Shown: positions 1-64,000 of the stretch, piece after piece
Layout: the number at the start of each line of letters is the position of its first letter
Position numbering within the stretch: position 1 is the stretch's first letter
Assembly: GCA_963792585.1 (NCBI GenBank)
Contig: CAWBWI010000006.1
Span: 640,001 to 704,000 of the forward strand
Source: Candidatus Eiseniibacteriota bacterium
GTDB taxonomy: Bacteria > Eisenbacteria > RBG-16-71-46 > CAIMUX01 > VGJL01
Direction: 5' to 3'
DNA: 64,000 nt
The notes under the pieces: model-generated
The model's database searches: none
What the model saw: the letters and a program-made list of their open reading frames with translations, nothing else
What the model was told of the DNA's origin: nothing
Position numbers and translations under genes: made by a program

Positions 1-122
1 CCGCATTCACCTGACGCGCTGGGCCGTCACGGCCCTGGCAGAGAAACCTAGAAGTTCGAACCATCACCTCGGGCTGCCAGGGCCGCGCCGGCCTCAGCTC
101 GCAGGTGATGCGAACGTTAGGC
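1..122 (+). repeat. attC, long family subtype A (5' end cut by window)
   Basis: CGCATTCACCTG...CAGGTGATGCGAAC GTTAGGC. Confidence 0.92.
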
Positions 123-149
123 GCAGTTGTCTCCTGTGAGGTAATAGCT

Positions 150-641
150 ATGATCTCAATACTGATGATGGCGTTCCTTCTCTCCCCATCAGCAGCCCTT
201 GCCTCCGCTGCCGACGAGGTTGATTTCGAGGCACATCTCGACGCTGAACAGGTTGTGCCGCCTACGGCATCCCCCGGGTCCGCTGTGGTCGCGATCTCAT
301 TCCAGGTCGAGGAGTTAAGCGATCCCCAGCCTGGCAACTTCGACATCGTCTGCGCTGATCTTTCGGGTCCGCCGACTGGCGTTTCCATTAGATGGGGCAA
401 CGCTAGCGAGAATGGTCCGCTTGCACTCACCATTCTCAACCGTTCATTCACTTGCCCAGCCAGTGGGGGCATTAGTGTCCCGTGGAGTGTCCTCAGTCAA
501 TTCTGGCATTCTGACACGCTCTATGTACTGATTCATACCGACGCGTTTCCCGATGGCGAGCTTCGCGGCCAATTCTCAAACGTGACTCCTCCGGCGGTCC
601 AGATGGAGTCCTGGGGATATGTCCGTGGCCTATTCCACTGA
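150..641 (+). CDS. Secreted CHRD-domain protein with C-terminal SWG..RGLFH tail
   Basis: Signal peptide; LYVLIHTDAFPDGELRGQ is a CHRD motif; GAGG RBS before ATG 150. Confidence 0.85.
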   Translation: MISILMMAFLLSPSAALASAADEVDFEAHLDAEQVVPPTASPGSAVVAISFQVEELSDPQPGNFDIVCADLSGPPTGVSIRWGNASENGPLALTILNRSFTCPASGGISVPWSVLSQFWHSDTLYVLIHTDAFPDGELRGQFSNVTPPAVQMESWGYVRGLFH

Positions 642-659
642 CACCATGCCCTACGTCGC

Positions 660-790
660 GCCTAACAGCCGCATGCACCTGACGCGCTGGGCCGTCACGG
701 CCCTGGCAGAGAAGCATAGAGGGCAAAACCATCACCCCGGGCTGCCAGGGCCGCGCCAGCCTCAGCTCGCAGGTGATGCGAACGTTAGAC
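660..790 (+). repeat. attC subtype A (131 bp)
   Basis: GCCTAAC...GTTAGAC. Confidence 0.95.
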
Positions 791-794
791 TGAT

Positions 795-1193
795 ATGAAA
801 TGGCTTGAGCACCGGCGTACCAGGGTTCTCATCATCGTACTTTGCCTCGTCATAGTGGCAGGGAGCGTTGATGGCGGCTTCTATCTGTCGTCGAAGCACC
901 CGGCGTCGTCCCCATCATCCGCTTCGTTACTGCGGCTGATGGCTCAATCCGCCATCCATCCTGTCATTGGATTGGCACTACCGTTCATGGGCCTCGTGCG
1001 ACAGGGTGGACTCGGCGGCTTCCTTGGAATCCTGGCGGTCCTCACCACGGCTCTTGTGGTTCTCGCAGCCCGCCATTTTCTGATTCGGGGGACCTGGAGA
1101 GCGCTCGGCGGGGTTCTCACCGCTGGGCTCTTCTCGTATTGGTTGACCACGCGCTTGCTCTATGAGGTTTTCTATGGATCAGCCTGGTACTGA
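795..1193 (+). CDS. Membrane protein, unknown function (cassette)
   Basis: Several hydrophobic segments; ORF begins 4 nt after R'. Confidence 0.7.
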   Translation: MKWLEHRRTRVLIIVLCLVIVAGSVDGGFYLSSKHPASSPSSASLLRLMAQSAIHPVIGLALPFMGLVRQGGLGGFLGILAVLTTALVVLAARHFLIRGTWRALGGVLTAGLFSYWLTTRLLYEVFYGSAWY

Positions 1194-1355
1194 GGCTCTG
1201 GCCTTCCTCGCGGCTGTTCGCAAGCGTGCGGAGAGCGCAATGGCGCTCACGCCCTCGAGTACCCGGTTCATCCCAGAATCGCCCGTCCAGAATCGCATCC
1301 GGTCGTTCTCCGGCCGTGGAGTCGGCCAAATGATCCCGAACCTCTCGAGGCGCCA

Positions 1356-1486
1356 GTCTAACAGCCGCATTCACCTGACGCGCTGGGCCGTCACGGCCCC
1401 GGCAGAGAAGCATAGAAGGCAAGATCATCGCCCCGGGCTGCCAGGGCCGCGCCGGCCTCAGCCCGCAGGTGATGCGAACGTTAGGC
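1356..1486 (+). repeat. attC subtype A
   Basis: GTCTAAC...GTTAGGC. Confidence 0.95.
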
Positions 1487-1501
1487 TTCTTTGAGGACCT
1501 C

Positions 1502-2168
1502 ATGAGTTCTTCCGACGAGAGGATTCACCCGTTCTTCCGGGCTACCAATCCGCATGGGAACGTCCGCTTCAACTTCCGATCCGCAGCTCCGGAAGAACTT
1601 GTGGCCTTTGCCATGGGTTACCACAAGGCTGGCCGCGTCCTCGTCAAGAGATTGGCACAGGCACCAGGGTATGCGGACTATGATGGCTATCCCATTCTCT
1701 ATCTCTACCGCCACGCCCTTGAGCTCTACTCTTAAGAGCATCATCTACAGAGGCGGAAAGTACCTCGGGCTCATGTCCGAACACACTCTGAATGCGGAAC
1801 GGTTCTTTGGTTCGCATGACCTCACGCGGCTACTACCTGCCGTGCGAGAGGTCTTTGATCACGTTGGGTGGCGCAGCGATCTTGGCATCCCCGGCCTCCT
1901 CACTTGGGTAGACTTCACGAAACTCGTCGAAGCGATTGACTCAATCGACCATGGTTCATACACCTTCAGGTATCCCATGGACAAGCGTGGGGCATCAGCA
2001 CTCCCCCATCACCTCGTGTTGAACGTTGTTGCCTTCGGCCAGCAAATGGATCCCGTCCTCGAGCTTCTAGATGGTGCCGCAAGTGGCCTCAGCGACAAGT
2101 GGGACAACGCAGCAGAGGCATGTTACTTCCTCCAAGAGATCGCAAAGGAATGGGGCAATGAAGCCTAA
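1502..2168 (+). pseudogene. HEPN-like protein, frameshifted near 1730
   Basis: YPILYLYRHALELY continues as LKSII...HDL in another frame; one extra base at ~1730; stop lies inside R''. Confidence 0.7.
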
Positions 2169-2865
2169 CAGCCGCATTCACCTGACGCACTGGGCCGTCA
2201 CGGCCCTGGCAGAGACGCATAGAAGGCAAGACCATCACCCGGGACTGCCAGGGCCGCGCCGGCCACAGCCCGCAGGTGATGCGAACGTTAGGCATCATTT
2301 CGCACTCAATCTTGGCGTCATCCCGATCGCGCTATTCGTCGCTGCATGGTTGTCCGCATCAATCGTGACCGCCGAACCCGTTGATGAATGCGGGCGGTTC
2401 TTCACCTCCACGGGCTGCGTTGAGTTCTACCCCGTACGAGGCCAGGCGATGTACATCACGGATCTCGACAGTCTTCCTCCGGGTGGAACCGAGATACCCT
2501 TCAGACTACGAGGTGATCTCGTTCAGCTCGAGCGGATCTGCGATGGTTGGCTCTTCCACGAATGCATCATCAATGCGGCAGTGCTTCCTTGCGAGCCTGA
2601 GTCTCTCGGGTGTGGAGTTCTTTCGAGAGATAACGAGGATGCGTGCTCGTACTGGACGTCGGCCAAGTACGGCATGTTGGTGACTGCCCTCAATGGTTTC
2701 TCGCCTGGGGATACGGTTCTGGCCGTAGGCATACTGGATTACTCGCTCGGAACTTGGTGCATCGGGATTGGCTTCATCGACAATCCCGTATTCTCCGCTT
2801 GCCCCGACTCGCTTTCGCCTGTCGTTCGCACTACCTGGGGCACTCTCAAGGCGATCTTCAGGTAG
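2158..2865 (+). CDS. Cys-rich secreted protein, TTWG-tail family paralog 1 (start uncertain)
   Basis: Signal-like stretch from ~2293; LGCGVL, FSPGDTV, ACPDS, TTWGTLKAIFR; nearest in-frame ATG ahead of the signal stretch is 2158, before the attC. Confidence 0.75.
   Translation: MKPNSRIHLTHWAVTALAETHRRQDHHPGLPGPRRPQPAGDANVRHHFALNLGVIPIALFVAAWLSASIVTAEPVDECGRFFTSTGCVEFYPVRGQAMYITDLDSLPPGGTEIPFRLRGDLVQLERICDGWLFHECIINAAVLPCEPESLGCGVLSRDNEDACSYWTSAKYGMLVTALNGFSPGDTVLAVGILDYSLGTWCIGIGFIDNPVFSACPDSLSPVVRTTWGTLKAIFR
2163..2293 (+). repeat. attC subtype A
   Basis: GCCTAAC...GTTAGGC. Confidence 0.95.
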
Positions 2866-2875
2866 GAGGTCTGAT

Positions 2876-3006
2876 GCCTAACAGACGCGTTCACCTGCCG
2901 GGCGGCTCCGTCACGGCCCTGGCGAGGAAGCCGATGAAGATGAATCACCACCCGGTGCCGCCAGGTCCGCGCCGGACCTCGCCCGCAGGTGACGCGAACG
3001 TTAGAT
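2876..3006 (+). repeat. attC subtype B
   Basis: GCCTAAC..CGCGTTCACCTGCCGGGCGG...CAGGTGACGCGAAC GTTAGAT; compensatory changes versus subtype A. Confidence 0.95.
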
Positions 3007-3029
3007 GAACTTGAGGTGGAGGTAGCGCC

Positions 3030-3662
3030 ATGCGTGACATAGCCCCAGATGAGGTGCCAGAAGCGCGCGCATCTTGTCAACCAGTGCTTCGACTCTTCTT
3101 ACTCTTCGCCGCCATCCTCCTCGTCGGCCCGGCGCATTCCGGACCGCCCCGATATGCTCCCGAGCGGGGCTACCTAACAACGGGCGTGCTACGTCGGCAA
3201 CCACCCGACACATGTCTCGTCCTCGTGAACCTCATGCAAGTTCCCCCTGCACTGCTCGACACCTATGACGCGTTCGCCGAGGGCGACACAGTAGTCGTTA
3301 CCGGCGATCTCCCGGTCAATCTCCCGAATCTCTTCTGCGGAGTTGAGTTCTGGATTCACCACAACCGAGTGTTTCCGTACAGGGGTGTGATTGACCTTGA
3401 GTGCGGCGTACTTGTTGAAGACGACCCAGGGGACTGCGGGTACTTTGACTCATTCCGATTTGGTAGGTTCCACACTGGCATGGGCCCTCCGTTTTCCGAT
3501 GGCGACTCGGTTCATGTCTGGGGCCGTTTCCGCGAAGACTGGTATTCATGGTGTTCCTCCGACTACCCGGCGACGGAAGTAACCAAGATCATTGCCTGCC
3601 CTGACACGAGTACTGCCGTCCAACCGACAACTTGGGGTCGGCTCCGGGTTCTCTTTCGGTAG
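3030..3662 (+). CDS. Cys-rich secreted protein, TTWG-tail family paralog 2
   Basis: GGAGG RBS, signal peptide, LECGVL, FSDGDSV, ACPDT, TTWGRLRVLFR. Confidence 0.85.
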   Translation: MRDIAPDEVPEARASCQPVLRLFLLFAAILLVGPAHSGPPRYAPERGYLTTGVLRRQPPDTCLVLVNLMQVPPALLDTYDAFAEGDTVVVTGDLPVNLPNLFCGVEFWIHHNRVFPYRGVIDLECGVLVEDDPGDCGYFDSFRFGRFHTGMGPPFSDGDSVHVWGRFREDWYSWCSSDYPATEVTKIIACPDTSTAVQPTTWGRLRVLFR

Positions 3663-3678
3663 GCAATATGTGGGAGTC

Positions 3679-3809
3679 ATCTAACTGCCGCGTTCACCTG
3701 CCGGGCGGGTCCGTCACGGCCCTGGCGAGGAAGCCTATGATGATAAATCACCACCTGGTGGCGCCAGGTCCGCGCCGGACCTCGCCCGCAGGTGACGCGA
3801 ACGTTAGAT
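3679..3809 (+). repeat. attC subtype B
   Basis: ATCTAAC...GTTAGAT. Confidence 0.95.
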
Positions 3810-3825
3810 GCCTTGGGGGTGCAGC

Positions 3826-4338
3826 ATGGGCGTAGCACCTGGCTTCATGGCAGCTTGCCTCTTGACTACCCTGCTGTATGGAGGAAGCAGTACTGCCCAC
3901 GCTGACCCCTTCGTCATTGGCGGAGTGCCAGTGTCCTATTCATTGGCCGATCTCAAGATTACCTTGTCATATGGCTTGTCCGACGAAGTAGTCCTCGACG
4001 GCTCCACTGGACAGGCCACGAGGACCGTCCGATCGTCGACGGACTCAACGCACGTGGTTACTCGCACTCTTGATGACAGGGAGGTTGTTGACCTTCTCAG
4101 TCGGTTCTACGAGATGCACTTCTTCGAATTCCCAGTGGAGTTCCATTCATTCTCTGGAATGGAGTTCAACCCCGATGGCCGATGGGTCAATACCGTCGCG
4201 GCTTGTACTGATCACTTCGCAACGCTTACTGTCCGCATAGGTTCATTCACGAAGGAAGTACGCATCCGCAAGACGTCTTCCCCACCAGTCCTTCTAGCAA
4301 TGGCCGATAGCCTCCGCACTCTTGCGAGGACGCGATGA
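3826..4338 (+). CDS. Secreted hypothetical protein (cassette; start 3808 or 3826)
   Basis: Signal peptide ending AHA; ORF fills the cassette. Confidence 0.75.
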   Translation: MGVAPGFMAACLLTTLLYGGSSTAHADPFVIGGVPVSYSLADLKITLSYGLSDEVVLDGSTGQATRTVRSSTDSTHVVTRTLDDREVVDLLSRFYEMHFFEFPVEFHSFSGMEFNPDGRWVNTVAACTDHFATLTVRIGSFTKEVRIRKTSSPPVLLAMADSLRTLARTR

Positions 4339-4348
4339 ACCACGAGGC

Positions 4349-4479
4349 ATCTAACTGCCGCATTCACCTGACGCGCTGGGTCGTCACGGCCCTGGCAGAG
4401 AAGCATAGCAGCTCGAACCATCACCCCGGGCTGCCAGGGCCGCGCCGGCCTCAGCCCGCAGGTGATGCGAACGTTAGAT
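4349..4479 (+). repeat. attC subtype A
   Basis: ATCTAAC...GTTAGAT. Confidence 0.95.
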
Positions 4480-4568
4480 GTGTGAGTTACTCAGCTCCGC
4501 CATTCCCTGACAGGGGGGCGCTGAAGTCAAGACAGGCAACGACAAACCAGAACCACCCTCAGAGAGGT

Positions 4569-4988
4569 TTGTCCAGCTTCCGCGCCCAATCCGCTCGGCG
4601 AGCAGGCTTTCTCACAGTGTTGCTTGCCTGCGCTAGTTTCGGTGGATGCGGCCTCAGGACCGTCTGCAAAGTCGGCACGGGAGCTCACGTCACGCAAGAA
4701 TGCCTTTCTTTGCGGATCAGGGCCGGGCAGGAAATCTGGGTCGATTCCACCTCGCGGGACCGGCAATCTGGGTATTACCTCGGCGTCCGAGACTTCGACG
4801 GTCAGCCAACCCTTGTCCTCGGACGCTATTCCCCGCTCCAGGCGTCCGGCTTCGACTCCAGCCGCATCCGAACGGACCACATACGACAGGTTCTGCGTCA
4901 TCGCGAGGCACCCTCCTACCTTGCCATCACCGCGATGGGAGGGATCGTCTTGGCGGGCGCGATCCTCATCGCCACTCAGGGGAGTTGA
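4569..4988 (+). CDS. Putative lipoprotein/membrane-anchored protein (start uncertain; frame open from ATG 4335)
   Basis: Lipobox-like FGGC and a C-terminal TM segment. Confidence 0.6.
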   Translation: MSSFRAQSARRAGFLTVLLACASFGGCGLRTVCKVGTGAHVTQECLSLRIRAGQEIWVDSTSRDRQSGYYLGVRDFDGQPTLVLGRYSPLQASGFDSSRIRTDHIRQVLRHREAPSYLAITAMGGIVLAGAILIATQGS

Positions 4989-5055
4989 GGCCCATGATGA
5001 TGCATTGGTCTACTCTGTTGTCTCTCTTCCATGAAGGGATCGAGCGTGCCTTCAC

Positions 5056-5186
5056 ATCTAACAGCCGCATTCACCTGACGCGCTGGGCCGTCACGGCCCT
5101 GGCAGAGAAGCATAGAAGCTCGGATCATCGCTTCGGGCTGCCAGGGCCGCGCCGGCCTCAGCTCGCAGGTGATGCGAACGTTAGGC
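5056..5186 (+). repeat. attC subtype A
   Basis: ATCTAAC...GTTAGGC. Confidence 0.95.
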
Positions 5187-5201
5187 ACGAAGGAGCCTCA
5201 G

Positions 5202-5780
5202 GTGAGAAGTAGCATCTTTCTTGGAGTGACCTGCTTGGCGGTCATCGCAGTAAGCGGACTAGCGGCGCCTTTCGATCGGTGTGGACAGATCAAGAGTACC
5301 CCGTATTGCGACCACTTCGCCCCGCTCTCTCCGACAGGTCCTTGGTACCGCATCGAGTTGCCATCGATGCCGGACACCTCGGCGCTCACCGTGTACCGTG
5401 TGATCGGCGAGACCATTCCTTCCGATGTGGAATGCAACCCTTCTTACAATGACTCGTGCATTGTCAATTGCAGCGTTTCCGTGTGTCCATCGGCGGATCT
5501 CGGATGCGGAGTACTTTCAAGAGTCTATGATCCCCGCATTGGGTACCTCTGCTTCATCTGGACATCGCCCGTCTACGGATCCCTCATAACACTCTCCAAC
5601 GGCTTCGTTCCTGGAGATACGGTCCACGTCGTAGGCATCGCTGACCGCAGAGGTGTAACTGGTCCATGTGACGTTGCCGAAGGGTACATATGGAACGAAG
5701 TGCTCACTGCTTGTTCAGACTCTGTTTCATCGACCGAGGAAACTACATGGGGAAGACTGAAGTTTCTCTTCCGGAGGTAA
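5202..5780 (+). CDS. Cys-rich secreted protein, TTWG-tail family paralog 3
   Basis: AAGGAG RBS + GTG; signal peptide; LGCGVL, FVPGDTV, ACSDS, TTWGRLKFLFRR. Confidence 0.85.
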   Translation: MRSSIFLGVTCLAVIAVSGLAAPFDRCGQIKSTPYCDHFAPLSPTGPWYRIELPSMPDTSALTVYRVIGETIPSDVECNPSYNDSCIVNCSVSVCPSADLGCGVLSRVYDPRIGYLCFIWTSPVYGSLITLSNGFVPGDTVHVVGIADRRGVTGPCDVAEGYIWNEVLTACSDSVSSTEETTWGRLKFLFRR

Positions 5781-5788
5781 TGGCAGGT

Positions 5789-5918
5789 GCGTAACAGCCG
5801 CGTTCACCTGCCGGGCGGATCCGTCACGGCCCTGGCGAGGAAGCAATGAAGATGAATCACCACCTGCTGCCGCCAGGACCGCGCCGGACCTCGCCCGCAG
5901 GTGACGCGAACGTTAGAA
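5789..5918 (+). repeat. attC subtype B (130 bp)
   Basis: GCGTAAC...GTTAGAA; one base shorter in the loop. Confidence 0.92.
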
Positions 5919-5942
5919 CGTCTTACCTGCACGGAGGAGCAA

Positions 5943-6896
5943 GTGTCCGTCGATAAATGCCCAGTCTGCCACATCGTGCTGGCCCAGCCCGTCTGCGAGC
6001 ACTTCGACAGGGACGCACGAACCTACCCATGCTCTAACTGCGGTGAGTTCACGCTCACACGGCCCTCGGAGATGTTTGTGGCAGAGCTTGGCCGCGACGC
6101 CCCAAGGAAGCTCCTGGTTCTTAGCCACGCCATACGCAAGATGGTAGTCAGGTCTACAAACCCGACTCTGCTTCCTGAACTGATTCGACAGATCGCCGAG
6201 AACACCGACCTACCCAACCCGGATGAGCAACTGACAAATCTGCTTCTCTGGCTTGGCCAGAACCTCGACCACCTCGGAGAGATGATCCAACTCCTACCGG
6301 AGGAGCATGCGGCGGTAATCGGCTCAGCAGGCGATGATAACTTCGTTGCCGTCTGTACCGAACTCAGTGATCGCGGTTGGTTCGTCGGCACAGCGACAAC
6401 CGGGCCAACATTCATAGGCTCTCTCTCCTTCGACGGTTGGCGGGTCTATCAGAAGCTGAGAAGAGGTCTCGCGGAGTCTCGCAAGGCGTTCATGGCGATG
6501 GCGTATGGCGATGGCGTGCTGGATGCTCTCTTCCGGGATTGCCTGAAACCGGCTGTAGCCAAGACAGGTTTTGACCTCCGAAGACTCGACGAAGATCTTC
6601 GGGCCGGGTTGATTGACGACCGGCTTCGCGTCGAGATCCTCACAAGTCGGTTTCTGATTGCGGACCTTACTAACGACAATCGTGGCGCCTACTGGGAAGC
6701 GGGTTATGCAGAGGGTTTGGGTAAGCCTGTCATCTACCTGTGTGAGCGGGCATATTTCGATGAGAGGAAGACTCATTTCGACACGAACCATCAGCACACG
6801 GTTCTCTGGAACTCCTCTCAGCCGACGGCTCTTGCCTCTTCACTGAAGGTAACGATTCGCGCGACCCTACCGGAGGAAGCCGTTCTTGAGGACTAG
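5943..6896 (+). CDS. Zn-ribbon + nucleoside 2-deoxyribosyltransferase/TIR-like domain protein
   Basis: CPVC...CSNC; AFMAM...IADLT..N.GAYWEAGYAEGLGKPVIY. Confidence 0.8.
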   Translation: MSVDKCPVCHIVLAQPVCEHFDRDARTYPCSNCGEFTLTRPSEMFVAELGRDAPRKLLVLSHAIRKMVVRSTNPTLLPELIRQIAENTDLPNPDEQLTNLLLWLGQNLDHLGEMIQLLPEEHAAVIGSAGDDNFVAVCTELSDRGWFVGTATTGPTFIGSLSFDGWRVYQKLRRGLAESRKAFMAMAYGDGVLDALFRDCLKPAVAKTGFDLRRLDEDLRAGLIDDRLRVEILTSRFLIADLTNDNRGAYWEAGYAEGLGKPVIYLCERAYFDERKTHFDTNHQHTVLWNSSQPTALASSLKVTIRATLPEEAVLED

Positions 6897-6912
6897 CCAT
6901 GGTTGCTGCGCT

Positions 6913-7043
6913 TTCTAACTGCTGGATTCCCCTGACGCGCTGGGCCGTCACGGCCCCGGCAGAGAAGCATAGAAAGCTAGACCATCACCCGGGGCTGCCA
7001 GGGCCGCGCCGGCCTCAGCTCGCAGGTGATGCGAACGTTATGG
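6913..7043 (+). repeat. attC subtype A
   Basis: TTCTAAC...GTTATGG. Confidence 0.95.
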
Positions 7044-7058
7044 GCATGTGATGCGCTC

Positions 7059-7087
7059 TTGCATCATAACTACACTGTAGGTACAAT
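7059..7087 (+). promoter_or_regulatory. Sigma70-like promoter of the TA cassette with internal palindrome
   Basis: TTGCAT-17 bp-TACAAT; CTACAcTGTAG 7070-7080; ATG 6 nt after the -10 (leaderless). Confidence 0.7.
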
Positions 7088-7093
7088 GGCGTT

Positions 7094-7387
7094 ATGGTAG
7101 ATCTTCGCTTTGAGTGGGATAGCCAGAAGGCCGTAGCCAATCTGCGCAAGCATGCCATTTCCTTCGAGGAGGCCGTCAGTGTCTTCTCGGATGAACATGC
7201 ATTGCTACTTACCGACCCCGATCACTCCGAAGCCGAAGACAGGTTCATTCTCCTTGGCCTCAGTGCGGACCTTCGAGCCCTCGTCGTCTGCCACTGCTAC
7301 CGCCAGGAGGAGGTCATTCGCATATTCTCTGCTCGGCGCGCAACCAAGAAGGAGCGGGAGCAGTACAACAGAAGGTGGATGCAATGA
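7094..7387 (+). CDS. brnT: BrnT family toxin
   Basis: FEWDSQKAVANLRKHAISFEEA...EDRF...IRIFSARRATKKE. Confidence 0.9.
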   Translation: MVDLRFEWDSQKAVANLRKHAISFEEAVSVFSDEHALLLTDPDHSEAEDRFILLGLSADLRALVVCHCYRQEEVIRIFSARRATKKEREQYNRRWMQ

Positions 7388-7602
7388 GGAAGGAATACGA
7401 CTTCACCAAGGCCAAGCGCAATCCCTATGCAGCACGCCTCAAGCGGCAGGTGACGATCAGGCTCGACGGCGGCACGATCAAGTATTTCAAGGATCTCGCC
7501 GAGGAAACAGGAATCCCTTACCAGACCCTGATCAACCTCTACCTGAGGGAGTGCGCTGCTAATCGCAAGAAGCTCTCCCTAAGCTGGATGGGCACAGCCT
7601 AG
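7384..7602 (+). CDS. brnA: BrnA/CopG-like antitoxin
   Basis: MRKEYDF...VTIRLD...GIPYQTLINLYL; ATGA overlap with the toxin. Confidence 0.85.
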   Translation: MRKEYDFTKAKRNPYAARLKRQVTIRLDGGTIKYFKDLAEETGIPYQTLINLYLRECAANRKKLSLSWMGTA

Positions 7603-7610
7603 TCCATGGC

Positions 7611-7741
7611 CCATAACTGCCGCATTCACCTGACGCGCTGGGCCATCACGGCCCTGGCAGAGAAGCATAGAAGGCAAAACCATCACCTCGGGCTGCCAGG
7701 GCCGCGCCAGCCTGTGCCCGCAGGTGATGCGAACGTTGGGC
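7611..7741 (+). repeat. attC subtype A
   Basis: CCATAAC...GTTGGGC. Confidence 0.95.
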
Positions 7742-7929
7742 GGACCGAAGCACCATCGAATTTCACGGCGCCGCCCGGTGGCCCCGGCCTGCGTGTGAGC
7801 CAGGCCGGCCGGGGCAAGCGGCGCCGCGAGGTCAGCCGTGAGGAGCGATCGCCCACTCGCTGGTGGTTTGCCACGAGGGATCGAGGTCGGGACGAATGAC
7901 CCAGGCGGCCGACCGCCAGATCGACGACT

Positions 7930-8445
7930 TCATCCCTGTCCCAAACTCGCGCCCAGGGTGACGAGAAGCTCGTCCAGTTGCTCGAACGTCTCTCCCATCG
8001 CATCCGCCGCCCCGGTGCCGGCGGCGTCGAGAGCTTCTTTCGAGGGATAGAGCTCGTGCATCACCAGCAACGTCTTGTCGCCTTCTCCCGCGAAGGTCAC
8101 CGTCGTGACGGAACCCTCGTCACTTTCCTCATTGGTCCACACGAGGCGCGAGTGCGGTGTTACTTCCTTGTACGTGCCGAAGAACGCCATCTGTGAGTCC
8201 CCGTGTGCGAACTCCAAACGGTACCTGCCCCCGACACGAACATCCATTTCGCAGGAAAGCAGGGACATTCCCATCGACTTCGGCACCCACCACTGCCTGA
8301 ACAGCTCGGGCTTGGTCCACGCCTCGAACACGAGGCGCGCCGGGCCGTTGAAAGTTCGCCTGACGACGAGCTCACGCTCGGACTTTCGCTCCACCGTCGT
8401 ACGGTTCTTCAGGGGGGCAACCTCACTCTCTCTTCCTGCGTCCAT
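7930..8445 (-). CDS. SRPBCC/AHSA1 family protein
   Basis: ELVVRRTFNGPARLVFEAWTKPEL...DVRVGGRYR. Confidence 0.9.
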   Translation of the reverse strand: MDAGRESEVAPLKNRTTVERKSERELVVRRTFNGPARLVFEAWTKPELFRQWWVPKSMGMSLLSCEMDVRVGGRYRLEFAHGDSQMAFFGTYKEVTPHSRLVWTNEESDEGSVTTVTFAGEGDKTLLVMHELYPSKEALDAAGTGAADAMGETFEQLDELLVTLGASLGQG

Positions 8446-8788
8446 CGGTATTCTCCTTCCGTTTCAGTTCGTTGACAACCTTGTCCAACTCGTCGAATCG
8501 TGCGTCCCAGAGCTGGCGGTACCTCTCGAGCCACGCCGTCTCTTCCTCCAATCGGCGCGGGCCGAGCTTGCAGGTCCGTACGCGCCCGACCTTCTCGGTG
8601 GTCACGAGCCCGGCCTCCACCAAGACGTCGACGTGCTTCATCATGCCCGTGAGGGTCATGTGGAACTTCTCCGCAAGGTCCGAGATCGAAGCGTCGGAAC
8701 GTCCGAGCCGCTCCAGGACGCCGCGTCGGGTGGCATCCGAGAGCGCGGCGAACGAGTCACCGAGGCGGGCTTGCGTATACTGAACCAT
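8423..8788 (-). CDS. ArsR/SmtB family regulator
   Basis: FAALSDATRRGVLERL...KHVDVLVEAGLV...GRVR. Confidence 0.9.
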   Translation of the reverse strand: MVQYTQARLGDSFAALSDATRRGVLERLGRSDASISDLAEKFHMTLTGMMKHVDVLVEAGLVTTEKVGRVRTCKLGPRRLEEETAWLERYRQLWDARFDELDKVVNELKRKENTDGRRKRE

Positions 8789-8824
8789 ACGGTTCAGTAT
8801 ACGACACAGGGGGGCCGTATGCAA
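8774..8824 (-). promoter_or_regulatory. Leaderless promoter and operator for the ArsR-SRPBCC operon
   Basis: TTGCAT(8824-8819)-17-TATACT(8801-8796); perfect 13-bp inverted repeat CGTATACTGAACC/GGTTCAGTATACG 8774-8803. Confidence 0.75.
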
Positions 8825-8854
8825 GGGGAGGCTTTCGACCGCGGCTCGGCCGCC

Positions 8855-8941
8855 GCCCAACAAGGCGTTGCAGCAGACGGGCTTGTCGGTCGCGCTGCGC
8901 GTTCCCTCTGGCGCCCGCTGCTGATCGCCGGTACGTCGGGC
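8855..8941 (+). repeat. attC, short type (R' mutated to GTCGGGC)
   Basis: GCCCAAC..TTGCAGCAG...CTGCTGA. Confidence 0.8.
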
Positions 8942-9040
8942 AGACCGTACCGTCGCGCGCCTCCGGTTGGGGCTTATCACCAGCTCGCGGCGGGTATGCA
9001 ATCTTCGGTTACCATCACCCCACAGGGAGGACAAGCTCCG

Positions 9041-9502
9041 ATGACTAAAGTGACACCGTTCCTGATGTTCAACGACCAGCTCGAAGCGGCCATGGAGTTC
9101 TACACCGCCACGTTCCCGGACTCCGAGATCAGGAATGTCGCCCGCACCGGTAAGGACGGCCCCATCACCTCCGCCGAGTTTGTCGTCGGCGGTCAGTTTT
9201 TCATGGGCTACAACGGGGGCCCGTACTTCACCTTCTCCGAAGGCCTCTCGCTCTACGTAGACTGCGAGGACCAGAACGAGGTCGACGAGTATTGGGACAA
9301 GCTCGTCAGGGCCGGCGCGAAGCCTACGCAGTGCGGTTGGATCAAGGACCCGTTCGGCCTCTCCTGGCAGATCGTCCCGAGGCGATTCATCGCGCTCATC
9401 CGCGACAAAGACCCCAGGAGGGTCAAGGCCGTGATGGAAGCTATGATGACGATGGTGAAGCTCGACGTGGCGGCGCTTGAGCGAGCGTACAATGAGGCGT
9501 AG
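9041..9502 (+). CDS. VOC/PhnB-like (3-demethylubiquinone-9 methyltransferase-like) protein
   Basis: KVTPFLMF...CGWIKDPFGLSWQIVP; GGAGG RBS. Confidence 0.9.
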   Translation: MTKVTPFLMFNDQLEAAMEFYTATFPDSEIRNVARTGKDGPITSAEFVVGGQFFMGYNGGPYFTFSEGLSLYVDCEDQNEVDEYWDKLVRAGAKPTQCGWIKDPFGLSWQIVPRRFIALIRDKDPRRVKAVMEAMMTMVKLDVAALERAYNEA

Positions 9503-9619
9503 CAGTCCGGCGCCCACGCCTTTCGGTCGATCCGGAACCAACCTGCGGCGCTGTCGCGCTCGCGGAGAACCTGGAGGCGCGGGGTCGTCTCGCCAGACCC
9601 CAAGGCGTCTGGAAGAGCT

Positions 9620-9681
9620 GCCCAACAAGCCGATGCAGCGGACCGGGCTTCGGCCGGCCGCTGGTCGGCAGGGCGTTAGGC
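9620..9681 (+). repeat. attC, short type (62 bp)
   Basis: GCCCAAC...GTTAGGC. Confidence 0.85.
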
Positions 9682-9707
9682 AACTAGAGCACCGCTGAGG
9701 AGGCGCG

Positions 9708-10181
9708 TTGGATCTCTCTGGGCATACGGTCAACGATCTCCTCCAGCTGTATGCTGGAGTTCTTCATGAGCTGCGCCGCCGTGGGGTCACCCGCAGCACG
9801 AACAACCCAGTTGCTGACTACACGGAGCACTTGGTATCAAGGCAGCTGGGCCTCGAACTCTGCCGCAACTCGGTATCGGGCTTCGACGCAACGGATGCTG
9901 ACGGCCATCGCTATCAGATCAGAGGCCGCCGGCTCACACCCGAGAATCCATCAACGGAACTCAGCGCGCTTCGCAATCTTCAATCTCGTCCCTTCGATTT
10001 CCTGATCGCCGTCATCCATCGATCCGATATCGCGGTCGACTATGCCGCACAAGTGCCCTACGAGGCGGTGCGCGAGCAGTCGCGGTACTCAAAGCACACA
10101 AACGCCCATAGGTTTCTGATGCGACGGAGCGTGTTGAATGACCCACGAGTCACAGATGCTACGTCCCGGCTTGTTGCCTAA
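9708..10181 (+). CDS. PD-(D/E)XK-like nuclease-fold protein
   Basis: NNPVADYTE...GFDA..GHRYQIRGRR; stop inside R''. Confidence 0.65.
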   Translation: MDLSGHTVNDLLQLYAGVLHELRRRGVTRSTNNPVADYTEHLVSRQLGLELCRNSVSGFDATDADGHRYQIRGRRLTPENPSTELSALRNLQSRPFDFLIAVIHRSDIAVDYAAQVPYEAVREQSRYSKHTNAHRFLMRRSVLNDPRVTDATSRLVA

Positions 10182-10306
10182 CAGCCGCGTTCACCTGCCG
10201 GGCGGGTCCGTTACGGCCCTGGCGAGGAAGTCAATGAAGTTCAATCACCACCTGGTGCCGCCAGGTCCGCGCCGGCCTCAGCTCGCATGTGATGCGAACG
10301 TTATCC
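10176..10306 (+). repeat. attC, chimeric (B for most of its length, A-type distal right arm)
   Basis: GCCTAAC..CGTTCACCTGCCGGG...GGCCTCAGCTCGCA.GTGATGCGAAC GTTATCC. Confidence 0.9.
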
Positions 10307-10406
10307 GACATGCGAGTCCAACGGATCTAGACATCATCCGGCAGGTCGCTGATCCGCCGAAGGCTGAGATGAGTCAAACCCGAGCATCGAGCAGAAGGAA
10401 CCGACC

Positions 10407-11525
10407 ATGAACCGACCAATTCCAGAAGCCGTGCAAATGGACGATTCATCAGGGAGCTTGCTGGGCAGCAGATTTGTCCTGAGCGTGGCTCTCGTTTGCG
10501 CAATAGTGCTGGTGCGCTGCCAGTCGGGTTCGAGGCAAGCAATTAACGCTTCGAACAAGGAGAACGCCATGCAACTGATCCAAAGGTGGGACAAGACCTT
10601 CCCAACAAGAGATAAGGTGGACCATCAGAAAGTAACTTTCCAAACCCGCTACGGCATCATCATAGCGGCTGACCTATACCAGCCGCAAAGTACCAGCGGC
10701 AAGCTGGCAGCGATTGCCGTTGGTGGCCCCTTTGGCGCGGTGAAGGAGCAGTCGTCGGGCCTTTATGCGCAGACCATGGCGGAACGCGGATTCGTCACGC
10801 TGGCTTTCGATCCGTCCTACACAGGGGAAAGTGGTGGCGAACCGCGTAATGTGGCCTCACCAGATATCAACACAGAGGATTTCAGTGCCGCCGTGGATTT
10901 TCTTGGCCTGCAACCCAATGTTGACCGCGAGCGAATTGGCATCATCGGCATTTGCGGCTGGGGCGGCATGGCATTGAATGCCACCGCCGTGGACAAACGC
11001 GTCAAGGCGGTCGTGGTCAGCACCATGTACGACATGACGCGCGTCATGTCCAAGGGCTACAACGACAGTGTGACCCTCGAACAGCGCACGCAAACACTGG
11101 AGCAACTGGGCCGGCAGCGTTGGCAGGATGCGGAAAAGGGAACTCCGGCGTATGGCCCGGTCTCCAATGAGCTGAAAGGCGGCGAAGCGCAGTTCCTGGT
11201 GGACTATCACGACTACTACAGGACGCCGCGGGGCTTCCATCCGCGGGCGGTGAACTCGAACGGCTCGTGGACGCTCACAACCCCGCTGTCGTTCATGAAC
11301 ATGCCGATCTTGACCTACATCGCGGAGATTTCGCCGCGCCCAGTTCTGTTCATCCACGGCGAAAAGGCCCACTCGCGCTATTTCAGCGAAACCGCCTACG
11401 CGGCTGCGGCGGAGCCGAAGGAACTCATGATCATCCCGGACGCCAACCACACTGATCTATACGACCGTATGGACGTGATTCCGTTCGACAAGATCACAGT
11501 GTTCTTCGGCACGAACCTGAAGTGA
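10407..11525 (+). CDS. Alpha/beta hydrolase (YcjY-like; start may be 10569)
   Basis: GAVKEQSSGLYA, GICGWGG, H(T)DLYD. Confidence 0.88.
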   Translation: MNRPIPEAVQMDDSSGSLLGSRFVLSVALVCAIVLVRCQSGSRQAINASNKENAMQLIQRWDKTFPTRDKVDHQKVTFQTRYGIIIAADLYQPQSTSGKLAAIAVGGPFGAVKEQSSGLYAQTMAERGFVTLAFDPSYTGESGGEPRNVASPDINTEDFSAAVDFLGLQPNVDRERIGIIGICGWGGMALNATAVDKRVKAVVVSTMYDMTRVMSKGYNDSVTLEQRTQTLEQLGRQRWQDAEKGTPAYGPVSNELKGGEAQFLVDYHDYYRTPRGFHPRAVNSNGSWTLTTPLSFMNMPILTYIAEISPRPVLFIHGEKAHSRYFSETAYAAAAEPKELMIIPDANHTDLYDRMDVIPFDKITVFFGTNLK

Positions 11526-11579
11526 CATCACGGCCGTGAGCAGGGATAACGTTACTCTGGCGAACGCCTCGGGGTTGCC

Positions 11580-11639
11580 GCATAACAACCGGTTGCAGCG
11601 AACGGCGCTTCGCACCGCCGCTGAACCGGAGCGTTAGGC
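11580..11639 (+). repeat. attC, short type (60 bp)
   Basis: GCATAACAACCGGTTGCAGCG...CGCTGAACCGGAGCGTTAGGC. Confidence 0.9.
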
Positions 11640-11669
11640 GACCCTTATGACTATAGGAGGTCTCACCTA

Positions 11670-12231
<562 letters not shown>

Positions 12232-12263
12232 AGAAAGACCTCGTGGCGACGAAGCTGGGTGCC

Positions 12264-12323
12264 GCCTAACAACGGGTTGCAGCCGACGTTGCTCCGCTGC
12301 GCGGCTGAGCCCGAACGTTAGGC
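12264..12323 (+). repeat. attC, short type (60 bp)
   Basis: GCCTAAC...GTTAGGC. Confidence 0.9.
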
Positions 12324-12370
12324 GGCGGAGATCCGTCGCTCACGACCAACGGGAGAGAGTGGGGGTAAGC

Positions 12371-12841
12371 ATGCATATTCTCGAACATCTGTTTCTCGTC
12401 GGCGAGTTCGCGGAGAGAGCGCACCTGCTGTCAGGGCTGACGCTCGAGCAAGTGACTCTCCGGCCGGAGGGCGCGTCGCACTCCATCTACGACGAGCTAT
12501 GGCATCTCGTGGGGTACCAGCAGAGCATCATCGAGCCGGGGGGCGTACCGCCCGGCGACCTGTACCCGACCGCGGCGCCGGAACACGAGGACCAATGGCA
12601 CCAGCTGGTGCAAGTGTTCCTGACCGGGGCTCGCGCTGCGGCAGACTTAGGACAGGCGCCCGCGCGACTGGCCGCGGAGGTCGAGCCGGGTGTGACCTTG
12701 GCCGATGAGTTGAACAGCGTGGCTGTGCATAACGCATATCACTTCGGCAAGATCGTTGCCTTGCGCCAGCGGATTGGCGCGTGGCCGCCCAGAGCAGTCA
12801 GATGCGCCGTGAATAGGCGCACGGTCTCTGGCGCCGCCTAA
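12371..12841 (+). CDS. DinB family protein
   Basis: HSIYDELWHL...HNAYHFGKIVALR. Confidence 0.85.
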   Translation: MHILEHLFLVGEFAERAHLLSGLTLEQVTLRPEGASHSIYDELWHLVGYQQSIIEPGGVPPGDLYPTAAPEHEDQWHQLVQVFLTGARAAADLGQAPARLAAEVEPGVTLADELNSVAVHNAYHFGKIVALRQRIGAWPPRAVRCAVNRRTVSGAA

Positions 12842-12937
12842 CTACACGCTGCAGCCGACAAGAACGCGGCCCTCAGACTGGCGTAAACTGTTCGGGCAGC
12901 GAGGCCGCGTTTTTGCGGCTGAGCTCTGACGTTCGGC
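12836..12937 (+). repeat. attC (102 bp)
   Basis: GCCTAAC...GTTCGGC with a long inverted repeat. Confidence 0.88.
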
Positions 12938-12967
12938 CGACACACATCCGAGGTACAGGAGACCACC

Positions 12968-13474
12968 ATGCCCGCCCGCAAGTCTGACAAGACTTCCAAG
13001 CCCGCAGTCCGCAAACCGGCCAAGCGCGCGGCGGCACAAGGCAAGGCTGCCACGACGCTGCCGGAATCCATGGTGACCGGCAAGGCAAGCCCCGCGAAGG
13101 CTGCGGTCGGCGACAAGCCGGTCTTCGCCTACATCGCCAGCCTGCCGCAGCCGCAGCGCGGCATCGCGGAATGCATCGATGCTCTGGCGGCCAAGACGCT
13201 TCCCGGCCTGCAGCGCTCCGTGAAATGGGGCATGTCGTACTATGGCGTCGGCGACGGCTGGTGCTTCTGTTGCGGCGGCTTCGCCGGCCACGTCAAGCTC
13301 ATGTTCGTGAACGGTGCGGCGCTCGTGCCGGTACCGCCGGTGACGCCGGTGGCGATGGGCAAGTCTACGCGGGGCGTGGAGCTCGAATCCGTGGACGACC
13401 TCGACGAACGCCAGATCGCGGCGTGGATGAAACAAGTCGCGGCCGTGCCCGGTGTCGGGGGGAAGAAGCGGTAG
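12968..13474 (+). CDS. DUF1801-like protein
   Basis: AYIASLPQPQR...VKWGMSYY...HVKLMF. Confidence 0.8.
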   Translation: MPARKSDKTSKPAVRKPAKRAAAQGKAATTLPESMVTGKASPAKAAVGDKPVFAYIASLPQPQRGIAECIDALAAKTLPGLQRSVKWGMSYYGVGDGWCFCCGGFAGHVKLMFVNGAALVPVPPVTPVAMGKSTRGVELESVDDLDERQIAAWMKQVAAVPGVGGKKR

Positions 13475-13544
13475 GGCCGCGAGGTGTTGTTGGGCGCCCG
13501 GGCGTGTCGCGGTCCGCGTGGCTCCAGCGCGGCGGGCGGCAGAG

Positions 13545-13640
13545 GCCGAACCAGGCGCTGCAGCAGCCGGCGGGGCATGATCGGTTTCTGGAAGTTCATG
13601 GCTGAGCGTGCCTCGCCGCTGCTGAGATGGGTATTCAGGC
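13545..13640 (+). repeat. attC with degenerate R'
   Basis: GCCGAAC matches GTTCGGC; CTGCAGCAGC/GCTGCTGAG arms. Confidence 0.7.
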
Positions 13641-13681
13641 GGTAGAGAACTCAATTCACAACCGTGGGGGGATATTTCACA

Positions 13682-14428
13682 ATGGACATTCCAAGGATCT
13701 TCAACATCACCGAAAGTGCTCATCGCATCCACAACCCGTTCACACCCGAAAAACTCGCTACTCTCGGCGCGGCGTTGCGCCTGGAACCGGGGACCCGTGT
13801 CCTCGACCTCGGCAGCGGCTCGGGCGAGATGCTGTGCACCTGGGCACGCGATTACGGAATCCTTGGCACTGGTATCGACATGAGCCAATTGTTCTCCGAT
13901 CAAGCGAAGCGCCGCGCTGAAGAACTCGGTGTTGCCGGCCAAGTCGAGTTCATCCACGGCGACGCTGCCGGCTACGTAGCCGCCGAAAAGGTCGGTGTGG
14001 CAGCCTGTCTCGGCGCCACGTGGATCGGCGGGGGAGTCGTCGGCACCATCGAACTTCTGGCGAAAAGCCTCCGCACGGGAGGGATCATCCTCATCGGCGA
14101 GCCCTATTGGTCGCAGTTACCGCCGACAGAAGACGTTGCCAAGGGTTGCCATGCCGGTTCGATAGCCGACTTTCTCATGCTTCCAGAACTGCTCGCGTCT
14201 TTCGGCAGACTCGACTACGACGTCGTGGAAATGGTTCTGGCAGACCAAGAGGGCTGGGACAGGTACGAGGCAGCCAAGTGGCTCACCATGCGGCGATGGC
14301 TCGAAGCCAATCCCGACGACGAGTTAGCCAAAGATGTTCGAGCCGAACTGACCTCGGAACCCGTGCGCTACGCCACGTACACGCGTGAATACTTGGGCTG
14401 GGGGGTGTTCGCGCTGATGGCGCGGTGA
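13682..14428 (+). CDS. Class I SAM methyltransferase (YjhP-like)
   Basis: MDIPRIFNITES; VLDLGSGSGE. Confidence 0.9.
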   Translation: MDIPRIFNITESAHRIHNPFTPEKLATLGAALRLEPGTRVLDLGSGSGEMLCTWARDYGILGTGIDMSQLFSDQAKRRAEELGVAGQVEFIHGDAAGYVAAEKVGVAACLGATWIGGGVVGTIELLAKSLRTGGIILIGEPYWSQLPPTEDVAKGCHAGSIADFLMLPELLASFGRLDYDVVEMVLADQEGWDRYEAAKWLTMRRWLEANPDDELAKDVRAELTSEPVRYATYTREYLGWGVFALMAR

Positions 14429-14473
14429 TGAAGAGATTGCCCTACGACTCGGAAAGTGGTGAAAACCAATCAT

Positions 14474-14573
14474 GCCTAACAGACCGATGGAGCAGAAGGA
14501 TCGGCCTTGTCACTTCGCTGGCAGGAGCCAGCGCCGCGCCAAGACCGCGCGCTGCTCAACGCTGACGTTGGGC
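14474..14573 (+). repeat. attC (100 bp)
   Basis: GCCTAAC...GTTGGGC. Confidence 0.8.
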
Positions 14574-14603
14574 CGTTTCCATGACGAAGAGGCCTCCACA
14601 TCT

Positions 14604-15013
14604 GTGACAAGGGCAGATCTTGCTGTGTCAGCGGCGGCAACAATCGCTTGGGCTGCGAGACCCACAACATCTTTCGCGTACGATTACTACCCACTTGCGG
14701 TTGGCTGCCACTGGGGCTACGACAACGCGAGCGGCGGTCTCCACACCATTTCGATCACCGGCGAGCGAATCGTCCTCGGTGCGGTTACCAGGGTGAGACA
14801 CCAACTCGAGGGCGACCAGGAGTACGAGAACTACTGGACGAAGGACACCGCTGGCAACCTATTCATACATGGTGCCTACGATTACGATGGATTCGAGATC
14901 TCCTACCTGCCGCCAATCGCGATGGTTATGGCCCCTCTCTATGTAACGAAGACGTGGGTAACAGAGAACATCTGCCTTTACGACCTCGATGGAACGCCGT
15001 GGGGTGGTGACCC
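14604..15013 (+). pseudogene. Secreted protein, 3'-truncated and fused into the next attC
   Basis: Signal peptide, DYYPLAVG..W.Y; reads directly into the attC frame (IHLTRW), stop at 15143. Confidence 0.65.
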
Positions 15014-15132
15014 CATTCACCTGACGCGCTGGGCCGTCACGGTCCTGGCAGAGAAGCATAGCCAACAAAACCATCACCCGGGGCTGCCAGGCCCGCGCCG
15101 GCCTCAGGACGCAGGTGATGCGAACGTTCGGC
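15014..15132 (+). repeat. attC subtype A lacking R''
   Basis: Begins at CATTCACCTGACG, ends GTTCGGC. Confidence 0.85.
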
Positions 15133-15147
15133 GAAAGGTGTAGAGCG

Positions 15148-16092
15148 ATGACGCAGTCCGAGGACATTGCTGAGCGGTTCTGGAGTCTTCCGCAGAAGCC
15201 TGATGAGGAATCGCGGCGAGAGCAGCTCTTTCTGGACGACGTGATTCAGAAGGCGCATCTCGATCGGGAAATCGCATCCCGCCTTGCGGGGGTGGAGACG
15301 GCCCTCGACGTGGGGGCTGGGACGGGGCGGTTCTCCATACCGTTGGCGGCACGCGGCATTGCGGTCACGCATCTCGATATTGCCGGGGGCATGATCGAGA
15401 GAGCCCGCCACGAGGCTAGGCAAGCCGGAGTTCTGGGGCGGCTGACCTTCCGGCAGGGACGGTTCTCCGACCTCGAGGAATATGCTGCTCGGGAATTCGA
15501 CCTCGTCATATGCTCGGATGCCCCCGTGTCTTATGCCTACCCGGACCATGCCGCAGCCATCACGGCCCTGGCGCGTGTTTGCGGCAAGGCGATCGTTCTC
15601 AGTGTTTCCAGCAGGCTGGGATATATGTCGCTGTGCCTGAATCCTCTGCAGAAGGAGCCGTACTTCGCGGATCCCGAAGACGAGGACCCGCTTGTCCGCT
15701 TCTACCTCCACAACGGGCGCGCCCAGCTTGCTTCCTGGGAGCCACCGATTGACACCGCGTGGAACGCCTTCAGGACGGGCCTCCTTTCGGACCCCCAGGA
15801 GACGGATCGTGACTATCGGGCTGGACACGCCCCGTGGCCACACAACTATCTGTTCCAGCCAGCAGAGTTGGAGGGGTTGCTGCGGTCGAATCACGTGGCC
15901 GACATCAAACTCGCGGGTCCGGGCGCGCTATCGCGAGGGCTTCCGAATGTCGTCCTTCGGAAGCTCCTGTTGACAGATGAGCACCGTCAGCGCTTCCTGG
16001 ACTTGTGCTACGAGTTCGATTCCCAGCCCTCGGTTTGTGGCCTCGGGAAGGACAATCTTGTAGCGTCGGGACGCGCGTCCGCCGAGTGGTAG
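15148..16092 (+). CDS. Class I SAM methyltransferase
   Basis: ALDVGAGTGRFS; FDLVIC. Confidence 0.88.
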   Translation: MTQSEDIAERFWSLPQKPDEESRREQLFLDDVIQKAHLDREIASRLAGVETALDVGAGTGRFSIPLAARGIAVTHLDIAGGMIERARHEARQAGVLGRLTFRQGRFSDLEEYAAREFDLVICSDAPVSYAYPDHAAAITALARVCGKAIVLSVSSRLGYMSLCLNPLQKEPYFADPEDEDPLVRFYLHNGRAQLASWEPPIDTAWNAFRTGLLSDPQETDRDYRAGHAPWPHNYLFQPAELEGLLRSNHVADIKLAGPGALSRGLPNVVLRKLLLTDEHRQRFLDLCYEFDSQPSVCGLGKDNLVASGRASAEW

Positions 16093-16097
16093 CAACC

Positions 16098-16196
16098 GCC
16101 GGACAAGCGGCCGAAACCGTCCTGCGGCGCCGGGCGAGCCCAGTCCGTCGGAGGATCGAATCTGGCGCCGCCCGCGGGTTAGCCGCAGCATTATGC
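16098..16196 (+). repeat. Degenerate attC
   Basis: GCCGGAC (expected GCCGAAC)...ATTATGC (expected GTTATGC). Confidence 0.65.
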
Positions 16197-16217
16197 GTCT
16201 ATAGGAAGGAGAGTGTC

Positions 16218-16634
16218 TTGATTGAAGCCCTCATTGGTGTCGCGGTAGGTGGTCTCACGATCGGGTTGGCACGGATCATTCGTGGGCAGCGTTGGTTGTA
16301 TTCATTAGGTCTGCTCACTCTGCCCAGCTTGTACGCATTCTTTGCTCTACAAGCCGGTGAGCAGGCTGTGGGCGTCAAAGAAATGATCTACGGGGTTCCG
16401 TTTGTCGTAGTTGGGCTGGTTTTCGCATTTGTGAGCGTCCGTCGGTCAGCGGTAGTGGTCGGTGCATTCTGGATACTTCACGGGCTGTACGACTTGACGC
16501 ATAGTCAGTTCATTACAAACGCTGGTGTTCCTGGTTGGTATCCCGTCTTCTGTTTCTCGGTTGATGTTGTTATCGGTGCATATCTACTATGGCTGTCGCG
16601 TCGTATCTCCAACGCGAATCTTCGCCAGGCGTAA
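16218..16634 (+). CDS. Membrane protein (DUF6010-like)
   Basis: AGGAG + TTG; HGLYDLTH...VPGWYPVFC..VD. Confidence 0.75.
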   Translation: MIEALIGVAVGGLTIGLARIIRGQRWLYSLGLLTLPSLYAFFALQAGEQAVGVKEMIYGVPFVVVGLVFAFVSVRRSAVVVGAFWILHGLYDLTHSQFITNAGVPGWYPVFCFSVDVVIGAYLLWLSRRISNANLRQA

Positions 16635-16692
16635 GTCGTGGCTTTGCCATTCTCGGAAGGCGGTAGGATCTGTTCAGGTTATTGAAGACGAC

Positions 16693-16764
16693 GCATAGCC
16701 CTTCCGTCAACCGGACAGTCGGCAAGCTGCTCATTTTGACCTCCGGTCATGTCATACGCCATGC
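16693..16764 (+). repeat. Degenerate attC
   Basis: GCATAGC...GCCATGC; flanks complementary to the partner sites. Confidence 0.55.
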
Positions 16765-16788
16765 TCACTGTGCTACGGCGGTGATGAC

Positions 16789-17325
16789 ATGAATGACATG
16801 ATGCGCGCGCGCGGTCACCTGGTTGGATGGCTAGTCTACACAAAGGCCGGTCGTGTCCTGCTCCTCTTGAGCGTCCTTATCCCCGTCACCATCCGAGTTT
16901 ATCGATACCTGAATCACGACCGTTGGGTGGTGGATCCGACCACATATGCCCCACCATCTCCATCTGAATCCACCTCGTACGGAGCACCGCAACCGGGACG
17001 CCATGACGCAACGGCGCGTTCTCAGGTTACTTTGCCTTCCACCGGTATTGGTGGAAACTATCTTTCCGCGGCGGGTGACGGATCTGACCCCTTTGTCGCT
17101 GTAGACAAGGACGCATTGGGTGAGCTCACCAAGGCCGCAAGTCGCAAGGACTACTACGGCGTAGCCGACCTTCTTGCGTCTGGCCGTGTCTTCACCGTCA
17201 AGGACGGTCAAACTGGTCCCCGTGTCCTGGACCATGGATTTGTGAAGACGCGTGTTCGAATACTTAATGGCGCAAATGCTGGCCGGTCAGGCTGGGTGCC
17301 TTCCGAATGGGTCCACGACCGATGA
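16789..17325 (+). CDS. Single-TM hypothetical protein with SH3-like C-terminus
   Basis: TM helix; RVRILNG...GWVPSEWV. Confidence 0.7.
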   Translation: MNDMMRARGHLVGWLVYTKAGRVLLLLSVLIPVTIRVYRYLNHDRWVVDPTTYAPPSPSESTSYGAPQPGRHDATARSQVTLPSTGIGGNYLSAAGDGSDPFVAVDKDALGELTKAASRKDYYGVADLLASGRVFTVKDGQTGPRVLDHGFVKTRVRILNGANAGRSGWVPSEWVHDR

Positions 17326-17332
17326 ACTCGGA

Positions 17333-17463
17333 GCATGACCGCCGCGTTCGCCTGCCGGGTGGGTCCGTCACGGCCCTGGCAGAGAAGGATAGAAGGCTAA
17401 ACCATCACCCTGGGCTGCCAGGGCCGCGCCGGCCCCAGCTCGCAGGTGATGCGAACGTTAGGC
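17333..17463 (+). repeat. attC, chimeric (B left arm, A loop and right arm)
   Basis: GCATGAC..CGTTCGCCTGCCGGG...GGCAGAGAAG...GTTAGGC. Confidence 0.88.
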
Positions 17464-17491
17464 CGACAACCAAAGTTGTGGGAGGATAATC

Positions 17492-18130
17492 ATGAGCAAG
17501 GTATTCGTGAACATCGGACTTAGCCTTGACGGCTACATGGCACCGGAAGGGATGACCATTGAGAATTGGGAGAAGCCTGAGTACAAGAACTGGGGCGCCA
17601 AGTGGGGTGCGCTGATGGGCTGGATCATTAATCAGCAGTACTTCCGCGAGAACCTCAAGCTCGGACCAGGGGGAGAGACCGGTCCGGTCAATGACATGGT
17701 TCGTAACACCACGGAGCGCATCGGCGCCAACATCATGGGCAAGCGAATGTTCGAGCAAGGCGAGGTCTCATGGCCCGAGGAGGCTCCGTTTCACACTCCA
17801 GTATACGTTCTTACCCACGAGAAGCGCGAACCTTGGGTCCGGCCGGGCGGGACGACATTCTACTTCGTCAACGACGGCCCGGAGAGCGCCCTTGAGCAGG
17901 CTCGGGAGTCTGCGGGCGGTCGCGATATTCGCATCGCGGGCGGCGCGGACGTGATCCAGCAGTACTTGAACCTGGGTGTCATCGATGAGCTGGAAATCGC
18001 CTTGGCGCCGGTGCTGTTCGGCGGTGGGAGACGTCTCTTCGAGAACCTACGCGAGCCGGCGCCGAGGTTTCGAATTGACAAGGTGCTTGATAGTCCAGCT
18101 GCAACACACTTGCGCTATGTGCGTGAGTAA
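17492..18130 (+). CDS. Dihydrofolate reductase/RibD family protein
   Basis: IGLSLDGYMA...MGKRMF...IAGGA...DELEIALAPVLFGGG. Confidence 0.9.
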   Translation: MSKVFVNIGLSLDGYMAPEGMTIENWEKPEYKNWGAKWGALMGWIINQQYFRENLKLGPGGETGPVNDMVRNTTERIGANIMGKRMFEQGEVSWPEEAPFHTPVYVLTHEKREPWVRPGGTTFYFVNDGPESALEQARESAGGRDIRIAGGADVIQQYLNLGVIDELEIALAPVLFGGGRRLFENLREPAPRFRIDKVLDSPAATHLRYVRE

Positions 18131-18134
18131 GGCG

Positions 18135-18198
18135 GCCTAACAACCGGTTGCAGCGGACGGTCTGCGGCACGGCCCGCCGCTGAACCGGAGCGTTAGGA
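18135..18198 (+). repeat. attC, short type (64 bp)
   Basis: GCCTAACAACCGGTTGCAGCGG...CCGCTGAACCGGAGCGTTAGGA. Confidence 0.9.
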
Positions 18199-18644
18199 GG
18201 CACGACACCCTGAGTAGCAATTTGCTCGAGGACGTTTGAAGGGCCAATCCTGTTGGCCCTCGCTCTTGCGGAAGGGTCGAATGCCATCCATCCAGCCGAA
18301 CCGTTGACTACGCTGAATCCACTGCGGCCGGATGGTGCTCCTCCCCCTCCAACGAAGAACCTGCTCTTTGACCCCGACTCAGACGCCTCCAAGCCCTTGT
18401 GGCCCAAGCGAATCCACTTCAAACGAAGCCCACTTTCAATTTGGTCGTGCCTGGACTCGGTGGTAGGCTTGATGCGCACAGCGGATGCGGAAGATTGAAA
18501 CGACGGGGAATCGCTGGTGCAGGAATCCGGGGGCCGCGCGATGAGCAAGGTGCCCACTATCTCTTCCTCGACCTCATCCTCTCCCTCCACGAGTGGATCC
18601 ACACCCTCGTACTTGCCAATCAAGAAGGGCGTTCAAGGCGTTCC

Positions 18645-18672
18645 TCCTAACAGCCGCATTCACCTGCGGGCG
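18645..18672 (+). repeat. attC subtype A remnant (left arm only)
   Basis: TCCTAACAGCCGCATTCACCTG; TCCTAAC pairs with GTTAGGA 18192. Confidence 0.75.
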
Positions 18673-18684
18673 GGGTTGAGTGGC

Positions 18685-19137
18685 ATGAAAGCGGGGTGTC
18701 CTTTGAGATTGTTGCTCCTCTACTGCCTCTGTGCCATCGCATTTCCCGGCTTATCGCATGCTCTGCCACTGGATCTCCACGTCTTCCCCGACGATCCTAG
18801 ATGGGGCGACCCAGTGGTAGTCCTTCTCGTCGGAGGCCTCGACCCAAGCTGTTCTCGAGTCGACTCCGTGTTCTGTAGCCAAACTGCTGCGTACCGTCTC
18901 GACATGAACGTCCTGATCGTCAGGACCCAAGAGCGATGCCTCGCCATCTGGGAGGCGTTCGCGGAAAACTGCGTGTTCAATCACCTTCCATTCGGCGATT
19001 ACACCATCGTTGCAAGGGTCTTCTACGATGACCTGTCTGAACCGCCCGCCCTTGTGGATTCGGTGGCGTTTTCAGTGAAGCTACCAACCGCCACGCACGC
19101 GTCGAGCTGGGGTCACGTTCGGGGACTGTTCCGATGA
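18685..19137 (+). CDS. Secreted Ig-like protein with SSWGHVRGLFR tail
   Basis: Signal peptide ending SHA; WG tail. Confidence 0.8.
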   Translation: MKAGCPLRLLLLYCLCAIAFPGLSHALPLDLHVFPDDPRWGDPVVVLLVGGLDPSCSRVDSVFCSQTAAYRLDMNVLIVRTQERCLAIWEAFAENCVFNHLPFGDYTIVARVFYDDLSEPPALVDSVAFSVKLPTATHASSWGHVRGLFR

Positions 19138-19150
19138 CACAGTGGCGAGT

Positions 19151-19281
19151 GCATAACAGCCGCTTTCATCTGACGCGCTGGCCCGTCACGGCCCGGGCAG
19201 AGAAGCACAGAAGGCAAGACCATCTCCCGGGGCCGCCACAGCCGCGCCGGCCTCAGCTCGCAGGTGATGCGAACGTTGGTC
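19151..19281 (+). repeat. attC subtype A (diverged)
   Basis: GCATAAC...GTTGGTC. Confidence 0.9.
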
Positions 19282-19291
19282 GGGGTGTGCG

Positions 19292-22039
19292 ATGAAACTG
19301 CTGACCTGGAGCTTCGCGATCGGGATCATTCTCGCCGGAGTCGCTCTACCGTGCCTTCCGTGCGTTGCCGTCTCAGAGTGCGTGGACTACCGCGACTACG
19401 AGTGTGCCACCCGCGTCCTGAGCCAAGCATACTGGGTCGAAACCGAGGCGGTACTCGACATTGATATCTCCGGGAACTACGCATATTTGGCAGCGGCCGA
19501 CGGGGAGTTCCTGGTTGTCGATGCAACGGACCCCGTGCATGTCCAGGTCGCGAGCCGAATCAGCACCCCGGGTTCTGCCGTTGCTCTGGCTTTGTCACAG
19601 ACCTACGCGTATGTCGCGACACTTCCGACGGGTCTGCAGGTGGTCGACATCTCCGACCCGGCCCATCCGCGAATCGTCGACAGCGTGGCTACACCCAATT
19701 CAGTCAGTGACGTGATGGTCTTCGGCTCCCACGCGTACCTGGCGGAAGAGTCCTCCGGTCTCAGGATCCTTGACCTGTCCGATCCCGCCCACCCAGTCGA
19801 GATCCCCCAAGGTATTGCGGGTCGGGTGTCTCACCTTGGACTGTCTGACGGAGTTCTCATTTTGACGAACCCGTCGTACGGACTCAGCTTCTTCGATCTC
19901 TCCACCCCGGACAGTCCGAGCCCGCTGTCGACGCTGGCTCTGCCTCACGCATCCCACGTGGCGGTTCTCGGTCTCCATGCGTTCGTGTCATGCGGGACCA
20001 CGGTCACTTCCGTCGACATCGCCGATCCCGCAAACCCCCAGGTTATCGGGAGTGTCACGGTGCCGTCCGTTGCCGGGCGCATCGTGACATTGGAACCCCA
20101 TGCGTTTGTGACCACATCGCAGACCAGCGTGCAAGTCCTGGACGTTTCGGATCCGACGGCTCTGAGAATCGAGCTCTCGTTGGGTCCATCTGAGGGAAAC
20201 AAGGCCATCGCGATTGATGGGGACCGTGTGTGTATTGGCGGCATTTTCGGCTCCTTCACGGTCATCGAGATCGCGAGCTTGGAAACGCCGGCTGTCGCGA
20301 GCGTACAGCTTCCCGAGTGGGCAAGAGTTGTCGCAACCCGTGCGAACTACGCATATGTCGGTTGCGACTTCCGAGGCATCCAGGTCGTGGACTTGACAGA
20401 TCCCCGGAATGCGCAGATCACAGATCAGTTCAGCACCGGCCCCGGCCATGTCGCGATGGCCGCATCCGGGTCTTTCATATATGACCTCAGCACGGACTTT
20501 GGTCTAACGATCCTGGATGTCGGAGATCCCGCCCACCCGGTCCAAGCGTCGGGCTGGGGTGACCTCCGGGACCTCCAGGATCTCGACGCTTCTGGGGGTT
20601 TCGCCTGCTACACGTACACCCATGGACTCGCGGCCCTGGACGTAAGCGATCCGTACCACCCCCGGGGCCTTGGAGAAGTCGAAATCTCGACGGGTGCCCG
20701 CAAGGTGGCAGTGACCGGGACGCACGCTTTCGTCACGGACGGCAGCCGTCGGATCACAACCGTGGATCTGCAGGGCCAGGCGGGTCCTGCCATCGCAGGA
20801 ACCTTCGATATTGAGGCTGGAGGCGTCACGGGGATCGCGGCCTCGGGTTCCTACCTCTACACCGTGGGCGGTCTGGATTTCTGGGCAGTCGATGTAGTGG
20901 ATCCTGCCAACCCTCTACCTATTGGGCATCTCGTCCTTCCAAGCAACGGAGGTGACCTCGTCGTTGATTCCGGTTACGCGCACATCCTTGGCGCCAAGGG
21001 TCTCTTTGTGGTCGATGTGAGGGACCCGGGGCATCCACAGCTGGCGGGGAACGTCTGCTCACCGGGATCACCTCAGAACCTCGCAGTCATGGCGACTCAT
21101 ACGGTTGTCGCCAGTCTGGACTCCGGTCTCCAGGTCCTCCACCGCCATTGTGGGAACCCTTCTGCGCCTGCTCCCTTCACCCTCACCTACCCGGCAGACC
21201 TCGAAAGCCTGACCGTACGGGATCCAACTTTGAGCTGGCGGGCCGCGCAACCGACGTTCCCAGGAGCGACCGTCGAATACGTTGTCATCTGGTCAGAGTC
21301 CCCGACCTTCACCCCCGCAGATTCCGCCTTCGCCGGGCGCGACACGACGTTCACGTTTGGGCCATCGGCCCTCGATCAGACCCGGACCTATTACTGGAAG
21401 GTCCGAGCGTCGAGTACCTCCGGGCGGAGTCGGTGGTCCGATCCAGGCGGGGGGCGCTCGTTCCACACCGGAGTCTTGACACCCGTCGTACTCGCGGCGA
21501 GCGTGCACTCGACCCAGGAGGGAATCCTCCTGACCTGGGACTTGTTGGCCGACCCGCAGATGGTCGCCGTTGCCGTCCTTCGCCGTGACCCACAACATCC
21601 GGAGTGGCTTCCGCTCTTCGTGGACCCTCCCGGCGGAGAGGCGGTGGGCCAATATCTTGATCGCAACGTCGAACCATGGGTTTCGTACGAATACCTCGTG
21701 GAGGTCCGGGACGACCTCGGCATCGTGACCCAAGTTGGTCCGATCGCCGCCCAACGCACTTCCGTGGAACTGGATCTTGCGGTATACCCATCCCCTGGTC
21801 GGGGCGCCGTGAACGTTGCCTTGAACCTGCCGTCACCGGGTGACGCTGTGCTGCGTCTGTTCGACGCGTCCGGACGCGAGGTCGCGCACAGAGATTTCCG
21901 GGGACTCCGGGCGGGCACGCACACCGTTGTTTGGACACCGGACGACGATCGCACCGATCACGTGCCATCGGGATCGTACTGGCTTTGCCTCTACACGGAG
22001 AGCGGGCGGCGGTGCGTCCCCTGGTCGCTGGTTCGGTGA
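19292..22039 (+). CDS. Secreted LVIVD-repeat protein with FN3-like and FlgD-Ig/T9SS-like C-terminal domain
   Basis: Many YAYVA....GLQVVDISDP repeats; YYWKVRA; VYPSPGRG...FDASGREV...SGSYW. Confidence 0.88.
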   Translation: MKLLTWSFAIGIILAGVALPCLPCVAVSECVDYRDYECATRVLSQAYWVETEAVLDIDISGNYAYLAAADGEFLVVDATDPVHVQVASRISTPGSAVALALSQTYAYVATLPTGLQVVDISDPAHPRIVDSVATPNSVSDVMVFGSHAYLAEESSGLRILDLSDPAHPVEIPQGIAGRVSHLGLSDGVLILTNPSYGLSFFDLSTPDSPSPLSTLALPHASHVAVLGLHAFVSCGTTVTSVDIADPANPQVIGSVTVPSVAGRIVTLEPHAFVTTSQTSVQVLDVSDPTALRIELSLGPSEGNKAIAIDGDRVCIGGIFGSFTVIEIASLETPAVASVQLPEWARVVATRANYAYVGCDFRGIQVVDLTDPRNAQITDQFSTGPGHVAMAASGSFIYDLSTDFGLTILDVGDPAHPVQASGWGDLRDLQDLDASGGFACYTYTHGLAALDVSDPYHPRGLGEVEISTGARKVAVTGTHAFVTDGSRRITTVDLQGQAGPAIAGTFDIEAGGVTGIAASGSYLYTVGGLDFWAVDVVDPANPLPIGHLVLPSNGGDLVVDSGYAHILGAKGLFVVDVRDPGHPQLAGNVCSPGSPQNLAVMATHTVVASLDSGLQVLHRHCGNPSAPAPFTLTYPADLESLTVRDPTLSWRAAQPTFPGATVEYVVIWSESPTFTPADSAFAGRDTTFTFGPSALDQTRTYYWKVRASSTSGRSRWSDPGGGRSFHTGVLTPVVLAASVHSTQEGILLTWDLLADPQMVAVAVLRRDPQHPEWLPLFVDPPGGEAVGQYLDRNVEPWVSYEYLVEVRDDLGIVTQVGPIAAQRTSVELDLAVYPSPGRGAVNVALNLPSPGDAVLRLFDASGREVAHRDFRGLRAGTHTVVWTPDDDRTDHVPSGSYWLCLYTESGRRCVPWSLVR

Positions 22040-22143
22040 CTTCGGCGAGGGCCACAGAGCCACGCTCTGGCTCGCAGCTAATGGTGACCATTAACGGTCG
22101 CAGACGCGGTACGCTCCAACTTGGCCGCGCTTAGGAGGCTCAA

Positions 22144-22530
22144 ATGAAGAGAGTCACAGGTATCGGAGGAATCTTCTTCAGCGCGAGCGACCCGGTCGCA
22201 CTGCGAGCTTGGTACAAGGAGCACCTGGGCATTGACGTCCAGGGATGGGGAGGCGCCGCGTTCGACTGGACCGACGCAGCGGGCAATCCGACAAAGGGAA
22301 CGACCGCGTGGTTGATCGGTCCCGCCGATGGTAAGCACTTCGCACCAAGCAAGTCGACCTTCATGGTCAACTATCGTGTCGAAGACTTGGCCGCTCTACT
22401 TCAGGCGCTTCGGGACGAAGGATGTAACGTCCTGGAGAAGACGGACGACTCCGAGTACGGAAAGTTCGGTTGGGTCATGGATCCGGAGGGCAACAAGGTT
22501 GAACTTTGGCAGCCACCCCCGGGGCAGTGA
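22144..22530 (+). CDS. VOC/glyoxalase family protein
   Basis: RVTGIGGIFF...YGKFGWVMDPEGNKVELWQP. Confidence 0.92.
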   Translation: MKRVTGIGGIFFSASDPVALRAWYKEHLGIDVQGWGGAAFDWTDAAGNPTKGTTAWLIGPADGKHFAPSKSTFMVNYRVEDLAALLQALRDEGCNVLEKTDDSEYGKFGWVMDPEGNKVELWQPPPGQ

Positions 22531-22558
22531 GCTCCATGCCTGATAGCCAAATGCCGAC

Positions 22559-22627
22559 GCCTAACCGGTCGTTCGAGCCGACAGCCCCCGGCAAACCTCG
22601 GTCTGCCGCGCAACTTCACCGTTCTGC
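22559..22627 (+). repeat. attC, short type, diverged
   Basis: GCCTAAC...GTTCTGC. Confidence 0.75.
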
Positions 22628-22837
22628 GGATTGCGTTACGCTCTGCCCGCTATCGGGCGCGAGGGCTCTTGCGTAGCAGGGTCCAGAAGCCCCTTGGGTC
22701 AACGATACGAATGGGTGACTTCGATGCCACGGCGAACAAGCCCGCATCGCCTGTTACCAAACCTCTCGGGCTACGTCCTCAATGGAGTTGCGCATGCCGG
22801 ATACTGTAGGACTTCCCTTCAAGTCAGCCAATTGTCC

Positions 22838-22967
22838 GCAGACCAGCCGCAGTCACCTGACACACTGGGCCGCCTCGGCCCGGCAGAGGTGCGTAGCAAG
22901 CGGGACCAACGCCTCGCGTTACCGGCGCCGCGCCGGCCCCAGCGCGCAGGTGACGCGATCGTCTGGC
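22838..22967 (+). repeat. Degenerate long-family attC
   Basis: tccGCAGACC pairs with GTTCTGCgga; CACCTG...CAGGTGACGCG; R' GTCTGGC. Confidence 0.8.
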
Positions 22968-22978
22968 GGCGGTGAGGA

Positions 22979-23851
22979 ATGAAAGTACTCGTTACAGGTA
23001 GCCGTGGTCTTGTCGGAATGGCCGTGGTCCGCGAGCTCTCGGCGCGCGGTCACGAGGTTGCAGATTACGACCTGCAGGACGGGGCCGATATCCTCGATTC
23101 GGCCGCACTCGCTTCAGCCATGCGTGGCTGTGAAGCAGTGGTTCACTCTGCGGCGCTGCTTGGTCGAAGTGGCGAGAGGCCCGCTGATATCGCCACCGTG
23201 AACGTTGAAGGCACTCGCAAGGTCCTTGCCGCGAGCCGAACGTGTGGCGTCAGCCGCATCGTCTTCATGAGTAGCGTGGACGTCTTCGGAGTCTTCAAGG
23301 GCGAACGGGAGCCCGACTATCTGCCCCTCGATGACGCGCATCCCTGCTACGGCGCCACCCCGTACGCGATCTCCAAGCGAATTGGCGAGGAGATGTGTCG
23401 CTCTCTCTCGGATGATGGCGGACCGCTCACGGTTTCCCTGCGTCCACCCGGAGTGTGGTGCGACGACACATATCTCTGGATCCAGGCAACGCGATCCAAG
23501 CGGCCCGAGTTCGAGTGGAGCCCGTTCTGGGAGTACGGTGCTTTCATCGATGTGAGAGACCTCGCGCGTGCTTGTCTCCAGGCTCTCACATGTCAGATCG
23601 AATCATCGAGGTGTTTTGCCGTCGCTTCCTCGGACATCACGACGTCTGGTCGCACCAGCCGAGAGTGGGCTTCCTTTGTGCATCCTCGCGTCGAATGGCG
23701 AGGGGGACCCGAATACGATGCCGATCCGTATCGCAGCCTGATCCTCGCCGACGAAGCTCAAAGGGTTCTCGATTGGCGGCCCACGCATACATGGAAGTCC
23801 TTCGTGGCTGAGCATCTCTTGCGTTCTCGCGGTCGCCCAACAAGCGATTGA
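22979..23851 (+). CDS. NAD-dependent epimerase/dehydratase
   Basis: VLVTGSRGLVG; YAISK. Confidence 0.9.
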   Translation: MKVLVTGSRGLVGMAVVRELSARGHEVADYDLQDGADILDSAALASAMRGCEAVVHSAALLGRSGERPADIATVNVEGTRKVLAASRTCGVSRIVFMSSVDVFGVFKGEREPDYLPLDDAHPCYGATPYAISKRIGEEMCRSLSDDGGPLTVSLRPPGVWCDDTYLWIQATRSKRPEFEWSPFWEYGAFIDVRDLARACLQALTCQIESSRCFAVASSDITTSGRTSREWASFVHPRVEWRGGPEYDADPYRSLILADEAQRVLDWRPTHTWKSFVAEHLLRSRGRPTSD

Positions 23852-23931
23852 ACCCGACAGCCCGCGCTCTGGTGCCCAGTCAATTGCAAGCCAGAGTCGG
23901 CACGGGTCGCGGGCTAGCCGCAGCGTAAGGC
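23835..23931 (+). repeat. Degenerate attC
   Basis: GCCCAAC...GTAAGGC. Confidence 0.65.
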
Positions 23932-24057
23932 ATCGCTCGGGCCACCCGCCCGCATCTGGACGAGCAGCGTTTTCCGAGGCTGCTGACCTGGGATCACGTG
24001 GAGTGATCAGCCCCGGCCTTCAAGTCGCTCCTGTGCCTCGCCTCCGGCAAGCCCCAC

Positions 24058-24504
24058 CTAGGCCGCCCCCGTGCCGGCGTTGCGCAATCTTCGCTTCTTC
24101 GCCGTTCTGGCTAACAACGCCGATCCGACGGCTGAGATTGCGCTCAGTAGAGTCACTGAACCGATCATTACGAGGCAGAGCAACCACAGCGGGAACTTGG
24201 GACTCGGCGTCCCAACAGCAAACGGAAGCACGCCCACCAGCAGACCACTCACCGCCCCCCAGGCGCCGGACCGGAGAAGCGACCACTCATCAAATCTGCG
24301 CTGGCCATCTGCGATCCCACGCACTGCGGAGAAGACCGCGCCGCAAAGAAAGCCCGGGTACCCCCCCACAGCCACCCACATCTCATCCATGGACCCATCG
24401 GGATCCACGATCAACCCTATGAGCACACCAATCGGCGCCCATACTGCGGCCCAGGCCAGGCCCATCAAGACTGCCCCGCGGATGCGTGTCAGCCACTTCT
24501 TCAT
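24058..24504 (-). CDS. Membrane protein in an inverted cassette
   Basis: GAGG RBS, MKKWLTRIRGA, four TM segments. Confidence 0.78.
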   Translation of the reverse strand: MKKWLTRIRGAVLMGLAWAAVWAPIGVLIGLIVDPDGSMDEMWVAVGGYPGFLCGAVFSAVRGIADGQRRFDEWSLLRSGAWGAVSGLLVGVLPFAVGTPSPKFPLWLLCLVMIGSVTLLSAISAVGSALLARTAKKRRLRNAGTGAA

Positions 24505-24713
24505 TGCTACCTCTCTGTGCAATCGGATCTTCCACCATCACTGCTACCGGTACGCAGAACCTCCTCCACTTGCCCCCAGAACCGACTCGGCATCGAGGGC
24601 CCTCCGGCGAAGAACTGCAGCCGACGGAGAGACATCGACTCTGTAGAATAGAGCATCCTGCATCGGTGCGATGCGCAACTCCCGGGGCGTAAGGATTGAT
24701 CGGTGCGAATGAA

Positions 24714-24828
24714 GCCTAACGAGGAGTTGATGCTGACGGGACTCTATCGCGCAAGCGGCCAGCCGGCACGCTGCGCTCGCGCGCCGCATTACTATTGGTG
24801 CGCTGCGGCTTGACTCCGGCCGCTAGGC
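24714..24828 (+). repeat. Degenerate attC
   Basis: GCCTAACGAGGAGTTGA...TTGACTCC...GCTAGGC. Confidence 0.6.
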
Positions 24829-25010
24829 GCGACCTGCGCGTAAGTCCAACCGATGTGCTGCCTCTTGGCCTCCACTACCGGCGGCTTGGCCCTCGCGCTC
24901 CGCGCCCGACTCGGCAGCCGAAGCTGGATGCTCGCGCGCCTGGCTCGTTCCGCAGGGGACCGGCCTTCCGGTGGTACAATGGTTGCGCCGGGTTGGAGGG
25001 GGTGCGAATC

Positions 25011-26411
25011 ATGCCGCGGATCACCGACCCCAGAGCTCCCGCAAGGACTGACGGCTTCTTCCTGTCCGTCTTGCTCCTTCTTGCCATCCCCGTGCCTTCC
25101 AGTTCGTCTGGGTATTGGACGAGCGTCCCGCTTCCGTCGCGTGTCGAGTACATCAGCGCACTCACCGCGGGCAATCAGTACCTGTTTGCCGCCATGGTGG
25201 ACAGTTCCGGCGGGAACCTCGGTCTCTTCCGGACGCCACTGCAGGACCCGGCTACGTGGCAACACCTCGGACTCGAGGGTCGGCTCATTCGGGGAATCGT
25301 ACCTTCTGGGGAGGTCGATGCTGAACTCCTGGTCGGAGCAAGTGGGGATCCTCTCGTCCAGTATTCATCCGATGGAGGCTCCCACTGGAGTTCGAGCCTT
25401 CATGGTCGCAATCTCCAGTCATTCAGCACCATGGCTTGGAACGGCAGATATCCCGGCAGGGTCTACGTCTCGGCCAAGACCGCCGGGACATATGACTCCA
25501 TCGGGGTCTTCGTGTCCTCCGACTTTGGAAGAGACTGGGAATATTGGCACCTCTGCTCCGGGTGCGTCACTACCGGTCTACTCCACATTGCGGCGCCGCA
25601 GAATGGAAGCCTCACCGCCTGGGGAACAACATACGGCGGGTACTTCACAACGGGGCTCTTCAAGACGGATGACGGCGGCGCGATCTGGGGCTACGTCGGC
25701 GATCCTGATTGGTGCTACCCCCTTGATCTCCAGGTTTCCCCTCGAGACGAACAGGAGTGTTACTCCCTCGGCACGTGTGCTGTCGTGGTCATCCAAGGCG
25801 ATCAAGTCATAGGCCAGTTCGCGCCTCCATTCGTTGCGCAGCTAGCGATTGAGGCGCCGCCCTGGCACCCAGAAACCATCTATGCTGTCGGCCGTCGCGC
25901 CGATGGTCGTGCCGGCGTCTCATTCGCAACCAGACCGTGGACCACCTGGTCCGCTCTCGACGAAGGACTGCCGACACAGACCCTTCCCGAGAACCCTGAA
26001 TCGGATTGGGACAAGTACCAGTTTGTGGCTGTCCATGGGCAGCCCACGCTCTTTCTCTCCCTTCGTGGCATGGGGCTCTGGAGGTGTGACCTATCCGACG
26101 TCGCGGCCGTCCAACTTGACCACGGTGCCTCGTTTGGTTCCGTTCGACTATCGAATCCCTGTCCGAATCCAATGCGTGGCGTGACCATCATGAGCGTTGA
26201 GACTCCGGATCCGGCCATTCCGTGGTCCATCGACGTCGTCGACATTCGCGGCAGGGTCGTACGCCATCTCGCCGCGGGACGCGGCAGCCGAATCAACGTG
26301 ACCTGGGACGCTGCGCTGGCATCCGGCCACCCCGCCCCGATGGGCGTCTATCACTTCCGGCTCACGACCACGACGGGTGAGGTCGTGAAATCAATTGTCG
26401 TCCTGCACTGA
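25011..26411 (+). CDS. Secreted BNR/Asp-box beta-propeller with FlgD-Ig/T9SS-like CTD
   Basis: SSDGGSHW, SSDFGRDW, KTDDGGAIW; PNPMRG...DIRGRVVR...GVYHFRL. Confidence 0.85.
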   Translation: MPRITDPRAPARTDGFFLSVLLLLAIPVPSSSSGYWTSVPLPSRVEYISALTAGNQYLFAAMVDSSGGNLGLFRTPLQDPATWQHLGLEGRLIRGIVPSGEVDAELLVGASGDPLVQYSSDGGSHWSSSLHGRNLQSFSTMAWNGRYPGRVYVSAKTAGTYDSIGVFVSSDFGRDWEYWHLCSGCVTTGLLHIAAPQNGSLTAWGTTYGGYFTTGLFKTDDGGAIWGYVGDPDWCYPLDLQVSPRDEQECYSLGTCAVVVIQGDQVIGQFAPPFVAQLAIEAPPWHPETIYAVGRRADGRAGVSFATRPWTTWSALDEGLPTQTLPENPESDWDKYQFVAVHGQPTLFLSLRGMGLWRCDLSDVAAVQLDHGASFGSVRLSNPCPNPMRGVTIMSVETPDPAIPWSIDVVDIRGRVVRHLAAGRGSRINVTWDAALASGHPAPMGVYHFRLTTTTGEVVKSIVVLH

Positions 26412-26426
26412 GGACTGGGGATGCCC

Positions 26427-26493
26427 CGCTAACTCCCCCGCCCAGCTGGCGGGTCGCGCCGGCCTCAGTCGGTAGTTGACGCGAAAGCCAGTC
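26427..26493 (+). repeat. Internally deleted long-family attC remnant
   Basis: CGCTAAC...GCGCCGGCCTCAG...TGACGCGAA. Confidence 0.55.
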
Positions 26494-26512
26494 CCATCGA
26501 AGGGAGGAAACG

Positions 26513-27166
26513 ATGCGACCTCTGGCAGGAATCTCTGGGTTGCTCCGAATGGTGACTGTAGCCGTCCTGATTCTCAACACGTGGCCGGCGGCCGGCGAGC
26601 CGGTGCTGATCGATTTCGAGGTCTTCGACGCCATGGACTTCTGGAGCGGTCAACCGATACCCGAGGCCGCCCGCTTGTCGGATGGAGTGGCGGCCACCCA
26701 TGGCGTTCTCTTCGTCTCGGGTGCGGAGTATGTTGCTGTGGTCGCTCTCGGAGTGGGGCATGCCACGAGCGGGACCAACGGCATCGGAGGCGCCACTCCG
26801 GACGGAATCCTGACCTACGATCGCCGCTGGCCCATCGTCTTTCGGTTTGTCGATCCCCAGAATCCCGAAGCGCTGGCGGTCACCGACTTCGTTTCCGTTC
26901 GCGGGGACATGGCGGGCACCAGCGGGCAGGAGGTTGTCATCAATGCGTACGATGTAAGCGGGGTCCTCGTTGGCTCCGACCAAGTACTCGATTTCGGTGG
27001 TCAGACCTTGACCGTGGCTGGAGTTGGAATCCACCGTGTAGAGTTTCTCGGAACGCAAGACGACTGCGGCGTCGCGCTTGACGACCTTACATTCAACCCC
27101 GTGACGCCGCTCCCTACCACGACGACATCACATACGTGGGGCAGAGTGAAGGCCATGTATCGTTAG
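26513..27166 (+). CDS. Secreted protein with HTWGRVKAMYR tail
   Basis: GGAGG RBS, signal peptide, IDFE...DDLTF domain of the kind seen in PEP-CTERM proteins, Thr-rich linker. Confidence 0.82.
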   Translation: MRPLAGISGLLRMVTVAVLILNTWPAAGEPVLIDFEVFDAMDFWSGQPIPEAARLSDGVAATHGVLFVSGAEYVAVVALGVGHATSGTNGIGGATPDGILTYDRRWPIVFRFVDPQNPEALAVTDFVSVRGDMAGTSGQEVVINAYDVSGVLVGSDQVLDFGGQTLTVAGVGIHRVEFLGTQDDCGVALDDLTFNPVTPLPTTTTSHTWGRVKAMYR

Positions 27167-27235
27167 AGGGGCGCCATCGGGGATGAAGCGTTCGTCCGAT
27201 CGGCAACAGATCAGCCAGCGCATCTGGGCAACACC

Positions 27236-27619
27236 ATGCTGCGGGGGCTAGTCGCCCCATTCTTCCGCCGCGCTGAACTTTCGCCGAGGGCGCGGGCGGC
27301 GGCAGTCTGTTTGTGGATCCCGGCGGCCATTCGATGCAGCAGCGTATTCGCGAGCCGTGGGATTCGGGTCACCGGCCCGGGTGCATCGCCTTCCATTCTT
27401 AACGAGGCTCGCCGACTGGCGCTTCAAGGCGGAGAGCAGGTGAACTGGGTTCACGGTGACAGGCCGCATCCGCCGACCGGGATCATCTATCGCACGTTGG
27501 TCCCTTGCGACGCCTTCGGCTCCCTCGATACCGACGAGGAGAACGAGGACGTCATACGGCAAACGGCCGAACTGATATCAGCTGACGCCCAGGTTTCGGA
27601 CGACGCGACGTCGAACTAA
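27236..27619 (+). pseudogene. Probable decayed methyltransferase fragment
   Basis: RGIRVTG...ARRLA...VNWVHGD...AFGSLDTDEENEDVIR. Confidence 0.4.
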
Positions 27620-27652
27620 GTTCCCTTCGTTGGCGGCCGTCAGGGCGTTCGT

Positions 27653-27783
27653 GCCTGACAGCCGCAGTCCCCTACCGAGATGGGCCGTCACGGCCCTCGC
27701 AGAGGGCCAGAGAAGGCAGTAGAATCACTCGGGGCTGCCATGGCCGCGCCGGCCTCGCGTCGCAGGTGATGCCAACACTCCGC
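27653..27783 (+). repeat. Heavily degenerate subtype A attC (last clear one)
   Basis: GCCTGACAGCCGC...TGGGCCGTCACGGCCCT...CGCAGGTGATGCCAAC; R' lost. Confidence 0.8.
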
Positions 27784-27813
27784 GGGTAACCGCCAGGAGG
27801 ACGAAGGTCCCAT

Positions 27814-28296
27814 ATGATTCCTCACGTGCTCTCGACGTTTTCCCTCTTCGGGCTGTCTATGCTATTCGGCGCCACCGTCTACGAGTCCGTTGTTATGGCG
27901 CCAAACTACGAGCGTGACATCCCCGCATCGATCACTCTTGCCAGGCAGTTCTTGAAGCGGACCACGCCAGCCCACTTCTTTCGACTGGTCATGCCACTAA
28001 CGCAACTCTTCCTGCTCGCCAGCGTCGTTGCGTCATGGCACGTCCCAGATGCCCGCTGGCGATTGTTGATTGCCTTCACGGATCTCGTGCTCCTGGATGT
28101 GTTCACCTTCGCTTTCCACTATCCTCGCCTAGCGATCATGTTCAAGGCTCCAATGCCGGACGACCCCACGCGCCTCGGCCGCGCGGCGAGAGAGTGGGCT
28201 GCCGGCAACGTCGGAAGAGCGGCTCTCTTGGTAGTGGCGCTGCTGTCGGCGCTTCAGGCAGTGACGATTCTGGCAATCCGGTCGGCCGCCCAGTAG
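27814..28296 (+). CDS. DUF1772-like membrane protein
   Basis: Four TM segments, AAREWAAGN. Confidence 0.7.
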   Translation: MIPHVLSTFSLFGLSMLFGATVYESVVMAPNYERDIPASITLARQFLKRTTPAHFFRLVMPLTQLFLLASVVASWHVPDARWRLLIAFTDLVLLDVFTFAFHYPRLAIMFKAPMPDDPTRLGRAAREWAAGNVGRAALLVVALLSALQAVTILAIRSAAQ

Positions 28297-28410
28297 CGGG
28301 CCGAACCCAATACGCCCCATTGAGACACGACAGGCCGCGTTTCGATGGGATGGTGCGGATCGCGGTGGGCGCGACCGTTCGACATCCGAAGCACAATATG
28401 GGAGGCGACA

Positions 28411-28782
28411 ATGGAGTTGGGGGCGTTCTCCGTCAGCTTGGCCGTGAAGGATATCGAGGTGTCGAGAGCCTTCTACGAGAAGCTCGGTTTTGCTGTCTTC
28501 GCAGGCGTTCAGTCGCAGAACTGGCTGATCCTCAAGAACGGCGATCACGTCATCGGGCTGTTTCAGGGAATGTTCGAGAGGAACATCCTCACTTTCAATC
28601 CTGGCTGGGACGGCAACGCGCAGAAAGTGGACGACTTCACGGACATCCGTGAGCTGCAGCGCCGGCTCCGGGCTCAGGGTGTTGAGTTCACGCAGGAGGC
28701 GGACGAGAGCACAACGGGGCCGGCCAGCTTGATCGCCGTCGATCCCGATGGGAATCCGATCCTGCTCGATCAGCACGTGTGA
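28411..28782 (+). CDS. VOC family protein
   Basis: MELGAFSVSLAVKD...DPDGNPILLDQH. Confidence 0.92.
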   Translation: MELGAFSVSLAVKDIEVSRAFYEKLGFAVFAGVQSQNWLILKNGDHVIGLFQGMFERNILTFNPGWDGNAQKVDDFTDIRELQRRLRAQGVEFTQEADESTTGPASLIAVDPDGNPILLDQHV

Positions 28783-28832
28783 GCGGAAGTTCGTGCCCGC
28801 AGTGGCGAGTGAATAGAACATGGGAGGGCCGT

Positions 28833-29426
28833 ATGCGCCAGCTTGTGATCGTCGTCTTGCTGCTTCTCTCCGCGACCGAGGCTGTGGCACAGAACCAGGA
28901 CAATCGCGAGGAGGCCCGTAGGAGGGGCTATTTCGGCGCCCCTGTCGTCAAGTGGACCATCATCAGAGATCAGGGGGCTTTGATGTTCGGAGGGCGCGGG
29001 GGCTGGAACGTCACCCCTTCCCTACTGCTCGGCGGAAGCTTGCTCGGGACGATGACCGAAATCAATGCCCGGCACGCTGCGGTGCCCGATGCGCCGGGCC
29101 CGTTGGACATCAAGTTCGAGACCTTCGGGTTCGATCTGGAGTATGCCGTCCGTCCCAAGTCGCCGACTCACCTGACGCTCGGCGCGCTCTTGGGCGGTGC
29201 CGCCGTCCACTACGTGCGAAACAAGACCCACGAGCAGCATGGCGAAACCGATTTCATGTTCCATCTGGAACCGTCGGTGGGTGTCGAGCAGAGCATCACC
29301 GATCGCCTTCACCTGAATCTTGCGGGGTCGTACCGGCTCGTCAGCGGGGTCGAGCAGCGGGGCCTGAAGGGCACCGACTGCACCGGCCCGGCCGCCGCCC
29401 TCGCCCTCAAGTTCGGCCGGTTCTGA
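28833..29426 (+). CDS. Outer-membrane beta-barrel-like protein
   Basis: Signal peptide; GGRGGW; C-terminal KFGRF. Confidence 0.7.
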   Translation: MRQLVIVVLLLLSATEAVAQNQDNREEARRRGYFGAPVVKWTIIRDQGALMFGGRGGWNVTPSLLLGGSLLGTMTEINARHAAVPDAPGPLDIKFETFGFDLEYAVRPKSPTHLTLGALLGGAAVHYVRNKTHEQHGETDFMFHLEPSVGVEQSITDRLHLNLAGSYRLVSGVEQRGLKGTDCTGPAAALALKFGRF

Positions 29427-29640
29427 GATCGCGTCCAGGAGGACGGGGCGAGAGATCGCCAACGCGGGGCGGGCGGCACTCTGCAGATGTGGTGGTACGG
29501 CGACGCAGCCGTTCTGCGATGGCAGCCACAGGCGTGTGGATTTCAAGTCCAGGGCGGGCCCCGCGACCTGACTGCACTCGGCGAAGAGCGTCGGCATTCA
29601 GGAGCTGCGGGCCATCGCGGTCGAGAATTGAAGAGCGCAC

Positions 29641-29880
29641 ATCGGGATTCAGAACCGGCGCATTCACGGCTTCAGAGGCATCCGGCTCCTTCGACGCGCA
29701 TTGGCCTCAGAGGTCGGGTTCGTGACGATCATGTGGTTTGAGACGATGGAGGCGGTCCGCGAGTTCGCCGGAGCGGATCACGAAGTCGCGGTCGTTCCCG
29801 AGAAGGCACGAGCCGCGCCGGCGAGATTCGACGAGCGGTCGCAGCACTATGACGTCCGGGCGGAGAGGAACGGGGATTGA
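29641..29880 (+). pseudogene. N-truncated antibiotic biosynthesis monooxygenase-like fragment
   Basis: GFRGIRLLRR...VTIMWFETMEAVREFAG...RFDERSQHYDV with no start. Confidence 0.6.
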
Positions 29881-29915
29881 GCGAACGCCAGGATACTACG
29901 CGGAGGGGGCCGGCA

Positions 29916-30470
29916 ATGACCGATGGCATTGTGCTCCTTCGTCTGATGACACCCGCTGATGCCGCGGAGCACCTTGCCGGAGAGGACGAATTAGCGGCCC
30001 GGTTTCTGTCCGGTGGTCGGAGCACTATGGAAACCGTCCTCGCGTCGATCGAACGAAATCGGCTTTCCTGGGCTTCCGCCGGACCGGTGCGCTGTCTTGG
30101 CATCCGCCTAGCTGCCACGGGGGTTCTCATTGGAATGGTGGAGGCCAACCTGGCCGCCCCAGGCTTCCGCCCCCGGGTGGCGAACATTTCCTACGGCCTC
30201 TACCCGGGAGCTCGAGGACAAGGCTACGCGACCCGCGCCGTCGCTCTCATGGTCCGCTATCTTACGGAGGATTCGGTCGCCGATGTGGCCGCGATTCAAG
30301 TGCATCCCGAGAATCACGCGTCGGCTCGCGTGCCCGTCCGAGCCGGCTTCCGCTTCTTGGGCGAGCGCGTCGGGCCGGAAGGTGATCGCATGATGACGTA
30401 CGCCAGGGCCCTTCGATCGTTGGAGGGTGAACTGAGGCTCTCGGATGTATGCGAGCTCCCGCGCGGTTGA
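29916..30470 (+). CDS. GNAT acetyltransferase (RimL-like)
   Basis: ISYGLYPGARGQGYATRA; NHASARV. Confidence 0.88.
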   Translation: MTDGIVLLRLMTPADAAEHLAGEDELAARFLSGGRSTMETVLASIERNRLSWASAGPVRCLGIRLAATGVLIGMVEANLAAPGFRPRVANISYGLYPGARGQGYATRAVALMVRYLTEDSVADVAAIQVHPENHASARVPVRAGFRFLGERVGPEGDRMMTYARALRSLEGELRLSDVCELPRG

Positions 30471-30522
30471 TGGTTCGAAGCACGGACGTCCGCCGGACGT
30501 GAGGAATGGAGGAGGCGACTGA

Positions 30523-30915
30523 ATGGCGATTCGCATAGTGCGGCTGGGAAGCCCGAGAGTACCCGGAGAGGGCCTGCGCCTGGGGACCGTACGCCGCCCT
30601 CCTCGCGGCGTCCCGAAGGCAGAGCACGCATCGCGGGATTTCTACGACGTATGGCTCCCGGACCTTGCGCCTTCGGAGAGCCTGGTGAAGGAAGCGCTCC
30701 AGGCCTCCGATGAGCGGACGTGGCGCGGCTTCGTGAGACGATATCGCGCGGAGATGAAGCGTCCGGAGGCCGCTCGCCTCTTCATGCTCCTGGCCGCTCT
30801 GTCCCGCCAGACCAACTTCTCGGTGGGCTGCTACTGCGCTGAAGAAGCGCGCTGCCACCGCTCCGTGTTGAAAGCGTTGCTTCTGGAATACGGCGCGACG
30901 CTGTTCACCTGCTAG
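30523..30915 (+). CDS. DUF488 family protein
   Basis: TVRRPPRGVPK...WLPDLAPS...CYC.EEARCHRSVL. Confidence 0.88.
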   Translation: MAIRIVRLGSPRVPGEGLRLGTVRRPPRGVPKAEHASRDFYDVWLPDLAPSESLVKEALQASDERTWRGFVRRYRAEMKRPEAARLFMLLAALSRQTNFSVGCYCAEEARCHRSVLKALLLEYGATLFTC

Positions 30916-31048
30916 ACTCACCCGTCACGGTCCCGGCGGTGAGGTAGGGCAGCGACTCGCGGTTTCCGACACCGTCGGGCCCCGCGGACTTCGTCCCGCG
31001 CCATCGGACGACACATGGCCGTATCACGTCAGGCCTTAGGAGAATGCC

Positions 31049-31861
31049 ATGGATCGCAAGGTCGATCTTTTCGACAGCACATACAGCAACTTCGAGGCGG
31101 AGGTGCTCGCACGCATTCGCCGGAAGACGTTCGGGGAGGACTTCGGTCAGAACAGTTGGACAACGGCAGAGGAATACCGCCGCTGGGCGGACTGGTTCGC
31201 GCTGAAGGATGACTCGCACGTCCTGGAAGTGGCCAGCGGTTCAGGTGGCCCCGCGATCTTCCTAGCGGAGATGAGCGGCGTGCGCGTCACGGGTATCGAC
31301 ATCAATGCCCACGGCGTGGCGGCGGCAACCAAGAGAGCGAAGGCGCTCGGACTCGACGCCCGCGTCAGCTTCAAGGAGGCTGATGCGGGCACGGCCCTCC
31401 CCTTCCCCGATCAAACCTTCGACGCGATTCTCTGCGTCGACTCGGCGAACCACTTCGCCCATCGTCTGGCAGTGCTGAAGGAGTGGCGCCGCGTCCTCAA
31501 GCCCGGAGGCAAAGCCCTCTTCACGGACCCTGTCGTCATCACGGGCCCGGTCTCGAACGAGGAACTCGCAGCAAGGAGCTCGATCGGCTACTTCCTGTTC
31601 GCGCCACCGGGCGTGAATGAGCGTCTGATCGAAGAAGCCGGCCTTGCGCTCGTTGGGAAAGAGGACGTGACCGAGAATGCGGCGGTCGTCTCGAAACGAT
31701 GGCACGACGCGCGGGCCGATGACTACGATGCGATGGTGCGGATGGAGGGCGAGGAGCGTTTCGCGGGGCTCCAGGAATTTTTCTCCGTCGTTCATCGGCT
31801 CACGAGCGAGCGCCGACTTTCCCGGCTCGTGTACTTGGCGGAGAGGCGAGGGGCCGCGTAA
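31049..31861 (+). CDS. Class I SAM methyltransferase
   Basis: VLEVASGSGG; LPFPDQTFDA; VLKPGG. Confidence 0.9.
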   Translation: MDRKVDLFDSTYSNFEAEVLARIRRKTFGEDFGQNSWTTAEEYRRWADWFALKDDSHVLEVASGSGGPAIFLAEMSGVRVTGIDINAHGVAAATKRAKALGLDARVSFKEADAGTALPFPDQTFDAILCVDSANHFAHRLAVLKEWRRVLKPGGKALFTDPVVITGPVSNEELAARSSIGYFLFAPPGVNERLIEEAGLALVGKEDVTENAAVVSKRWHDARADDYDAMVRMEGEERFAGLQEFFSVVHRLTSERRLSRLVYLAERRGAA

Positions 31862-31972
31862 CAATTGGTCGCGGCGGACAGTCCATGGTGGCAATCGGCT
31901 TCGGCCGAACCGCCTTCAGGTCGTGCCCCCGGGTGGCCACGCGTGCGCACGGATCGCTTTGTTACACGAGTT

Positions 31973-32569
31973 CTAGCCGCCCGGTCGACGCTCACCGGCC
32001 GACCGGAAGTAGAAGTCGAGCATCGCGGTCAGCGGCGCGGGACTCCCCCGCAGCCGGCTCCGAAGCGCTGCGCCTTCCCAGCAGTCCACCAGCAGGCTTG
32101 CCATGCTCCGCGTATTGGACTCGGCAGGAATGTCACCTCTCTTTCGGGCCTCCTCCAAGCAGACCGCGATCCGTTTGGCAATTGCTGAGAAGCATTCCTC
32201 GATCTTGTGGCGGAACACCTCGCTCACGCCCGACAGTTCCTGTCCGAGCCCGCCAAGAAGGCAGCCCATGTAGCCCTCCTTGCGGTAGCTTTGCCGCGTC
32301 AACTCGAAGAAATGGCGCACCCGCTCGAGCGGGGGCCGATCCTGGTCCCCGAGGCATACGTCAAGGCCCGCATGCACCTGCTGCATGTACTGGTCAATGA
32401 CTTGGAGCGCGAAGTCCTCCTTGTTCACGAAGTGATGGTAGAACGATCCCTTCGGGGTACGCGTGACCGCGAGCAGGGCCTGGATACCCAGATCGTGGTA
32501 GCCATGTTCCAGAAGCAGGGCCTGCCCTGCGTCGAGCAGGCGCTGCTTGGTTGCGTGCGCTATGTGCAT
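31973..32569 (-). CDS. TetR family regulator (NemR-like)
   Basis: PKGSFYHHF.NKE; GCLLGGLGQELS; WEGAALR. Confidence 0.88.
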   Translation of the reverse strand: MHIAHATKQRLLDAGQALLLEHGYHDLGIQALLAVTRTPKGSFYHHFVNKEDFALQVIDQYMQQVHAGLDVCLGDQDRPPLERVRHFFELTRQSYRKEGYMGCLLGGLGQELSGVSEVFRHKIEECFSAIAKRIAVCLEEARKRGDIPAESNTRSMASLLVDCWEGAALRSRLRGSPAPLTAMLDFYFRSAGERRPGG

Positions 32570-32625
32570 AGTTGTCGATTGACCGCTCCCATGGAGCGAG
32601 CCGTTTCTTGGTCCTCCCGTTCGCC

Positions 32626-33012
32626 TTAGCCCTTCACCTTCTCGATCATGTGGTCGATGACCCGGCTGTGCTCGCGCTGGGGACTGAACATGATGATTTC
32701 CGCATCAAGGTCGACCTTGACGTTGTGCCCAGGCGGCCAGTAGAACAGGTCATTCGCATTCACCGTCTCCCGAGCGCCCTTCGCATCGGTCGTCGTGAGC
32801 CGGCCCCGCAACACGAAGCCCCAGTGAGGACACTGGCAGAGGTTGCCTTCCAGCCCCTCGAAGAGCGGGGTGGTATCGACCCCCGCGGAGAGCGTGAAAT
32901 ACTCGCCACTGATCCCGTCGGACCCGCTCACGTCGCCAAAGTCCAAGCGCTGGCGGATCACGGCACCAGGGATCTTCATCCGGACGTCCACGTCGTCTTT
33001 TGCTACCCGCAT
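32626..33012 (-). CDS. Cupin-domain protein
   Basis: CQCPHWGFVLRG...FYWPPGH. Confidence 0.85.
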   Translation of the reverse strand: MRVAKDDVDVRMKIPGAVIRQRLDFGDVSGSDGISGEYFTLSAGVDTTPLFEGLEGNLCQCPHWGFVLRGRLTTTDAKGARETVNANDLFYWPPGHNVKVDLDAEIIMFSPQREHSRVIDHMIEKVKG

Positions 33013-33046
33013 CTATGTATCTCCTTCTTTAGCCGCGTTTCTTCTT

Positions 33047-33066
33047 TCTAGACCAATCGGTCTAGA
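33047..33066. promoter_or_regulatory. NemR-type TetR operator
   Basis: TCTAGACC-aatc-GGTCTAGA palindrome upstream of the cupin-TetR operon. Confidence 0.7.
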
Positions 33067-33376
33067 CTGGTATATTACTCCATACGCGAACGCAGTCAAG
33101 GGGGCGAGTGACCTGACTTCGATTCCCGATCGTGCAAGCGCCGATGAAGGCGAACGCGCTGTCCGAGAGGGCTCCCGGTCGACGGACCGTGGCCGCACCC
33201 GTGTCGGAGCGGCCGGCAGTTCAGTCACCAACGGTCGAAACCCGGGAGGGCGCGAACGTCGATGGCTCCGTGCAAGTCAATCCAGATGTGACCCTCCGGA
33301 GGCTGCTGTTGACAGCTCAGCGCAGGCGGCGTCTATTGGATCTATGCTCCGAGTTCATCCGCATCGGGGGTGATCC

Positions 33377-34180
33377 ATGATCATTGCCCTGGCGTCGCCC
33401 CGTATCGCCCAGTCCCTGGACGAGGGCCTCGAGAAAACCAGGCGGTTCTTGTCGGAGGCTTCCGCCCAGGGCGCGGAGATCGTGTGCTTCCCCGAAGCCT
33501 ACCTCCCGGGCTTGCGGGGACAGGAATTCGACGTGCCACCCTTCGATCCGACACAGCAGGAGAGGGCGCTTCAGACCGTTGCGCAGTGGGCGCGCACGTA
33601 CGGGGTGGCCGCGATCCTCGGGACCGAAAGGCTCACGCAGGTGGGCCGGCAGATCGCTGCTCTTGTCATCGACGGCCAAGGCCATATCCAGGGGTATCAG
33701 ACCAAGAACCAGCTTGACCCAACCGAGGAGCCTTTCTATGTGCCGGGAAATACCCGACGCCTCTTCGAGATCAATGGGGTCAAGTTTGGCGTGGCGATCT
33801 GTCACGAGGGGTGGCGCTACCCCGAAACGGTGCGATGGGCTGCGGTGCGGGGAGCAAAGATCGTCTTTCATCCCCAGCTCACGGGGAGTGATCGCGAGGG
33901 CACCTGCATGACTCAGTGGGGAGCGGCCGGCGGTCCCTACTACGAGCAAGCTATGATGATGCGCAGCCGGGAAAACACGATCTACTTCGCCAGCGTCAAC
34001 TATGCGCTGCGCTATCAGGAGTCGGCGACGAGCCTCATCGCGCCCTCGGGCCAGTGCCAGGCCTACTTGCCCTACGGGCTTGAGGGGATTCTCGTACAGG
34101 CCGTCGATCTCGAGGCGGCGACCGGCTTTCTGGCCGCTCGGTACGCGCCCGAACGCTACCGGGAATTCGGGATGGAATGA
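33377..34180 (+). CDS. Carbon-nitrogen hydrolase (nitrilase family)
   Basis: VCFPE, QTK, AICHEG. Confidence 0.9.
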   Translation: MIIALASPRIAQSLDEGLEKTRRFLSEASAQGAEIVCFPEAYLPGLRGQEFDVPPFDPTQQERALQTVAQWARTYGVAAILGTERLTQVGRQIAALVIDGQGHIQGYQTKNQLDPTEEPFYVPGNTRRLFEINGVKFGVAICHEGWRYPETVRWAAVRGAKIVFHPQLTGSDREGTCMTQWGAAGGPYYEQAMMMRSRENTIYFASVNYALRYQESATSLIAPSGQCQAYLPYGLEGILVQAVDLEAATGFLAARYAPERYREFGME

Positions 34181-34406
34181 TGGGCTCGAAGCAGCGGACA
34201 TTTCGGTCGCGGTCACGGAGAAGGACTCGACTGGCAGACTGGCGATGACTCACGTCACACTGCACCCCGAGGTCCAGTTCGCGGGCGACCGGCGTCCGAC
34301 GGTGGACGATGAGACGGCCATGCACCATGAATCGCATGAGCAGCGCTTTATCGCCCGCTCGGTCAAGACGGACGCACGGCGTGAACCGGTCGGGTTGGCT
34401 CGCTAG
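34180..34406 (+). pseudogene. OsmC-like C-terminal fragment
   Basis: MTHVTLHPEVQF...MHHESHEQRFIARSVKTD; catalytic Cys and N-terminus absent. Confidence 0.6.
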
Positions 34407-34479
34407 CACACCGGGCACCACAGGCCGCATCTGCTCGCAGCGCGGGCCCCGCGCCCGGCCGGATGAGGAGGAAGGGCAG

Positions 34480-35121
34480 ATGATCTCAGCACGGGACGCG
34501 CTGGAACGCTTGAAAGACGGGAACCGCCGCTTCGTTTCCGACGTCCGGAGCCGGGAGACACTCTCGAGCCAGGCCCGCCGCATGGAGGTCGCTGCAGCCC
34601 AGGAGCCGTTTGCGATCATACTCGGCTGCTCCGACTCACGCGTGCCTGCCGAAATCGTCTTCGACCAGGGAATCGGGGACCTCTTCGTCATCCGCGTGGC
34701 CGGCAACATCGTCGCATCCTCCCTGGTCGGTAGCGTTGAGTTCGCTGCGGCGCGGTACGGCACCCGGCTCGTCGTTGTTCTGGGGCATTCGCAGTGCGGA
34801 GCCGTTCTGGCGACCCTGGAAGAACTTCGGCAGCCGACGAACGATCAGTCGCGAAACCTGCGCTCCATCGTCGACCGCATCCGGCCGTCCGTGGAGACGC
34901 TCCTGGCGACCGAGCTGAGGGACGACCCCGATGCTCTCGTGCGGAATGCCGTCCGGGCGAACATCCGCGCCTCCGCAGATCACCTGCGGCACGGTTCCGA
35001 GGTTCTCGAGCGACTGATCCAGCGCGACGGGCTCCTCGTGGTAGGCGCCGAGTACTCGCTCGAAACGGGGACCGTCGACTTCTTCGATGGTCTGCCGGTG
35101 AACGATCAGCGTGAGGCGTGA
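34480..35121 (+). CDS. Beta-class carbonic anhydrase
   Basis: GCSDSRV, RVAGN, GHSQCGAV. Confidence 0.93.
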   Translation: MISARDALERLKDGNRRFVSDVRSRETLSSQARRMEVAAAQEPFAIILGCSDSRVPAEIVFDQGIGDLFVIRVAGNIVASSLVGSVEFAAARYGTRLVVVLGHSQCGAVLATLEELRQPTNDQSRNLRSIVDRIRPSVETLLATELRDDPDALVRNAVRANIRASADHLRHGSEVLERLIQRDGLLVVGAEYSLETGTVDFFDGLPVNDQREA

Positions 35122-35364
35122 CATCGGCTCCGGGAGCCCTTGACACCGGGCGAGTCCGCCGCGAATTCCTATGTGCGCGTATCGCGGTCCAATCGATATC
35201 CTGACATGGACGGCGCGTCCTTCTCGCCTGGAGCAGATCGGACAACCCGACCGCGTTTCACTCGAGCACGGGCCGCCTGATGAGTAGAATCCGGAGTAAG
35301 GCAGCCGAGGGCAGGGCTGCCATGTGATGTCAACAAGCGACCGATTTCATAGGAGAACCTTACC

Positions 35365-35823
35365 ATGTCCGACAAAACCGGCACCGTCCGCCTTCACCGC
35401 GTGCTTCGCGCGACCCCCGAACGCATCTATCGCGCGTTCCTCGATCCGGACGCTTTGGCGAAGTGGATTCCACCGTACGGGTTCACCGCCAAGATCCATG
35501 AGATGGACGCGCGCGCCGGTGGCGGCTATCGAATGTCGTTCACGAACTTCGGTACAGGCAAGAGCCAGTCTTTCGGCGGCAAGTATATCGAGCTCACGCC
35601 GCACGAGAAGATCCGGTACACCGACCGGTTTGATGACCCCAACCTTCCGGGCGATATGCAGGTCACGATCTCGCTACAGAAGGTCGCATGCGGAACCGAG
35701 CTGGCGATTGTTACGGAAGGGATCCCGTCAGCAATTCCAGTCGAGTTCTGCTATCTCGGCTGGCAGGAATCGTTGTCGCAGCTAGCGTATCTCGTCGAAC
35801 CGGAGATTCCGGATGGCGCGTAG
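35365..35823 (+). CDS. SRPBCC family protein
   Basis: VRLHRVLRATPERIYRAFLDPDA...CYLGWQESL. Confidence 0.9.
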   Translation: MSDKTGTVRLHRVLRATPERIYRAFLDPDALAKWIPPYGFTAKIHEMDARAGGGYRMSFTNFGTGKSQSFGGKYIELTPHEKIRYTDRFDDPNLPGDMQVTISLQKVACGTELAIVTEGIPSAIPVEFCYLGWQESLSQLAYLVEPEIPDGA

Positions 35824-36002
35824 CTGTCCGCAGGCCTGCTGCCTGCGACGTTCGCTTCAATGCGGAAGCGCCTTCCGGCGACCTCCGTGGTTGGCGTCCG
35901 CCTGACCAAACCCCTCCGGGGACGCGCCCGCGGTGACGCGTCCCCGGATGTTGAGCGACGCCCCGCTCGAGACCGCCACGGCGAGGGTGGAGGCAAAAGA
36001 CG

Positions 36003-36311
36003 ATGTACTACCTTCTATTCTATGATTACGTTGCAAACGCCATCGAGAGACGAGCACCCTATCGCGAAGCGCATTTGGCGCTGGCGCGCGAGTGGGTCCA
36101 GCGCGGCAACTTGGTCCTGGGAGGCGCGTTTGCGGATCCCGTCGACGGGGCGGTCCTGGTGTTCAATGTGGATGGCCGTGAGGATGTCGAGGAGTTCGTC
36201 CAGAAGGATCCATATGTTGCCGGCGGACTGGTGACCGCCTGGCGCATCAGGCCCTGGACGGTGGTCGTGGGTTCAGCGCTCGGAGCCCGAGAAGCCCGGA
36301 GAGAGCCATGA
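36003..36311 (+). CDS. YciI-like protein
   Basis: RAPYREAHL...GGAFADP...DPYV. Confidence 0.9.
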   Translation: MYYLLFYDYVANAIERRAPYREAHLALAREWVQRGNLVLGGAFADPVDGAVLVFNVDGREDVEEFVQKDPYVAGGLVTAWRIRPWTVVVGSALGAREARREP

Positions 36312-36369
36312 GCCGTGTCTACTTCGGTGTGGGAATCTCGCTGGACGGCCATATCGCCGGTTCCAATCG

Positions 36370-37251
36370 ATGTCCGGCGAAAGCGTGGTACGCATGCGCC
36401 TCCTGAATCGAATGGGTAAGGCCATCGCGGCGGTTCCCGTCGTGGGCCGCATCTTTCTCATGCCGTTTCGTCTGCTGATCGCTCTGCGGTACTCCGCCCG
36501 TCCTACGCGCGATCTCCTTGTCTGGTTGGTACGATCCCGTGAGTACACCAACTTCACCTACGCCCTCACCCCGCAGAATCGCAGGTACCTCGCCGCATTC
36601 GCCGCAAACGTGGCGGGAATCACATACGCGCAGAGCGCCCGGCACTTGCAGGAACTCGAAGAAGACAGCGATCTGCGCGAAGGCATTCTCGCGATGATGC
36701 GACGGAGCCCGCAGCGCGCGTTCTGCGATCCATGGGTGGAGTACGGCCGCCGCCTCGGCTGGTACATCGTCGCCCGGGCAGCGAAGCCCCGCGTGATCAT
36801 TGAAACAGGCGTTGAGAAAGGGCTTGGCGCCTGCGTCCTGACTGCCGCCTTGCGACGCAATCTACTCGAAGGCCATCCGGGAAGGTACTACGGCACGGAT
36901 ATCGACCCGAACGCCGGGTCCCTGCTGCCCGTTGAGTATCGATCGCATGGAGAGATCCTCTTCGGGGATTCCGTGGCCTCCCTTAAGGCGTTTTCGTCGC
37001 AGGTTGATCTCTTCATCCACGATAGCGATCACTCGGAATCCTACGAGGCGATCGAGTATGCGACCATAGAATCGAAACTCAGCCCACACGCCATCGTACT
37101 GAGTGACAATTCGAAGGTCACCGAGGCGCTCCTCGACTTCGCGCGTCGAACGAACCGAGAGTTTCACTTCTTCGCCGAGTTCCCGGATCGTCACTGGTAT
37201 CCCGGTGCAGGGATCGGCGCCGCCACGAGGCCGTCCATCGAGACCAAGTAG
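36370..37251 (+). CDS. Class I SAM methyltransferase (Methyltransf_24-like)
   Basis: IETGVEKG; DLFIHDSDHS. Confidence 0.85.
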   Translation: MSGESVVRMRLLNRMGKAIAAVPVVGRIFLMPFRLLIALRYSARPTRDLLVWLVRSREYTNFTYALTPQNRRYLAAFAANVAGITYAQSARHLQELEEDSDLREGILAMMRRSPQRAFCDPWVEYGRRLGWYIVARAAKPRVIIETGVEKGLGACVLTAALRRNLLEGHPGRYYGTDIDPNAGSLLPVEYRSHGEILFGDSVASLKAFSSQVDLFIHDSDHSESYEAIEYATIESKLSPHAIVLSDNSKVTEALLDFARRTNREFHFFAEFPDRHWYPGAGIGAATRPSIETK

Positions 37252-37277
37252 AGATCCGCCCTGGAGGGGTACGAGCC

Positions 37278-37787
37278 ATGTCACCCGAGCCTGCGACTCG
37301 AGACCGTAACCATCGGTGGAAGGGCTCCCACGGCGAATGGTACGTCGTCGCGCAGGTGGCGCTCATGGCGCTCGTCTTCTTCGGGCCGCGCACGCTCGGC
37401 GGACCGGCGACCCGTTCCTTCACGCTCCCGCATGCCTGTCGGCTCGTTGGTGGCATCTTCATGACCGCGGGCGGCATCATGCTTGCAGCGGGGATCGTCC
37501 GCATCGGCCGCGGCCTCACGCCGTTGCCGTACCCGAGAGCCGCCGCCGAGCTCGTACAGACGGGTCCATTCGCGTTGGTTCGTCATCCGATGTACAGCGG
37601 TGGGGTCCTTCTCGCCCTGGGGTGGGCGCTGTTCGTGCGGGGTTGGCTCACCCTCGCATACGTCGTCGTCCTCTTCGTCTTCGTGGACATGAAGTCACGC
37701 GTGGAAGAACGGTGGCTGGCGGAGAAGTTCCCCGAATACGAGACCTATCGACGTCGGGTGCGGAAACTGATTCCGTTCGTCTACTGA
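37278..37787 (+). CDS. Isoprenylcysteine carboxylmethyltransferase family membrane protein
   Basis: GPFALVRHPMY; EERWL. Confidence 0.9.
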   Translation: MSPEPATRDRNHRWKGSHGEWYVVAQVALMALVFFGPRTLGGPATRSFTLPHACRLVGGIFMTAGGIMLAAGIVRIGRGLTPLPYPRAAAELVQTGPFALVRHPMYSGGVLLALGWALFVRGWLTLAYVVVLFVFVDMKSRVEERWLAEKFPEYETYRRRVRKLIPFVY

Positions 37788-37891
37788 TGGGGCCCCAACC
37801 GCTCGGGTCTGCGTCCCGCCCGAACGAAACGGGAACGGTGCACGTACGCGTCAACCTGGGATCACCCAGCGCATGAAGGGAACGGATCGAA

Positions 37892-38416
37892 TTGAACCCA
37901 CAAGATGCGCAGCCGATCGACTTGCGGAGACTCGTCCGTGAACACCCCGGAAAGCGGAGGTGCGATCTCACCCCTCTCTTCGGCCATCCGGATGCATTCC
38001 GCCAGGCGGTGCTCCGGATGACCGAGCCGTTCCAGGCGAAGCGCGTGACAAAGGTCGCAGGATTGGAAGGGATGGGTCTTGCCCTTGCCGGAGCCGCCGC
38101 CCGGGAACTTCGATCGGGGGTGGTGCTCTTCAGGAAGCCCGGCTTTCTAGCCTGGGACGCTCGATCGATGCCCTTCACGGACTACTCGGGCGAGGTGAAG
38201 GCCTTCGAGATGGCGTCCGACGCCCTGTCGGCCGGTGATCGGGTGTTGGTCGTGGACGACTGGACCGAAACCGGGAGCCAGCTTCACGCCGCATTCCAGA
38301 TGATCGAACGAGCGGGCGCCGAAGTCGTGGGCGCTGCTCTGGTGAATGTCGATCCGGCGGTGGGGCGCGACCCGCGCTTCAGGGGCTACTTCCTCCACGC
38401 CATACTCGTTTACTGA
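37892..38416 (+). CDS. Adenine phosphoribosyltransferase-like PRTase
   Basis: RVLVVDDWTETGSQ PRPP motif. Confidence 0.8.
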   Translation: MNPQDAQPIDLRRLVREHPGKRRCDLTPLFGHPDAFRQAVLRMTEPFQAKRVTKVAGLEGMGLALAGAAARELRSGVVLFRKPGFLAWDARSMPFTDYSGEVKAFEMASDALSAGDRVLVVDDWTETGSQLHAAFQMIERAGAEVVGAALVNVDPAVGRDPRFRGYFLHAILVY

Positions 38417-38486
38417 GGGACTCGCCGCCTCAGAGAACGGCTTGTTGAGACCGTCGGGGCGACCACCGACGGGCCTCCGGTCCTCC

Positions 38487-39032
38487 TCAATCCATGAGCG
38501 GCATCTTCAGCACATCGCGGATCCACTCCAGCCGCGTCTTCTGCATGGCGATCGCGCCAAGGGCCATGAGTTCGAAGTTGGGGCCTCCGACCCGCCCTTG
38601 GGCCACCCCCTCCTCGTAGAGGGAGAGGACCTCCGCCATCCGGGCCGCGCTCTCCTCCAGGAATTTCCGCCGGCGCGCCTTGGGAAGCGCCGCCAGGAAC
38701 GCGACGCGTGCCCGGAGGGGGTCGGGCGGTACAGCCACAACCTCCTCGGTGACCGGCGGACCGACCCAGCGGATCAGGGCTGCGCGACCCGCCGACGTCA
38801 CGCTGTAGTGGCGGCTCTTCCGTGAACCCGTGGCGTGCGGCTGGGAGCGGACCAGCCCGGCCGCCTCGAGTCGGACCATGAGAGGGTAAATGGCGCCGGA
38901 ACTACCGCTCCAGTGGGGGCTTGGCGAATCGAGAAACTCGCGCCGGACCTGGTACGGCGTGCATGGATGGTGTGCCCACACGACGCCCAGAACGGTTCCC
39001 TCGAGCTCGGTCAGCGCTCGCACAGGGGGCAT
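38487..39032 (-). CDS. PadR family regulator
   Basis: SSGAIYPLMVRLEAAGLV...YSVTSAGR. Confidence 0.88.
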   Translation of the reverse strand: MPPVRALTELEGTVLGVVWAHHPCTPYQVRREFLDSPSPHWSGSSGAIYPLMVRLEAAGLVRSQPHATGSRKSRHYSVTSAGRAALIRWVGPPVTEEVVAVPPDPLRARVAFLAALPKARRRKFLEESAARMAEVLSLYEEGVAQGRVGGPNFELMALGAIAMQKTRLEWIRDVLKMPLMD

Positions 39033-39101
39033 CCCTCGTCCTCCCCGGGCTCGGCGGCGAAGAGATCGCCCCGCGCACGTACGACAGACTGAAACCTAGA
39101 C

Positions 39102-39120
39102 ATAGTACGACTCGTACTAT
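39102..39120. promoter_or_regulatory. Palindromic operator between padR-like gene and protease
   Basis: ATAGTACGA-c-TCGTACTAT. Confidence 0.65.
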
Positions 39121-39169
39121 AGCCCGTCCGGCCGCCGCAGCAGTCTCTCTTTTCAGGAGGTGCGCACTC

Positions 39170-40339
39170 ATGGCTCCGTTCCTTGGCAAGCTCGCCCTCT
39201 TCGCGCTGGCCATCGCCGGCCCCGGGCACGACATGGTTCCCATGCATCGGCAGACCGTCCGTTACGAGCTTAAGGAGGATTCTGTGGCGGTCCCCATGAT
39301 CATCGTCGACGGCCGCATCATCGTGGACGTCACCCTGAACGGCGGCGGCCCGTTCCCGTTCATCTTTGATACCGGGGCCCAGGGGAGCGTGATGGACCTG
39401 GCGTTCGCGCGCGAGCAGCGGCTGGACCTGGGCCAGGAGGTCACGGTCGGGAGCCCCAGCGGTCCCGGTCGGCCGGGCGCCATGGTCACGATCCAGGATC
39501 TTGCCATCGGAGGATTGACCCTCAAGCGTATGATGAGCATCGCCTTCGACGGCCTTCCTTTCCCGCGAAACGAGACCTCGCCGCGCGGCGTGCTGAGCCC
39601 TTATGGCCTCAGCGGGCTCCTGGTCACGATCGACTACGCGAGGCGGAACCTGATATTCACGCGCGGCGCCCTCCCGGAACCGGACGGGCGCGAGATCTTC
39701 GGCTGGGATGCCGGGCAGGCACTGCCCGAAATTCCGGCAACCGTTGGAGGCCTGCCCGTCAATTGCCATCTTGATTCCGGCGCCTCGAGCGGTGTGACCC
39801 TTCCCGCCTCCTTCGCGAGTCAATTGACCCTGGACGGTCCACTCGTCGACATGGGTTACGCGAAGGCAGTCGATCATGTCTGGCCGGTGCGGGGCGCCCC
39901 GCTCCAGGGCGCACTGACGATCGGGCGCTACACGCTCGATCGCCCGCTCCTTCGCTTCATGGACAGAGCAAGGGGGGCGGCCAATGTGGGCGCGGCCGTG
40001 CTGAACCAGTTCGTCATCACCATCGACCCCAAGAACTCCCGGCTCCGGCTCGAGGGTCCGTCGGACGGCCGTCTCAAGGAATCCGGCGATCTGAAGCCCC
40101 GCTATGGACTTCAGTTCGAGGCGCTGGACGCGGATCCGCTCGTTCTGCTCGTCGTGGATGCCGGATCCCCGGCCGAGAACGGCGGTCTCCGTGCGGGCGA
40201 CCGGATCCTGTCACTCAACGGCCGCCCGATCGGTGAGATCGATGCGAGCGACCGTGTCGATGCGTTGAAAGCTTCGCCGCTCGAGGTGACGGCGCGACGG
40301 GGCGACGAGACCATCGCGATCCGGCTGGCGCTCCCCTGA
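39170..40339 (+). CDS. Two-domain aspartyl protease with PDZ domain
   Basis: FIFDTGA and HLDSGA; GSPAENGGLRAGDRILSLNG; AGGAGG RBS. Confidence 0.9.
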   Translation: MAPFLGKLALFALAIAGPGHDMVPMHRQTVRYELKEDSVAVPMIIVDGRIIVDVTLNGGGPFPFIFDTGAQGSVMDLAFAREQRLDLGQEVTVGSPSGPGRPGAMVTIQDLAIGGLTLKRMMSIAFDGLPFPRNETSPRGVLSPYGLSGLLVTIDYARRNLIFTRGALPEPDGREIFGWDAGQALPEIPATVGGLPVNCHLDSGASSGVTLPASFASQLTLDGPLVDMGYAKAVDHVWPVRGAPLQGALTIGRYTLDRPLLRFMDRARGAANVGAAVLNQFVITIDPKNSRLRLEGPSDGRLKESGDLKPRYGLQFEALDADPLVLLVVDAGSPAENGGLRAGDRILSLNGRPIGEIDASDRVDALKASPLEVTARRGDETIAIRLALP

Positions 40340-40581
40340 CAGCGGGCCTCAGAGACCGGGTCGGGCGCAGGGAAACGCGTTCGATCGTCGGCTGCGGGCG
40401 CTAGACTTGGAGCGGCCCGGAGAGGAGTGCCGGTTTTCTAGGCGGGGAGGCTCGAGACAGGTGAGCGCTCGACGAGAGGGCAACGCAAACCGCAGGGATC
40501 GTCGCGACCCGACATCGGAGGCTTCCTCTGCCGGCCGTCCGTGAGCTGCTCTCGGTCTGCTTCACGCCGATCCTGCAGGCC

Positions 40582-41283
40582 ATGCTCCTCTGGGTGCCCG
40601 TGTTCGTGGGATTCGTGCTCCTGCTCGGGATCGGTCTCTTCCGGTTCGGTCAGTCCAGAATCCGCAAGGCCGTGGCGGACGGATCAGGTCCGTTTCCTCG
40701 ATCCCGTATCTGGGCCGTGCGCCTGACCCTGGTCCTGACGCAGATCGTTTTTCTGCCGCTCGTTGCATTGGTCATGGCAGTCCCCTTCGCCCTCGAGCAG
40801 GGCGCCGCGCGGACCATCGAGTCCACGTCGACCAAGGTTCTGGACTGGGGGATGCGCACGGGCACCGACGCCCTCAAGGAGAAGTTCCAGATCGTCGATG
40901 ACACGGCCATCGTCGACCTCGCCCGAGTCGCGCCCATCCTGCGCTCCATCCCGCCTGCGGCCACGCGGGCCCGGGGATTCCTCGGCGTGCTCTCCACCGT
41001 TCCGAAGCTCGCGACCAATGCCTATTTCAGCGCGATCAACACCGTCGTCGAGCGGGCGGCGAAGGCGAATCTCCGTCTCACCTGGAACGACGTCTTCCGG
41101 TCCACCCGAACGCAGTTCGAAGCCATCTGGGGGGTCCACGCCCGCGTCATCGCGACGTTTCTGAGGGTCTCCTCGCTTCACTTCCTCCAGATCTTGGCGG
41201 TGACGGTCGCGATCGTCGATCCGGCATGCATCCTCCTCATTCTGTTGATGACGGGCCGCAGACCGGCGTCCCCCTCGTCATGA
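40582..41283 (+). CDS. Membrane protein, unknown (start may be upstream)
   Basis: Three hydrophobic segments. Confidence 0.65.
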   Translation: MLLWVPVFVGFVLLLGIGLFRFGQSRIRKAVADGSGPFPRSRIWAVRLTLVLTQIVFLPLVALVMAVPFALEQGAARTIESTSTKVLDWGMRTGTDALKEKFQIVDDTAIVDLARVAPILRSIPPAATRARGFLGVLSTVPKLATNAYFSAINTVVERAAKANLRLTWNDVFRSTRTQFEAIWGVHARVIATFLRVSSLHFLQILAVTVAIVDPACILLILLMTGRRPASPSS

Positions 41284-41443
41284 CAGCGTTCGGCTGTGGG
41301 GATGGCAGGAACACGAAGCCAGGCGATGCCGCGGAGGGCGCGTTCGTCTTCACGCGGAAGGACCGCGCGCTGCCCGGAATGGTCGGGCTCTTCCTCGTCG
41401 CCCGGCACGAAGAGCCTCTCCGGCCCGTGGGTCCATAGGTCAC

Positions 41444-42064
41444 ATGCTGCAGTCCGTTCTCATAGGCAGCGGGCTTGCGTTCTCTGCGGCACTCCAACCC
41501 GGACCGCTCCAGGCCTTTCTCCTCGCGCGGGTGGCGACCACCGGCTGGAGACGCACCCTTCCCGCGTGTCTGGCTCCTCTGATCAGCGACGGCCCTATCG
41601 CCGCGGTCGCCCTGCTCTTCCTGTCGCGACTCCCTCTCGCCGCGCAGCACGTCCTGCGCATGGCCGGCGGTCTCCTGCTTCTCTACCTCGCTTGGGGCAT
41701 CGCGCGGCAATGGCGGAATCCACCGCCGGTGGCGACGAAGACGTCCGGCCCGCGCACGATGCTCCAGGCGGCCGTGGTCAACATTCTCAACCCGAACCCG
41801 TATCTGGGCTGGACGTTCGTCCTCGGCCCGTCGGTCCTCAGCGCTTGGCGCCGCCAGCCGGCCACGGCCATCGCCTTGCTCGCCGCATTCTATGGAACCA
41901 TGGTCGTCATGCTGGCGGCACAGATCATCTTGGTCGGAACCTCCCGATTCCTGGGCCCCAAGGCGCAACGTGTGCTCGTCGGCATCTCAGCGCTCATTCT
42001 CGCCGGTTTGGGCATCTATCTCCTAGCCGACGGCGCCCGGCAACTCACTTCGATCGTCCGGTGA
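41444..42064 (+). CDS. LysE family translocator
   Basis: PGPLQ...SDGP...NILNPNPYLGW. Confidence 0.88.
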   Translation: MLQSVLIGSGLAFSAALQPGPLQAFLLARVATTGWRRTLPACLAPLISDGPIAAVALLFLSRLPLAAQHVLRMAGGLLLLYLAWGIARQWRNPPPVATKTSGPRTMLQAAVVNILNPNPYLGWTFVLGPSVLSAWRRQPATAIALLAAFYGTMVVMLAAQIILVGTSRFLGPKAQRVLVGISALILAGLGIYLLADGARQLTSIVR

Positions 42065-42119
42065 AGCTCCCCGCAGAACTCCTCTGGACCCGTCCGGATG
42101 GGCTCCATACACTTCGAGC

Positions 42120-42488
42120 ATGGCCTCGAGCTACGAGGATCACATTCTCCGTCAGATCCGCGCGTTCGCCGCGGCTTTGGCCCGGATCATGGGGCTGCGC
42201 AACGCTGGTCTGATCGAAGAGGCGCGCGTCGCGCTCGATCACGAATACCAATCCCTTGTCGGCGACCAGCATGATGTCTTGCGATCGGTCGATGCCGTCA
42301 CGGCAGCGCACATGCTCAACGTTCCAGGACGCATTGCCGCCTACGCACGATTGGTCCATGAGGAGGCGGCGTTGACTGCCGACGCCACAGCGGCTTCGGC
42401 CCTTCGCCGGCGCTCCCTCGAACTGGCCCTCGAGGCCCTGCAACGCGGCTACGAGGACGAGACGTTCCCCCGTTCGTCCGAGAGCTGA
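42120..42488 (+). CDS. Hypothetical protein (DUF6483-like)
   Basis: EDHILRQIRAF N-terminus. Confidence 0.65.
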   Translation: MASSYEDHILRQIRAFAAALARIMGLRNAGLIEEARVALDHEYQSLVGDQHDVLRSVDAVTAAHMLNVPGRIAAYARLVHEEAALTADATAASALRRRSLELALEALQRGYEDETFPRSSES

Positions 42489-42720
42489 CCCCGGGGGTCG
42501 ACGTGGCTTCCCTCACGAGCGCGCACCAAGACCAGCTCCGTATCATCCGGTATTCGTAAGAGCCTAGACGACGGCGATGCCCGCGCCGACGGCTCGGGGA
42601 GGTGCGCCCGGCAATCCCCTCGCCCGCCGCGCTTCGATGGCGTAGGCTCCAGCGCTGGAGACCGTGCATGGCGGCTCCGGCCGTCCCCGAGCGGGGCGGC
42701 ATCCGTCTCCGGAGGTCCGT

Positions 42721-43236
42721 GTGAATCGACGTCTTCGCAAGAAGCTGAAAGTAGGGGAATTCCGGCAACTCGGATTCCGCGTAACCATTGTCTGCGCCGG
42801 GGCGGCGACCACCGACGATTTCGACGCCCTGGCCCGGGAATGGCTCTTCGAAATCTGTGATCGGCTCGGTCTGGAGCGGTGCATGGCAGGGTGGCCGCCG
42901 CACTATGCCGAGCTCTTTGCGGTGCGGAACCAGGGATCCACCTCGGAGGAGGATCGGCGATCGGTCTCCGACTGGCTCCGCCATCGCTCCGGCGTGATGC
43001 GGTTCAACGTCGGGCCGCTCGTCGACGTGACGCACGACCCGCTGGAGAACGACGACCCGCTCTGGGACTCCGGGCGAGGACCCTTTCACTATCTCGCGAT
43101 CCCGAACGCGCCGCGCGGCACCCGGCTGACATGCAGCCGGCCTTTCCTCGCATGGCTATCGAGAGATTACGACCTCAACGGACCGATCTCCCAGCGGGCG
43201 CCGGGCGTCATCCGGGGAGTGATTCGTCCGGCATAG
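42721..43236 (+). CDS. YggL/DUF469-like protein with C-terminal extension
   Basis: NRRLRKKLKVGEFRQLGF...SEEDR..V.DWL...VGPLVD. Confidence 0.75.
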   Translation: MNRRLRKKLKVGEFRQLGFRVTIVCAGAATTDDFDALAREWLFEICDRLGLERCMAGWPPHYAELFAVRNQGSTSEEDRRSVSDWLRHRSGVMRFNVGPLVDVTHDPLENDDPLWDSGRGPFHYLAIPNAPRGTRLTCSRPFLAWLSRDYDLNGPISQRAPGVIRGVIRPA

Positions 43237-43374
43237 GATCACCATCCGCAGAGGACCGGTCATGGAAACGAGTTACCTGCAACAGCGGTTCGACGCCCCG
43301 GCAGAGGCGCCGGCGAGCCTGTTGGGAGCGGGCGGCGAGGATGGCGCCTCGGACTCCCCGGGGAAGGACGCTCC

Positions 43375-43950
43375 GTGACCAAAGGGCGGCTCGAAGCCTT
43401 CAGCGACGGCGTTCTCGCCATCATCATCACGATCATGGTGCTCGAGCTTCATGTGCCGCATCACGCCGATCTGGCGGCCCTCCGGCCTTTACTCCCCGTC
43501 CTCATGAGCTATGCCCTGAGCTTCGTCTACCTCGGCATCTACTGGAACAACCACCACCACATGCTCCAGGCGGTGACCAGGGTGAACGGCCGAGTCCTGT
43601 GGGCCAATCTCCACCTCCTGTTCTGGCTCTCCCTCGTTCCCTTCGTCACTGGCTGGATCGGAGAGACCCGTTTCGCGGCATTGCCCGTGGCGCTCTACGG
43701 AGGCGTGCTCCTGCTCGCAGCGATCGCCTATTACATCCTCGCCCGCAGCCTGGTTTCGCTTCACGGCGCCGACTCCGTGATCGCACGAGCGCTCGGGCGG
43801 GACTTCAAAGGCAAGATCTCGATCGTGATCTACATTGCCTCCATGCCGCTCGCCTTTCTCAGGCCGGCCCTCGCCCTCGCGCTGTTCGTGGTCGTCGCAA
43901 TCATGTGGCTCGTCCCCGACCCCAGGATCGAAAAGACCCTGGGTGTTTGA
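43375..43950 (+). CDS. TMEM175 family K+ channel
   Basis: RLEAFSDGVLAIIITIMVLEL; YWNNHHH. Confidence 0.92.
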   Translation: MTKGRLEAFSDGVLAIIITIMVLELHVPHHADLAALRPLLPVLMSYALSFVYLGIYWNNHHHMLQAVTRVNGRVLWANLHLLFWLSLVPFVTGWIGETRFAALPVALYGGVLLLAAIAYYILARSLVSLHGADSVIARALGRDFKGKISIVIYIASMPLAFLRPALALALFVVVAIMWLVPDPRIEKTLGV

Positions 43951-43966
43951 TGTACAAGGAGTAAGC

Positions 43967-44485
43967 GTGAAGGGAATCTTCGATCATATCGACGAGGAAC
44001 TGCAGATCGTGCAGCCGAATGCTTTGCGATGGCGGTTCGAAATCCGAACCGGGGATTCGATTGTCGCGAGTCTGTCATTCCACCGCTTCCTTGGATCGAA
44101 GGCGTACGTGGAGAGCGAGAACGGCTGCTGGACGTTTCGCAGGACAGGGTTTCTGCCCAAGCGCATCTCGATCCGGGTCGCCGGTCAGGAGACGGAGATC
44201 GCCGGTTACGTGGAGAACATGTGGACCAAAGGAGGAACTCTGCGACTGCTCGACGGGAGAGCGTTCGTGGTGCGCGCCAACTTCTGGCTGACTCGCTTCG
44301 AAATCCTCTCGGCGGATGGTTCCTCGATCGTTCGGTACAGCGGGATCCGAGGACTTCTCCATCGGTCCGCCGCTGTTCGGATTCTGCCGGAGGCCGGCGC
44401 GCTGGAGGAATTGCCCTGGCTCGTTCCGCTCGGGTGGTACATCGCCGTCATTGCATTGCGGAACCGTTCGGCGAGAGCCGGTTGA
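43967..44485 (+). CDS. Hypothetical protein
   Basis: AAGGAG RBS + GTG; WTFRRTGF. Confidence 0.7.
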   Translation: MKGIFDHIDEELQIVQPNALRWRFEIRTGDSIVASLSFHRFLGSKAYVESENGCWTFRRTGFLPKRISIRVAGQETEIAGYVENMWTKGGTLRLLDGRAFVVRANFWLTRFEILSADGSSIVRYSGIRGLLHRSAAVRILPEAGALEELPWLVPLGWYIAVIALRNRSARAG

Positions 44486-44568
44486 TGACTATCGCGCCGC
44501 ACCGCCCTGTGATGCCGCGCCATGAAGCTCTTTGCGGTAGTCAAACGGGCCTATTCTGGAGGTGATCT

Positions 44569-45081
44569 ATGAACCGAAGCTTGTTGACTGTGTCGCTGAT
44601 CTTGTTGGTCCTCTTGGCCGGTGGCTGTCCCTACGACGCCAAGGCCCCTCTCGGCGATCCCGACCCCGCCCGTTTCGACAAGGGGCTGCTCGGCTTCTGG
44701 TCCGGGGAGGACACCAAGGACGGATCCCCGGTGCAGATACGGGTCCTGCCATTCAACACGACCGAGTACTACATCGAGCTCCGCGATAAAGAAGGCGACC
44801 TGACGCGGCTGCGCGCCTACCAGGTCGAGGTGGGTGGACGTCCCTTGCTCCAGATCAATGAGATCGATCCGGACGGTGCCGCCCCGCAATCGTATACTCT
44901 CGCCCGATACTCCATCGGCGCCGACAGCGCGATGACCGTGCATCTCGTCGGGGAACAGATCGTCCCGAAGGAAGCGGCAGCGGATCCGAAGGCGCTGCGC
45001 GAATTCCTGACCGCGCACTGGGAGGATCCGGCCCTGGACGACCCCGACACGGGTCTGATCCTCCGGCCGTCGAAGCCGTAG
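44569..45081 (+). CDS. Lipoprotein
   Basis: Lipobox LAGGC; GGAGG RBS. Confidence 0.8.
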   Translation: MNRSLLTVSLILLVLLAGGCPYDAKAPLGDPDPARFDKGLLGFWSGEDTKDGSPVQIRVLPFNTTEYYIELRDKEGDLTRLRAYQVEVGGRPLLQINEIDPDGAAPQSYTLARYSIGADSAMTVHLVGEQIVPKEAAADPKALREFLTAHWEDPALDDPDTGLILRPSKP

Positions 45082-45159
45082 GCTCGGCATTCGAGTGACT
45101 TGCTGGGTCCGATCGGATAGGAAATCGACCGCATATAGGACAAGGGATCGGAGGTCCGG

Positions 45160-45585
45160 GTGACGTCGAGCGCGCCGAAGAAACCGACAACACCGCCGTC
45201 GCCGGCTCAGGTCGCGACGCTTCTGGGGAGGACTGCGCCGCTCTGGGAGCAACTCCACGCGGTCCTGACGACGACATTCGGCCCACTCTTGGAGAAGTGG
45301 TCCTATTCTGCCAAGACGGAGCGCTGGTCGGTCCAACTGAAGGAATCGCGGAAGAAACGGACGATTCTGTACGCGATCCCCTGTTCGAAGCATTTCATCG
45401 CGGCCTTCGCGCTGGGCGAGAAGGCCTGCGTGGCGTGCCACGGGGCAGGTCTCCCGGACGCCGTTCTGGGCATCATCGAACAGGCGCCCCGGTATCCTGA
45501 GGGACGTGGGGTCTGGCTCGAGGTTCACAACAAGCGGGAGCTCGAGGCGGCCCTCAAGGTCGCCTCCATCAAGATGGCGAACTGA
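45160..45585 (+). CDS. DUF3788-like protein
   Basis: KKRTILY...RYPEGRG. Confidence 0.75.
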   Translation: MTSSAPKKPTTPPSPAQVATLLGRTAPLWEQLHAVLTTTFGPLLEKWSYSAKTERWSVQLKESRKKRTILYAIPCSKHFIAAFALGEKACVACHGAGLPDAVLGIIEQAPRYPEGRGVWLEVHNKRELEAALKVASIKMAN

Positions 45586-45650
45586 TCCAACATGATCCAC
45601 GTGCGCGTGCTGCGCCGCCCCGGCCGGCGGCGAGATGGCGAGGCAGCAAA

Positions 45651-46130
45651 ATGAGCTCACTTCAAGCCGCGGCGCGCGAATTCCTCGCGCAGAGACGGAT
45701 CGCCGTCGCGGGCGTGTCGCGCGATCCGAAGCAAACGGCCAATTTCATCTACCGCAGATTGCGGGAGGGCGGACGTGACGTCTTCGCCGTGAACCCGAAT
45801 GCGGATCGGGTCGAGGGGGATCCGAGCTACGCCCATGTCGGGGCAATCCCGGGAGGTGTGGATGCCGTCGTCATCGCCACCCGTCCGGAGATCGCCGAGC
45901 AGATCGTACAAGACTGCCTCGCGGCCGGGATTCGAAGGGTATGGATGCACCGCTCCTTCGGGCACGGGAGCGTGTCGGCGCCGGCTGCGGCCGTCGGCCG
46001 GCGCGGCGGGATGCTTGTCATCGACGGCGCGTGCCCGATGATGTACCTCGAACCGGTCGACTTCTTTCACAGGTGCGCACGGTGGATCCTGGGAGTGACC
46101 GGCCACCTGCCCCGACCGGAGGCGACATGA
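45651..46130 (+). CDS. CoA-binding protein
   Basis: IAVAGVSR...VWMHRSFG...GACPMM. Confidence 0.88.
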   Translation: MSSLQAAAREFLAQRRIAVAGVSRDPKQTANFIYRRLREGGRDVFAVNPNADRVEGDPSYAHVGAIPGGVDAVVIATRPEIAEQIVQDCLAAGIRRVWMHRSFGHGSVSAPAAAVGRRGGMLVIDGACPMMYLEPVDFFHRCARWILGVTGHLPRPEAT

Positions 46131-46669
46131 AGGCTGCTCTTCCATCGGGGGTTCTCCGCGCTGGCGGCCGCGTCTATCTGCGACGCCCCCGCCTCCGGGA
46201 TCGGGACACCTTCCTCCAGCTCGTCCGGTCGAGTCGCGCTTACCATCGCCCGTGGGCCCATCCGCCGCAGGACGCCGAGAGCTACGCCTCATTCGTCAAG
46301 AGCTGCCGTTCGCCGCGATGCGCCGGCATCCTCGCGTGGTTACGGGAGGACGACGCCCTGGTCGGCGTCTTCGTCCTGAGCGAGATCGTGCGGGGTTGTT
46401 TCCAGAGCGCCTATCTCGGCTATTACGGGCACGCGTCGCATGCGGGAAAGGGTCTCATGACCGAGGCTCTCCGGCTGACAACCGAGTATGCCTTCCGGGA
46501 TCTAGGCTTGCACCGAGTCGAGGCCAACATCCAACCGGGCAACGTGCAGTCGATTGCGCTCGTCAAGCGATGCGGTTTCCGTCTCGAGGGATACTCCCCT
46601 CGCTACCTCAAGATCGCGAATCAATGGCGGGACCACCTACGCTGGACCTTGCTGCGAGACGATCGCTGA
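46127..46669 (+). CDS. GNAT acetyltransferase (RimJ-like)
   Basis: FQSAYLGY...LHRVEANIQPGN. Confidence 0.9.
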   Translation: MKAALPSGVLRAGGRVYLRRPRLRDRDTFLQLVRSSRAYHRPWAHPPQDAESYASFVKSCRSPRCAGILAWLREDDALVGVFVLSEIVRGCFQSAYLGYYGHASHAGKGLMTEALRLTTEYAFRDLGLHRVEANIQPGNVQSIALVKRCGFRLEGYSPRYLKIANQWRDHLRWTLLRDDR

Positions 46670-46670
46670 G

Positions 46671-47351
46671 ATGGCGACCTTCGACGAGATGCTCGCAGGA
46701 ATCCGGCCGGCCGTCATCCTGGATGTCGGATGCGGATGCGGGGACCGGACGCTACACCTTTGCCGACACGCGCCCCGCGTCATCGGGGTCGATGTCATGA
46801 CGCCGCCCCACAGGCGCTGGGCTCCGATTCGGAAACCCGCGGAGCTCGAGTTTGGCTGCATGGACGCCCGCCGGCTCGGCTTCCCGGACGCGTGTTTCCC
46901 GCTCGTGCTCGAGAGGGACTCCCTGCACCACATCGATGACTGGAAAGGCGCGCTGGAGGAGATGATCCGGGTGTCTTACGACGCGATCCTCATCGATGAA
47001 CCTGTGGATGATCTGAGGACGATCGAGAAGACGCGATCCTACGAAGCACAGTGCCTCTTTCTCGAGCTCCAGCAGGAGGTCGGGTACTCCCACTTCCGAC
47101 ATCTGGCCCCGGAAGCACTCATCACGACCATCGGCGAGCGCGTATCGATCGTGGCCGCCCACGTCGAGACATGTGACACACCGGTATCCTTCGAGGCGTT
47201 CTTCGAATCCTACGACGTATTTGCGCAACGGAGCGGGCGGGCGGACTACTGGCGTGAACGCAGAGAGGCATTCCGGGCCACATTGGGGACGACTCAGCTG
47301 TGCGATGATGACAGGCTCACGATTCTTGCCACAAAGCGGCCGCGGGGTTGA
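46671..47351 (+). CDS. Class I SAM methyltransferase
   Basis: ILDVGCGCG. Confidence 0.85.
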   Translation: MATFDEMLAGIRPAVILDVGCGCGDRTLHLCRHAPRVIGVDVMTPPHRRWAPIRKPAELEFGCMDARRLGFPDACFPLVLERDSLHHIDDWKGALEEMIRVSYDAILIDEPVDDLRTIEKTRSYEAQCLFLELQQEVGYSHFRHLAPEALITTIGERVSIVAAHVETCDTPVSFEAFFESYDVFAQRSGRADYWRERREAFRATLGTTQLCDDDRLTILATKRPRG

Positions 47352-47381
47352 GCCGAGTTTCACGAAAGGCGGGTACAATCG

Positions 47382-47924
47382 ATGCGTCGGATAGGGTGGA
47401 CCCTTTGGATCGGGATGGTGTTTCTGCCAATGGTAGCGTACGGCGAAGTCGTCGACAGCAGACTCGACGGCTTCGAAGCCAAATTGGAAGTTTCGATTTC
47501 AGCACCCCCGGACAGCGTATATCGAGCCCTGGTCTACGGGATCGGCTCATGGTGGGATGCAGAGCACACGTGGTCGGGGGATCCGAAGAACCTCTCGATC
47601 GATCCCAGGCCCGGCGGTTGCTTCTGCGAAAAGCTCCCGGACGGCGGGGGCGTGCAGCATCTCACGGTTGTCTATGTCGCACCCGGCAAGCTCCTACGGA
47701 TGACGGGAGTCCTCGGCCCGCTCCAGGCATCCGGCCTGACGGGAACCATGACCTGGGAATTCCAGGAGGCTCTCGGTGGAACGAACGTCGTTGAAACCTA
47801 TAGCGTCGGCGGATACTTCCAGGGTGGTCTCCAGTCGCTCGCGCCGGTCGTTGACTCCGTCTTGCTTGGCCAGCTCATGAGACTCAAGGGCTTCGTCGAG
47901 ACCGGAGGCGTTGAAACAAAGTGA
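47382..47924 (+). CDS. Secreted SRPBCC family protein
   Basis: WWDAEHTWSG...GGCFCE...LGPLQ. Confidence 0.85.
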   Translation: MRRIGWTLWIGMVFLPMVAYGEVVDSRLDGFEAKLEVSISAPPDSVYRALVYGIGSWWDAEHTWSGDPKNLSIDPRPGGCFCEKLPDGGGVQHLTVVYVAPGKLLRMTGVLGPLQASGLTGTMTWEFQEALGGTNVVETYSVGGYFQGGLQSLAPVVDSVLLGQLMRLKGFVETGGVETK

Positions 47925-48016
47925 CGGGCGCGGGCGCCGGGTGTATTCTCCCTAGTCGTCGTAGCGTGTTCCCGTATTGTCCGGAGCCCCGACCGGGCGA
48001 ATCTATGGAGGGAGCC

Positions 48017-48238
48017 ATGCCCGATGCGATTTGTGTCCGCGTCTTCCCCAGCCGCGAAGAGGCCCAGCTTGCGAAGGGGATCCTCGAGGATATCGACATC
48101 GAAGCCTTCCTCTTGTCCGAGGCGGAAGGAGATGCGCGGCGCGATACCCCTGCCGCGGCCGACCAGGTCAAGCTGATGGTCGCGGCCCGGGACGCCGCCC
48201 GCGCCCGCAGCGTGCTTCGGGGCGGATCGAGGTCCTAG
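48017..48238 (+). CDS. DUF2007-like small protein
   Basis: EAQLAKGILE..DIEA...VKLMV. Confidence 0.75.
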   Translation: MPDAICVRVFPSREEAQLAKGILEDIDIEAFLLSEAEGDARRDTPAAADQVKLMVAARDAARARSVLRGGSRS

Positions 48239-48395
48239 CCTTCGACCTGGAGAATCCTCCGGCTCATCCAGCCCGGCTATCGATGGGCGATGCACCCGTA
48301 AGAAGCGCCCGACATCGGACACTCCTGCAGCGTCCCGTTCTTCCTGTACAATCTCACGGGGCGAAGACCGGGGTGGGTCAGTCTGGAGGGTCCGA

Positions 48396-48737
48396 ATGCG
48401 CACGGCGGTTTGGATCGGAGCGCTCGCGGTCGTCCTGGCATGCGGGTGCGGCGATGACGGGACGAATCCCGGAGGCGGCGGCTACTCCGACGTCCGCTTC
48501 CTGTCGGGGACGCCGGTCCACGGCGAGTTTCCCACCTACATGGGGGCGGTGCGCAACTTCGGCAACCGCCCGGCCTGCACGGTCGTCCTTCAGTTTCACT
48601 GGGAAGGCCAGAGCCGGACCCTGAGCCGGCCCGACCCGCTGCAGCCCGGAGACGATTGGGAGTTCACGATCCACTTCGAGGGACCCATCAATTCCGGGAT
48701 CCCGGAGCGGGCGATCACGGTCGGCCGCTGTCTCTGA
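48396..48737 (+). CDS. Lipoprotein
   Basis: LACGC lipobox; GGAGG RBS. Confidence 0.7.
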   Translation: MRTAVWIGALAVVLACGCGDDGTNPGGGGYSDVRFLSGTPVHGEFPTYMGAVRNFGNRPACTVVLQFHWEGQSRTLSRPDPLQPGDDWEFTIHFEGPINSGIPERAITVGRCL

Positions 48738-48779
48738 TCGGCTTCCACGAATGACGGACTTCGCTATGGCGGAAATTGG

Positions 48780-49631
48780 ATGGGGGCGTCCGGTGTGACG
48801 TCCGCGCAGCCGCTCCGCGTGCGGCGCTACGGCGCCGCGGGCCCGCTTGTCATCGTCCTCCACGGGGGGCCGGCCGCTCCTGGGGAGGCGGCGCCGCTCG
48901 CGAGGGGTCTTGGGGGGACCTTTCACGTCCTGGAGCCGTGGCAGCGAGGGAGCGGAGCGTCGCCGCTGACCGTCGCGACCCACATCGAGGATCTCCGGGA
49001 CTTGATCTCCGACAACTGTGGGGAACCGCCGCCGACGCTCGTCGGCGAATCGTGGGGCGCAATGCTCGCCCTCGCCTTTGCCGCCGCGCATCCTGAGGCG
49101 AGCGGTCCGATCGTCCTCGTGGGGTGCGGCACCTTCGACGGTGTGTCCCGGGCGCGGATGAAGGAAATCCTGGAAGAACGGACCGATCCGGAGCTGCGAC
49201 GGCGTCTGGAGCGCCTTGCGCTCGAGTGCCCGGATCCAGGCGAGCGCCTCTTCAGGAAGCACGAGCTGACGCGGGCGCTTTACACAGTCGACCCCATCGA
49301 GGAGGGGCCCCCCGACCCCGAGATCCCATCGTTCGATCCCCGCGCCCACGCAGAGACCTGGGCCGACATGCTGCGGCTGCAGGAGGCCGGGGTATACCCT
49401 GCCGCGTTCGCGGCGATCCGATCGCCCGTCCTCATGCTCCACGGCACCTACGACCCCCATCCGGGCGGAATGATCCGGGCAAGTCTCGCGCCGTGCATTC
49501 CACAGCTCGAATACCGCGAGTGGGAACGGTGTGGACACAGCCCGTGGATGGAGCGGCCCGTTCGGGACGAGTTCTTTGCCGTCCTCCGGGAGTGGATCGC
49601 ATCTCATGCCGGTCACTCTCCGGGTGCTTGA
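48780..49631 (+). CDS. Alpha/beta hydrolase
   Basis: LHGGP; GESWG; CGHSPW. Confidence 0.9.
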   Translation: MGASGVTSAQPLRVRRYGAAGPLVIVLHGGPAAPGEAAPLARGLGGTFHVLEPWQRGSGASPLTVATHIEDLRDLISDNCGEPPPTLVGESWGAMLALAFAAAHPEASGPIVLVGCGTFDGVSRARMKEILEERTDPELRRRLERLALECPDPGERLFRKHELTRALYTVDPIEEGPPDPEIPSFDPRAHAETWADMLRLQEAGVYPAAFAAIRSPVLMLHGTYDPHPGGMIRASLAPCIPQLEYREWERCGHSPWMERPVRDEFFAVLREWIASHAGHSPGA

Positions 49632-49882
49632 CGATTCCGAACGTCCGGGCCCTCCTGTCCCCTCTTCTTTTTCGATGTCGCCCGAAGGAAGCTCTGTTAT
49701 TGTTTTCGCCATCGTCCCGCGCGGTCACGCGGTCGCCGCCCAGCCGAACGTTCAATTCGTGGAGGTCTTGAGGCGAATGCTGCAGGCGAGGTCCCGGAAT
49801 CGGATCCCGTCATCGCTCTCTTCGTTCGAGTTCCGTACATGAGGGTCGCGACATCGCCGGCCGGCGCCAATAAGGAGGTGTC

Positions 49883-50392
49883 GTGGACGTTCAGTCCATT
49901 CTGATCACACAGTACCGTGCGGCCCTGCGGATGACCCGCTCGGCGGTGACGGCATGTCCGGAGTCGCTGTGGACGGACGGCTCCTTCAAGAACCGTTTCT
50001 GGCACGTGGCATACCACACGCTCCACTACGCGCATCTCTACCTCGGCCGGTCGGTGGAGAGCTTCGTACCCTGGGAGAAGGCCCGGCCGGAATACCAGTA
50101 CTTGGGCCCCGTGCCGTGGCCACCCCACGCGGAGCCGAAGATCGGAGAGCCTTACGACAAGGCCGAGATTCTGGAGTTCGGGCAGTTGGTGGCGGCGATG
50201 GTCGCGCGGCAGGTGCGGGACATTCCGCTGGACGAGCCGTCCGGCTTCGCCTGGCTACCGTTTTCCCGACTCGAGCTACACGTCTACGGGATCCGGCACA
50301 TACAGCATCACACGGGCCAGCTCATCGACCGGATCCGCGAACGTTGCGGAACCGGTGTCGAGTGGATCGGAATAGAGCAGGAAGAACCCTGA
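49883..50392 (+). CDS. DinB family protein
   Basis: FWHVAYHTL...RHIQHHTGQL. Confidence 0.88.
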   Translation: MDVQSILITQYRAALRMTRSAVTACPESLWTDGSFKNRFWHVAYHTLHYAHLYLGRSVESFVPWEKARPEYQYLGPVPWPPHAEPKIGEPYDKAEILEFGQLVAAMVARQVRDIPLDEPSGFAWLPFSRLELHVYGIRHIQHHTGQLIDRIRERCGTGVEWIGIEQEEP

Positions 50393-50632
50393 TACGTTCG
50401 AATCCGCGGTCAGGATGGGGCATCTCGCCGCATCTCCCGAGCGCCAGGAGGTCGCATTGACGACTTGGGACCGTCTTCTCCACGAGGTGGAGGCCAACGC
50501 ATCGGAGCCGGCCCGGCCGCGAGCTTTCCGGAATCGGCCCCTCGAATCGCACAGTCCCCCTGCCTTCCATGCGCCTTCTCGCCGGCACGAGACGGAAGTG
50601 GCGGCAACGGATGCGGGACGGATGGAGGGAGC

Positions 50633-51658
50633 ATGAGTCGAACGATACCCGAGATGATGAAGACGCCCGGCGTTTGCTACGCGATGACCGATGAGGGCCT
50701 CGAGGTCCCCGTCATCGATATCACACACGATGCGTTCGCGATCGATCCAACGCCGGAGGAACTGGCGGCCATATCCGCACAATCGTTGAGCCTCCTCAAG
50801 CAGTCGATCGGTGTCCCCACCATGCTCCAGAAGATGTTCACCAGGGGATCGATTCTCCTGCGCGAGGCGCACGGGAAATCGAGCTACCTGAGCGGGATGA
50901 CCACCTACCTGCAGAAGCTCGGCCCCGGTAATCTCGGTGCGGGATACGCGAACGATCTGGACCGCAAGGTGGCCGGATCGATCGGTCCGGTATCGGAACG
51001 GATGCGATTGCAGGACATCTCGGGCCTGCTGGCCGACGGGCTCGCTCCCGCCCTCACGACGCGACCCCACCGGCCGATCCAGTTGATCAGCATTGGAGGC
51101 GGCCCGGCGCCCGAGTGCTGGAACGCGCTCATCCTGCTGCGCCGCACAGATCCCAATGCGGTCGCGGGACGCCCGATCCGCATCCGGATCCTCGATCTCG
51201 ATCAGGAGGGACCCGCATTCGGCGGCCGGTGCCTGACTGCCCTGCGGGCCGAGGGATCCCCCCTGCACGGGCTCGACGTCATCTGCGAGCCAATCGTCTA
51301 CGACTGGGCGGACGTCGGCATCCTGCGCGGGGCGCTCGACGGCTTCATACCGGACTCCGTGGCGGCCGGATCCGCCGAGGGTGGCCTCTTCGAGTACGGG
51401 TCGGACTCGGAGATCGTCGCGAACCTCGAAGTCCTGCATACGGGAACGCCCGAGGACTTCCGGATCGTCGGATCGGTGGTCCGCGACGAGACGACCGCCG
51501 ACCCCAGCCTGCCGGTCCTACGCGACATGCGTGGGATTCCGCCCCGCTTGCTCGGCCTCGAGGCCTTCGGCGCACTCGCCGCCACGTCGGGCTGGAAGGT
51601 CGCCCGCGCGATCGAGGGAAATCCGTTCTACCATGTGGTGGAATTGAGCAAGGTGTAG
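50633..51658 (+). CDS. Methyltransferase-fold hypothetical protein
   Basis: SIGGGPA...LDLD; EGGLFEYG. Confidence 0.65.
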   Translation: MSRTIPEMMKTPGVCYAMTDEGLEVPVIDITHDAFAIDPTPEELAAISAQSLSLLKQSIGVPTMLQKMFTRGSILLREAHGKSSYLSGMTTYLQKLGPGNLGAGYANDLDRKVAGSIGPVSERMRLQDISGLLADGLAPALTTRPHRPIQLISIGGGPAPECWNALILLRRTDPNAVAGRPIRIRILDLDQEGPAFGGRCLTALRAEGSPLHGLDVICEPIVYDWADVGILRGALDGFIPDSVAAGSAEGGLFEYGSDSEIVANLEVLHTGTPEDFRIVGSVVRDETTADPSLPVLRDMRGIPPRLLGLEAFGALAATSGWKVARAIEGNPFYHVVELSKV

Positions 51659-51670
51659 GTCGGAGGGGTC

Positions 51671-52216
51671 ATGTCCACGAACGAGGGCCAGATCGGATGT
51701 TCCGCGCGGGAATTCCAGCGACTCCGTCGCTTGGCGAACGACGCGCTCGCGCAGCTTCACGACGAGCAGTGGTTCGTCGAGCCGTACCCTGACGGCAATT
51801 CCGTGGCCATCATCGTCAAACACATGTCGGGCAACATGCTCTCGCGGTGGCGAGACTTCCTGACCACGGATGGGGAAAAGCCGGATCGTGATCGCGACAC
51901 GGAGTTCGTCATCTCATCCACGGACACACGCGCCTCGCTTCAGCTCCGTCTCCAACGAGGGTGGGAATGCCTCTTCCAGGCACTCGGGTCTCTTACCGAC
52001 GCCGACCTGGGTCGGACGGTGCGGATCCGGGGCGAGGAGCACACCGTGCTCCAGGCGATCCACCGCCAGCTCACCCACTATGCCTACCACATCGGCCAGA
52101 TCGTCTCCTGCGCCCGAGGGCTCGTCGGCCCGGAGTGGAAGACGCTGAGCATCGCGAAGAACCGCTCGCGAGAGTTCCGGGACGCCCCGAATCCGTATCT
52201 TGAAGGATCCGGTTAG
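51671..52216 (+). CDS. DUF1572/DinB family protein
   Basis: NSVAIIVKHMSGNM.SRW.DFLTTDGEKPDR. Confidence 0.88.
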   Translation: MSTNEGQIGCSAREFQRLRRLANDALAQLHDEQWFVEPYPDGNSVAIIVKHMSGNMLSRWRDFLTTDGEKPDRDRDTEFVISSTDTRASLQLRLQRGWECLFQALGSLTDADLGRTVRIRGEEHTVLQAIHRQLTHYAYHIGQIVSCARGLVGPEWKTLSIAKNRSREFRDAPNPYLEGSG

Positions 52217-52393
52217 GGCGTAGCGGCCCAGCGGTCCCGAAGGGCTAGCCGGCGGCGCGTTCGGGCACCGTCGCTCGGGCTCGGTGCTCGTCGGGGTGCA
52301 TCGGCGCGGCGGCCTATTGTACTTCCGAAACGTCGACGTCGTGATGTCCCGTTTCGAGCCGGCCGCTGCCGACGGACCGCCCCACCCCTTCGG

Positions 52394-53935
52394 TCATCGC
52401 TGCTGGATTCGGCTCATGTCGATCACCGGTACGCACCTGGTCTTGTTCGGGACATGCTGGCAGCGGCCGATCGATCCCTTCACCTCGTAATGAACGTTTC
52501 GCGTGCCGGCGTCCGGGTACTTGCCCCGCTTCAGCAGGTGGAGGTCGAGCGTGAACCCGACCGGACGTTCCGCCTTCCAGAGCTGGTCATAGGTGAAGCT
52601 CTTGTATCCGAACGCGATCACGTCATCGTGATCCGCTACGTTGTCGAGCAGGTTCGTGACGCCTCCAGGAAACCAGTTCAGCGCGTCGTCCAGCTCCTCT
52701 CCCGTTGCGGCGTCCTTGGCCAGCGCCTTGAGCTTCGCCCTGATCTGATCGAGAATCGAGGAGTCCTCCGTCGCGACGTACCCGCACAGTTCGGCATCGT
52801 CTGCCTTCAGAAGATCCTTCATGGTCTGGCCGTTCTTCACGAGTCGGATGGCATCGGTCAGGGTTAGCGATTGGATGCAGCCATTCAGTTCGGCGCGCAG
52901 CCCGCCCATAAACGCATCGCGAGCGGCATTTGCCGCCTCCGTCGACGTCGCATCCTCCTCCATCGCCATCACGGCGACCCAGACCGTCGTCGCCTTGGTG
53001 AGCTGGCTATAGTCGACGCGAAAGCCGAACATGGCCTCCAGCAGAGGGTCATCGGCCATGGCGATGTTGATCGGGAGGATCTCGCTCTCGAAGCGGCCTA
53101 CATCCTCCGGAATGGAGATGTCGTCCCCGGAGCCGATAGAGCTGTTGTACTGGGGGATGTTCCCGTGCGTGTCGGCGCGTTGGGAAGTGGACACGCGCAC
53201 GCTCGAGTTCGCAAGATCGAGCACGTTCAGGGTGGTGCCATCCATGAAGAGCACCACCGGGACGATGTAGGGTTCCTCGTCGTCCTCCTCGTCGGCCTTC
53301 AGGATTCGGAAGGTCTGAAGCTCGACGAAGATGGGCATCGGGCGGGACAGCTCGGGATAGAGCCCCGCGGCCGTGAATCTGGTCGAGCTCTTGTCGCGCA
53401 TGTAGACGAGCTTTACCGTACCGGTCTGGACCGCCCCGGTCCCTTTCGGAAAGACCCGCACATAGTAGTCCAGCGAGCCGTCGGCGGGCGGCACGTCCGG
53501 AATCAGGCCCGCCAGGTTCAACTTGAAGTAACTCCATTTGGCTCCCGCACTGGCAAGAGGTGGGATGGAGCCATGGCTCACGACATTGTTCGTGGGAAAT
53601 GGATCCGTCGCGAGCTGCCAGGTCGCGCTGTCCGGCGAGAGTGGTGATCCCCAATGCAATTCGAGAGTCTCCGGCTCGTAGATCACCTTCTCGGCCCCCC
53701 ACCGCTCGAAGTCGCCGCTCAGCAGCTTGACCTCGAGTTGCGGCATGATGAACATGCGGCGGTTTGGAGTTCGGGACATCTGGTACTCAGCGGCCAATGC
53801 GTTCGCGCAAAAGGTGCACGCAAGAAAGAGGATCCCGCAGAAGGGCGACAGCGGGATTGGAAGCAGGCGCTTCACTTCCTGGGCGGCCTCGGGACTGATT
53901 CGTTCGACCATCGGGACCCCCGAGATTTCGGCCAT
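52394..53935 (-). CDS. Secreted hypothetical protein
   Basis: 513-aa ORF with an internal signal-like segment; start uncertain. Confidence 0.7.
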   Translation of the reverse strand: MAEISGVPMVERISPEAAQEVKRLLPIPLSPFCGILFLACTFCANALAAEYQMSRTPNRRMFIMPQLEVKLLSGDFERWGAEKVIYEPETLELHWGSPLSPDSATWQLATDPFPTNNVVSHGSIPPLASAGAKWSYFKLNLAGLIPDVPPADGSLDYYVRVFPKGTGAVQTGTVKLVYMRDKSSTRFTAAGLYPELSRPMPIFVELQTFRILKADEEDDEEPYIVPVVLFMDGTTLNVLDLANSSVRVSTSQRADTHGNIPQYNSSIGSGDDISIPEDVGRFESEILPINIAMADDPLLEAMFGFRVDYSQLTKATTVWVAVMAMEEDATSTEAANAARDAFMGGLRAELNGCIQSLTLTDAIRLVKNGQTMKDLLKADDAELCGYVATEDSSILDQIRAKLKALAKDAATGEELDDALNWFPGGVTNLLDNVADHDDVIAFGYKSFTYDQLWKAERPVGFTLDLHLLKRGKYPDAGTRNVHYEVKGSIGRCQHVPNKTRCVPVIDMSRIQQR

Positions 53936-54197
53936 CCATCGGCTTCGGCGCGGCCCCTACTCGACTGATTGCAGTGATTAGACCAGCGGCGATGCCCCCT
54001 GGGAAGACGAAAGAACTCGCGGAGATGTTGGGGACCGACGTCCGGACGAAGCATCCCGTGGGCGATGCCATTCGAATGCCGGCTGGTTGAGACGGAAGAA
54101 GTCACTCGGGCCCGCTTGGGAACCGATTCACCTCTGCTTGGCGTCGCGGCCACATTGGAGAGGCCGGGGAATCTCGCCTCCCGGCCGCGACCATCGG

Positions 54198-56729
54198 CTA
54201 CCTGGCGACGACCACCTTCCGCGAAAGACTCGCGTCCCCCGCGCGCAGCACAGCGAAATACGCTCCCGGCGTCACCCCCTCGGTGCTCCAGATGGCGGAT
54301 CGGATGACGCCGTCGCCGCGCGCGACTCCGCCGAGATTCCGTACGAGGCGTCCCGCCACATCGTAGATCGCCAGTTCCACCTGTCCTTCGTGACGCGCAG
54401 CGAACCGAAGCAGGATGTCCCCCCGCGACGGATTCGGGGTCGGTGGATCCAGCATGAGATCCTGCGGCTCCCCACCGGCGTCGGCCACCCCCGCCGCGCC
54501 GGCGAGGCCCACCTCCCACGCGCCACGCCCGTACGTGCCGGCGACCAGCTTGCGTGCGCCGTATCGGATCTCGAGGTCGGAGACGACCACGTTCGGAAGT
54601 GCGTCCGCGAATGGGAGCCACGTTGAGCCGCCGTTCGTGCTCTTCCACACGGCCACATCCGTACCGATGTACCAGTCGCTGGGCAATTGAGGATCGACAA
54701 CCATGCAGTTCACGGGCTGCGCCGGGAGATCGCCGGTCACGTTCGACCAGGTTGCGCCCAGGTCGGTGGTCATCGCGACGTGCGCGCCGGAGTCGTAACC
54801 TCCGAACGTGACGAATGCGGCGTTCGCGTCGGCGGGGTGCGCCAGGATCTTCGTGGCGGGCCCGCCCGTGGAGAAGCCGTAGGAGGCGGCTGTTCCCCAG
54901 ATCGCGCCACCGTTCGTCGTGCGGCGGGCCGTGCCCTCGACCGTCCAGACGATGTTCCCATCCACCGGACTGATGGAGATCCATATGGCGGAGTGCGTGG
55001 ACATTCGACTCCACGACGACCCGCCGTTCGTGGTGCGATAGATTCCACCGGTCGTCTCGGTGAAAAGGCGACTCGAGTTGGACGGATCGAGATCGGTGGC
55101 CGCCAGCCAGTCGCCCGAGTTCGCGCCGAGACCGGTCTGGATGTCGAACCACGAGCCGCCGCCGTCGGTGCTCTTCACGTGGTTCCCGAATTGCCACGCG
55201 GAGTAGACGATACTCGCGTTCGCGGGATCCACGTTGGTCACGAAGCCGTCCGCGAAGAGATTGGACGTGAACCATGTATCCACCGTGACGCGTCCCGGCA
55301 CGCCGTTGTCCTGTGCGCCGCCCAGGATGGCCGCCGGATCCGACTGCGCCACGCCGATGTCGTAGAACTGGTATGTGTTGAGACCCTCGCGTCGAGAGAT
55401 CCACGTGGCGCCGTCGTCCGTGGAGCGCCAGACCCCGCCGTCCGTTCCTGCCCAGAGGTCCGAGTCGGATCCCGGCTCGTATTCCATCACGTGGTGGTCC
55501 CAATGGAGCGCGCTTTCCGTGCCCAGACCGTAACCGTCGCCAACCTCGGCGAACGAGATGCCTCCGTCCGACGAGCCCCAGTTCTCCACCCCGCCCATGA
55601 GCACACGATCGGGGTTGTTCGGATCCACCACGATGGTGAGGTTGTACCAGCCCTGGCCGCGGGCGGCGTTCAGCGTGGTGTTCCGGGCGGTCCACGTAGC
55701 GCCGTCGTTCGTACTGCGATAGACGCCCAGGGTGCTGTAGTCCGAAGCGCTGGAGAGGTGCGCGAACAGAGTCGAAGGCGTGCCCCGGCACACCGAGAGC
55801 TTGGCCTTCCCGATTGTGGACGAGGACGGGAGACCCGCCATGGACGAGGTCCACGTCACGCCGTCATCCGTGGAGATCTGCAACGTGTTGCCACCGAACG
55901 TGTCGCCCCCGCCGATCGTGTAGGCCCGGTTCGTGCCTGTCTTCCACTCCGCGTCCCAGTAGTCGCCCGAAGATCGCACCCGCGTCCACGTGGCGCCGTC
56001 ATCGCTCGAGCGCCACATCCCGCCGCGGTCGCCCGCCAGCATCGTGCCGGTCAGCGGGTTGACCTCGATGAAATGGAAGCCGTTGGGAGCGCTGACGTCG
56101 TATGACACATTCGTGGGATTCCAGGTGTCGCCGCGATCGGTGGATCGCAAGATCCCGACACCGAACTGGGCTTCGAAGTTCAGCGTTCCCTCGCCGGTTC
56201 CGATCACCACGATGTTGGGGTCGCTCACGCTCACGCCGATGCCGCCGATGGCGATCGACGGAATCTCATCCGCCTGCGGGGTCCAGGTGTCGCCGCCATC
56301 TGTGGTCCTCCAGAGCCCGCCACTCGCAGCCCCCACGTAGACCGTGGTGGGATCGGTTGGATGAACCGCGAGCGCGAGGATGCGACCGGACATGTTCGTC
56401 GGCCCGATCTCGAACCAGGTCGCGGCGTCGGGACGACGGCCCGCACGCTCCTTCTTCACTTTCCAGGCATCCCAGCGGGCCTTGGGGCCTACGGCGCGAC
56501 CGTCTTCCATCCGGCTCTCGAGGAACCACTTGGCCCGGTTGTATGGATTCCAGCCGGTGCTGCGCTGCGTCTTCAACTCGGGGTGCGCTTCGAGGTATCG
56601 CCCCATCCTCTCGAGATCCGTGAGGGATCGATCCGAAGCGGGTGGGGACGCGGCCGCCGCCATTCCCGCAGAAAACACCAACGCACCGAGGAGCGCGACC
56701 GCACGGGCGGTCAACGTGGCACAGGGCAT
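54198..56729 (-). CDS. Secreted BNR/sortilin-like beta-propeller with FlgD-Ig/T9SS-like CTD
   Basis: Repeated S/T.DGG.TW Asp boxes; AGTYGRGAW; PNPSRG...YDVAGRLVR; GGAGG RBS. Confidence 0.9.
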   Translation of the reverse strand: MPCATLTARAVALLGALVFSAGMAAAASPPASDRSLTDLERMGRYLEAHPELKTQRSTGWNPYNRAKWFLESRMEDGRAVGPKARWDAWKVKKERAGRRPDAATWFEIGPTNMSGRILALAVHPTDPTTVYVGAASGGLWRTTDGGDTWTPQADEIPSIAIGGIGVSVSDPNIVVIGTGEGTLNFEAQFGVGILRSTDRGDTWNPTNVSYDVSAPNGFHFIEVNPLTGTMLAGDRGGMWRSSDDGATWTRVRSSGDYWDAEWKTGTNRAYTIGGGDTFGGNTLQISTDDGVTWTSSMAGLPSSSTIGKAKLSVCRGTPSTLFAHLSSASDYSTLGVYRSTNDGATWTARNTTLNAARGQGWYNLTIVVDPNNPDRVLMGGVENWGSSDGGISFAEVGDGYGLGTESALHWDHHVMEYEPGSDSDLWAGTDGGVWRSTDDGATWISRREGLNTYQFYDIGVAQSDPAAILGGAQDNGVPGRVTVDTWFTSNLFADGFVTNVDPANASIVYSAWQFGNHVKSTDGGGSWFDIQTGLGANSGDWLAATDLDPSNSSRLFTETTGGIYRTTNGGSSWSRMSTHSAIWISISPVDGNIVWTVEGTARRTTNGGAIWGTAASYGFSTGGPATKILAHPADANAAFVTFGGYDSGAHVAMTTDLGATWSNVTGDLPAQPVNCMVVDPQLPSDWYIGTDVAVWKSTNGGSTWLPFADALPNVVVSDLEIRYGARKLVAGTYGRGAWEVGLAGAAGVADAGGEPQDLMLDPPTPNPSRGDILLRFAARHEGQVELAIYDVAGRLVRNLGGVARGDGVIRSAIWSTEGVTPGAYFAVLRAGDASLSRKVVVAR

Positions 56730-56950
56730 CGGGACCTCCATTGCCCCAGGGGGCATGCGGGGGCGTGACGATTGAAAGCATCGACAATTGTAACATGTTG
56801 CGGCGCGGCCCGCCAGCGCTGCACTCCGAGCACTCCGAGGGGAGCGACCTTGCGCTAGACTGGGACGGAGCAGGTCGAAGCGTTGATTGATGGAGCGGGA
56901 GCTGTTGACGCGATTGCGATCACACAGGTCCGACCCGGGAGGCACGATCC

Positions 56951-57181
56951 ATGATCTACCCGTACGACAATGCCACGCAGACCCGCTGGGACAGGGGCGA
57001 GTTCAAGGTCCAGCTCAATCTACCGAACAGCTCGCGGCCCATGGGATTCTGTGACGGAACTCCTGAGGACATCGCCGAGCTGATCTCCATTGCCGAGGCC
57101 GAAGGTGCAGAGGACGTGACAATCCACAAGAAGCACCTCAAGAGCGGGCGCGAGATCTGGACCCTGGGTGGACCGGGCTGA
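56951..57181 (+). CDS. Small hypothetical protein
   Basis: GGAGG RBS, 76 aa, strong codon bias. Confidence 0.75.
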   Translation: MIYPYDNATQTRWDRGEFKVQLNLPNSSRPMGFCDGTPEDIAELISIAEAEGAEDVTIHKKHLKSGREIWTLGGPG

Positions 57182-57319
57182 GTGATGCGCGCTGGTTGCA
57201 GTCAATCTCATCTTGACCCGTGCCGACCGAGGCGTGAGCAATCCCGCGTCAAGGCCCCACGGGTCACCGCAAGGACGGATGTTGCTTGAAAGCAACGTTT
57301 GCAGAATACTGACTGACCG

Positions 57320-58897
57320 ATGCCCCACGAGGAGACGATACCCGATTCCCCGACCTCCGAGGCAGGCGCGCCCCGACTCCATTCTCAGGCGGGTCGGAGA
57401 AGCAAGCCGGCCTCGCGGGAGACGGTCGATCTTCCTCGATCGAGTCCCCTCGCTTCGGACCGACCGCATCCACCCAGGCGAGTTCCCGCGCTTATCGTAC
57501 TTTGGAGTGAACTCGAGCAAGATCGATCGGGCGAAGTCCTGCTGCTCCGAACCGCGCAGGCATCACTGGGGCGCATCGATCCCGACGACGCGGTCGTGGA
57601 AAGACCTCTCGTTCCGCTGCGGCAGCGGCCGGGCCGCAACGAAGATCGGCCTCCTCTCGCCCTGCCACAGCATGTGTCTCGGCGGCAGCTGGACTTGCTA
57701 GCCGTCGCGGGCTCGGGCCTACGCATCGTCCGCACGGGTCGCGCGAGCGTGGTACTCAATGGCTCCCGGGATCTCGGTCCAGGGGATCAGGCGGATCTTG
57801 CCCCCGGCGAGACCATTCTGATTGGGGAATCGCTTCTCCTGCTCGTCTCGCGTCGCCGAGTGGTTCTCGACCCCCTTCGTTTCCTTGCGCCGGAGCCGGT
57901 CCTCGACTTCGGCCAAGCGGACGTCGATGGAATCGTGGGCGAGAGCCCGGTGGTCTGGAAACTGCGAGATCAAATCGCCTTCGCCGCGCAGATGAGTCAG
58001 CACGTGGTGATCTTCGGACCTACGGGAAGCGGAAAGGAACTCACGGCTCGTGGAGTCCATCGCCAGTCGGCCAGGGGCGATCGACCTCTGATATCGCATA
58101 GCGCCGCCGATATTCCGCCAAGCCTCCTCGAGGCGGAGCTGTTTGGAAATCGCCCGGACTACCCGAACCCGAGGACCCCGGGCCGAGAAGGTCTCATCGG
58201 AACGGCCCACCGCTCATCGCTCTTCTTGGATGAAATCGCTCTGCTGCCGCTCGAACTACAGGGCAAGCTGCTGCGCGTACTGGACGACGGGGGCGTGTAT
58301 CGGAAACTCGGATTCGATCAACAGATGCAGTCGGATTTCCGACTCATCGCGGCGACCAATCGCTCCCCCGAAGCGCTGAGGGACGATCTCCTTGCCCGCC
58401 TCAAGATCCATCTTCAGCTACCGGCGCTCTCGGAACGCCCCGAGGACATCCCACTCCTCATTCACCATCTAATCAAGGGGATGAAACGATCCGCCAGCGA
58501 GAGAGAGCTGATGCGGCGGTTTGTGGAGGTCGGACAGGACGGCGCGCTGCGCATCCTCATCGACCCCTATCTGCTCAATCGATGGGCTCGTCAGGAACAC
58601 CCGCTCAACCTGCGCGGGCTGGAATCGGAGTTGCTGCGGGCGGTGGCGGGCAGTCACGGGGACCGGATCGAAGCCCCATTGCACCCGAAGGACTCCACTC
58701 AATCACCAACGCGGGTGGAGCCCTCAGGCTACCCAACACCGCGCGGCCCAATGCAGGATCTGAGTCGAGAACAACTCCTGGATCTCATGCAGCAGGCCGG
58801 CTGGAACGTGAGCCAGGCTGCGCGGAGCTTGGGTTGCAGTCGTTTTCAGCTTCATCGTCAGATCCGCAAGCACGGACTGAAGCCGCCAGCTCACTGA
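57320..58897 (+). CDS. FHA-like + sigma54-type AAA+ + Fis-HTH regulator lacking GAFTGA
   Basis: GPTGSGKE, LFLDEI, IAATNR, NVSQAARSLG; ELFGNRPDYPNP at the GAFTGA loop. Confidence 0.88.
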   Translation: MPHEETIPDSPTSEAGAPRLHSQAGRRSKPASRETVDLPRSSPLASDRPHPPRRVPALIVLWSELEQDRSGEVLLLRTAQASLGRIDPDDAVVERPLVPLRQRPGRNEDRPPLALPQHVSRRQLDLLAVAGSGLRIVRTGRASVVLNGSRDLGPGDQADLAPGETILIGESLLLLVSRRRVVLDPLRFLAPEPVLDFGQADVDGIVGESPVVWKLRDQIAFAAQMSQHVVIFGPTGSGKELTARGVHRQSARGDRPLISHSAADIPPSLLEAELFGNRPDYPNPRTPGREGLIGTAHRSSLFLDEIALLPLELQGKLLRVLDDGGVYRKLGFDQQMQSDFRLIAATNRSPEALRDDLLARLKIHLQLPALSERPEDIPLLIHHLIKGMKRSASERELMRRFVEVGQDGALRILIDPYLLNRWARQEHPLNLRGLESELLRAVAGSHGDRIEAPLHPKDSTQSPTRVEPSGYPTPRGPMQDLSREQLLDLMQQAGWNVSQAARSLGCSRFQLHRQIRKHGLKPPAH

Positions 58898-61800
58898 TTC
58901 TCGAGGAGCCGCCGCGCGGCGTCCGAGACTCTACGGTGCCCCCGAAGGGACGCCTCCTCGGCCAGCGACTCGATGATTGCTCGACCCGACTCGCGCCCGC
59001 CCTCCGCCAGGATCACTTCTCCAAGAAGGAGCCGAGCTTCGAACTCGAGCACTACGAATCCGGTTTCCGTCGCCTTCGAAAGCACGCTCTCCACGGTCCG
59101 GCGCGCCTCCGCCTTGCGACCAAGGGCGAGTTGCACGCGGGTTGCGTTCAATCCCACCTGAATGTCGGAGAGCCGCTGCCGATTGGCCTGCCGCGCAAGG
59201 ATCTCTCTCGCACGCGCGATCTCGGATTCCGCCTCCCCCGCGCGATCCAGGGCCAGCAGAATTCGCGACCGAAACGCTCGAGAGAGAGCCTCGGGCTCGG
59301 TCTCGCCCAGATCTAGATTCCACCGGATTGCCGTCGCGATGAGATCCTCGGATCGGGATAACTCCCCGCGTTCGAAAGCGATGTGCGCGGCGGCGAGGTA
59401 GCTTTCCCCGAGGTTCCAGGTCTCGTTGTTGGCCTCGAAGAGCGAAATCGATTCCTCGATCTGCTGCCGAGCTTCATCAAGGGCACCCTCGGTGACACTC
59501 AGGTCCGCGAACACCTGCAAAAGAAGGGCGCGCGTCCGCGTCGCATCCATCTTCCCCGCCAAAGTCAGCCCCTCGGTCAGGGCGTCTCGGGCAGGAACCA
59601 GACCCCCCACCATCAGCTGTGCCCAGGCAAGGGAGGTGAGATGAACCGCCAGGTGCTGCAGGTTTCCACCGGCTCGCGACAACCGGACGGCCTCGGCGTA
59701 ACCGTGGACCGCCGCAGCGAGGTTGCCCTGCAGAACTTCAAACTGTGCGATGCTGGAGTGGACGACGCTCGCGACGTTCTGGTTCTCGATGCGCGGCAGC
59801 AAGGATTGCGCCTCTTCCATCGAACCCCTGGCTTGGGAGAGATCTCCTGCCTTGCTCAAGACAATCACGCGGTTGGACAGCAGACGGGCGAGCATCTCGA
59901 AGTTGTCGACGCTGCGGGCCAGCGCGATTCCCTCGTCCAGTGCCCGGTGAAGCCGGGCCGAGTCGCCCGAGCCTCGATACGCGGCCATGAGCGTGTTCAG
60001 GGAATGGGCCTGGCCGCGGCGATCCCCCACCGTGCGTTGGATCCCGAGGGCCTCCTGAACGAGAGAGACGGCGGTCTCGAAATCCCGGCGCCCGAGGGCC
60101 AGTACAGAGAGGTTGGCCAACAGGCCAGCCTCGGTTCGCCTGCAGCCGATCTGCCGCGCGATCTCAAGCCCGGCCTCGAAGAGGTTTTGTGCTTGTTCAA
60201 TCTCTCCCTGCTCTCGCAGAACCACGCCGAGGCGTTGCAGACATCGGGCCTCTCCGCCCGCGTTCTTCAGGGTCCGGAAGGACGTCAACGCCTCCCCGAA
60301 CTTGTTGACGGCATCGTTGGGCCGACCCAGACGATGCAGGGCACTCCCCTCGATCTCGGCCGCGCGCGCCAGGAGCGAAGGCGACCCGAGATGGGAGGCC
60401 GTTTTCGCCGCCCGAGCGGCGATCTCCATGGCTCCGGAGTGGTCTCCCAAGAGACTGCACGCTTCAGCCTCCCATGCGTCGATGCGGGGGTCGTCCCCAC
60501 GCGGCACAGGGAGCGCACGCAGTGCCGCAGCGGTCACGCGGGCCTGCACAGCAAGCCCCGCCTCGATCTGGGCACGAAGGAGTCTCAACCCGTGCTCCAG
60601 GTCCTCAGGGTGGAAGACCCAGAGACTTCGGTAAATGTCGATCGCGCGTGGCGAATCATGGGCGAGTTGACGGAAGCGGGCCTCCACCAGCAGGCGTTCC
60701 TCGCGTTCGAGTCTGCCCGAAAGCTGGAACGCGCGCTGAGCCGTTCGGACCGCTTCCTGCTCGTAGCCCAGCTCCTGCGCGGCCTCTGCCCAGCCCAGAT
60801 ACGCGAGCGGAAAGCCGGGGTCCTGTTCGATCACCTGCTCGAAGGCCTCCCGCGCCTCTCCTGCATTGCCGAAGCGCAGGTGGGCGGTGGCATGGGCAAA
60901 GTTCAATGCGGCCTCTGGAATGATCGGGTAGGCGGCGCGCATATGACCCAATGCTCCGGGCGACTCGGGATCGAGACCCAAAGCTCCCCGCAAGCCGAGG
61001 GATGCTCGCTCCACGAGATCGACCAGCGACTTTGAGTTACCGACCTCGGCCACTCCGGCGGTTGTCCGGCCGGTGGCCGCGGCCTCGACTCGAAGCTGCC
61101 AAAGGAACTCATCCGGATCTCCGGCGGGCGCGTTGCGGACCTCGCCGGCCAGAAAGAGTCCGACGCCGAACTGCTCGCCAAGCCGTTGCCGGAGCTTCTC
61201 CGGGACCGAGCCTGCCGGTAGATGGCCCAGGTCCCGTGCGATCTCCGCGACGATTTCAGGTCCTACGATGGACAGCTCATCGCCGACCGCCAGGCGACGG
61301 GCGAGCAGATCCCCGAGTGCGGTGGAAAGCCAGGCGTGTCTCGGCACGCCGGTCTGATCCGCAAATGGGAGGACCGCCGCGGTTCGCGTCCGTGCGATGG
61401 ACTCGGTACCCGTGATCGCCTCGATGACCTCGCGGCTGGAGGAGAATCGAAGCCCAGGCTCCTTCTCGAGGCACCGCAGGATCGCCGCCTCCCACCGAGG
61501 ATTCAACTCGGGCACTATCGTTCGCGGCGATGGCGCCGGTTCGACAAGTCGCCGCTGGGCAATCTCCAGAGGAGGCCCATCGATCCAGGGAAGTCTTCCG
61601 GTCACCATCTCGAACAACACGAGACCGAAGGAATAGAGATCGGTCTCGGGCGTGATCGGTCCACCGCGCACTTGCTCCGGAGCCATGTACGCAGGGGTTC
61701 CTTGGTAGCGCGCGTGTGCGGCGTGGCGGGTCGACGGGTCGGCATTGTCCTCGCTCGATTCCGCTTCCAGGTCTGTCTCCTGCGTCGGGAGTCCCTTGTC

Positions 61801-62511
61801 CTGCGCAAGCCCGAAGTCGGTCAGGACCACCCGCTCGCCTCCCTCCGATCCTCCCGAGGAGAGGAGCATGACGTTTCCGCTCTTGAGATCGCGGTGGACG
61901 ATCCCAATCTCGTGGGCTGCGGTGAGCCCTTCGGCCATCTGGCGGGCGATCCGCAGAGCTTCATCCGGGCGGAGCCGCCCCTCGCGGTCGAGCCGCCGCT
62001 CCAAGGTCTCCCCTTCCAGAAACTCCATGGTGATGAAGATGATTCGCCCCTGAGGTCCGCCCGACCGCCGGGGAGGGTCATGAAACCAGAGATCGAAGAG
62101 GCGGCACACATTGGCATGGGTGACGCGACGGGCGAGCTGGATTTCTCGCTTGAAACGGGCCACCGCGTGCGCGTCCTCGGCAATCTCCGGACGGATGGTC
62201 TTAAGGGCGACGCGCCCGCCCAGTTCGAGGTCGCTCGCCTCCCAGATCTCCCCCATTGCCCCACGGGCGACAAAACGCTCGATGCGAAACCGACCCGCGG
62301 CCAGCTCGCCGGGCTCGAAAACCATTCGAATATCGGAGGCGGCCTTCGATCGGGCCCCGTGCTCCTGTCGCGCGGGTTCCAGCGAGGTCTCTCGGGCGCG
62401 GTTGTGGGCGTTCGCCGTCGATGGCGACGACTCATTTCTTCGATGACGAATCAGTATGGGGTTCCTCATCTCTTCGGAGATCTCTGGGGGCGTCCCCGAA
62501 GACCCGCGCAA
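58891..62511 (-). CDS. Ser/Thr protein kinase with TolB-N-like domain and TPR array (start possibly 62325)
   Basis: VALK, HRDLKSGN, DFG, GTPAYMAPE; AVLPFAD; long TPR region. Confidence 0.92.
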   Translation of the reverse strand: MRGSSGTPPEISEEMRNPILIRHRRNESSPSTANAHNRARETSLEPARQEHGARSKAASDIRMVFEPGELAAGRFRIERFVARGAMGEIWEASDLELGGRVALKTIRPEIAEDAHAVARFKREIQLARRVTHANVCRLFDLWFHDPPRRSGGPQGRIIFITMEFLEGETLERRLDREGRLRPDEALRIARQMAEGLTAAHEIGIVHRDLKSGNVMLLSSGGSEGGERVVLTDFGLAQDKGLPTQETDLEAESSEDNADPSTRHAAHARYQGTPAYMAPEQVRGGPITPETDLYSFGLVLFEMVTGRLPWIDGPPLEIAQRRLVEPAPSPRTIVPELNPRWEAAILRCLEKEPGLRFSSSREVIEAITGTESIARTRTAAVLPFADQTGVPRHAWLSTALGDLLARRLAVGDELSIVGPEIVAEIARDLGHLPAGSVPEKLRQRLGEQFGVGLFLAGEVRNAPAGDPDEFLWQLRVEAAATGRTTAGVAEVGNSKSLVDLVERASLGLRGALGLDPESPGALGHMRAAYPIIPEAALNFAHATAHLRFGNAGEAREAFEQVIEQDPGFPLAYLGWAEAAQELGYEQEAVRTAQRAFQLSGRLEREERLLVEARFRQLAHDSPRAIDIYRSLWVFHPEDLEHGLRLLRAQIEAGLAVQARVTAAALRALPVPRGDDPRIDAWEAEACSLLGDHSGAMEIAARAAKTASHLGSPSLLARAAEIEGSALHRLGRPNDAVNKFGEALTSFRTLKNAGGEARCLQRLGVVLREQGEIEQAQNLFEAGLEIARQIGCRRTEAGLLANLSVLALGRRDFETAVSLVQEALGIQRTVGDRRGQAHSLNTLMAAYRGSGDSARLHRALDEGIALARSVDNFEMLARLLSNRVIVLSKAGDLSQARGSMEEAQSLLPRIENQNVASVVHSSIAQFEVLQGNLAAAVHGYAEAVRLSRAGGNLQHLAVHLTSLAWAQLMVGGLVPARDALTEGLTLAGKMDATRTRALLLQVFADLSVTEGALDEARQQIEESISLFEANNETWNLGESYLAAAHIAFERGELSRSEDLIATAIRWNLDLGETEPEALSRAFRSRILLALDRAGEAESEIARAREILARQANRQRLSDIQVGLNATRVQLALGRKAEARRTVESVLSKATETGFVVLEFEARLLLGEVILAEGGRESGRAIIESLAEEASLRGHRRVSDAARRLLENQ

Positions 62512-62745
62512 TAGGGGACCGATTAGAGTACACGATCCCGGGTGAACGAGGGGGAGAGAAATGGCTTCGGAACGTCGCGTCCATGAATCCCGCGGGCGCG
62601 GGAGTCCCAGGGGTCGGCGCGGGAAAGAAGGGCGGGGGGAGCCACTTCCCGCGTCCCAAGAGCGCGGTCGGCCCCCCCCCCCGATCGATGCGTCAGGCTG
62701 CCATGCATCCGCATGCGCGTAGGCAGACAGCCCGCCGTTTCCGCA

Positions 62746-63999
62746 TCACCGCCGAATGACGATCCGGCGGGTCGCGCAGGCCGATCCGGTGACCAACCGC
62801 ACGAAGTAGACGCCGGAGGGTACGGGGCGGCCCATTTCGTCGCGCGTGTTCCAGGTGTATGCGTGAGTTGCGGCCCCGAGTTCGCCGTCGACCAATCTCG
62901 CAATGCGACGTCCTTGCACGTCCATGATGTCGAGCGCCGCGTGGCCTACGTCCGGAAGCGTGAACGCGATCCGCGCGGTCGAGGAAATGGGGTTCGGAGC
63001 GATGGTCGCGAAGGTCGCGCTGCTTTCGACTGCGGGATTCTCGTTGATCACTTCCGCCGTCAGCGGGAGTTGGCGCAGATCGGTCTCGGTTGGGGAGTTT
63101 CCCTGAAGCATCAACCAGGGACCGTAAGGAAAGTACGGGCTTGCGCTCCGAACATGGACGCGCCAGTGGACGATGTCCATTGACGGTGTCGTGAAGGTCG
63201 CGGTGAAACGGATCGCGCTTCCCTCGCCGAGCACAGGGGAGCCGGTATCCTCGAATGTGCCAACTGCCGTGTCCGCCCACCCCGACAGCCCCGCCTCTTG
63301 GAATGCGACCTCCGCCCGGGCTCGAGTGCGGCCCGCGGCGCTGCGATACATCATTGCGATGTGGAAAGTATCGGTCTGAAGCACGTTTCGGCCGCCCGTC
63401 GAGATGCGCGCCGCATTGTTGGCCAGAAGTTGCATCAGCGCGCGGTCCACGCCGCCCTCGTCGTTTCCGTGGAAGCACTGCGCCGAACCCAGTTTCTCTT
63501 GGTCGTACCATCCAAGCGGCGCGCCGATGAGAAGATCCGAGAAACCGTCGCCATTCACGTCACCCGCGCCGCTCACGGATGCGCCAATCTGGTCACCGAC
63601 CGTTCCAGGTGGGGTGCTCCAGGCGGGGGGCGACGTCAGGCCCGTCAGGCTGCCCAGGTAGAGATCGGCCGCACCAAGCCCGCTCAGCCCGAGAGAAGGT
63701 CGGCCGACGATCAGATCCGAGAAACCGTCATCGTTCACGTCCCCGGCGGTCGCGAGACCGGAACCGAGGGTCTCCCCGTCGGTCGTACCCTGGAGAAGGA
63801 AAGATGGGGTAGTCTCCAGTCCTGTCGCGTTCCCGCCGAAGACCTCGACCATCCCCGCCTGGTTCGGCCCGGACGGGTAGGCAGCCGACGTGATGGCGAC
63901 GTCGGCGAATCCGTCGCCGTTCGCGTCACCAACGGTCGCGAGCGCAAGGCCGAATGCCTGATTCGCCATCGTTCCCGCGCGCGTCCAGGCTGGGGTCGC
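62746..63999 (-). CDS. FG-GAP (integrin alpha-like) repeat protein with FlgD-Ig/T9SS-like CTD, 5' partial
   Basis: GDVNGDGFSDLLIGAP repeats; APNPISS...DVQGRRI...SGVYFVRL. Confidence 0.9.
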   Translation of the reverse strand, partial: ATPAWTRAGTMANQAFGLALATVGDANGDGFADVAITSAAYPSGPNQAGMVEVFGGNATGLETTPSFLLQGTTDGETLGSGLATAGDVNDDGFSDLIVGRPSLGLSGLGAADLYLGSLTGLTSPPAWSTPPGTVGDQIGASVSGAGDVNGDGFSDLLIGAPLGWYDQEKLGSAQCFHGNDEGGVDRALMQLLANNAARISTGGRNVLQTDTFHIAMMYRSAAGRTRARAEVAFQEAGLSGWADTAVGTFEDTGSPVLGEGSAIRFTATFTTPSMDIVHWRVHVRSASPYFPYGPWLMLQGNSPTETDLRQLPLTAEVINENPAVESSATFATIAPNPISSTARIAFTLPDVGHAALDIMDVQGRRIARLVDGELGAATHAYTWNTRDEMGRPVPSGVYFVRLVTGSACATRRIVIRR

Positions 64000-64000
64000 G

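Follow-up and report, generated by a model that had tools for sequence, protein, structure and literature searches.

A shared codon phase at the recombination points of a chromosomal integron suggests a ribosome relay between cassettes

INTRODUCTION

Can the cassettes of a long integron array be translated one after another, whatever their order? Large sedentary arrays are usually seen as silent storage past the first promoter-proximal cassettes, and cassettes as self-contained genes. At the locus described here, open reading frames (‘bridge ORFs’) cross long attC sites and then stop close to the next gene, overlap it or run into it in frame. An initial annotation proposed that this lineage has built a ribosome relay into its attC sites, which keeps shuffled cassettes coupled in any order. 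Here, this proposal is weighed against rival readings.

RESULTS

The host integron

The window is a stretch of 64,000 nt from Candidatus Eiseniibacteriota bacterium GCA_963792585.1 (contig CAWBWI010000006.1, here C6, positions 640,001–704,000, + strand). It is a portion of a sedentary chromosomal integron, with intI and attI located 19–21 kb upstream. The integron integrase gene (C6 619016–620026, on the same strand as the cassettes) matches TIGR02249 with 432 bits (cut-off 265). An attI-like site, assigned by position and motif only, has its GTT at C6 620978 at the array head, and the first cassette follows. C6 contains 42 long attC copies, all in direct order and with paired R and L boxes. 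Their bottom strands fold with z-scores of −6.3 to −7.1 and include bulged bases, and the hairpin energy is −65 to −70 kcal/mol. A profile scan of the window returned 16 attC sites, none of them on the minus strand; an Rfam scan of window positions 1–32000 left the attC sites unmatched, and a search of viral contigs gave no match. Cassette duplicates sit behind differing neighbours, and related assemblies show other cassette orders; both would fit shuffling by the integrase. Features of the window are collected in Table 1. The seven shorter attC sites probably belong to imported cassettes, and short sites lack the phase rule described below (ATG in frames 0/1/2 at 2/0/1 of 11).

Table 1. attC sites of the window and the ORFs that cross them (window positions)
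Feature	Position	Strand	Remarks
Type A long attC, clipped by window edge, and bridge ORF end	1..139	+	Stop 137–139; next ATG 150 has its own SD-like motif
Bridge ORF, 50 aa, over attC 660–790	646..798	+	Stop overlaps ATG 795 (ATGA), which is without SD-like motif
Bridge ORF over attC 1356–1486	1240..1494	+	In-frame ATGs 1240 and 1330; spans last 120 nt of 169-nt 3′ spacer; stop 7 nt ahead of ATG 1502
Fusion ORF, 235 aa, over attC 2163–2293	2158..2865	+	ATG within upstream gene's end; cargo (2287–2865) start-less, signal-peptide-like N-terminus, TWG-type tail
Bridge ORF, 44 aa, over type B attC 2876–3006	2874..3008	+	GGAGG precedes; loop ATGs 2934 and 2940 in same frame; uncoupled, following ATG 3030 has strong SD of its own
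Bridge ORF, 55 aa, over type B attC 3679–3809	3668..3835	+	Stop 7 nt past likely start 3826
Fusion ORF, 217 aa, over attC 4349–4479	4335..4988	+	Start overlaps upstream stop (ATGA); cargo (4473–4988) without own ATG, lipoprotein-like signal
Bridge ORF, 72 aa, over attC 5056–5186	4994..5212	+	Begins 8 nt past upstream stop; ends 8 nt past GTG 5202
130-bp type B attC 5789–5918 region	5787..5956	+	GGAGG, in-frame GTG 5787; loop one base short; exit stop 5954–5956
Bridge ORF, 50 aa, over attC 6913–7043	6899..7051	+	Uncoupled; next cassette BrnT-BrnA pair (7094–7602) with promoter-like TTGCAT-17-TACAAT at 7059–7087 (read by eye)
Bridge ORF, 97 aa, over attC 7611–7741	7606..7899	+	+ strand gene absent close downstream
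Bridge ORF, 84 aa, over type B attC 10176–10306 and 107-nt open leader	10156..10410	+	ATGA overlap with hydrolase gene at 10407
Long attC minus its left end	15011..15143	+	Upstream ORF runs through in exit frame, ends 4 nt before ATG 15148
Bridge ORF, 55 aa, over attC 17333–17463	17322..17489	+	ATGA overlap upstream; stop 2 nt ahead of ATG 17492
Bridge ORF, 53 aa, over attC 19151–19281	19134..19295	+	ATGA coupling at both ends
Seven shorter attC sites	8855..18198	+	8855, 9620, 11580, 12264, 12836, 14474, 18135
Degenerate distal long attC	22838–22967	+	One base short
Degenerate distal long attC	27653–27783	+	Frame closed by stop; upstream start absent

Start codons at cassette 3′ ends

ATG codons at cassette ends are concentrated in the frame of the long attC (frame 0), at 28/3/0 for frames 0/1/2 among 34 distinct ends (P ~3e-12); with GTG included, the same ends give 33/4/4. 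The initial annotation had listed 12 ATGs in this frame and named such an excess as a check. Each of the 12 has the right coordinate, is in frame with the R″ AAC and is open over the 120-nt AAC-to-GTT stretch, and the in-frame frequency is far above chance. A test free of gene calls agrees (32/3/1 of 48). The excess outlasts deletion of 6 or 12 nt beside R″ (25/3/0 and 21/2/0 of 35, in a set that predates removal of one inverted cassette), so we rejected both the R″ consensus and the terminal inverted repeat as sources of an artefact. A candidate start-less gene in cassette C6 632784–633608 proved to be a PIN-domain gene on the minus strand, and this cassette was removed from both curated sets. 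The bridge start lies at most 17 nt from the upstream stop in 30/34 ends, long spacers included (in a set with one row later dropped), and two long spacers carry two-step chains of mini-ORFs. An ORF with its own initiation region spans the crossover point at attI and at 33/34 attC junctions.

It is exceedingly improbable that this pattern reflects chance or a founder effect, in which a single ancestral cassette end was copied and the copies are not independent. The attC copies are indeed close kin and a C-terminal tail is common to 14 cassette genes, but the spacers vary in both sequence and length, the genes ahead of them are unrelated (BrnA, TIR, DUF2806, beta-barrels), and paralogues were collapsed. 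On another contig, three separate clusters follow the rule as well (ATG at 8/0/0 of 10). Three cassette ends of related organisms, chosen without regard to ATG and read by hand, all carry an in-frame ATG.

The main rival reading takes the fixed phase as a by-product of cassette genesis. The flanking ORFs would be relics of a gene head, taken from either the next gene of the donor or the gene that the cassette itself carries. Cassettes would have been excised from tightly packed operons, or attC inserted into a circular gene copy just past its start codon, with the codon phase fixed. The near-perfect rule (33/34) is what such a route would leave, and the inverted repeats at cassette ends, which exceed the core (mean 8.5 vs 4.9 nt), point to a specific construction step. 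We nevertheless consider it rather unlikely. ATG is rare after chromosomal genes with the same C-terminal tail (17/77, vs 8/10 for cassette genes; P=5e-4), and for six 3′ and five 5′ flank peptides no donor in the genome appeared among the matches listed, whose E-values are at least 0.036. Loop ATGs of the type B copies and the two-step chains are also left unexplained. Even as an origin, genesis would leave the start-less cargoes described below in need of a bridge today.

The phase at attI bears on the same question, since attI is no product of cassette genesis. A frame-0 ORF spans the C6 attI; its ATGs are at C6 620846 and 620867, its SD is weak, and it ends in an ATGA overlap on the first cargo. 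In a genome of another genus, a similar attI-like site follows intI and is spanned in the same frame 0, open for 98 codons, by a leader unlike the C6 one in sequence. As read from sequence, native cassettes share one fixed codon phase at the recombination point, at 3′ ends, 5′ ends and attI.

The attC frame and its peptide

Frame 0 is open in 45/46 long attC copies, and attC length is a multiple of 3 in 46/48 distinct copies. The open frame, to which the initial annotation pointed, is weak evidence when taken alone and was rejected as such: the copies are closely related and almost identical, and a reverse-strand frame is open too in 40/46. The related check on stop avoidance gave a mixed outcome. 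A star-tree simulation of stop purging inside attC predicts 7.1 closed copies where 1 is observed, and an allele count finds no deficit (4 observed, 3.2 expected). GTT serves as a codon of the bridge, which goes past the TAG of the GTTAG core. In type B copies a loop ATG lies in the exit frame in 10/10, and the exit frame is open in all three 124-nt attC sites.

The initial annotation described the single 130-bp copy as having neither the in-frame ATG nor the open frame. As a negative control this copy fails, since GGAGG and an in-frame GTG precede it and the loop ATG at 5846 remains in the exit frame. A near-identical public contig is longer by one base somewhere in 5531–5900, so the base was probably lost recently or through an error of assembly.

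The bridge peptide itself appears unconstrained and dispensable. Synonymous changes are not in excess (56 observed, 58.4 expected), type A changes are spread evenly across codon positions (62/57/62), and Pfam searches found no match for the peptide. For ORF 19134, no near-length homologue was found and further searches matched attC-derived ORFs only. These data, with conservation that tracks the stem, make it extremely unlikely that the peptide is a functional small protein or targeting tag, even though it is annotated as a protein in many assemblies (58 matches) and part of its sequence is common to types A and B.

Skipping of the attC is another reading, through excision of the hairpin from the RNA or ribosome hopping between in-frame AAC codons, so that no 40-residue insert is made. 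In the family consensus, AAC codons do bracket the stem and share one frame, attC length is compatible with such a step, and the joined product would be a signal peptide of normal length. However, no stop codon compels a bypass, and the frame is kept open where this would be superfluous. In the cited part of PMC3375312, the gcuF1-OXA-28 protein with its long N-terminal extension is exported after cleavage. We hold skipping to be very unlikely.

Junctions with the downstream gene

Among 39 junctions, a set that excludes those without a + strand gene downstream, 35 are coupled to the next gene, against 11 and 22 when the frame is shifted. They comprise 14 exact overlaps, 10 fusions and 11 ends within −13..+11 nt, with 4/39 uncoupled. 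This interval was picked after data inspection, and narrower ones give 32, 28 and 24 of 39. With exact overlap or fusion only, the counts are 24 vs 7 and 18 in shifted frames (P=0.005). The individual overlaps and gaps noted initially are borne out, namely the ATGA overlaps with upstream stops (4335, 17322, 19134) and with downstream starts (795, 10407, 19292) and the intervals 139/150, 1494/1502, 15143/15148 and 17489/17492; gene 795 is without an SD-like motif and ORF 19134–19295 is ATGA-coupled at both ends. The 12 bridges are present and open as described, but two of them (2158 and 4335) never stop and fuse onward (235 and 217 aa), and those at 2874, 6899 and 7606 have the in-frame ATG without coupling to any downstream start.

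In-frame fusion, which affects 10/39 cargoes, was overlooked by the initial annotation. All 10 start with a hydrophobic segment (fusions in 10/29 hydrophobic and 0/10 non-hydrophobic N-termini, P=0.04), and an SD-led start is absent in seven. A canonical cassette gene brings its own start codon, which is true of most cassettes here and fails for 3/39 cargoes, all of them among the fused ones, in which the first 115 nt hold no ATG. One cargo that lacks an ATG or SD-led start stays in frame behind three different upstream cassettes. About one quarter of the junctions are, as predicted from their frames, direct fusions rather than sites of re-initiation. An SD-like motif of their own is present in 23/39 cargoes, for which the relay may be dispensable. 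Fusion or overlap is found in 13/16 cargoes without such a motif vs 11/23 with one (P=0.049).

Two observations at these junctions favour the by-product of genesis considered above. When attC is removed, the 3′ start and 5′ end of a start-less cargo's own cassette read, by eye, as an ordinary signal peptide. Tight coupling, moreover, is restricted to exported native-looking cargoes (23/29 vs 1/10 of the others).

attC sites of other genomes

The phase rule is not a general property of attC. Across 94 distinct attC sites from other genomes and metagenomes, ATG shows little bias (20/16/13, P=0.15), so the rule is lineage-restricted; the same result speaks against genesis as its source. ATG or GTG at these sites gives 44/30/26 (P=0.005), partly due to one 121-nt family from other samples, which counts 8/1/3 of 10 and in which the bridge ends at the core TAG. 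Sites from other genomes of the phylum give ATG 5/3/6 (29 attC sites). Most related long attC sites elsewhere do not follow the rule (ATG at 11/8/7 of 43), so a long hairpin can do without it. In the order, 20 integrase loci yielded only 15 attC sites and two attI candidates. Most of the 110 matches in the genome collection were dismissed as chance, in high-GC genomes.

DISCUSSION

A selected, order-independent ribosome relay is the best reading of this locus, with a probability of roughly 0.7. The cassette end would supply a start codon in its 3′ spacer in a fixed frame, the long attC would need only to remain open and hold its length modulo 3, and the 5′ leader of the next cassette would close the frame at its own start or carry it on into the cargo. 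A ribosome that has finished one cargo would re-initiate at the nearby start and melt the mRNA stem (~−70 kcal/mol) over about 45–85 throw-away codons, before re-initiating at the overlapping ATG or continuing straight into the cargo. The fused cargoes are predicted to be exported or membrane proteins, which likely makes fusion tolerable: wherever their signal can be cleaved, signal peptidase would take off the extension. Ribosome cover would in addition protect the stem against RNase III and the message against Rho; the genome encodes both factors. Selection would act on the host via gained expression of distal cassettes. It would be indirect, since a 3′ start benefits the neighbouring cassette and not its own, and the 33/34 fit is surprisingly tight for this, a point against the relay.

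The order independence claimed initially is supported by the statistics on both sides of the site, by attI in two genera and by the cargo kept in frame behind three cassettes. The claim that the relay is built into attC is incomplete, as it would reside mostly in the cassette ends (3′ spacer start, 5′ leader stop or fusion). A relay by re-initiation is likewise only part of the picture, given the direct fusions and the SD-like motifs of many cargoes.

Ingredients of such a relay are, by the cited passages, already known from class 1 integrons. At attI1, the short ORFs ORF-11, ORF-17 and ORF-18 lie over the recombination point and drive translation of a cassette lacking an initiation region, and the peptide hardly matters (PMC8876359). 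The bridges share this crossing and the unimportance of the peptide sequence. As described there, however, those ORFs occur at attI only, serve the first cassette only and usually stop at the TAG within the GTTAG core. The bridge frame, by contrast, is that of the GTT codon, runs past that TAG (more like ORF-18 than ORF-11) and is found at attI and nearly every long attC. For a short ORF within attC, translation over the stem was proposed to raise the next cassette via termination and re-initiation (Jacquier et al. 2009; PMC8876359), an effect that the cited passage gives for individual sites; the phase found here is fixed array-wide, with a start from the upstream 3′ spacer and with fusions. 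In gcuF1-blaOXA-28 the upstream cassette gives the start, the frame continues through attC and the internal signal peptide is cleaved on export, which the fusion decreased (PMC3375312). That source portrays a single fusion, onto a gene that has a start of its own and is expressed less as a result, whereas here fusions recur and three cargoes are start-less. In class 1 arrays an untranslated 3′ stretch cut downstream expression fourfold, reading through to attC gained twofold, and attC deletion altered downstream expression in a minority of 10 cases (PMC11511950). The cited part of that study concerns engineered class 1 cassettes with stops mostly overlapping attC and does not describe a natural bridge system. 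Our literature searches found no report of an array-wide fixed phase or of start-less cassettes.

The common junction frame suggests that a long array can be built for end-to-end translation in any order. In such an array, some of the cassettes would be incomplete as genes and depend on a neighbour for a start codon. More tentatively, the shuffling unit might be a fixed-phase module rather than a whole gene, much like phase-matched exons. A cassette would pair one gene's body with the start of the gene that follows, genes would be assembled across attC, the upstream neighbour would set the expression of an exported protein, and the phase would be a footprint of cassette creation. How cassettes are created is itself at issue, as either selection or the creation step must set the start in phase in 33/34 ends. 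Codon phase at the crossover gives a simple, countable signature, and any collection of integrons can be scored for it. For annotation, it explains the small ‘hypothetical proteins’ on these attC sites and odd N-terminal extensions; other assemblies hold predicted proteins of the same build, a sample biased by the gene caller.

Long attC sites and the C6 array

A profile built from 13 copies in the window identifies 58 long attC copies in the source genome: 42 form one array on contig C6, 15 are spread over three C1 clusters and one lies on C3. The head of the C6 array, 19 kb upstream of the window, is an attI-like site whose GTT lies at C6 620978; an integron integrase gene (TIGR02249, 432 bits) is positioned 5' of this site on the cassette strand. 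Bottom-strand folds of the long sites form attC-like hairpins, and as mRNA a long attC folds at -65 to -70 kcal/mol. The family is also present in named Candidatus Eisenbacteria records; searches of the open literature listed no report of Eisenbacteria integrons. In C6 cassettes shorter than 1.5 kb, the two ends are perfectly complementary over mostly 9 nt and at most 12 nt, exceeding the 7-nt core (mean 8.5 versus 4.9 for mismatched pairs).

Phase at cassette 3' ends

The phase rule and the in-frame fusions at cassette junctions are direct observations, with frame 0 defined such that AAC of R'' and GTT of R' are both read as codons. The 3' set omits three 124-nt sites, one inverted toxin–antitoxin cassette, five paralogous duplicates, two copies lacking the left arm, two distal copies that are degenerate and four in which no upstream gene is clear; seven copies whose upstream gene stops inside R'' were scored separately, leaving 34. 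Between the upstream stop and AAC, an open ATG occurs in frames 0, 1 and 2 in 28, 3 and 0 of the 34 (P about 3e-12, frame permutation), well above the null, and an open ATG or GTG in 33, 4 and 4 (P about 5e-14, frame permutation). Of the seven separately scored copies, six have a frame-0 ATG within 40 nt and none a frame-1 ATG. A test independent of gene calls gives ATG in 32, 3 and 1 of 48, and masking the 6 or 12 nt adjacent to R'' leaves the frame-0 excess in place (set including the inverted cassette). The bridge ORF, which crosses the attC toward the next gene, begins at most 17 nt from the upstream stop in 30/34, as computed before the inverted cassette was dropped. Long spacers at C6 632784 and 635717 are crossed by successive mini-ORFs in two steps.

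The 12 in-frame ATGs, overlaps and gaps listed in the initial annotation all match on re-checking. The same annotation set apart the single 130-bp copy (5789–5918) as having neither the in-frame ATG nor the open frame, but this copy does not serve as a negative control: it has an in-frame GTG at 5787 after GGAGG and a loop ATG at 5846 in the exit frame, in which the bridge leaves the attC. The exit frame is open in all three 124-nt sites.

Coupling at cassette 5' ends

The 5' set was drawn from the 58 copies plus attI, leaving out five duplicates, five copies whose R' is destroyed, two degenerate ones, the C3 copy, the inverted cassette, five copies before cassettes without a clear + strand gene and one with no + strand gene downstream (n=39). 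One rule assigned every start: the best SD-like motif or, failing this, the first ATG. One row, C1 1880197, may be an insertion-sequence gene, which it resembles, rather than a cargo (downstream cassette gene). The 39 junctions comprise 14 exact ATGA/GTGA overlaps, 10 in-frame fusions, 11 stops at -13 to +11 nt and 4 uncoupled cases, one of which lies upstream of a BrnT–BrnA pair having its own promoter-like sequence. Coupled junctions thus number 35/39 in frame 0 versus 11/39 and 22/39 in the shifted frames (P about 2e-6), with a -13 to +11 nt window set after the data were seen and a frame-2 control that disregards the core TAG. Counting just fusions and exact overlaps, 24/39 junctions qualify in frame 0 versus 7 and 18 in the shifted frames (P=0.005). 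Tight coupling is found for 13 of 16 cargoes without an SD-like motif versus 11 of 23 with one.

Fusions, start-less cargoes and attI

In the window, the bridges at 2158 and 4335 run on in frame into the next gene. By a hydropathy score, as distinct from a signal-peptide predictor, all 10 fused cargoes carry a hydrophobic N-terminal stretch, and none of the 10 cargoes lacking it is fused (P=0.04). In three of the fused cargoes the first 115 nt lack an ATG, and seven of the ten are without an SD-led start. One start-less cargo is present three times, in frame each time, behind three different upstream cassettes. Export, at reduced efficiency, of a protein fused through an upstream cassette is described in PMC3375312.

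The attI site is itself crossed by a frame-0 ORF with ATGs, whose stop overlaps the start of the first cargo as ATGA. The equivalent site of G004, a genome of another genus whose integrase is 72% identical, is preceded by 98 open frame-0 codons that include three ATGs, although the leader sequence differs from that of the source genome (G000). At a third candidate attI the frame-0 ORF is short, and frame 1 stays open for longer. ORF-11, ORF-17 and ORF-18 are described at attI1 in PMC8876359.

Cassettes made at a fixed codon phase would also fit how tight the phase rule is and the way the terminal inverted repeats are extended. We consider this origin, the main rival to a selected relay, unlikely, since attI shares the phase and the loop of type B copies has its own exit-frame ATG after a GAGGA motif (10/10). 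It is further opposed by a chromosomal control, in which an ATG follows within 20 nt of TWG-type-tail genes in 17/77 chromosomal versus 8/10 cassette cases, and searches with flank peptides against the genome returned no donor loci among the matches listed.

A probable ribosome relay

The fixed phase is a real feature, and we assign a probability of roughly 0.7 to the array being a selected ribosome relay. Ribosomes would re-initiate at the nearby bridge start after a cargo stop, melt the attC stem while translating the bridge, and beyond it either re-initiate at the next cargo or continue into it. RNase III and Rho, both present in the genome, may act on these stems. Relief of an attC block by a short ORF is attributed to Jacquier 2009 in PMC8876359. 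In PMC11511950, cassette translation is tied to downstream mRNA level, and attC deletion is reported to have an effect in a minority of 10 cassettes; mutations possibly improving coupling to a distal cassette are noted in 10.1101/2020.08.07.237602. Searches of the open literature listed no description of an array-wide fixed phase or of start-less cassettes. The initial proposal of a lineage-built, order-independent relay gains from the phase at 3' ends, 5' ends and attI and from the cargo found behind three different cassettes, but the relay would reside mainly in the cassette ends rather than in the attC, and 10/39 junctions are fusions.

Constraint on the open frame

The frame had been described as stop-free in every intact copy. 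It is open in 45/46 full-length 120-nt copies, the sole exception being a degenerate copy at 27657, but this says little by itself, given that the copies are related and that a reverse frame is likewise open in 40/46. A star-tree simulation predicts 7.1 closed copies in frame 0 where 1 is observed (P about 0.002, a significance inflated by relatedness) and 8.5 in the reverse frame where 6 are observed. In allele counts, nonsense changes are not depleted (4 seen versus 3.2 expected), nor are synonymous changes in excess (56 versus 58.4). Judged by these counts, the bridge peptide sequence is not under selection; frame-specific stop avoidance, favored by the simulation but not by the allele count, is suggested, not settled.

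Extent beyond the genome

Predicted proteins that combine a short start with the attC peptide, followed by a short tail or fused cargo, are found in other assemblies. Among 49 parsable non-own matches, the attC peptide is preceded by at most 25 residues in 38 and the tail exceeds 60 residues in 14; since gene callers need a start, these matches show existence, not rate. In one homologue of the start-less cargo (P0004), the fusion runs, by eye, through an attC-like peptide that is short and of a different sequence. Public contigs from related organisms contribute three cassette ends that were not selected for ATG, and all three have an in-frame ATG (hand-read from short pieces).

Other genomes and metagenomes supplied 94 distinct attC sites, whose lengths fall in every class modulo 3; their ATG counts in frames 0/1/2 are 20/16/13, and their ATG or GTG counts 44/30/26. 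Corresponding ATG counts are 5/3/6 for 29 sites from other genomes of the phylum and 2/0/1 for the 11 short sites of the G000 array. Given this small bias, the strict phase rule is, on the sites compared, lineage-restricted; there is perhaps a weak general tendency beyond the lineage. In a 121-nt family (metagenome contigs L021, L026, L037, L045-L047, L064, L065 and L074), frame 0 is open, mostly ending at the TAG of R', and starts in frames 0/1/2 number 8/1/3 of 10. This family may represent a second, ORF-11-like version of the relay in another lineage.

Further features

Coordinates of additional features in the window and in genomes G000 and G004
Location	Feature	Remark
G000:C6 619016-620978; G004:C33 106649-108808	intI on cassette strand in both	By eye; intI and attI separated by a toxin-antitoxin-like pair that differs between genomes
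G000:C6 622323-622797, 623402-623877, 637232-637706	Three paralogous cassettes, 124-nt attC, no known gene	ORF spans cassette and attC, leaving in frame of next GTT; may be pure translated spacers
G000:C6 632904-633608	Inverted cassette: PIN-domain gene and likely antitoxin on - strand	+ strand frame 0 open 214 codons, so the reading frame continues here too
G000:C1 267242-269192, 1880197-1881473, 1934735-1941734; C3 1030027	Long attC clusters remote from integrase	Many sites with right arm destroyed but in-frame start retained (C1: ATG 8/0/0 in frames 0/1/2, n=10); serine recombinase-like genes near two (by eye)
Window 1502-2168	Cassette gene with stop near 1731	Related public contig one base shorter at 1729; break possibly due to misassembly
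Window 18192-18680	Cassette of same type as C6 627960-628417; longest ORF of these copies on - strand	Ends with only left arm of long attC (about 18647-18670), hence fused to next cassette
Window 638, 2862, 3659, 5777, 19134	Ends of genes with TWG-type tail	
Window 55010-56322, 63523-63934	Repeated 41-46 nt units	Probably inside repeat-protein genes

The TWG-type C-terminal tail, [TS]WGx[LIVM][KR]xx[FY][RHK], terminates 103 ORFs genome-wide, of which cassettes contribute 14. Its sequence suggests a sorting signal specific to the lineage, in which case the array would hold host-type exported proteins.

Follow-up and report, generated by a model that had tools for sequence, protein, structure and literature searches.

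The window, a stretch of 64,000 nucleotides from a Candidatus Eiseniibacteriota genome, carries part of a 47-kb integron cassette array that begins about 19 kb upstream of it. The array follows an integron integrase gene (TIGR02249, 431.9 bits against a cut-off of 265; G000:C6:619076-620020), which lies about 1 kb ahead of the first cassette and points in the same direction as the cassettes. Three cassette genes and their attC sites are considered here:

2163..2293, + strand: attC site of type A belonging to the preceding cassette; the top-strand frame is open from an ATG at 2158 and continues in frame into gene 1
2287..2865, + strand: gene 1 (array cassette 30), with a signal-like hydrophobic segment, two repeats resembling DUF5818 (2374-2811) and a TWG tail; start codon uncertain
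2812..2862, + strand: C-terminal end of gene 1, a linker plus the TWG tail
2876..3006, + strand: attC site of type B after gene 1
3030..3662, + strand: gene 2 (cassette 31), with a signal-like segment, two repeats (3141-3608) and a TWG tail
3609..3659, + strand: end of gene 2 with linker and TWG tail; the low-confidence model shows a flexible linker followed by a short helix
3679..3809, + strand: attC site of type B after gene 2
5202..5780, + strand: gene 3 (cassette 34), which starts with GTG behind a GGAG and has two repeats (5265-5723) plus a TWG tail
5789..5918, + strand: attC site of type B after gene 3, 1 nt shorter than the other two

All three are integron cassettes, each a single ORF followed by an attC site (RYYYAAC...GTTRRRY with a bottom-strand hairpin) in an array linked to an integron integrase. 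The ORF ends at 2865, 3662 and 5780 were confirmed, as were the three B sites, which fold into attC-type hairpins (z -6.9 to -8.8 versus 200 shuffles); the core of the third, GCGTAAC, shows one mismatch to the attC consensus. No ATG, GTG or TTG is found within the cassette of gene 1 upstream of its hydrophobic segment. Rfam returned nothing but sub-threshold miRNA matches across L002 2200-4000. Among metagenome contigs, record 1 of X1, which may be the source sample, spans 2268-2758 without a gap, and the exact B-arm pattern gave 0 matches. Runs X2-X4 carry the same attC types in different flanking DNA, and these altered flanks, like the duplicated cassettes, bear only indirectly on a presumed IntI-driven shuffling. 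A literature search on Eisenbacteria and integrons found no relevant paper.

Based on the window, the sequence-only reading had tied the gene family one-to-one to attC type B and proposed that gene and site were duplicated as one co-inherited unit. Within the window, pure B sites indeed occur only after family genes (3/3; the window has 16 long attC sites, 3 of them pure B; Fisher p=0.0018). Across the whole array, tested over the 42 long attC sites with the short distal types D13-D15 set aside, a lean remains (B on 3/7 family genes versus 4/35 others), yet the association fades (p=0.077). The tie is unsupported because the upstream part of the same array breaks it: there, 0/4 family genes carry B and 4/4 pure B sites follow non-family genes, so that the apparent tie is a window-edge artefact. 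In total, the array holds seven family genes, three with B and four with A, and 4/7 pure B sites follow unrelated genes. Family membership is independent of attC type. Genes 2 and 3 share 33% and 39% identity with gene 1, and the three B-linked genes are given as 35-38% identical to one another, whereas the closest paralog of gene 3 is cassette 8 upstream (61% identity), with a near-equal stop-to-attC spacer and yet an A site. Hybrid A/B sites (3/42 long sites) also speak against a fixed unit. The same holds for the attC tree, where, with classes assigned by marker typing plus this tree drawn without support values, the B-linked family sites are scattered, and for the 16 homologs from other genomes, 0/16 of which show an A- or B-like sequence downstream. 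For assigning types, markers and tree were preferred to pairwise attC identities, which disregard gaps and make A and B look too similar. Co-duplication of gene and attC is genuine for type-C cassettes of this array (3/3), but for the family studied here we give the co-inherited unit almost no credence, and its one-to-one form is refuted. What stands of the proposed duplication and diversification is the family itself, which by sequence comparison comprises seven cassette copies of two-repeat DUF5818-related proteins, four of them on A sites. Homologous recombination may exchange both repeats and attC types among such paralogs. When genome contigs were scanned for loci related to gene 3, one match came up; we dismissed it as spurious, its sole motif-bearing ORF looking to us like ribosomal protein L3.

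The motifs L[GE]CGVL, F..GD[TS]V, AC[PS]D[ST] and TTWG were all verified in the three genes, and the two halves align to each other as tandem repeats (hhalign probability 96%, E 1.4e-9). Together with the models, this supports the picture of signal-peptide-bearing, Cys-stapled, two-repeat proteins. In an alignment of six members, inspected by eye, no lipobox Cys stands where the mature protein is predicted to begin. The family had been called unrecognised, and the window proteins do miss Pfam and NCBIfam; for the repeat itself, a remote relationship emerges from profile-profile comparison, which identifies it as a divergent DUF5818-like domain (PF19135). At the sequence level, the window proteins show no match to DUF5818 at E<=0.1 and the upstream paralogs reach 12-13 bits, short of the 27 bits required by the gathering threshold. 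A profile built from 34 repeats of DUF5818-positive homologs, however, matches either half of the family (hhalign 98.7%, E ~1e-16) and ranks all seven family ORFs within the top eight of the genome. These bridging proteins were retrieved with the family profile and pass the Pfam cut-off independently; 47/72 scanned homologs reach the gathering score, one of them a two-repeat TWG protein. ESM Atlas gave nothing usable for gene 1 and only unnamed clusters (0.76) for P0089, and a literature search on DUF5818 found no paper. The genes evolve under purifying selection (overall dN/dS 0.08-0.52 in three pairs); positively selected hypervariable loops, as initially pictured, were not seen in these three pairs at 17-18 codons per loop.

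Sec export and an OB fold are predicted. AlphaFold models of gene 1 (pLDDT 94.4) and gene 2 (84.7) both consist of two five-stranded repeats, in line with the OB-like fold first suggested, here predicted as five-stranded OB barrels; Foldseek against the PDB gave no match at E<=1e-3. In two wide fold searches, NigD-type OB domains and potempin A ranked at the top: NigD-like 5bmt scored Z 7.2 and 8.3 and potempin A (8b2n) Z 7.0 and 7.1 (rmsd 3.0; 75 and 73 of 92 residues aligned), where values of 7 to 8.3 lie in the range that a common fold can give according to the tool. PotD followed with Z 5.7 and 6.7, PotC with Z 5.2 in one search only; YgiW and NlpE were among the other top matches.

Cysteines appear and disappear strictly two by two (n=77): C6/C73 (p 8e-15), C125/C134 (p 7e-13) and C52/C64 (p 5e-8). 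From this covariation we predict disulfides C6-C73, C52-C64 and C125-C134, and by elimination C15-C56, C91-C129 and C80-C143; repeat 1 of gene 2 lacks the C6-C73 pair. The invariant cysteines map to the loop joining β4 and β5 and to the β1-β2 hairpin, and the covariation implies that disulfides staple the β4-β5 loop. Alternatively, the cysteines could serve periplasmic metal binding or redox chemistry, as in a SilF/CusF-like OB carrier or a thiol buffer. Most short homologs do carry 8-14 Cys, and the fold searches list the OB domains of SilF and SilB (Z 4.9-5.3), but strictly coupled pairs are typical of structural disulfides and the alignment has no conserved His or Met column, which makes this role improbable.

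The TTWG end, regarded before as a family mark, is generic: in this Eisenbacteria-like genome, 113 ORFs from 48 families end with it, including a CHRD cassette in the window (105-641) with an A-type attC site. The tail comprises about 16 residues and sits strictly at the C-terminus of unrelated exported proteins, with 8 residues between Trp and the C-terminal end in 101/113 ORFs and no hydrophobic helix. Since known anchors (T9SS, dockerin or IPTL-CTERM) occupy the same position in homologs, it is likely a sorting tag, and its occurrence at an anchor position on the same repeat makes the case for a sorting signal stronger. It would address the proteins to the envelope or surface. Tripartite sorting signals, in the excerpt of 10.1101/2023.06.07.544157, combine a motif, a transmembrane helix and a basic cluster; the tail lacks this build, IPTL-CTERM included, and four short TWG homologs showed no IPTL match. 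XrtH (TIGR04177) has 0 matches in this 84%-complete genome, in which two other exosortases are present. Neither is the tail a T9SS type A cargo domain, an Ig-like C-terminal domain of about 75 residues: Pfam and NCBIfam gave no match, and by regex the 113 TWG ORFs and 141 CTD-like ORFs do not overlap (0). Fifteen of the 113 tagged ORFs lie inside the array, which makes up 0.9% of the genome, suggesting that the integron is stocked with exported proteins of the host's own lineage. Literature searches on the C-terminal motif, and on Eisenbacteria and type IX secretion, found no relevant paper.

Our best guess for the function, at a probability of about 0.4, is that these exported, disulfide-stapled twin OB barrels are two-headed proteins that bind or inhibit extracellular proteases in a potempin-like manner. 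This reading builds on subtilase-fused homologs and on the potempin-like fold and loop/disulfide layout. Tied by a disulfide to the β1-β2 hairpin, the β4-β5 loop of each barrel would sit like a substrate in a protease cleft, and the integrase would shuffle variants differing in specificity. An S8 subtilase lies downstream of the repeats in 4/72 scanned homologs, but the four fusions look like one lineage and hence one event. Also in favour, the host genome has 26 S8 matches, all 17 S8 ORFs inspected by eye carry a T9SS-like C-terminal tail, and PorU and eight PorV score above cut-off. Against it, no protease gene was seen by eye within 1.5 kb of 16 homolog loci or 14 single-domain DUF5818 loci. 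An ORF near a subtilase (C3:1096868; repeat profile E 0.023) was rejected because the Cys pattern is absent. Nor does any preferred P1 residue type follow the loop Cys over 495 repeats. A predicted complex of gene 1 (alignment A4) with one host subtilase catalytic domain (A5) scored 0.01 in two runs whose controls did not fold, and this speaks neither for nor against the reading.

OB folds outside the cytoplasm have a wide range of ligands, and the twin barrels may instead be adhesins or decoys that bind a surface glycan, a matrix polymer, a foreign-cell surface protein or a phage part, with specificities supplied by cassettes. Uncharacterised NigD-like proteins score equal to or higher than potempins, and YgiW and NlpE stand beside them. 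Many homologs are long poly-repeat proteins (up to 2403 aa) with dockerin-like (31/156) or T9SS (17/156) ends, which fits adhesion or spacing as well as inhibition. Cassette proteins are also enriched for signal peptides (16.1% versus 6.8% in the excerpt of PMC10661359). This explanation, a serious contender at somewhat under even odds, leaves the subtilase fusion and the potempin-like disulfide layout unexplained; no ligand is indicated, and six family members had 0 matches in PHROGs. As for the protease-binding reading in its fullest form, an integron-shuffled repertoire of double-headed OB-fold inhibitors that diversifies as cassettes exchange repeats and is addressed by a C-terminal tag undescribed so far and found across phyla, we consider it rather unlikely. 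A function that is cheap to test is proposed for DUF5818, and the proteins are small and expected to be easy to express.

Paralogous cassette families as such are ordinary. The excerpt of PMC1382264 on large chromosomal integrons of Vibrio likewise describes repeated cassette families, besides ORF-less cassettes and attC gene conversion; here, in contrast, what recurs are families of secreted proteins, Cys-rich or CHRD, that have a tail in common, and intI and cassettes point the same way. With PEP-CTERM, IPTL-CTERM and the T9SS type A CTD, the TWG tail shares its strict C-terminal position and many copies on unrelated exported proteins, and it replaces anchors of these classes on homologous repeats, whereas it is only about 16 residues long and has neither a transmembrane helix nor an Ig-like domain. 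Compared with DUF5818, the window proteins have two repeats, extra disulfides and the TWG tail, and are often found on cassettes. The NigD-like N-terminal OB domains of Bacteroidota (5bmt, 3k6o, 4j8q, 4pqx) are the best fold matches (Z 6.2-8.3), yet a PDB sequence-profile search gave 0 matches at E<=1, and in NigD-like proteins the second domain next to the OB domain is of another kind.

The OB-fold potempins PotA, PotC and PotD of Tannerella forsythia (8b2n, 8ehe, 8ehb) have functional loops between β4 and β5, and PotC inhibits a subtilase with a loop disulfide-tied to a scaffold loop (PMC9890683). Potempins are located beside their target peptidases. Our models share the predicted five-stranded barrel, with middling Z-scores, the β4-β5 loop, whose exposure is assumed, and a staple as in PotC, and the host has many T9SS-type proteases. 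Potempins have a single barrel, the window proteins two; identity between them is 9-18%, and the window proteins differ further in lacking a lipoprotein signal, in having unrelated cassettes as neighbours in place of a peptidase gene directly downstream, and in that their inhibitory role is putative. If the protease-inhibitor reading in its fullest form is true, DUF5818 would gain a function and the potempin mechanism would reach far beyond Tannerella.

The integron integrase is encoded at C6:619076-620020 of the host genome (TIGR02249, 431.9 bits; cut-off 265), in the same orientation as the cassettes, and the array extends from approximately C6:620983 to 667780, with the window (C6:640001-704000) starting mid-array. 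Between the integrase gene and the first cassette (within C6:619000-620980; locus L001, 15000-17000) lies what we take to be a MazEF-like toxin-antitoxin pair. The array contains 42 long attC sites (~120-124 nt), 26 of which precede the first complete cassette of the window. Other window cassettes carry a pair that is presumably BrnT/BrnA-like (7094-7602) and a 331-aa protein (5901-6896) with a Zn-finger-like N-terminus, a weak, sub-threshold similarity to nucleoside deoxyribosyltransferase (E 0.001) and possibly a defence role. The cassette ORF at 1501-2168 appears frameshifted near 1735, across two overlapping frames, reflecting an assembly indel or a pseudogene. Degenerate A-type site clusters and one isolated B site were seen away from the integrase (C1:1934600-1941700, C1:267237-269300, C1:1880075-1881480, C3:1030022).

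The sequence-only reading described three ORFs ending at 2865, 3662 and 5780 (genes 1, 2 and 3; cassettes 30, 31 and 34), their shared motifs and three type-B attC sites (2876-3006, 3679-3809, 5789-5918), all of which we confirmed. Its proposed one-to-one tie between these genes and pure (non-hybrid) B sites is perfect inside the window (family with B, family without B, B without family, neither: 3/0/0/13, p=0.0018) and dissolves over the whole array (3/4/4/31, p=0.077). Upstream of the window, tblastn revealed four additional members (cassettes 8, 10, 14 and 21), all followed by pure A sites, while the four pure-B sites there all follow unrelated genes. The B-linked genes are mutually only 35-38% identical. 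Gene 3 shares 61% identity and an almost identical stop-to-attC spacer with cassette 8, and the site type changes directly after this spacer. This pair is a mosaic: dS between the two is 1.1 for repeat 1, against 0.28 for repeat 2 and 0.18 for the tail, which suggests recombination between paralogs, and the three hybrid A/B sites of the array indicate likewise. In Vibrio arrays, gene conversion of attC sites and families of paralogous cassettes have both been described (PMC1382264). The cassette family is real; its one-to-one attC-B tie is an artefact.

The family was found in 10/60 relatives and in at least 11/205 further genomes of the phylum, where scoring covered 19 candidates each. Homolog sources include one same-family and two same-order genomes, all labelled Candidatus Eisenbacteria, and the host is accordingly treated as Eisenbacteria-like. 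Sixteen homolog ORFs were inspected for attC hairpins: three are clearly and four probably (by eye) followed by one, and nine are not. None of the 16 showed an A- or B-like downstream site. A 342-bp cassette family (locus L002; C6:622323-622800, 623402-623880, 637232-637710), whose copies share 80-92% DNA identity, is linked in 3/3 cases to a third, 124-nt attC type. These form a real gene-body and attC unit, possibly non-coding: no recognisable gene was found, and Rfam gave nothing above threshold.

The genes are genuine: the three alignable family pairs showed dN/dS values of 0.35, 0.52 and 0.08, and public contig sets (one of which, X1, is possibly the source sample) contain pieces nearly identical to each of the three. 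No canonical start was found for gene 1 within its own cassette, and its reading frame matches that of an ORF from 2158 running across the preceding attC; the gene may therefore need a non-canonical start or have a long N-terminal extension. Read from the AAC on the top strand, the frame is open across 32/36 proximal attC sites (C6:621504-647740) and each other frame across 4/36; being homologous, the sites give non-independent counts. An in-frame start lies within 30 nt at 26 of them, and the open frame reads into family cassettes 10, 14, 21 and 30. Translation across attC may occur.

A second cassette family combines a signal peptide, a CHRD or CHRD-like domain and the short C-terminal TTWG-type motif (TWG tail):

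Window 105-641: CHRD cassette, domain confirmed by Pfam
C6:620983-621489: CHRD or CHRD-like cassette, judged from sequence
C6:621634-622191: CHRD or CHRD-like cassette, judged from sequence
C6:636561-637097: CHRD or CHRD-like cassette, judged from sequence

Homolog P0010 likewise combines CHRD with the Cys repeats, a fusion weakly indicated for P0041, P0125 and P0127.

By a strict pattern, the TWG motif ends 113 ORFs from 48 sequence families, whereas its frequency at internal positions would predict 0.3. The last residue of the motif is the C-terminus in 101/113, and 15/113 lie in the array. By a crude rule, 96/113 have a signal-like start, compared to 1027/4161 long ORFs (the latter including shadow frames). 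Signal-peptide enrichment in cassettes is already known (PMC10661359). Classified by regular expression, the C-termini of 156 homologs comprise TWG (83), dockerin-like (31), T9SS domain (17), transmembrane plus basic (4), IPTL-CTERM (1) and other or partial (20). The TWG tail therefore takes the position held by known anchors. Unlike tripartite signals, it lacks a transmembrane helix. The term is absent from the accessible main text of 10.1101/2023.06.07.544157, and the tag is undescribed.

The sequence-only reading did not recognise the family, and the window proteins indeed have no match in Pfam, NCBIfam, PHROGs or PDB sequences; a remote relation to DUF5818 nevertheless emerged. A profile from 21 sequences retrieved 473 representatives (E<=1e-3). 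The 150 listed comprise two-repeat forms like genes 1-3 and long poly-repeat proteins that reach 2403 aa. The DUF5818 cut-off was passed by 47 of 72 homologs scanned (out of 156), and a profile built from the repeats of passing proteins alone aligns with both family halves (98.7% probability). The family is therefore related to DUF5818 as a divergent branch with two repeats, without formally belonging to it. The products of gene 1 (pLDDT 94.4, pTM 0.83) and gene 2 (pLDDT 84.7) are each predicted by AlphaFold to form two five-stranded barrels. As suspected from the sequence, both models match OB folds, with Z reaching 8.3 for NigD-like domains, which rank first, and 7.0 and 7.1 for potempin A, a Tannerella protease inhibitor; these values back the fold and say nothing for function. 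C15, C56, C91 and C129 are conserved in all 77 two-repeat homologs examined and C80 and C143 in nearly all, and C6/C73, C52/C64 and C125/C134 are gained and lost as pairs. By elimination, we infer that the β4-β5 loop cysteine of each repeat pairs with that of the β1-β2 hairpin.

By analogy with potempins and from predicted models, we tentatively propose an exported protease-binding or inhibiting protein (probability roughly 0.4). In four related homologs the repeats precede an S8 subtilase, and the host genome is rich in S8 enzymes with T9SS-like tails. It also encodes PorU, eight PorV and an SprA-like translocon locus in pieces (C4:17198-21309), split across several frames, probably by assembly indels. 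Against protease binding stand the middling fold score, the fusion, which was probably a single event, the fact that no protease gene was seen adjoining homologs or single-domain DUF5818 genes, and no P1 preference in the loop; binding of another extracellular ligand is given nearly the same probability. The single-domain DUF5818 genes found in other families within the phylum (loci L076-L081, L084) often adjoin the same neighbour gene, which is not a protease.

Within the open-access literature searched (subscription journals mostly lie outside its coverage), we found no mention of DUF5818 and no paper on Eisenbacteria with integrons or with type IX secretion. The family offers a testable inhibitor hypothesis together with an undescribed tag. 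According to PMC9890683, OB-fold potempins inhibit peptidases via loops between β4 and β5, and the PotC loop, disulfide-tied to a scaffold loop, acts as a standard-mechanism inhibitor of a subtilase. If the protease reading holds, the family repeats would act likewise through stapled β4-β5 loops, their predicted layout, a β4-β5 loop with a disulfide to a scaffold loop, being the same as that of PotC.
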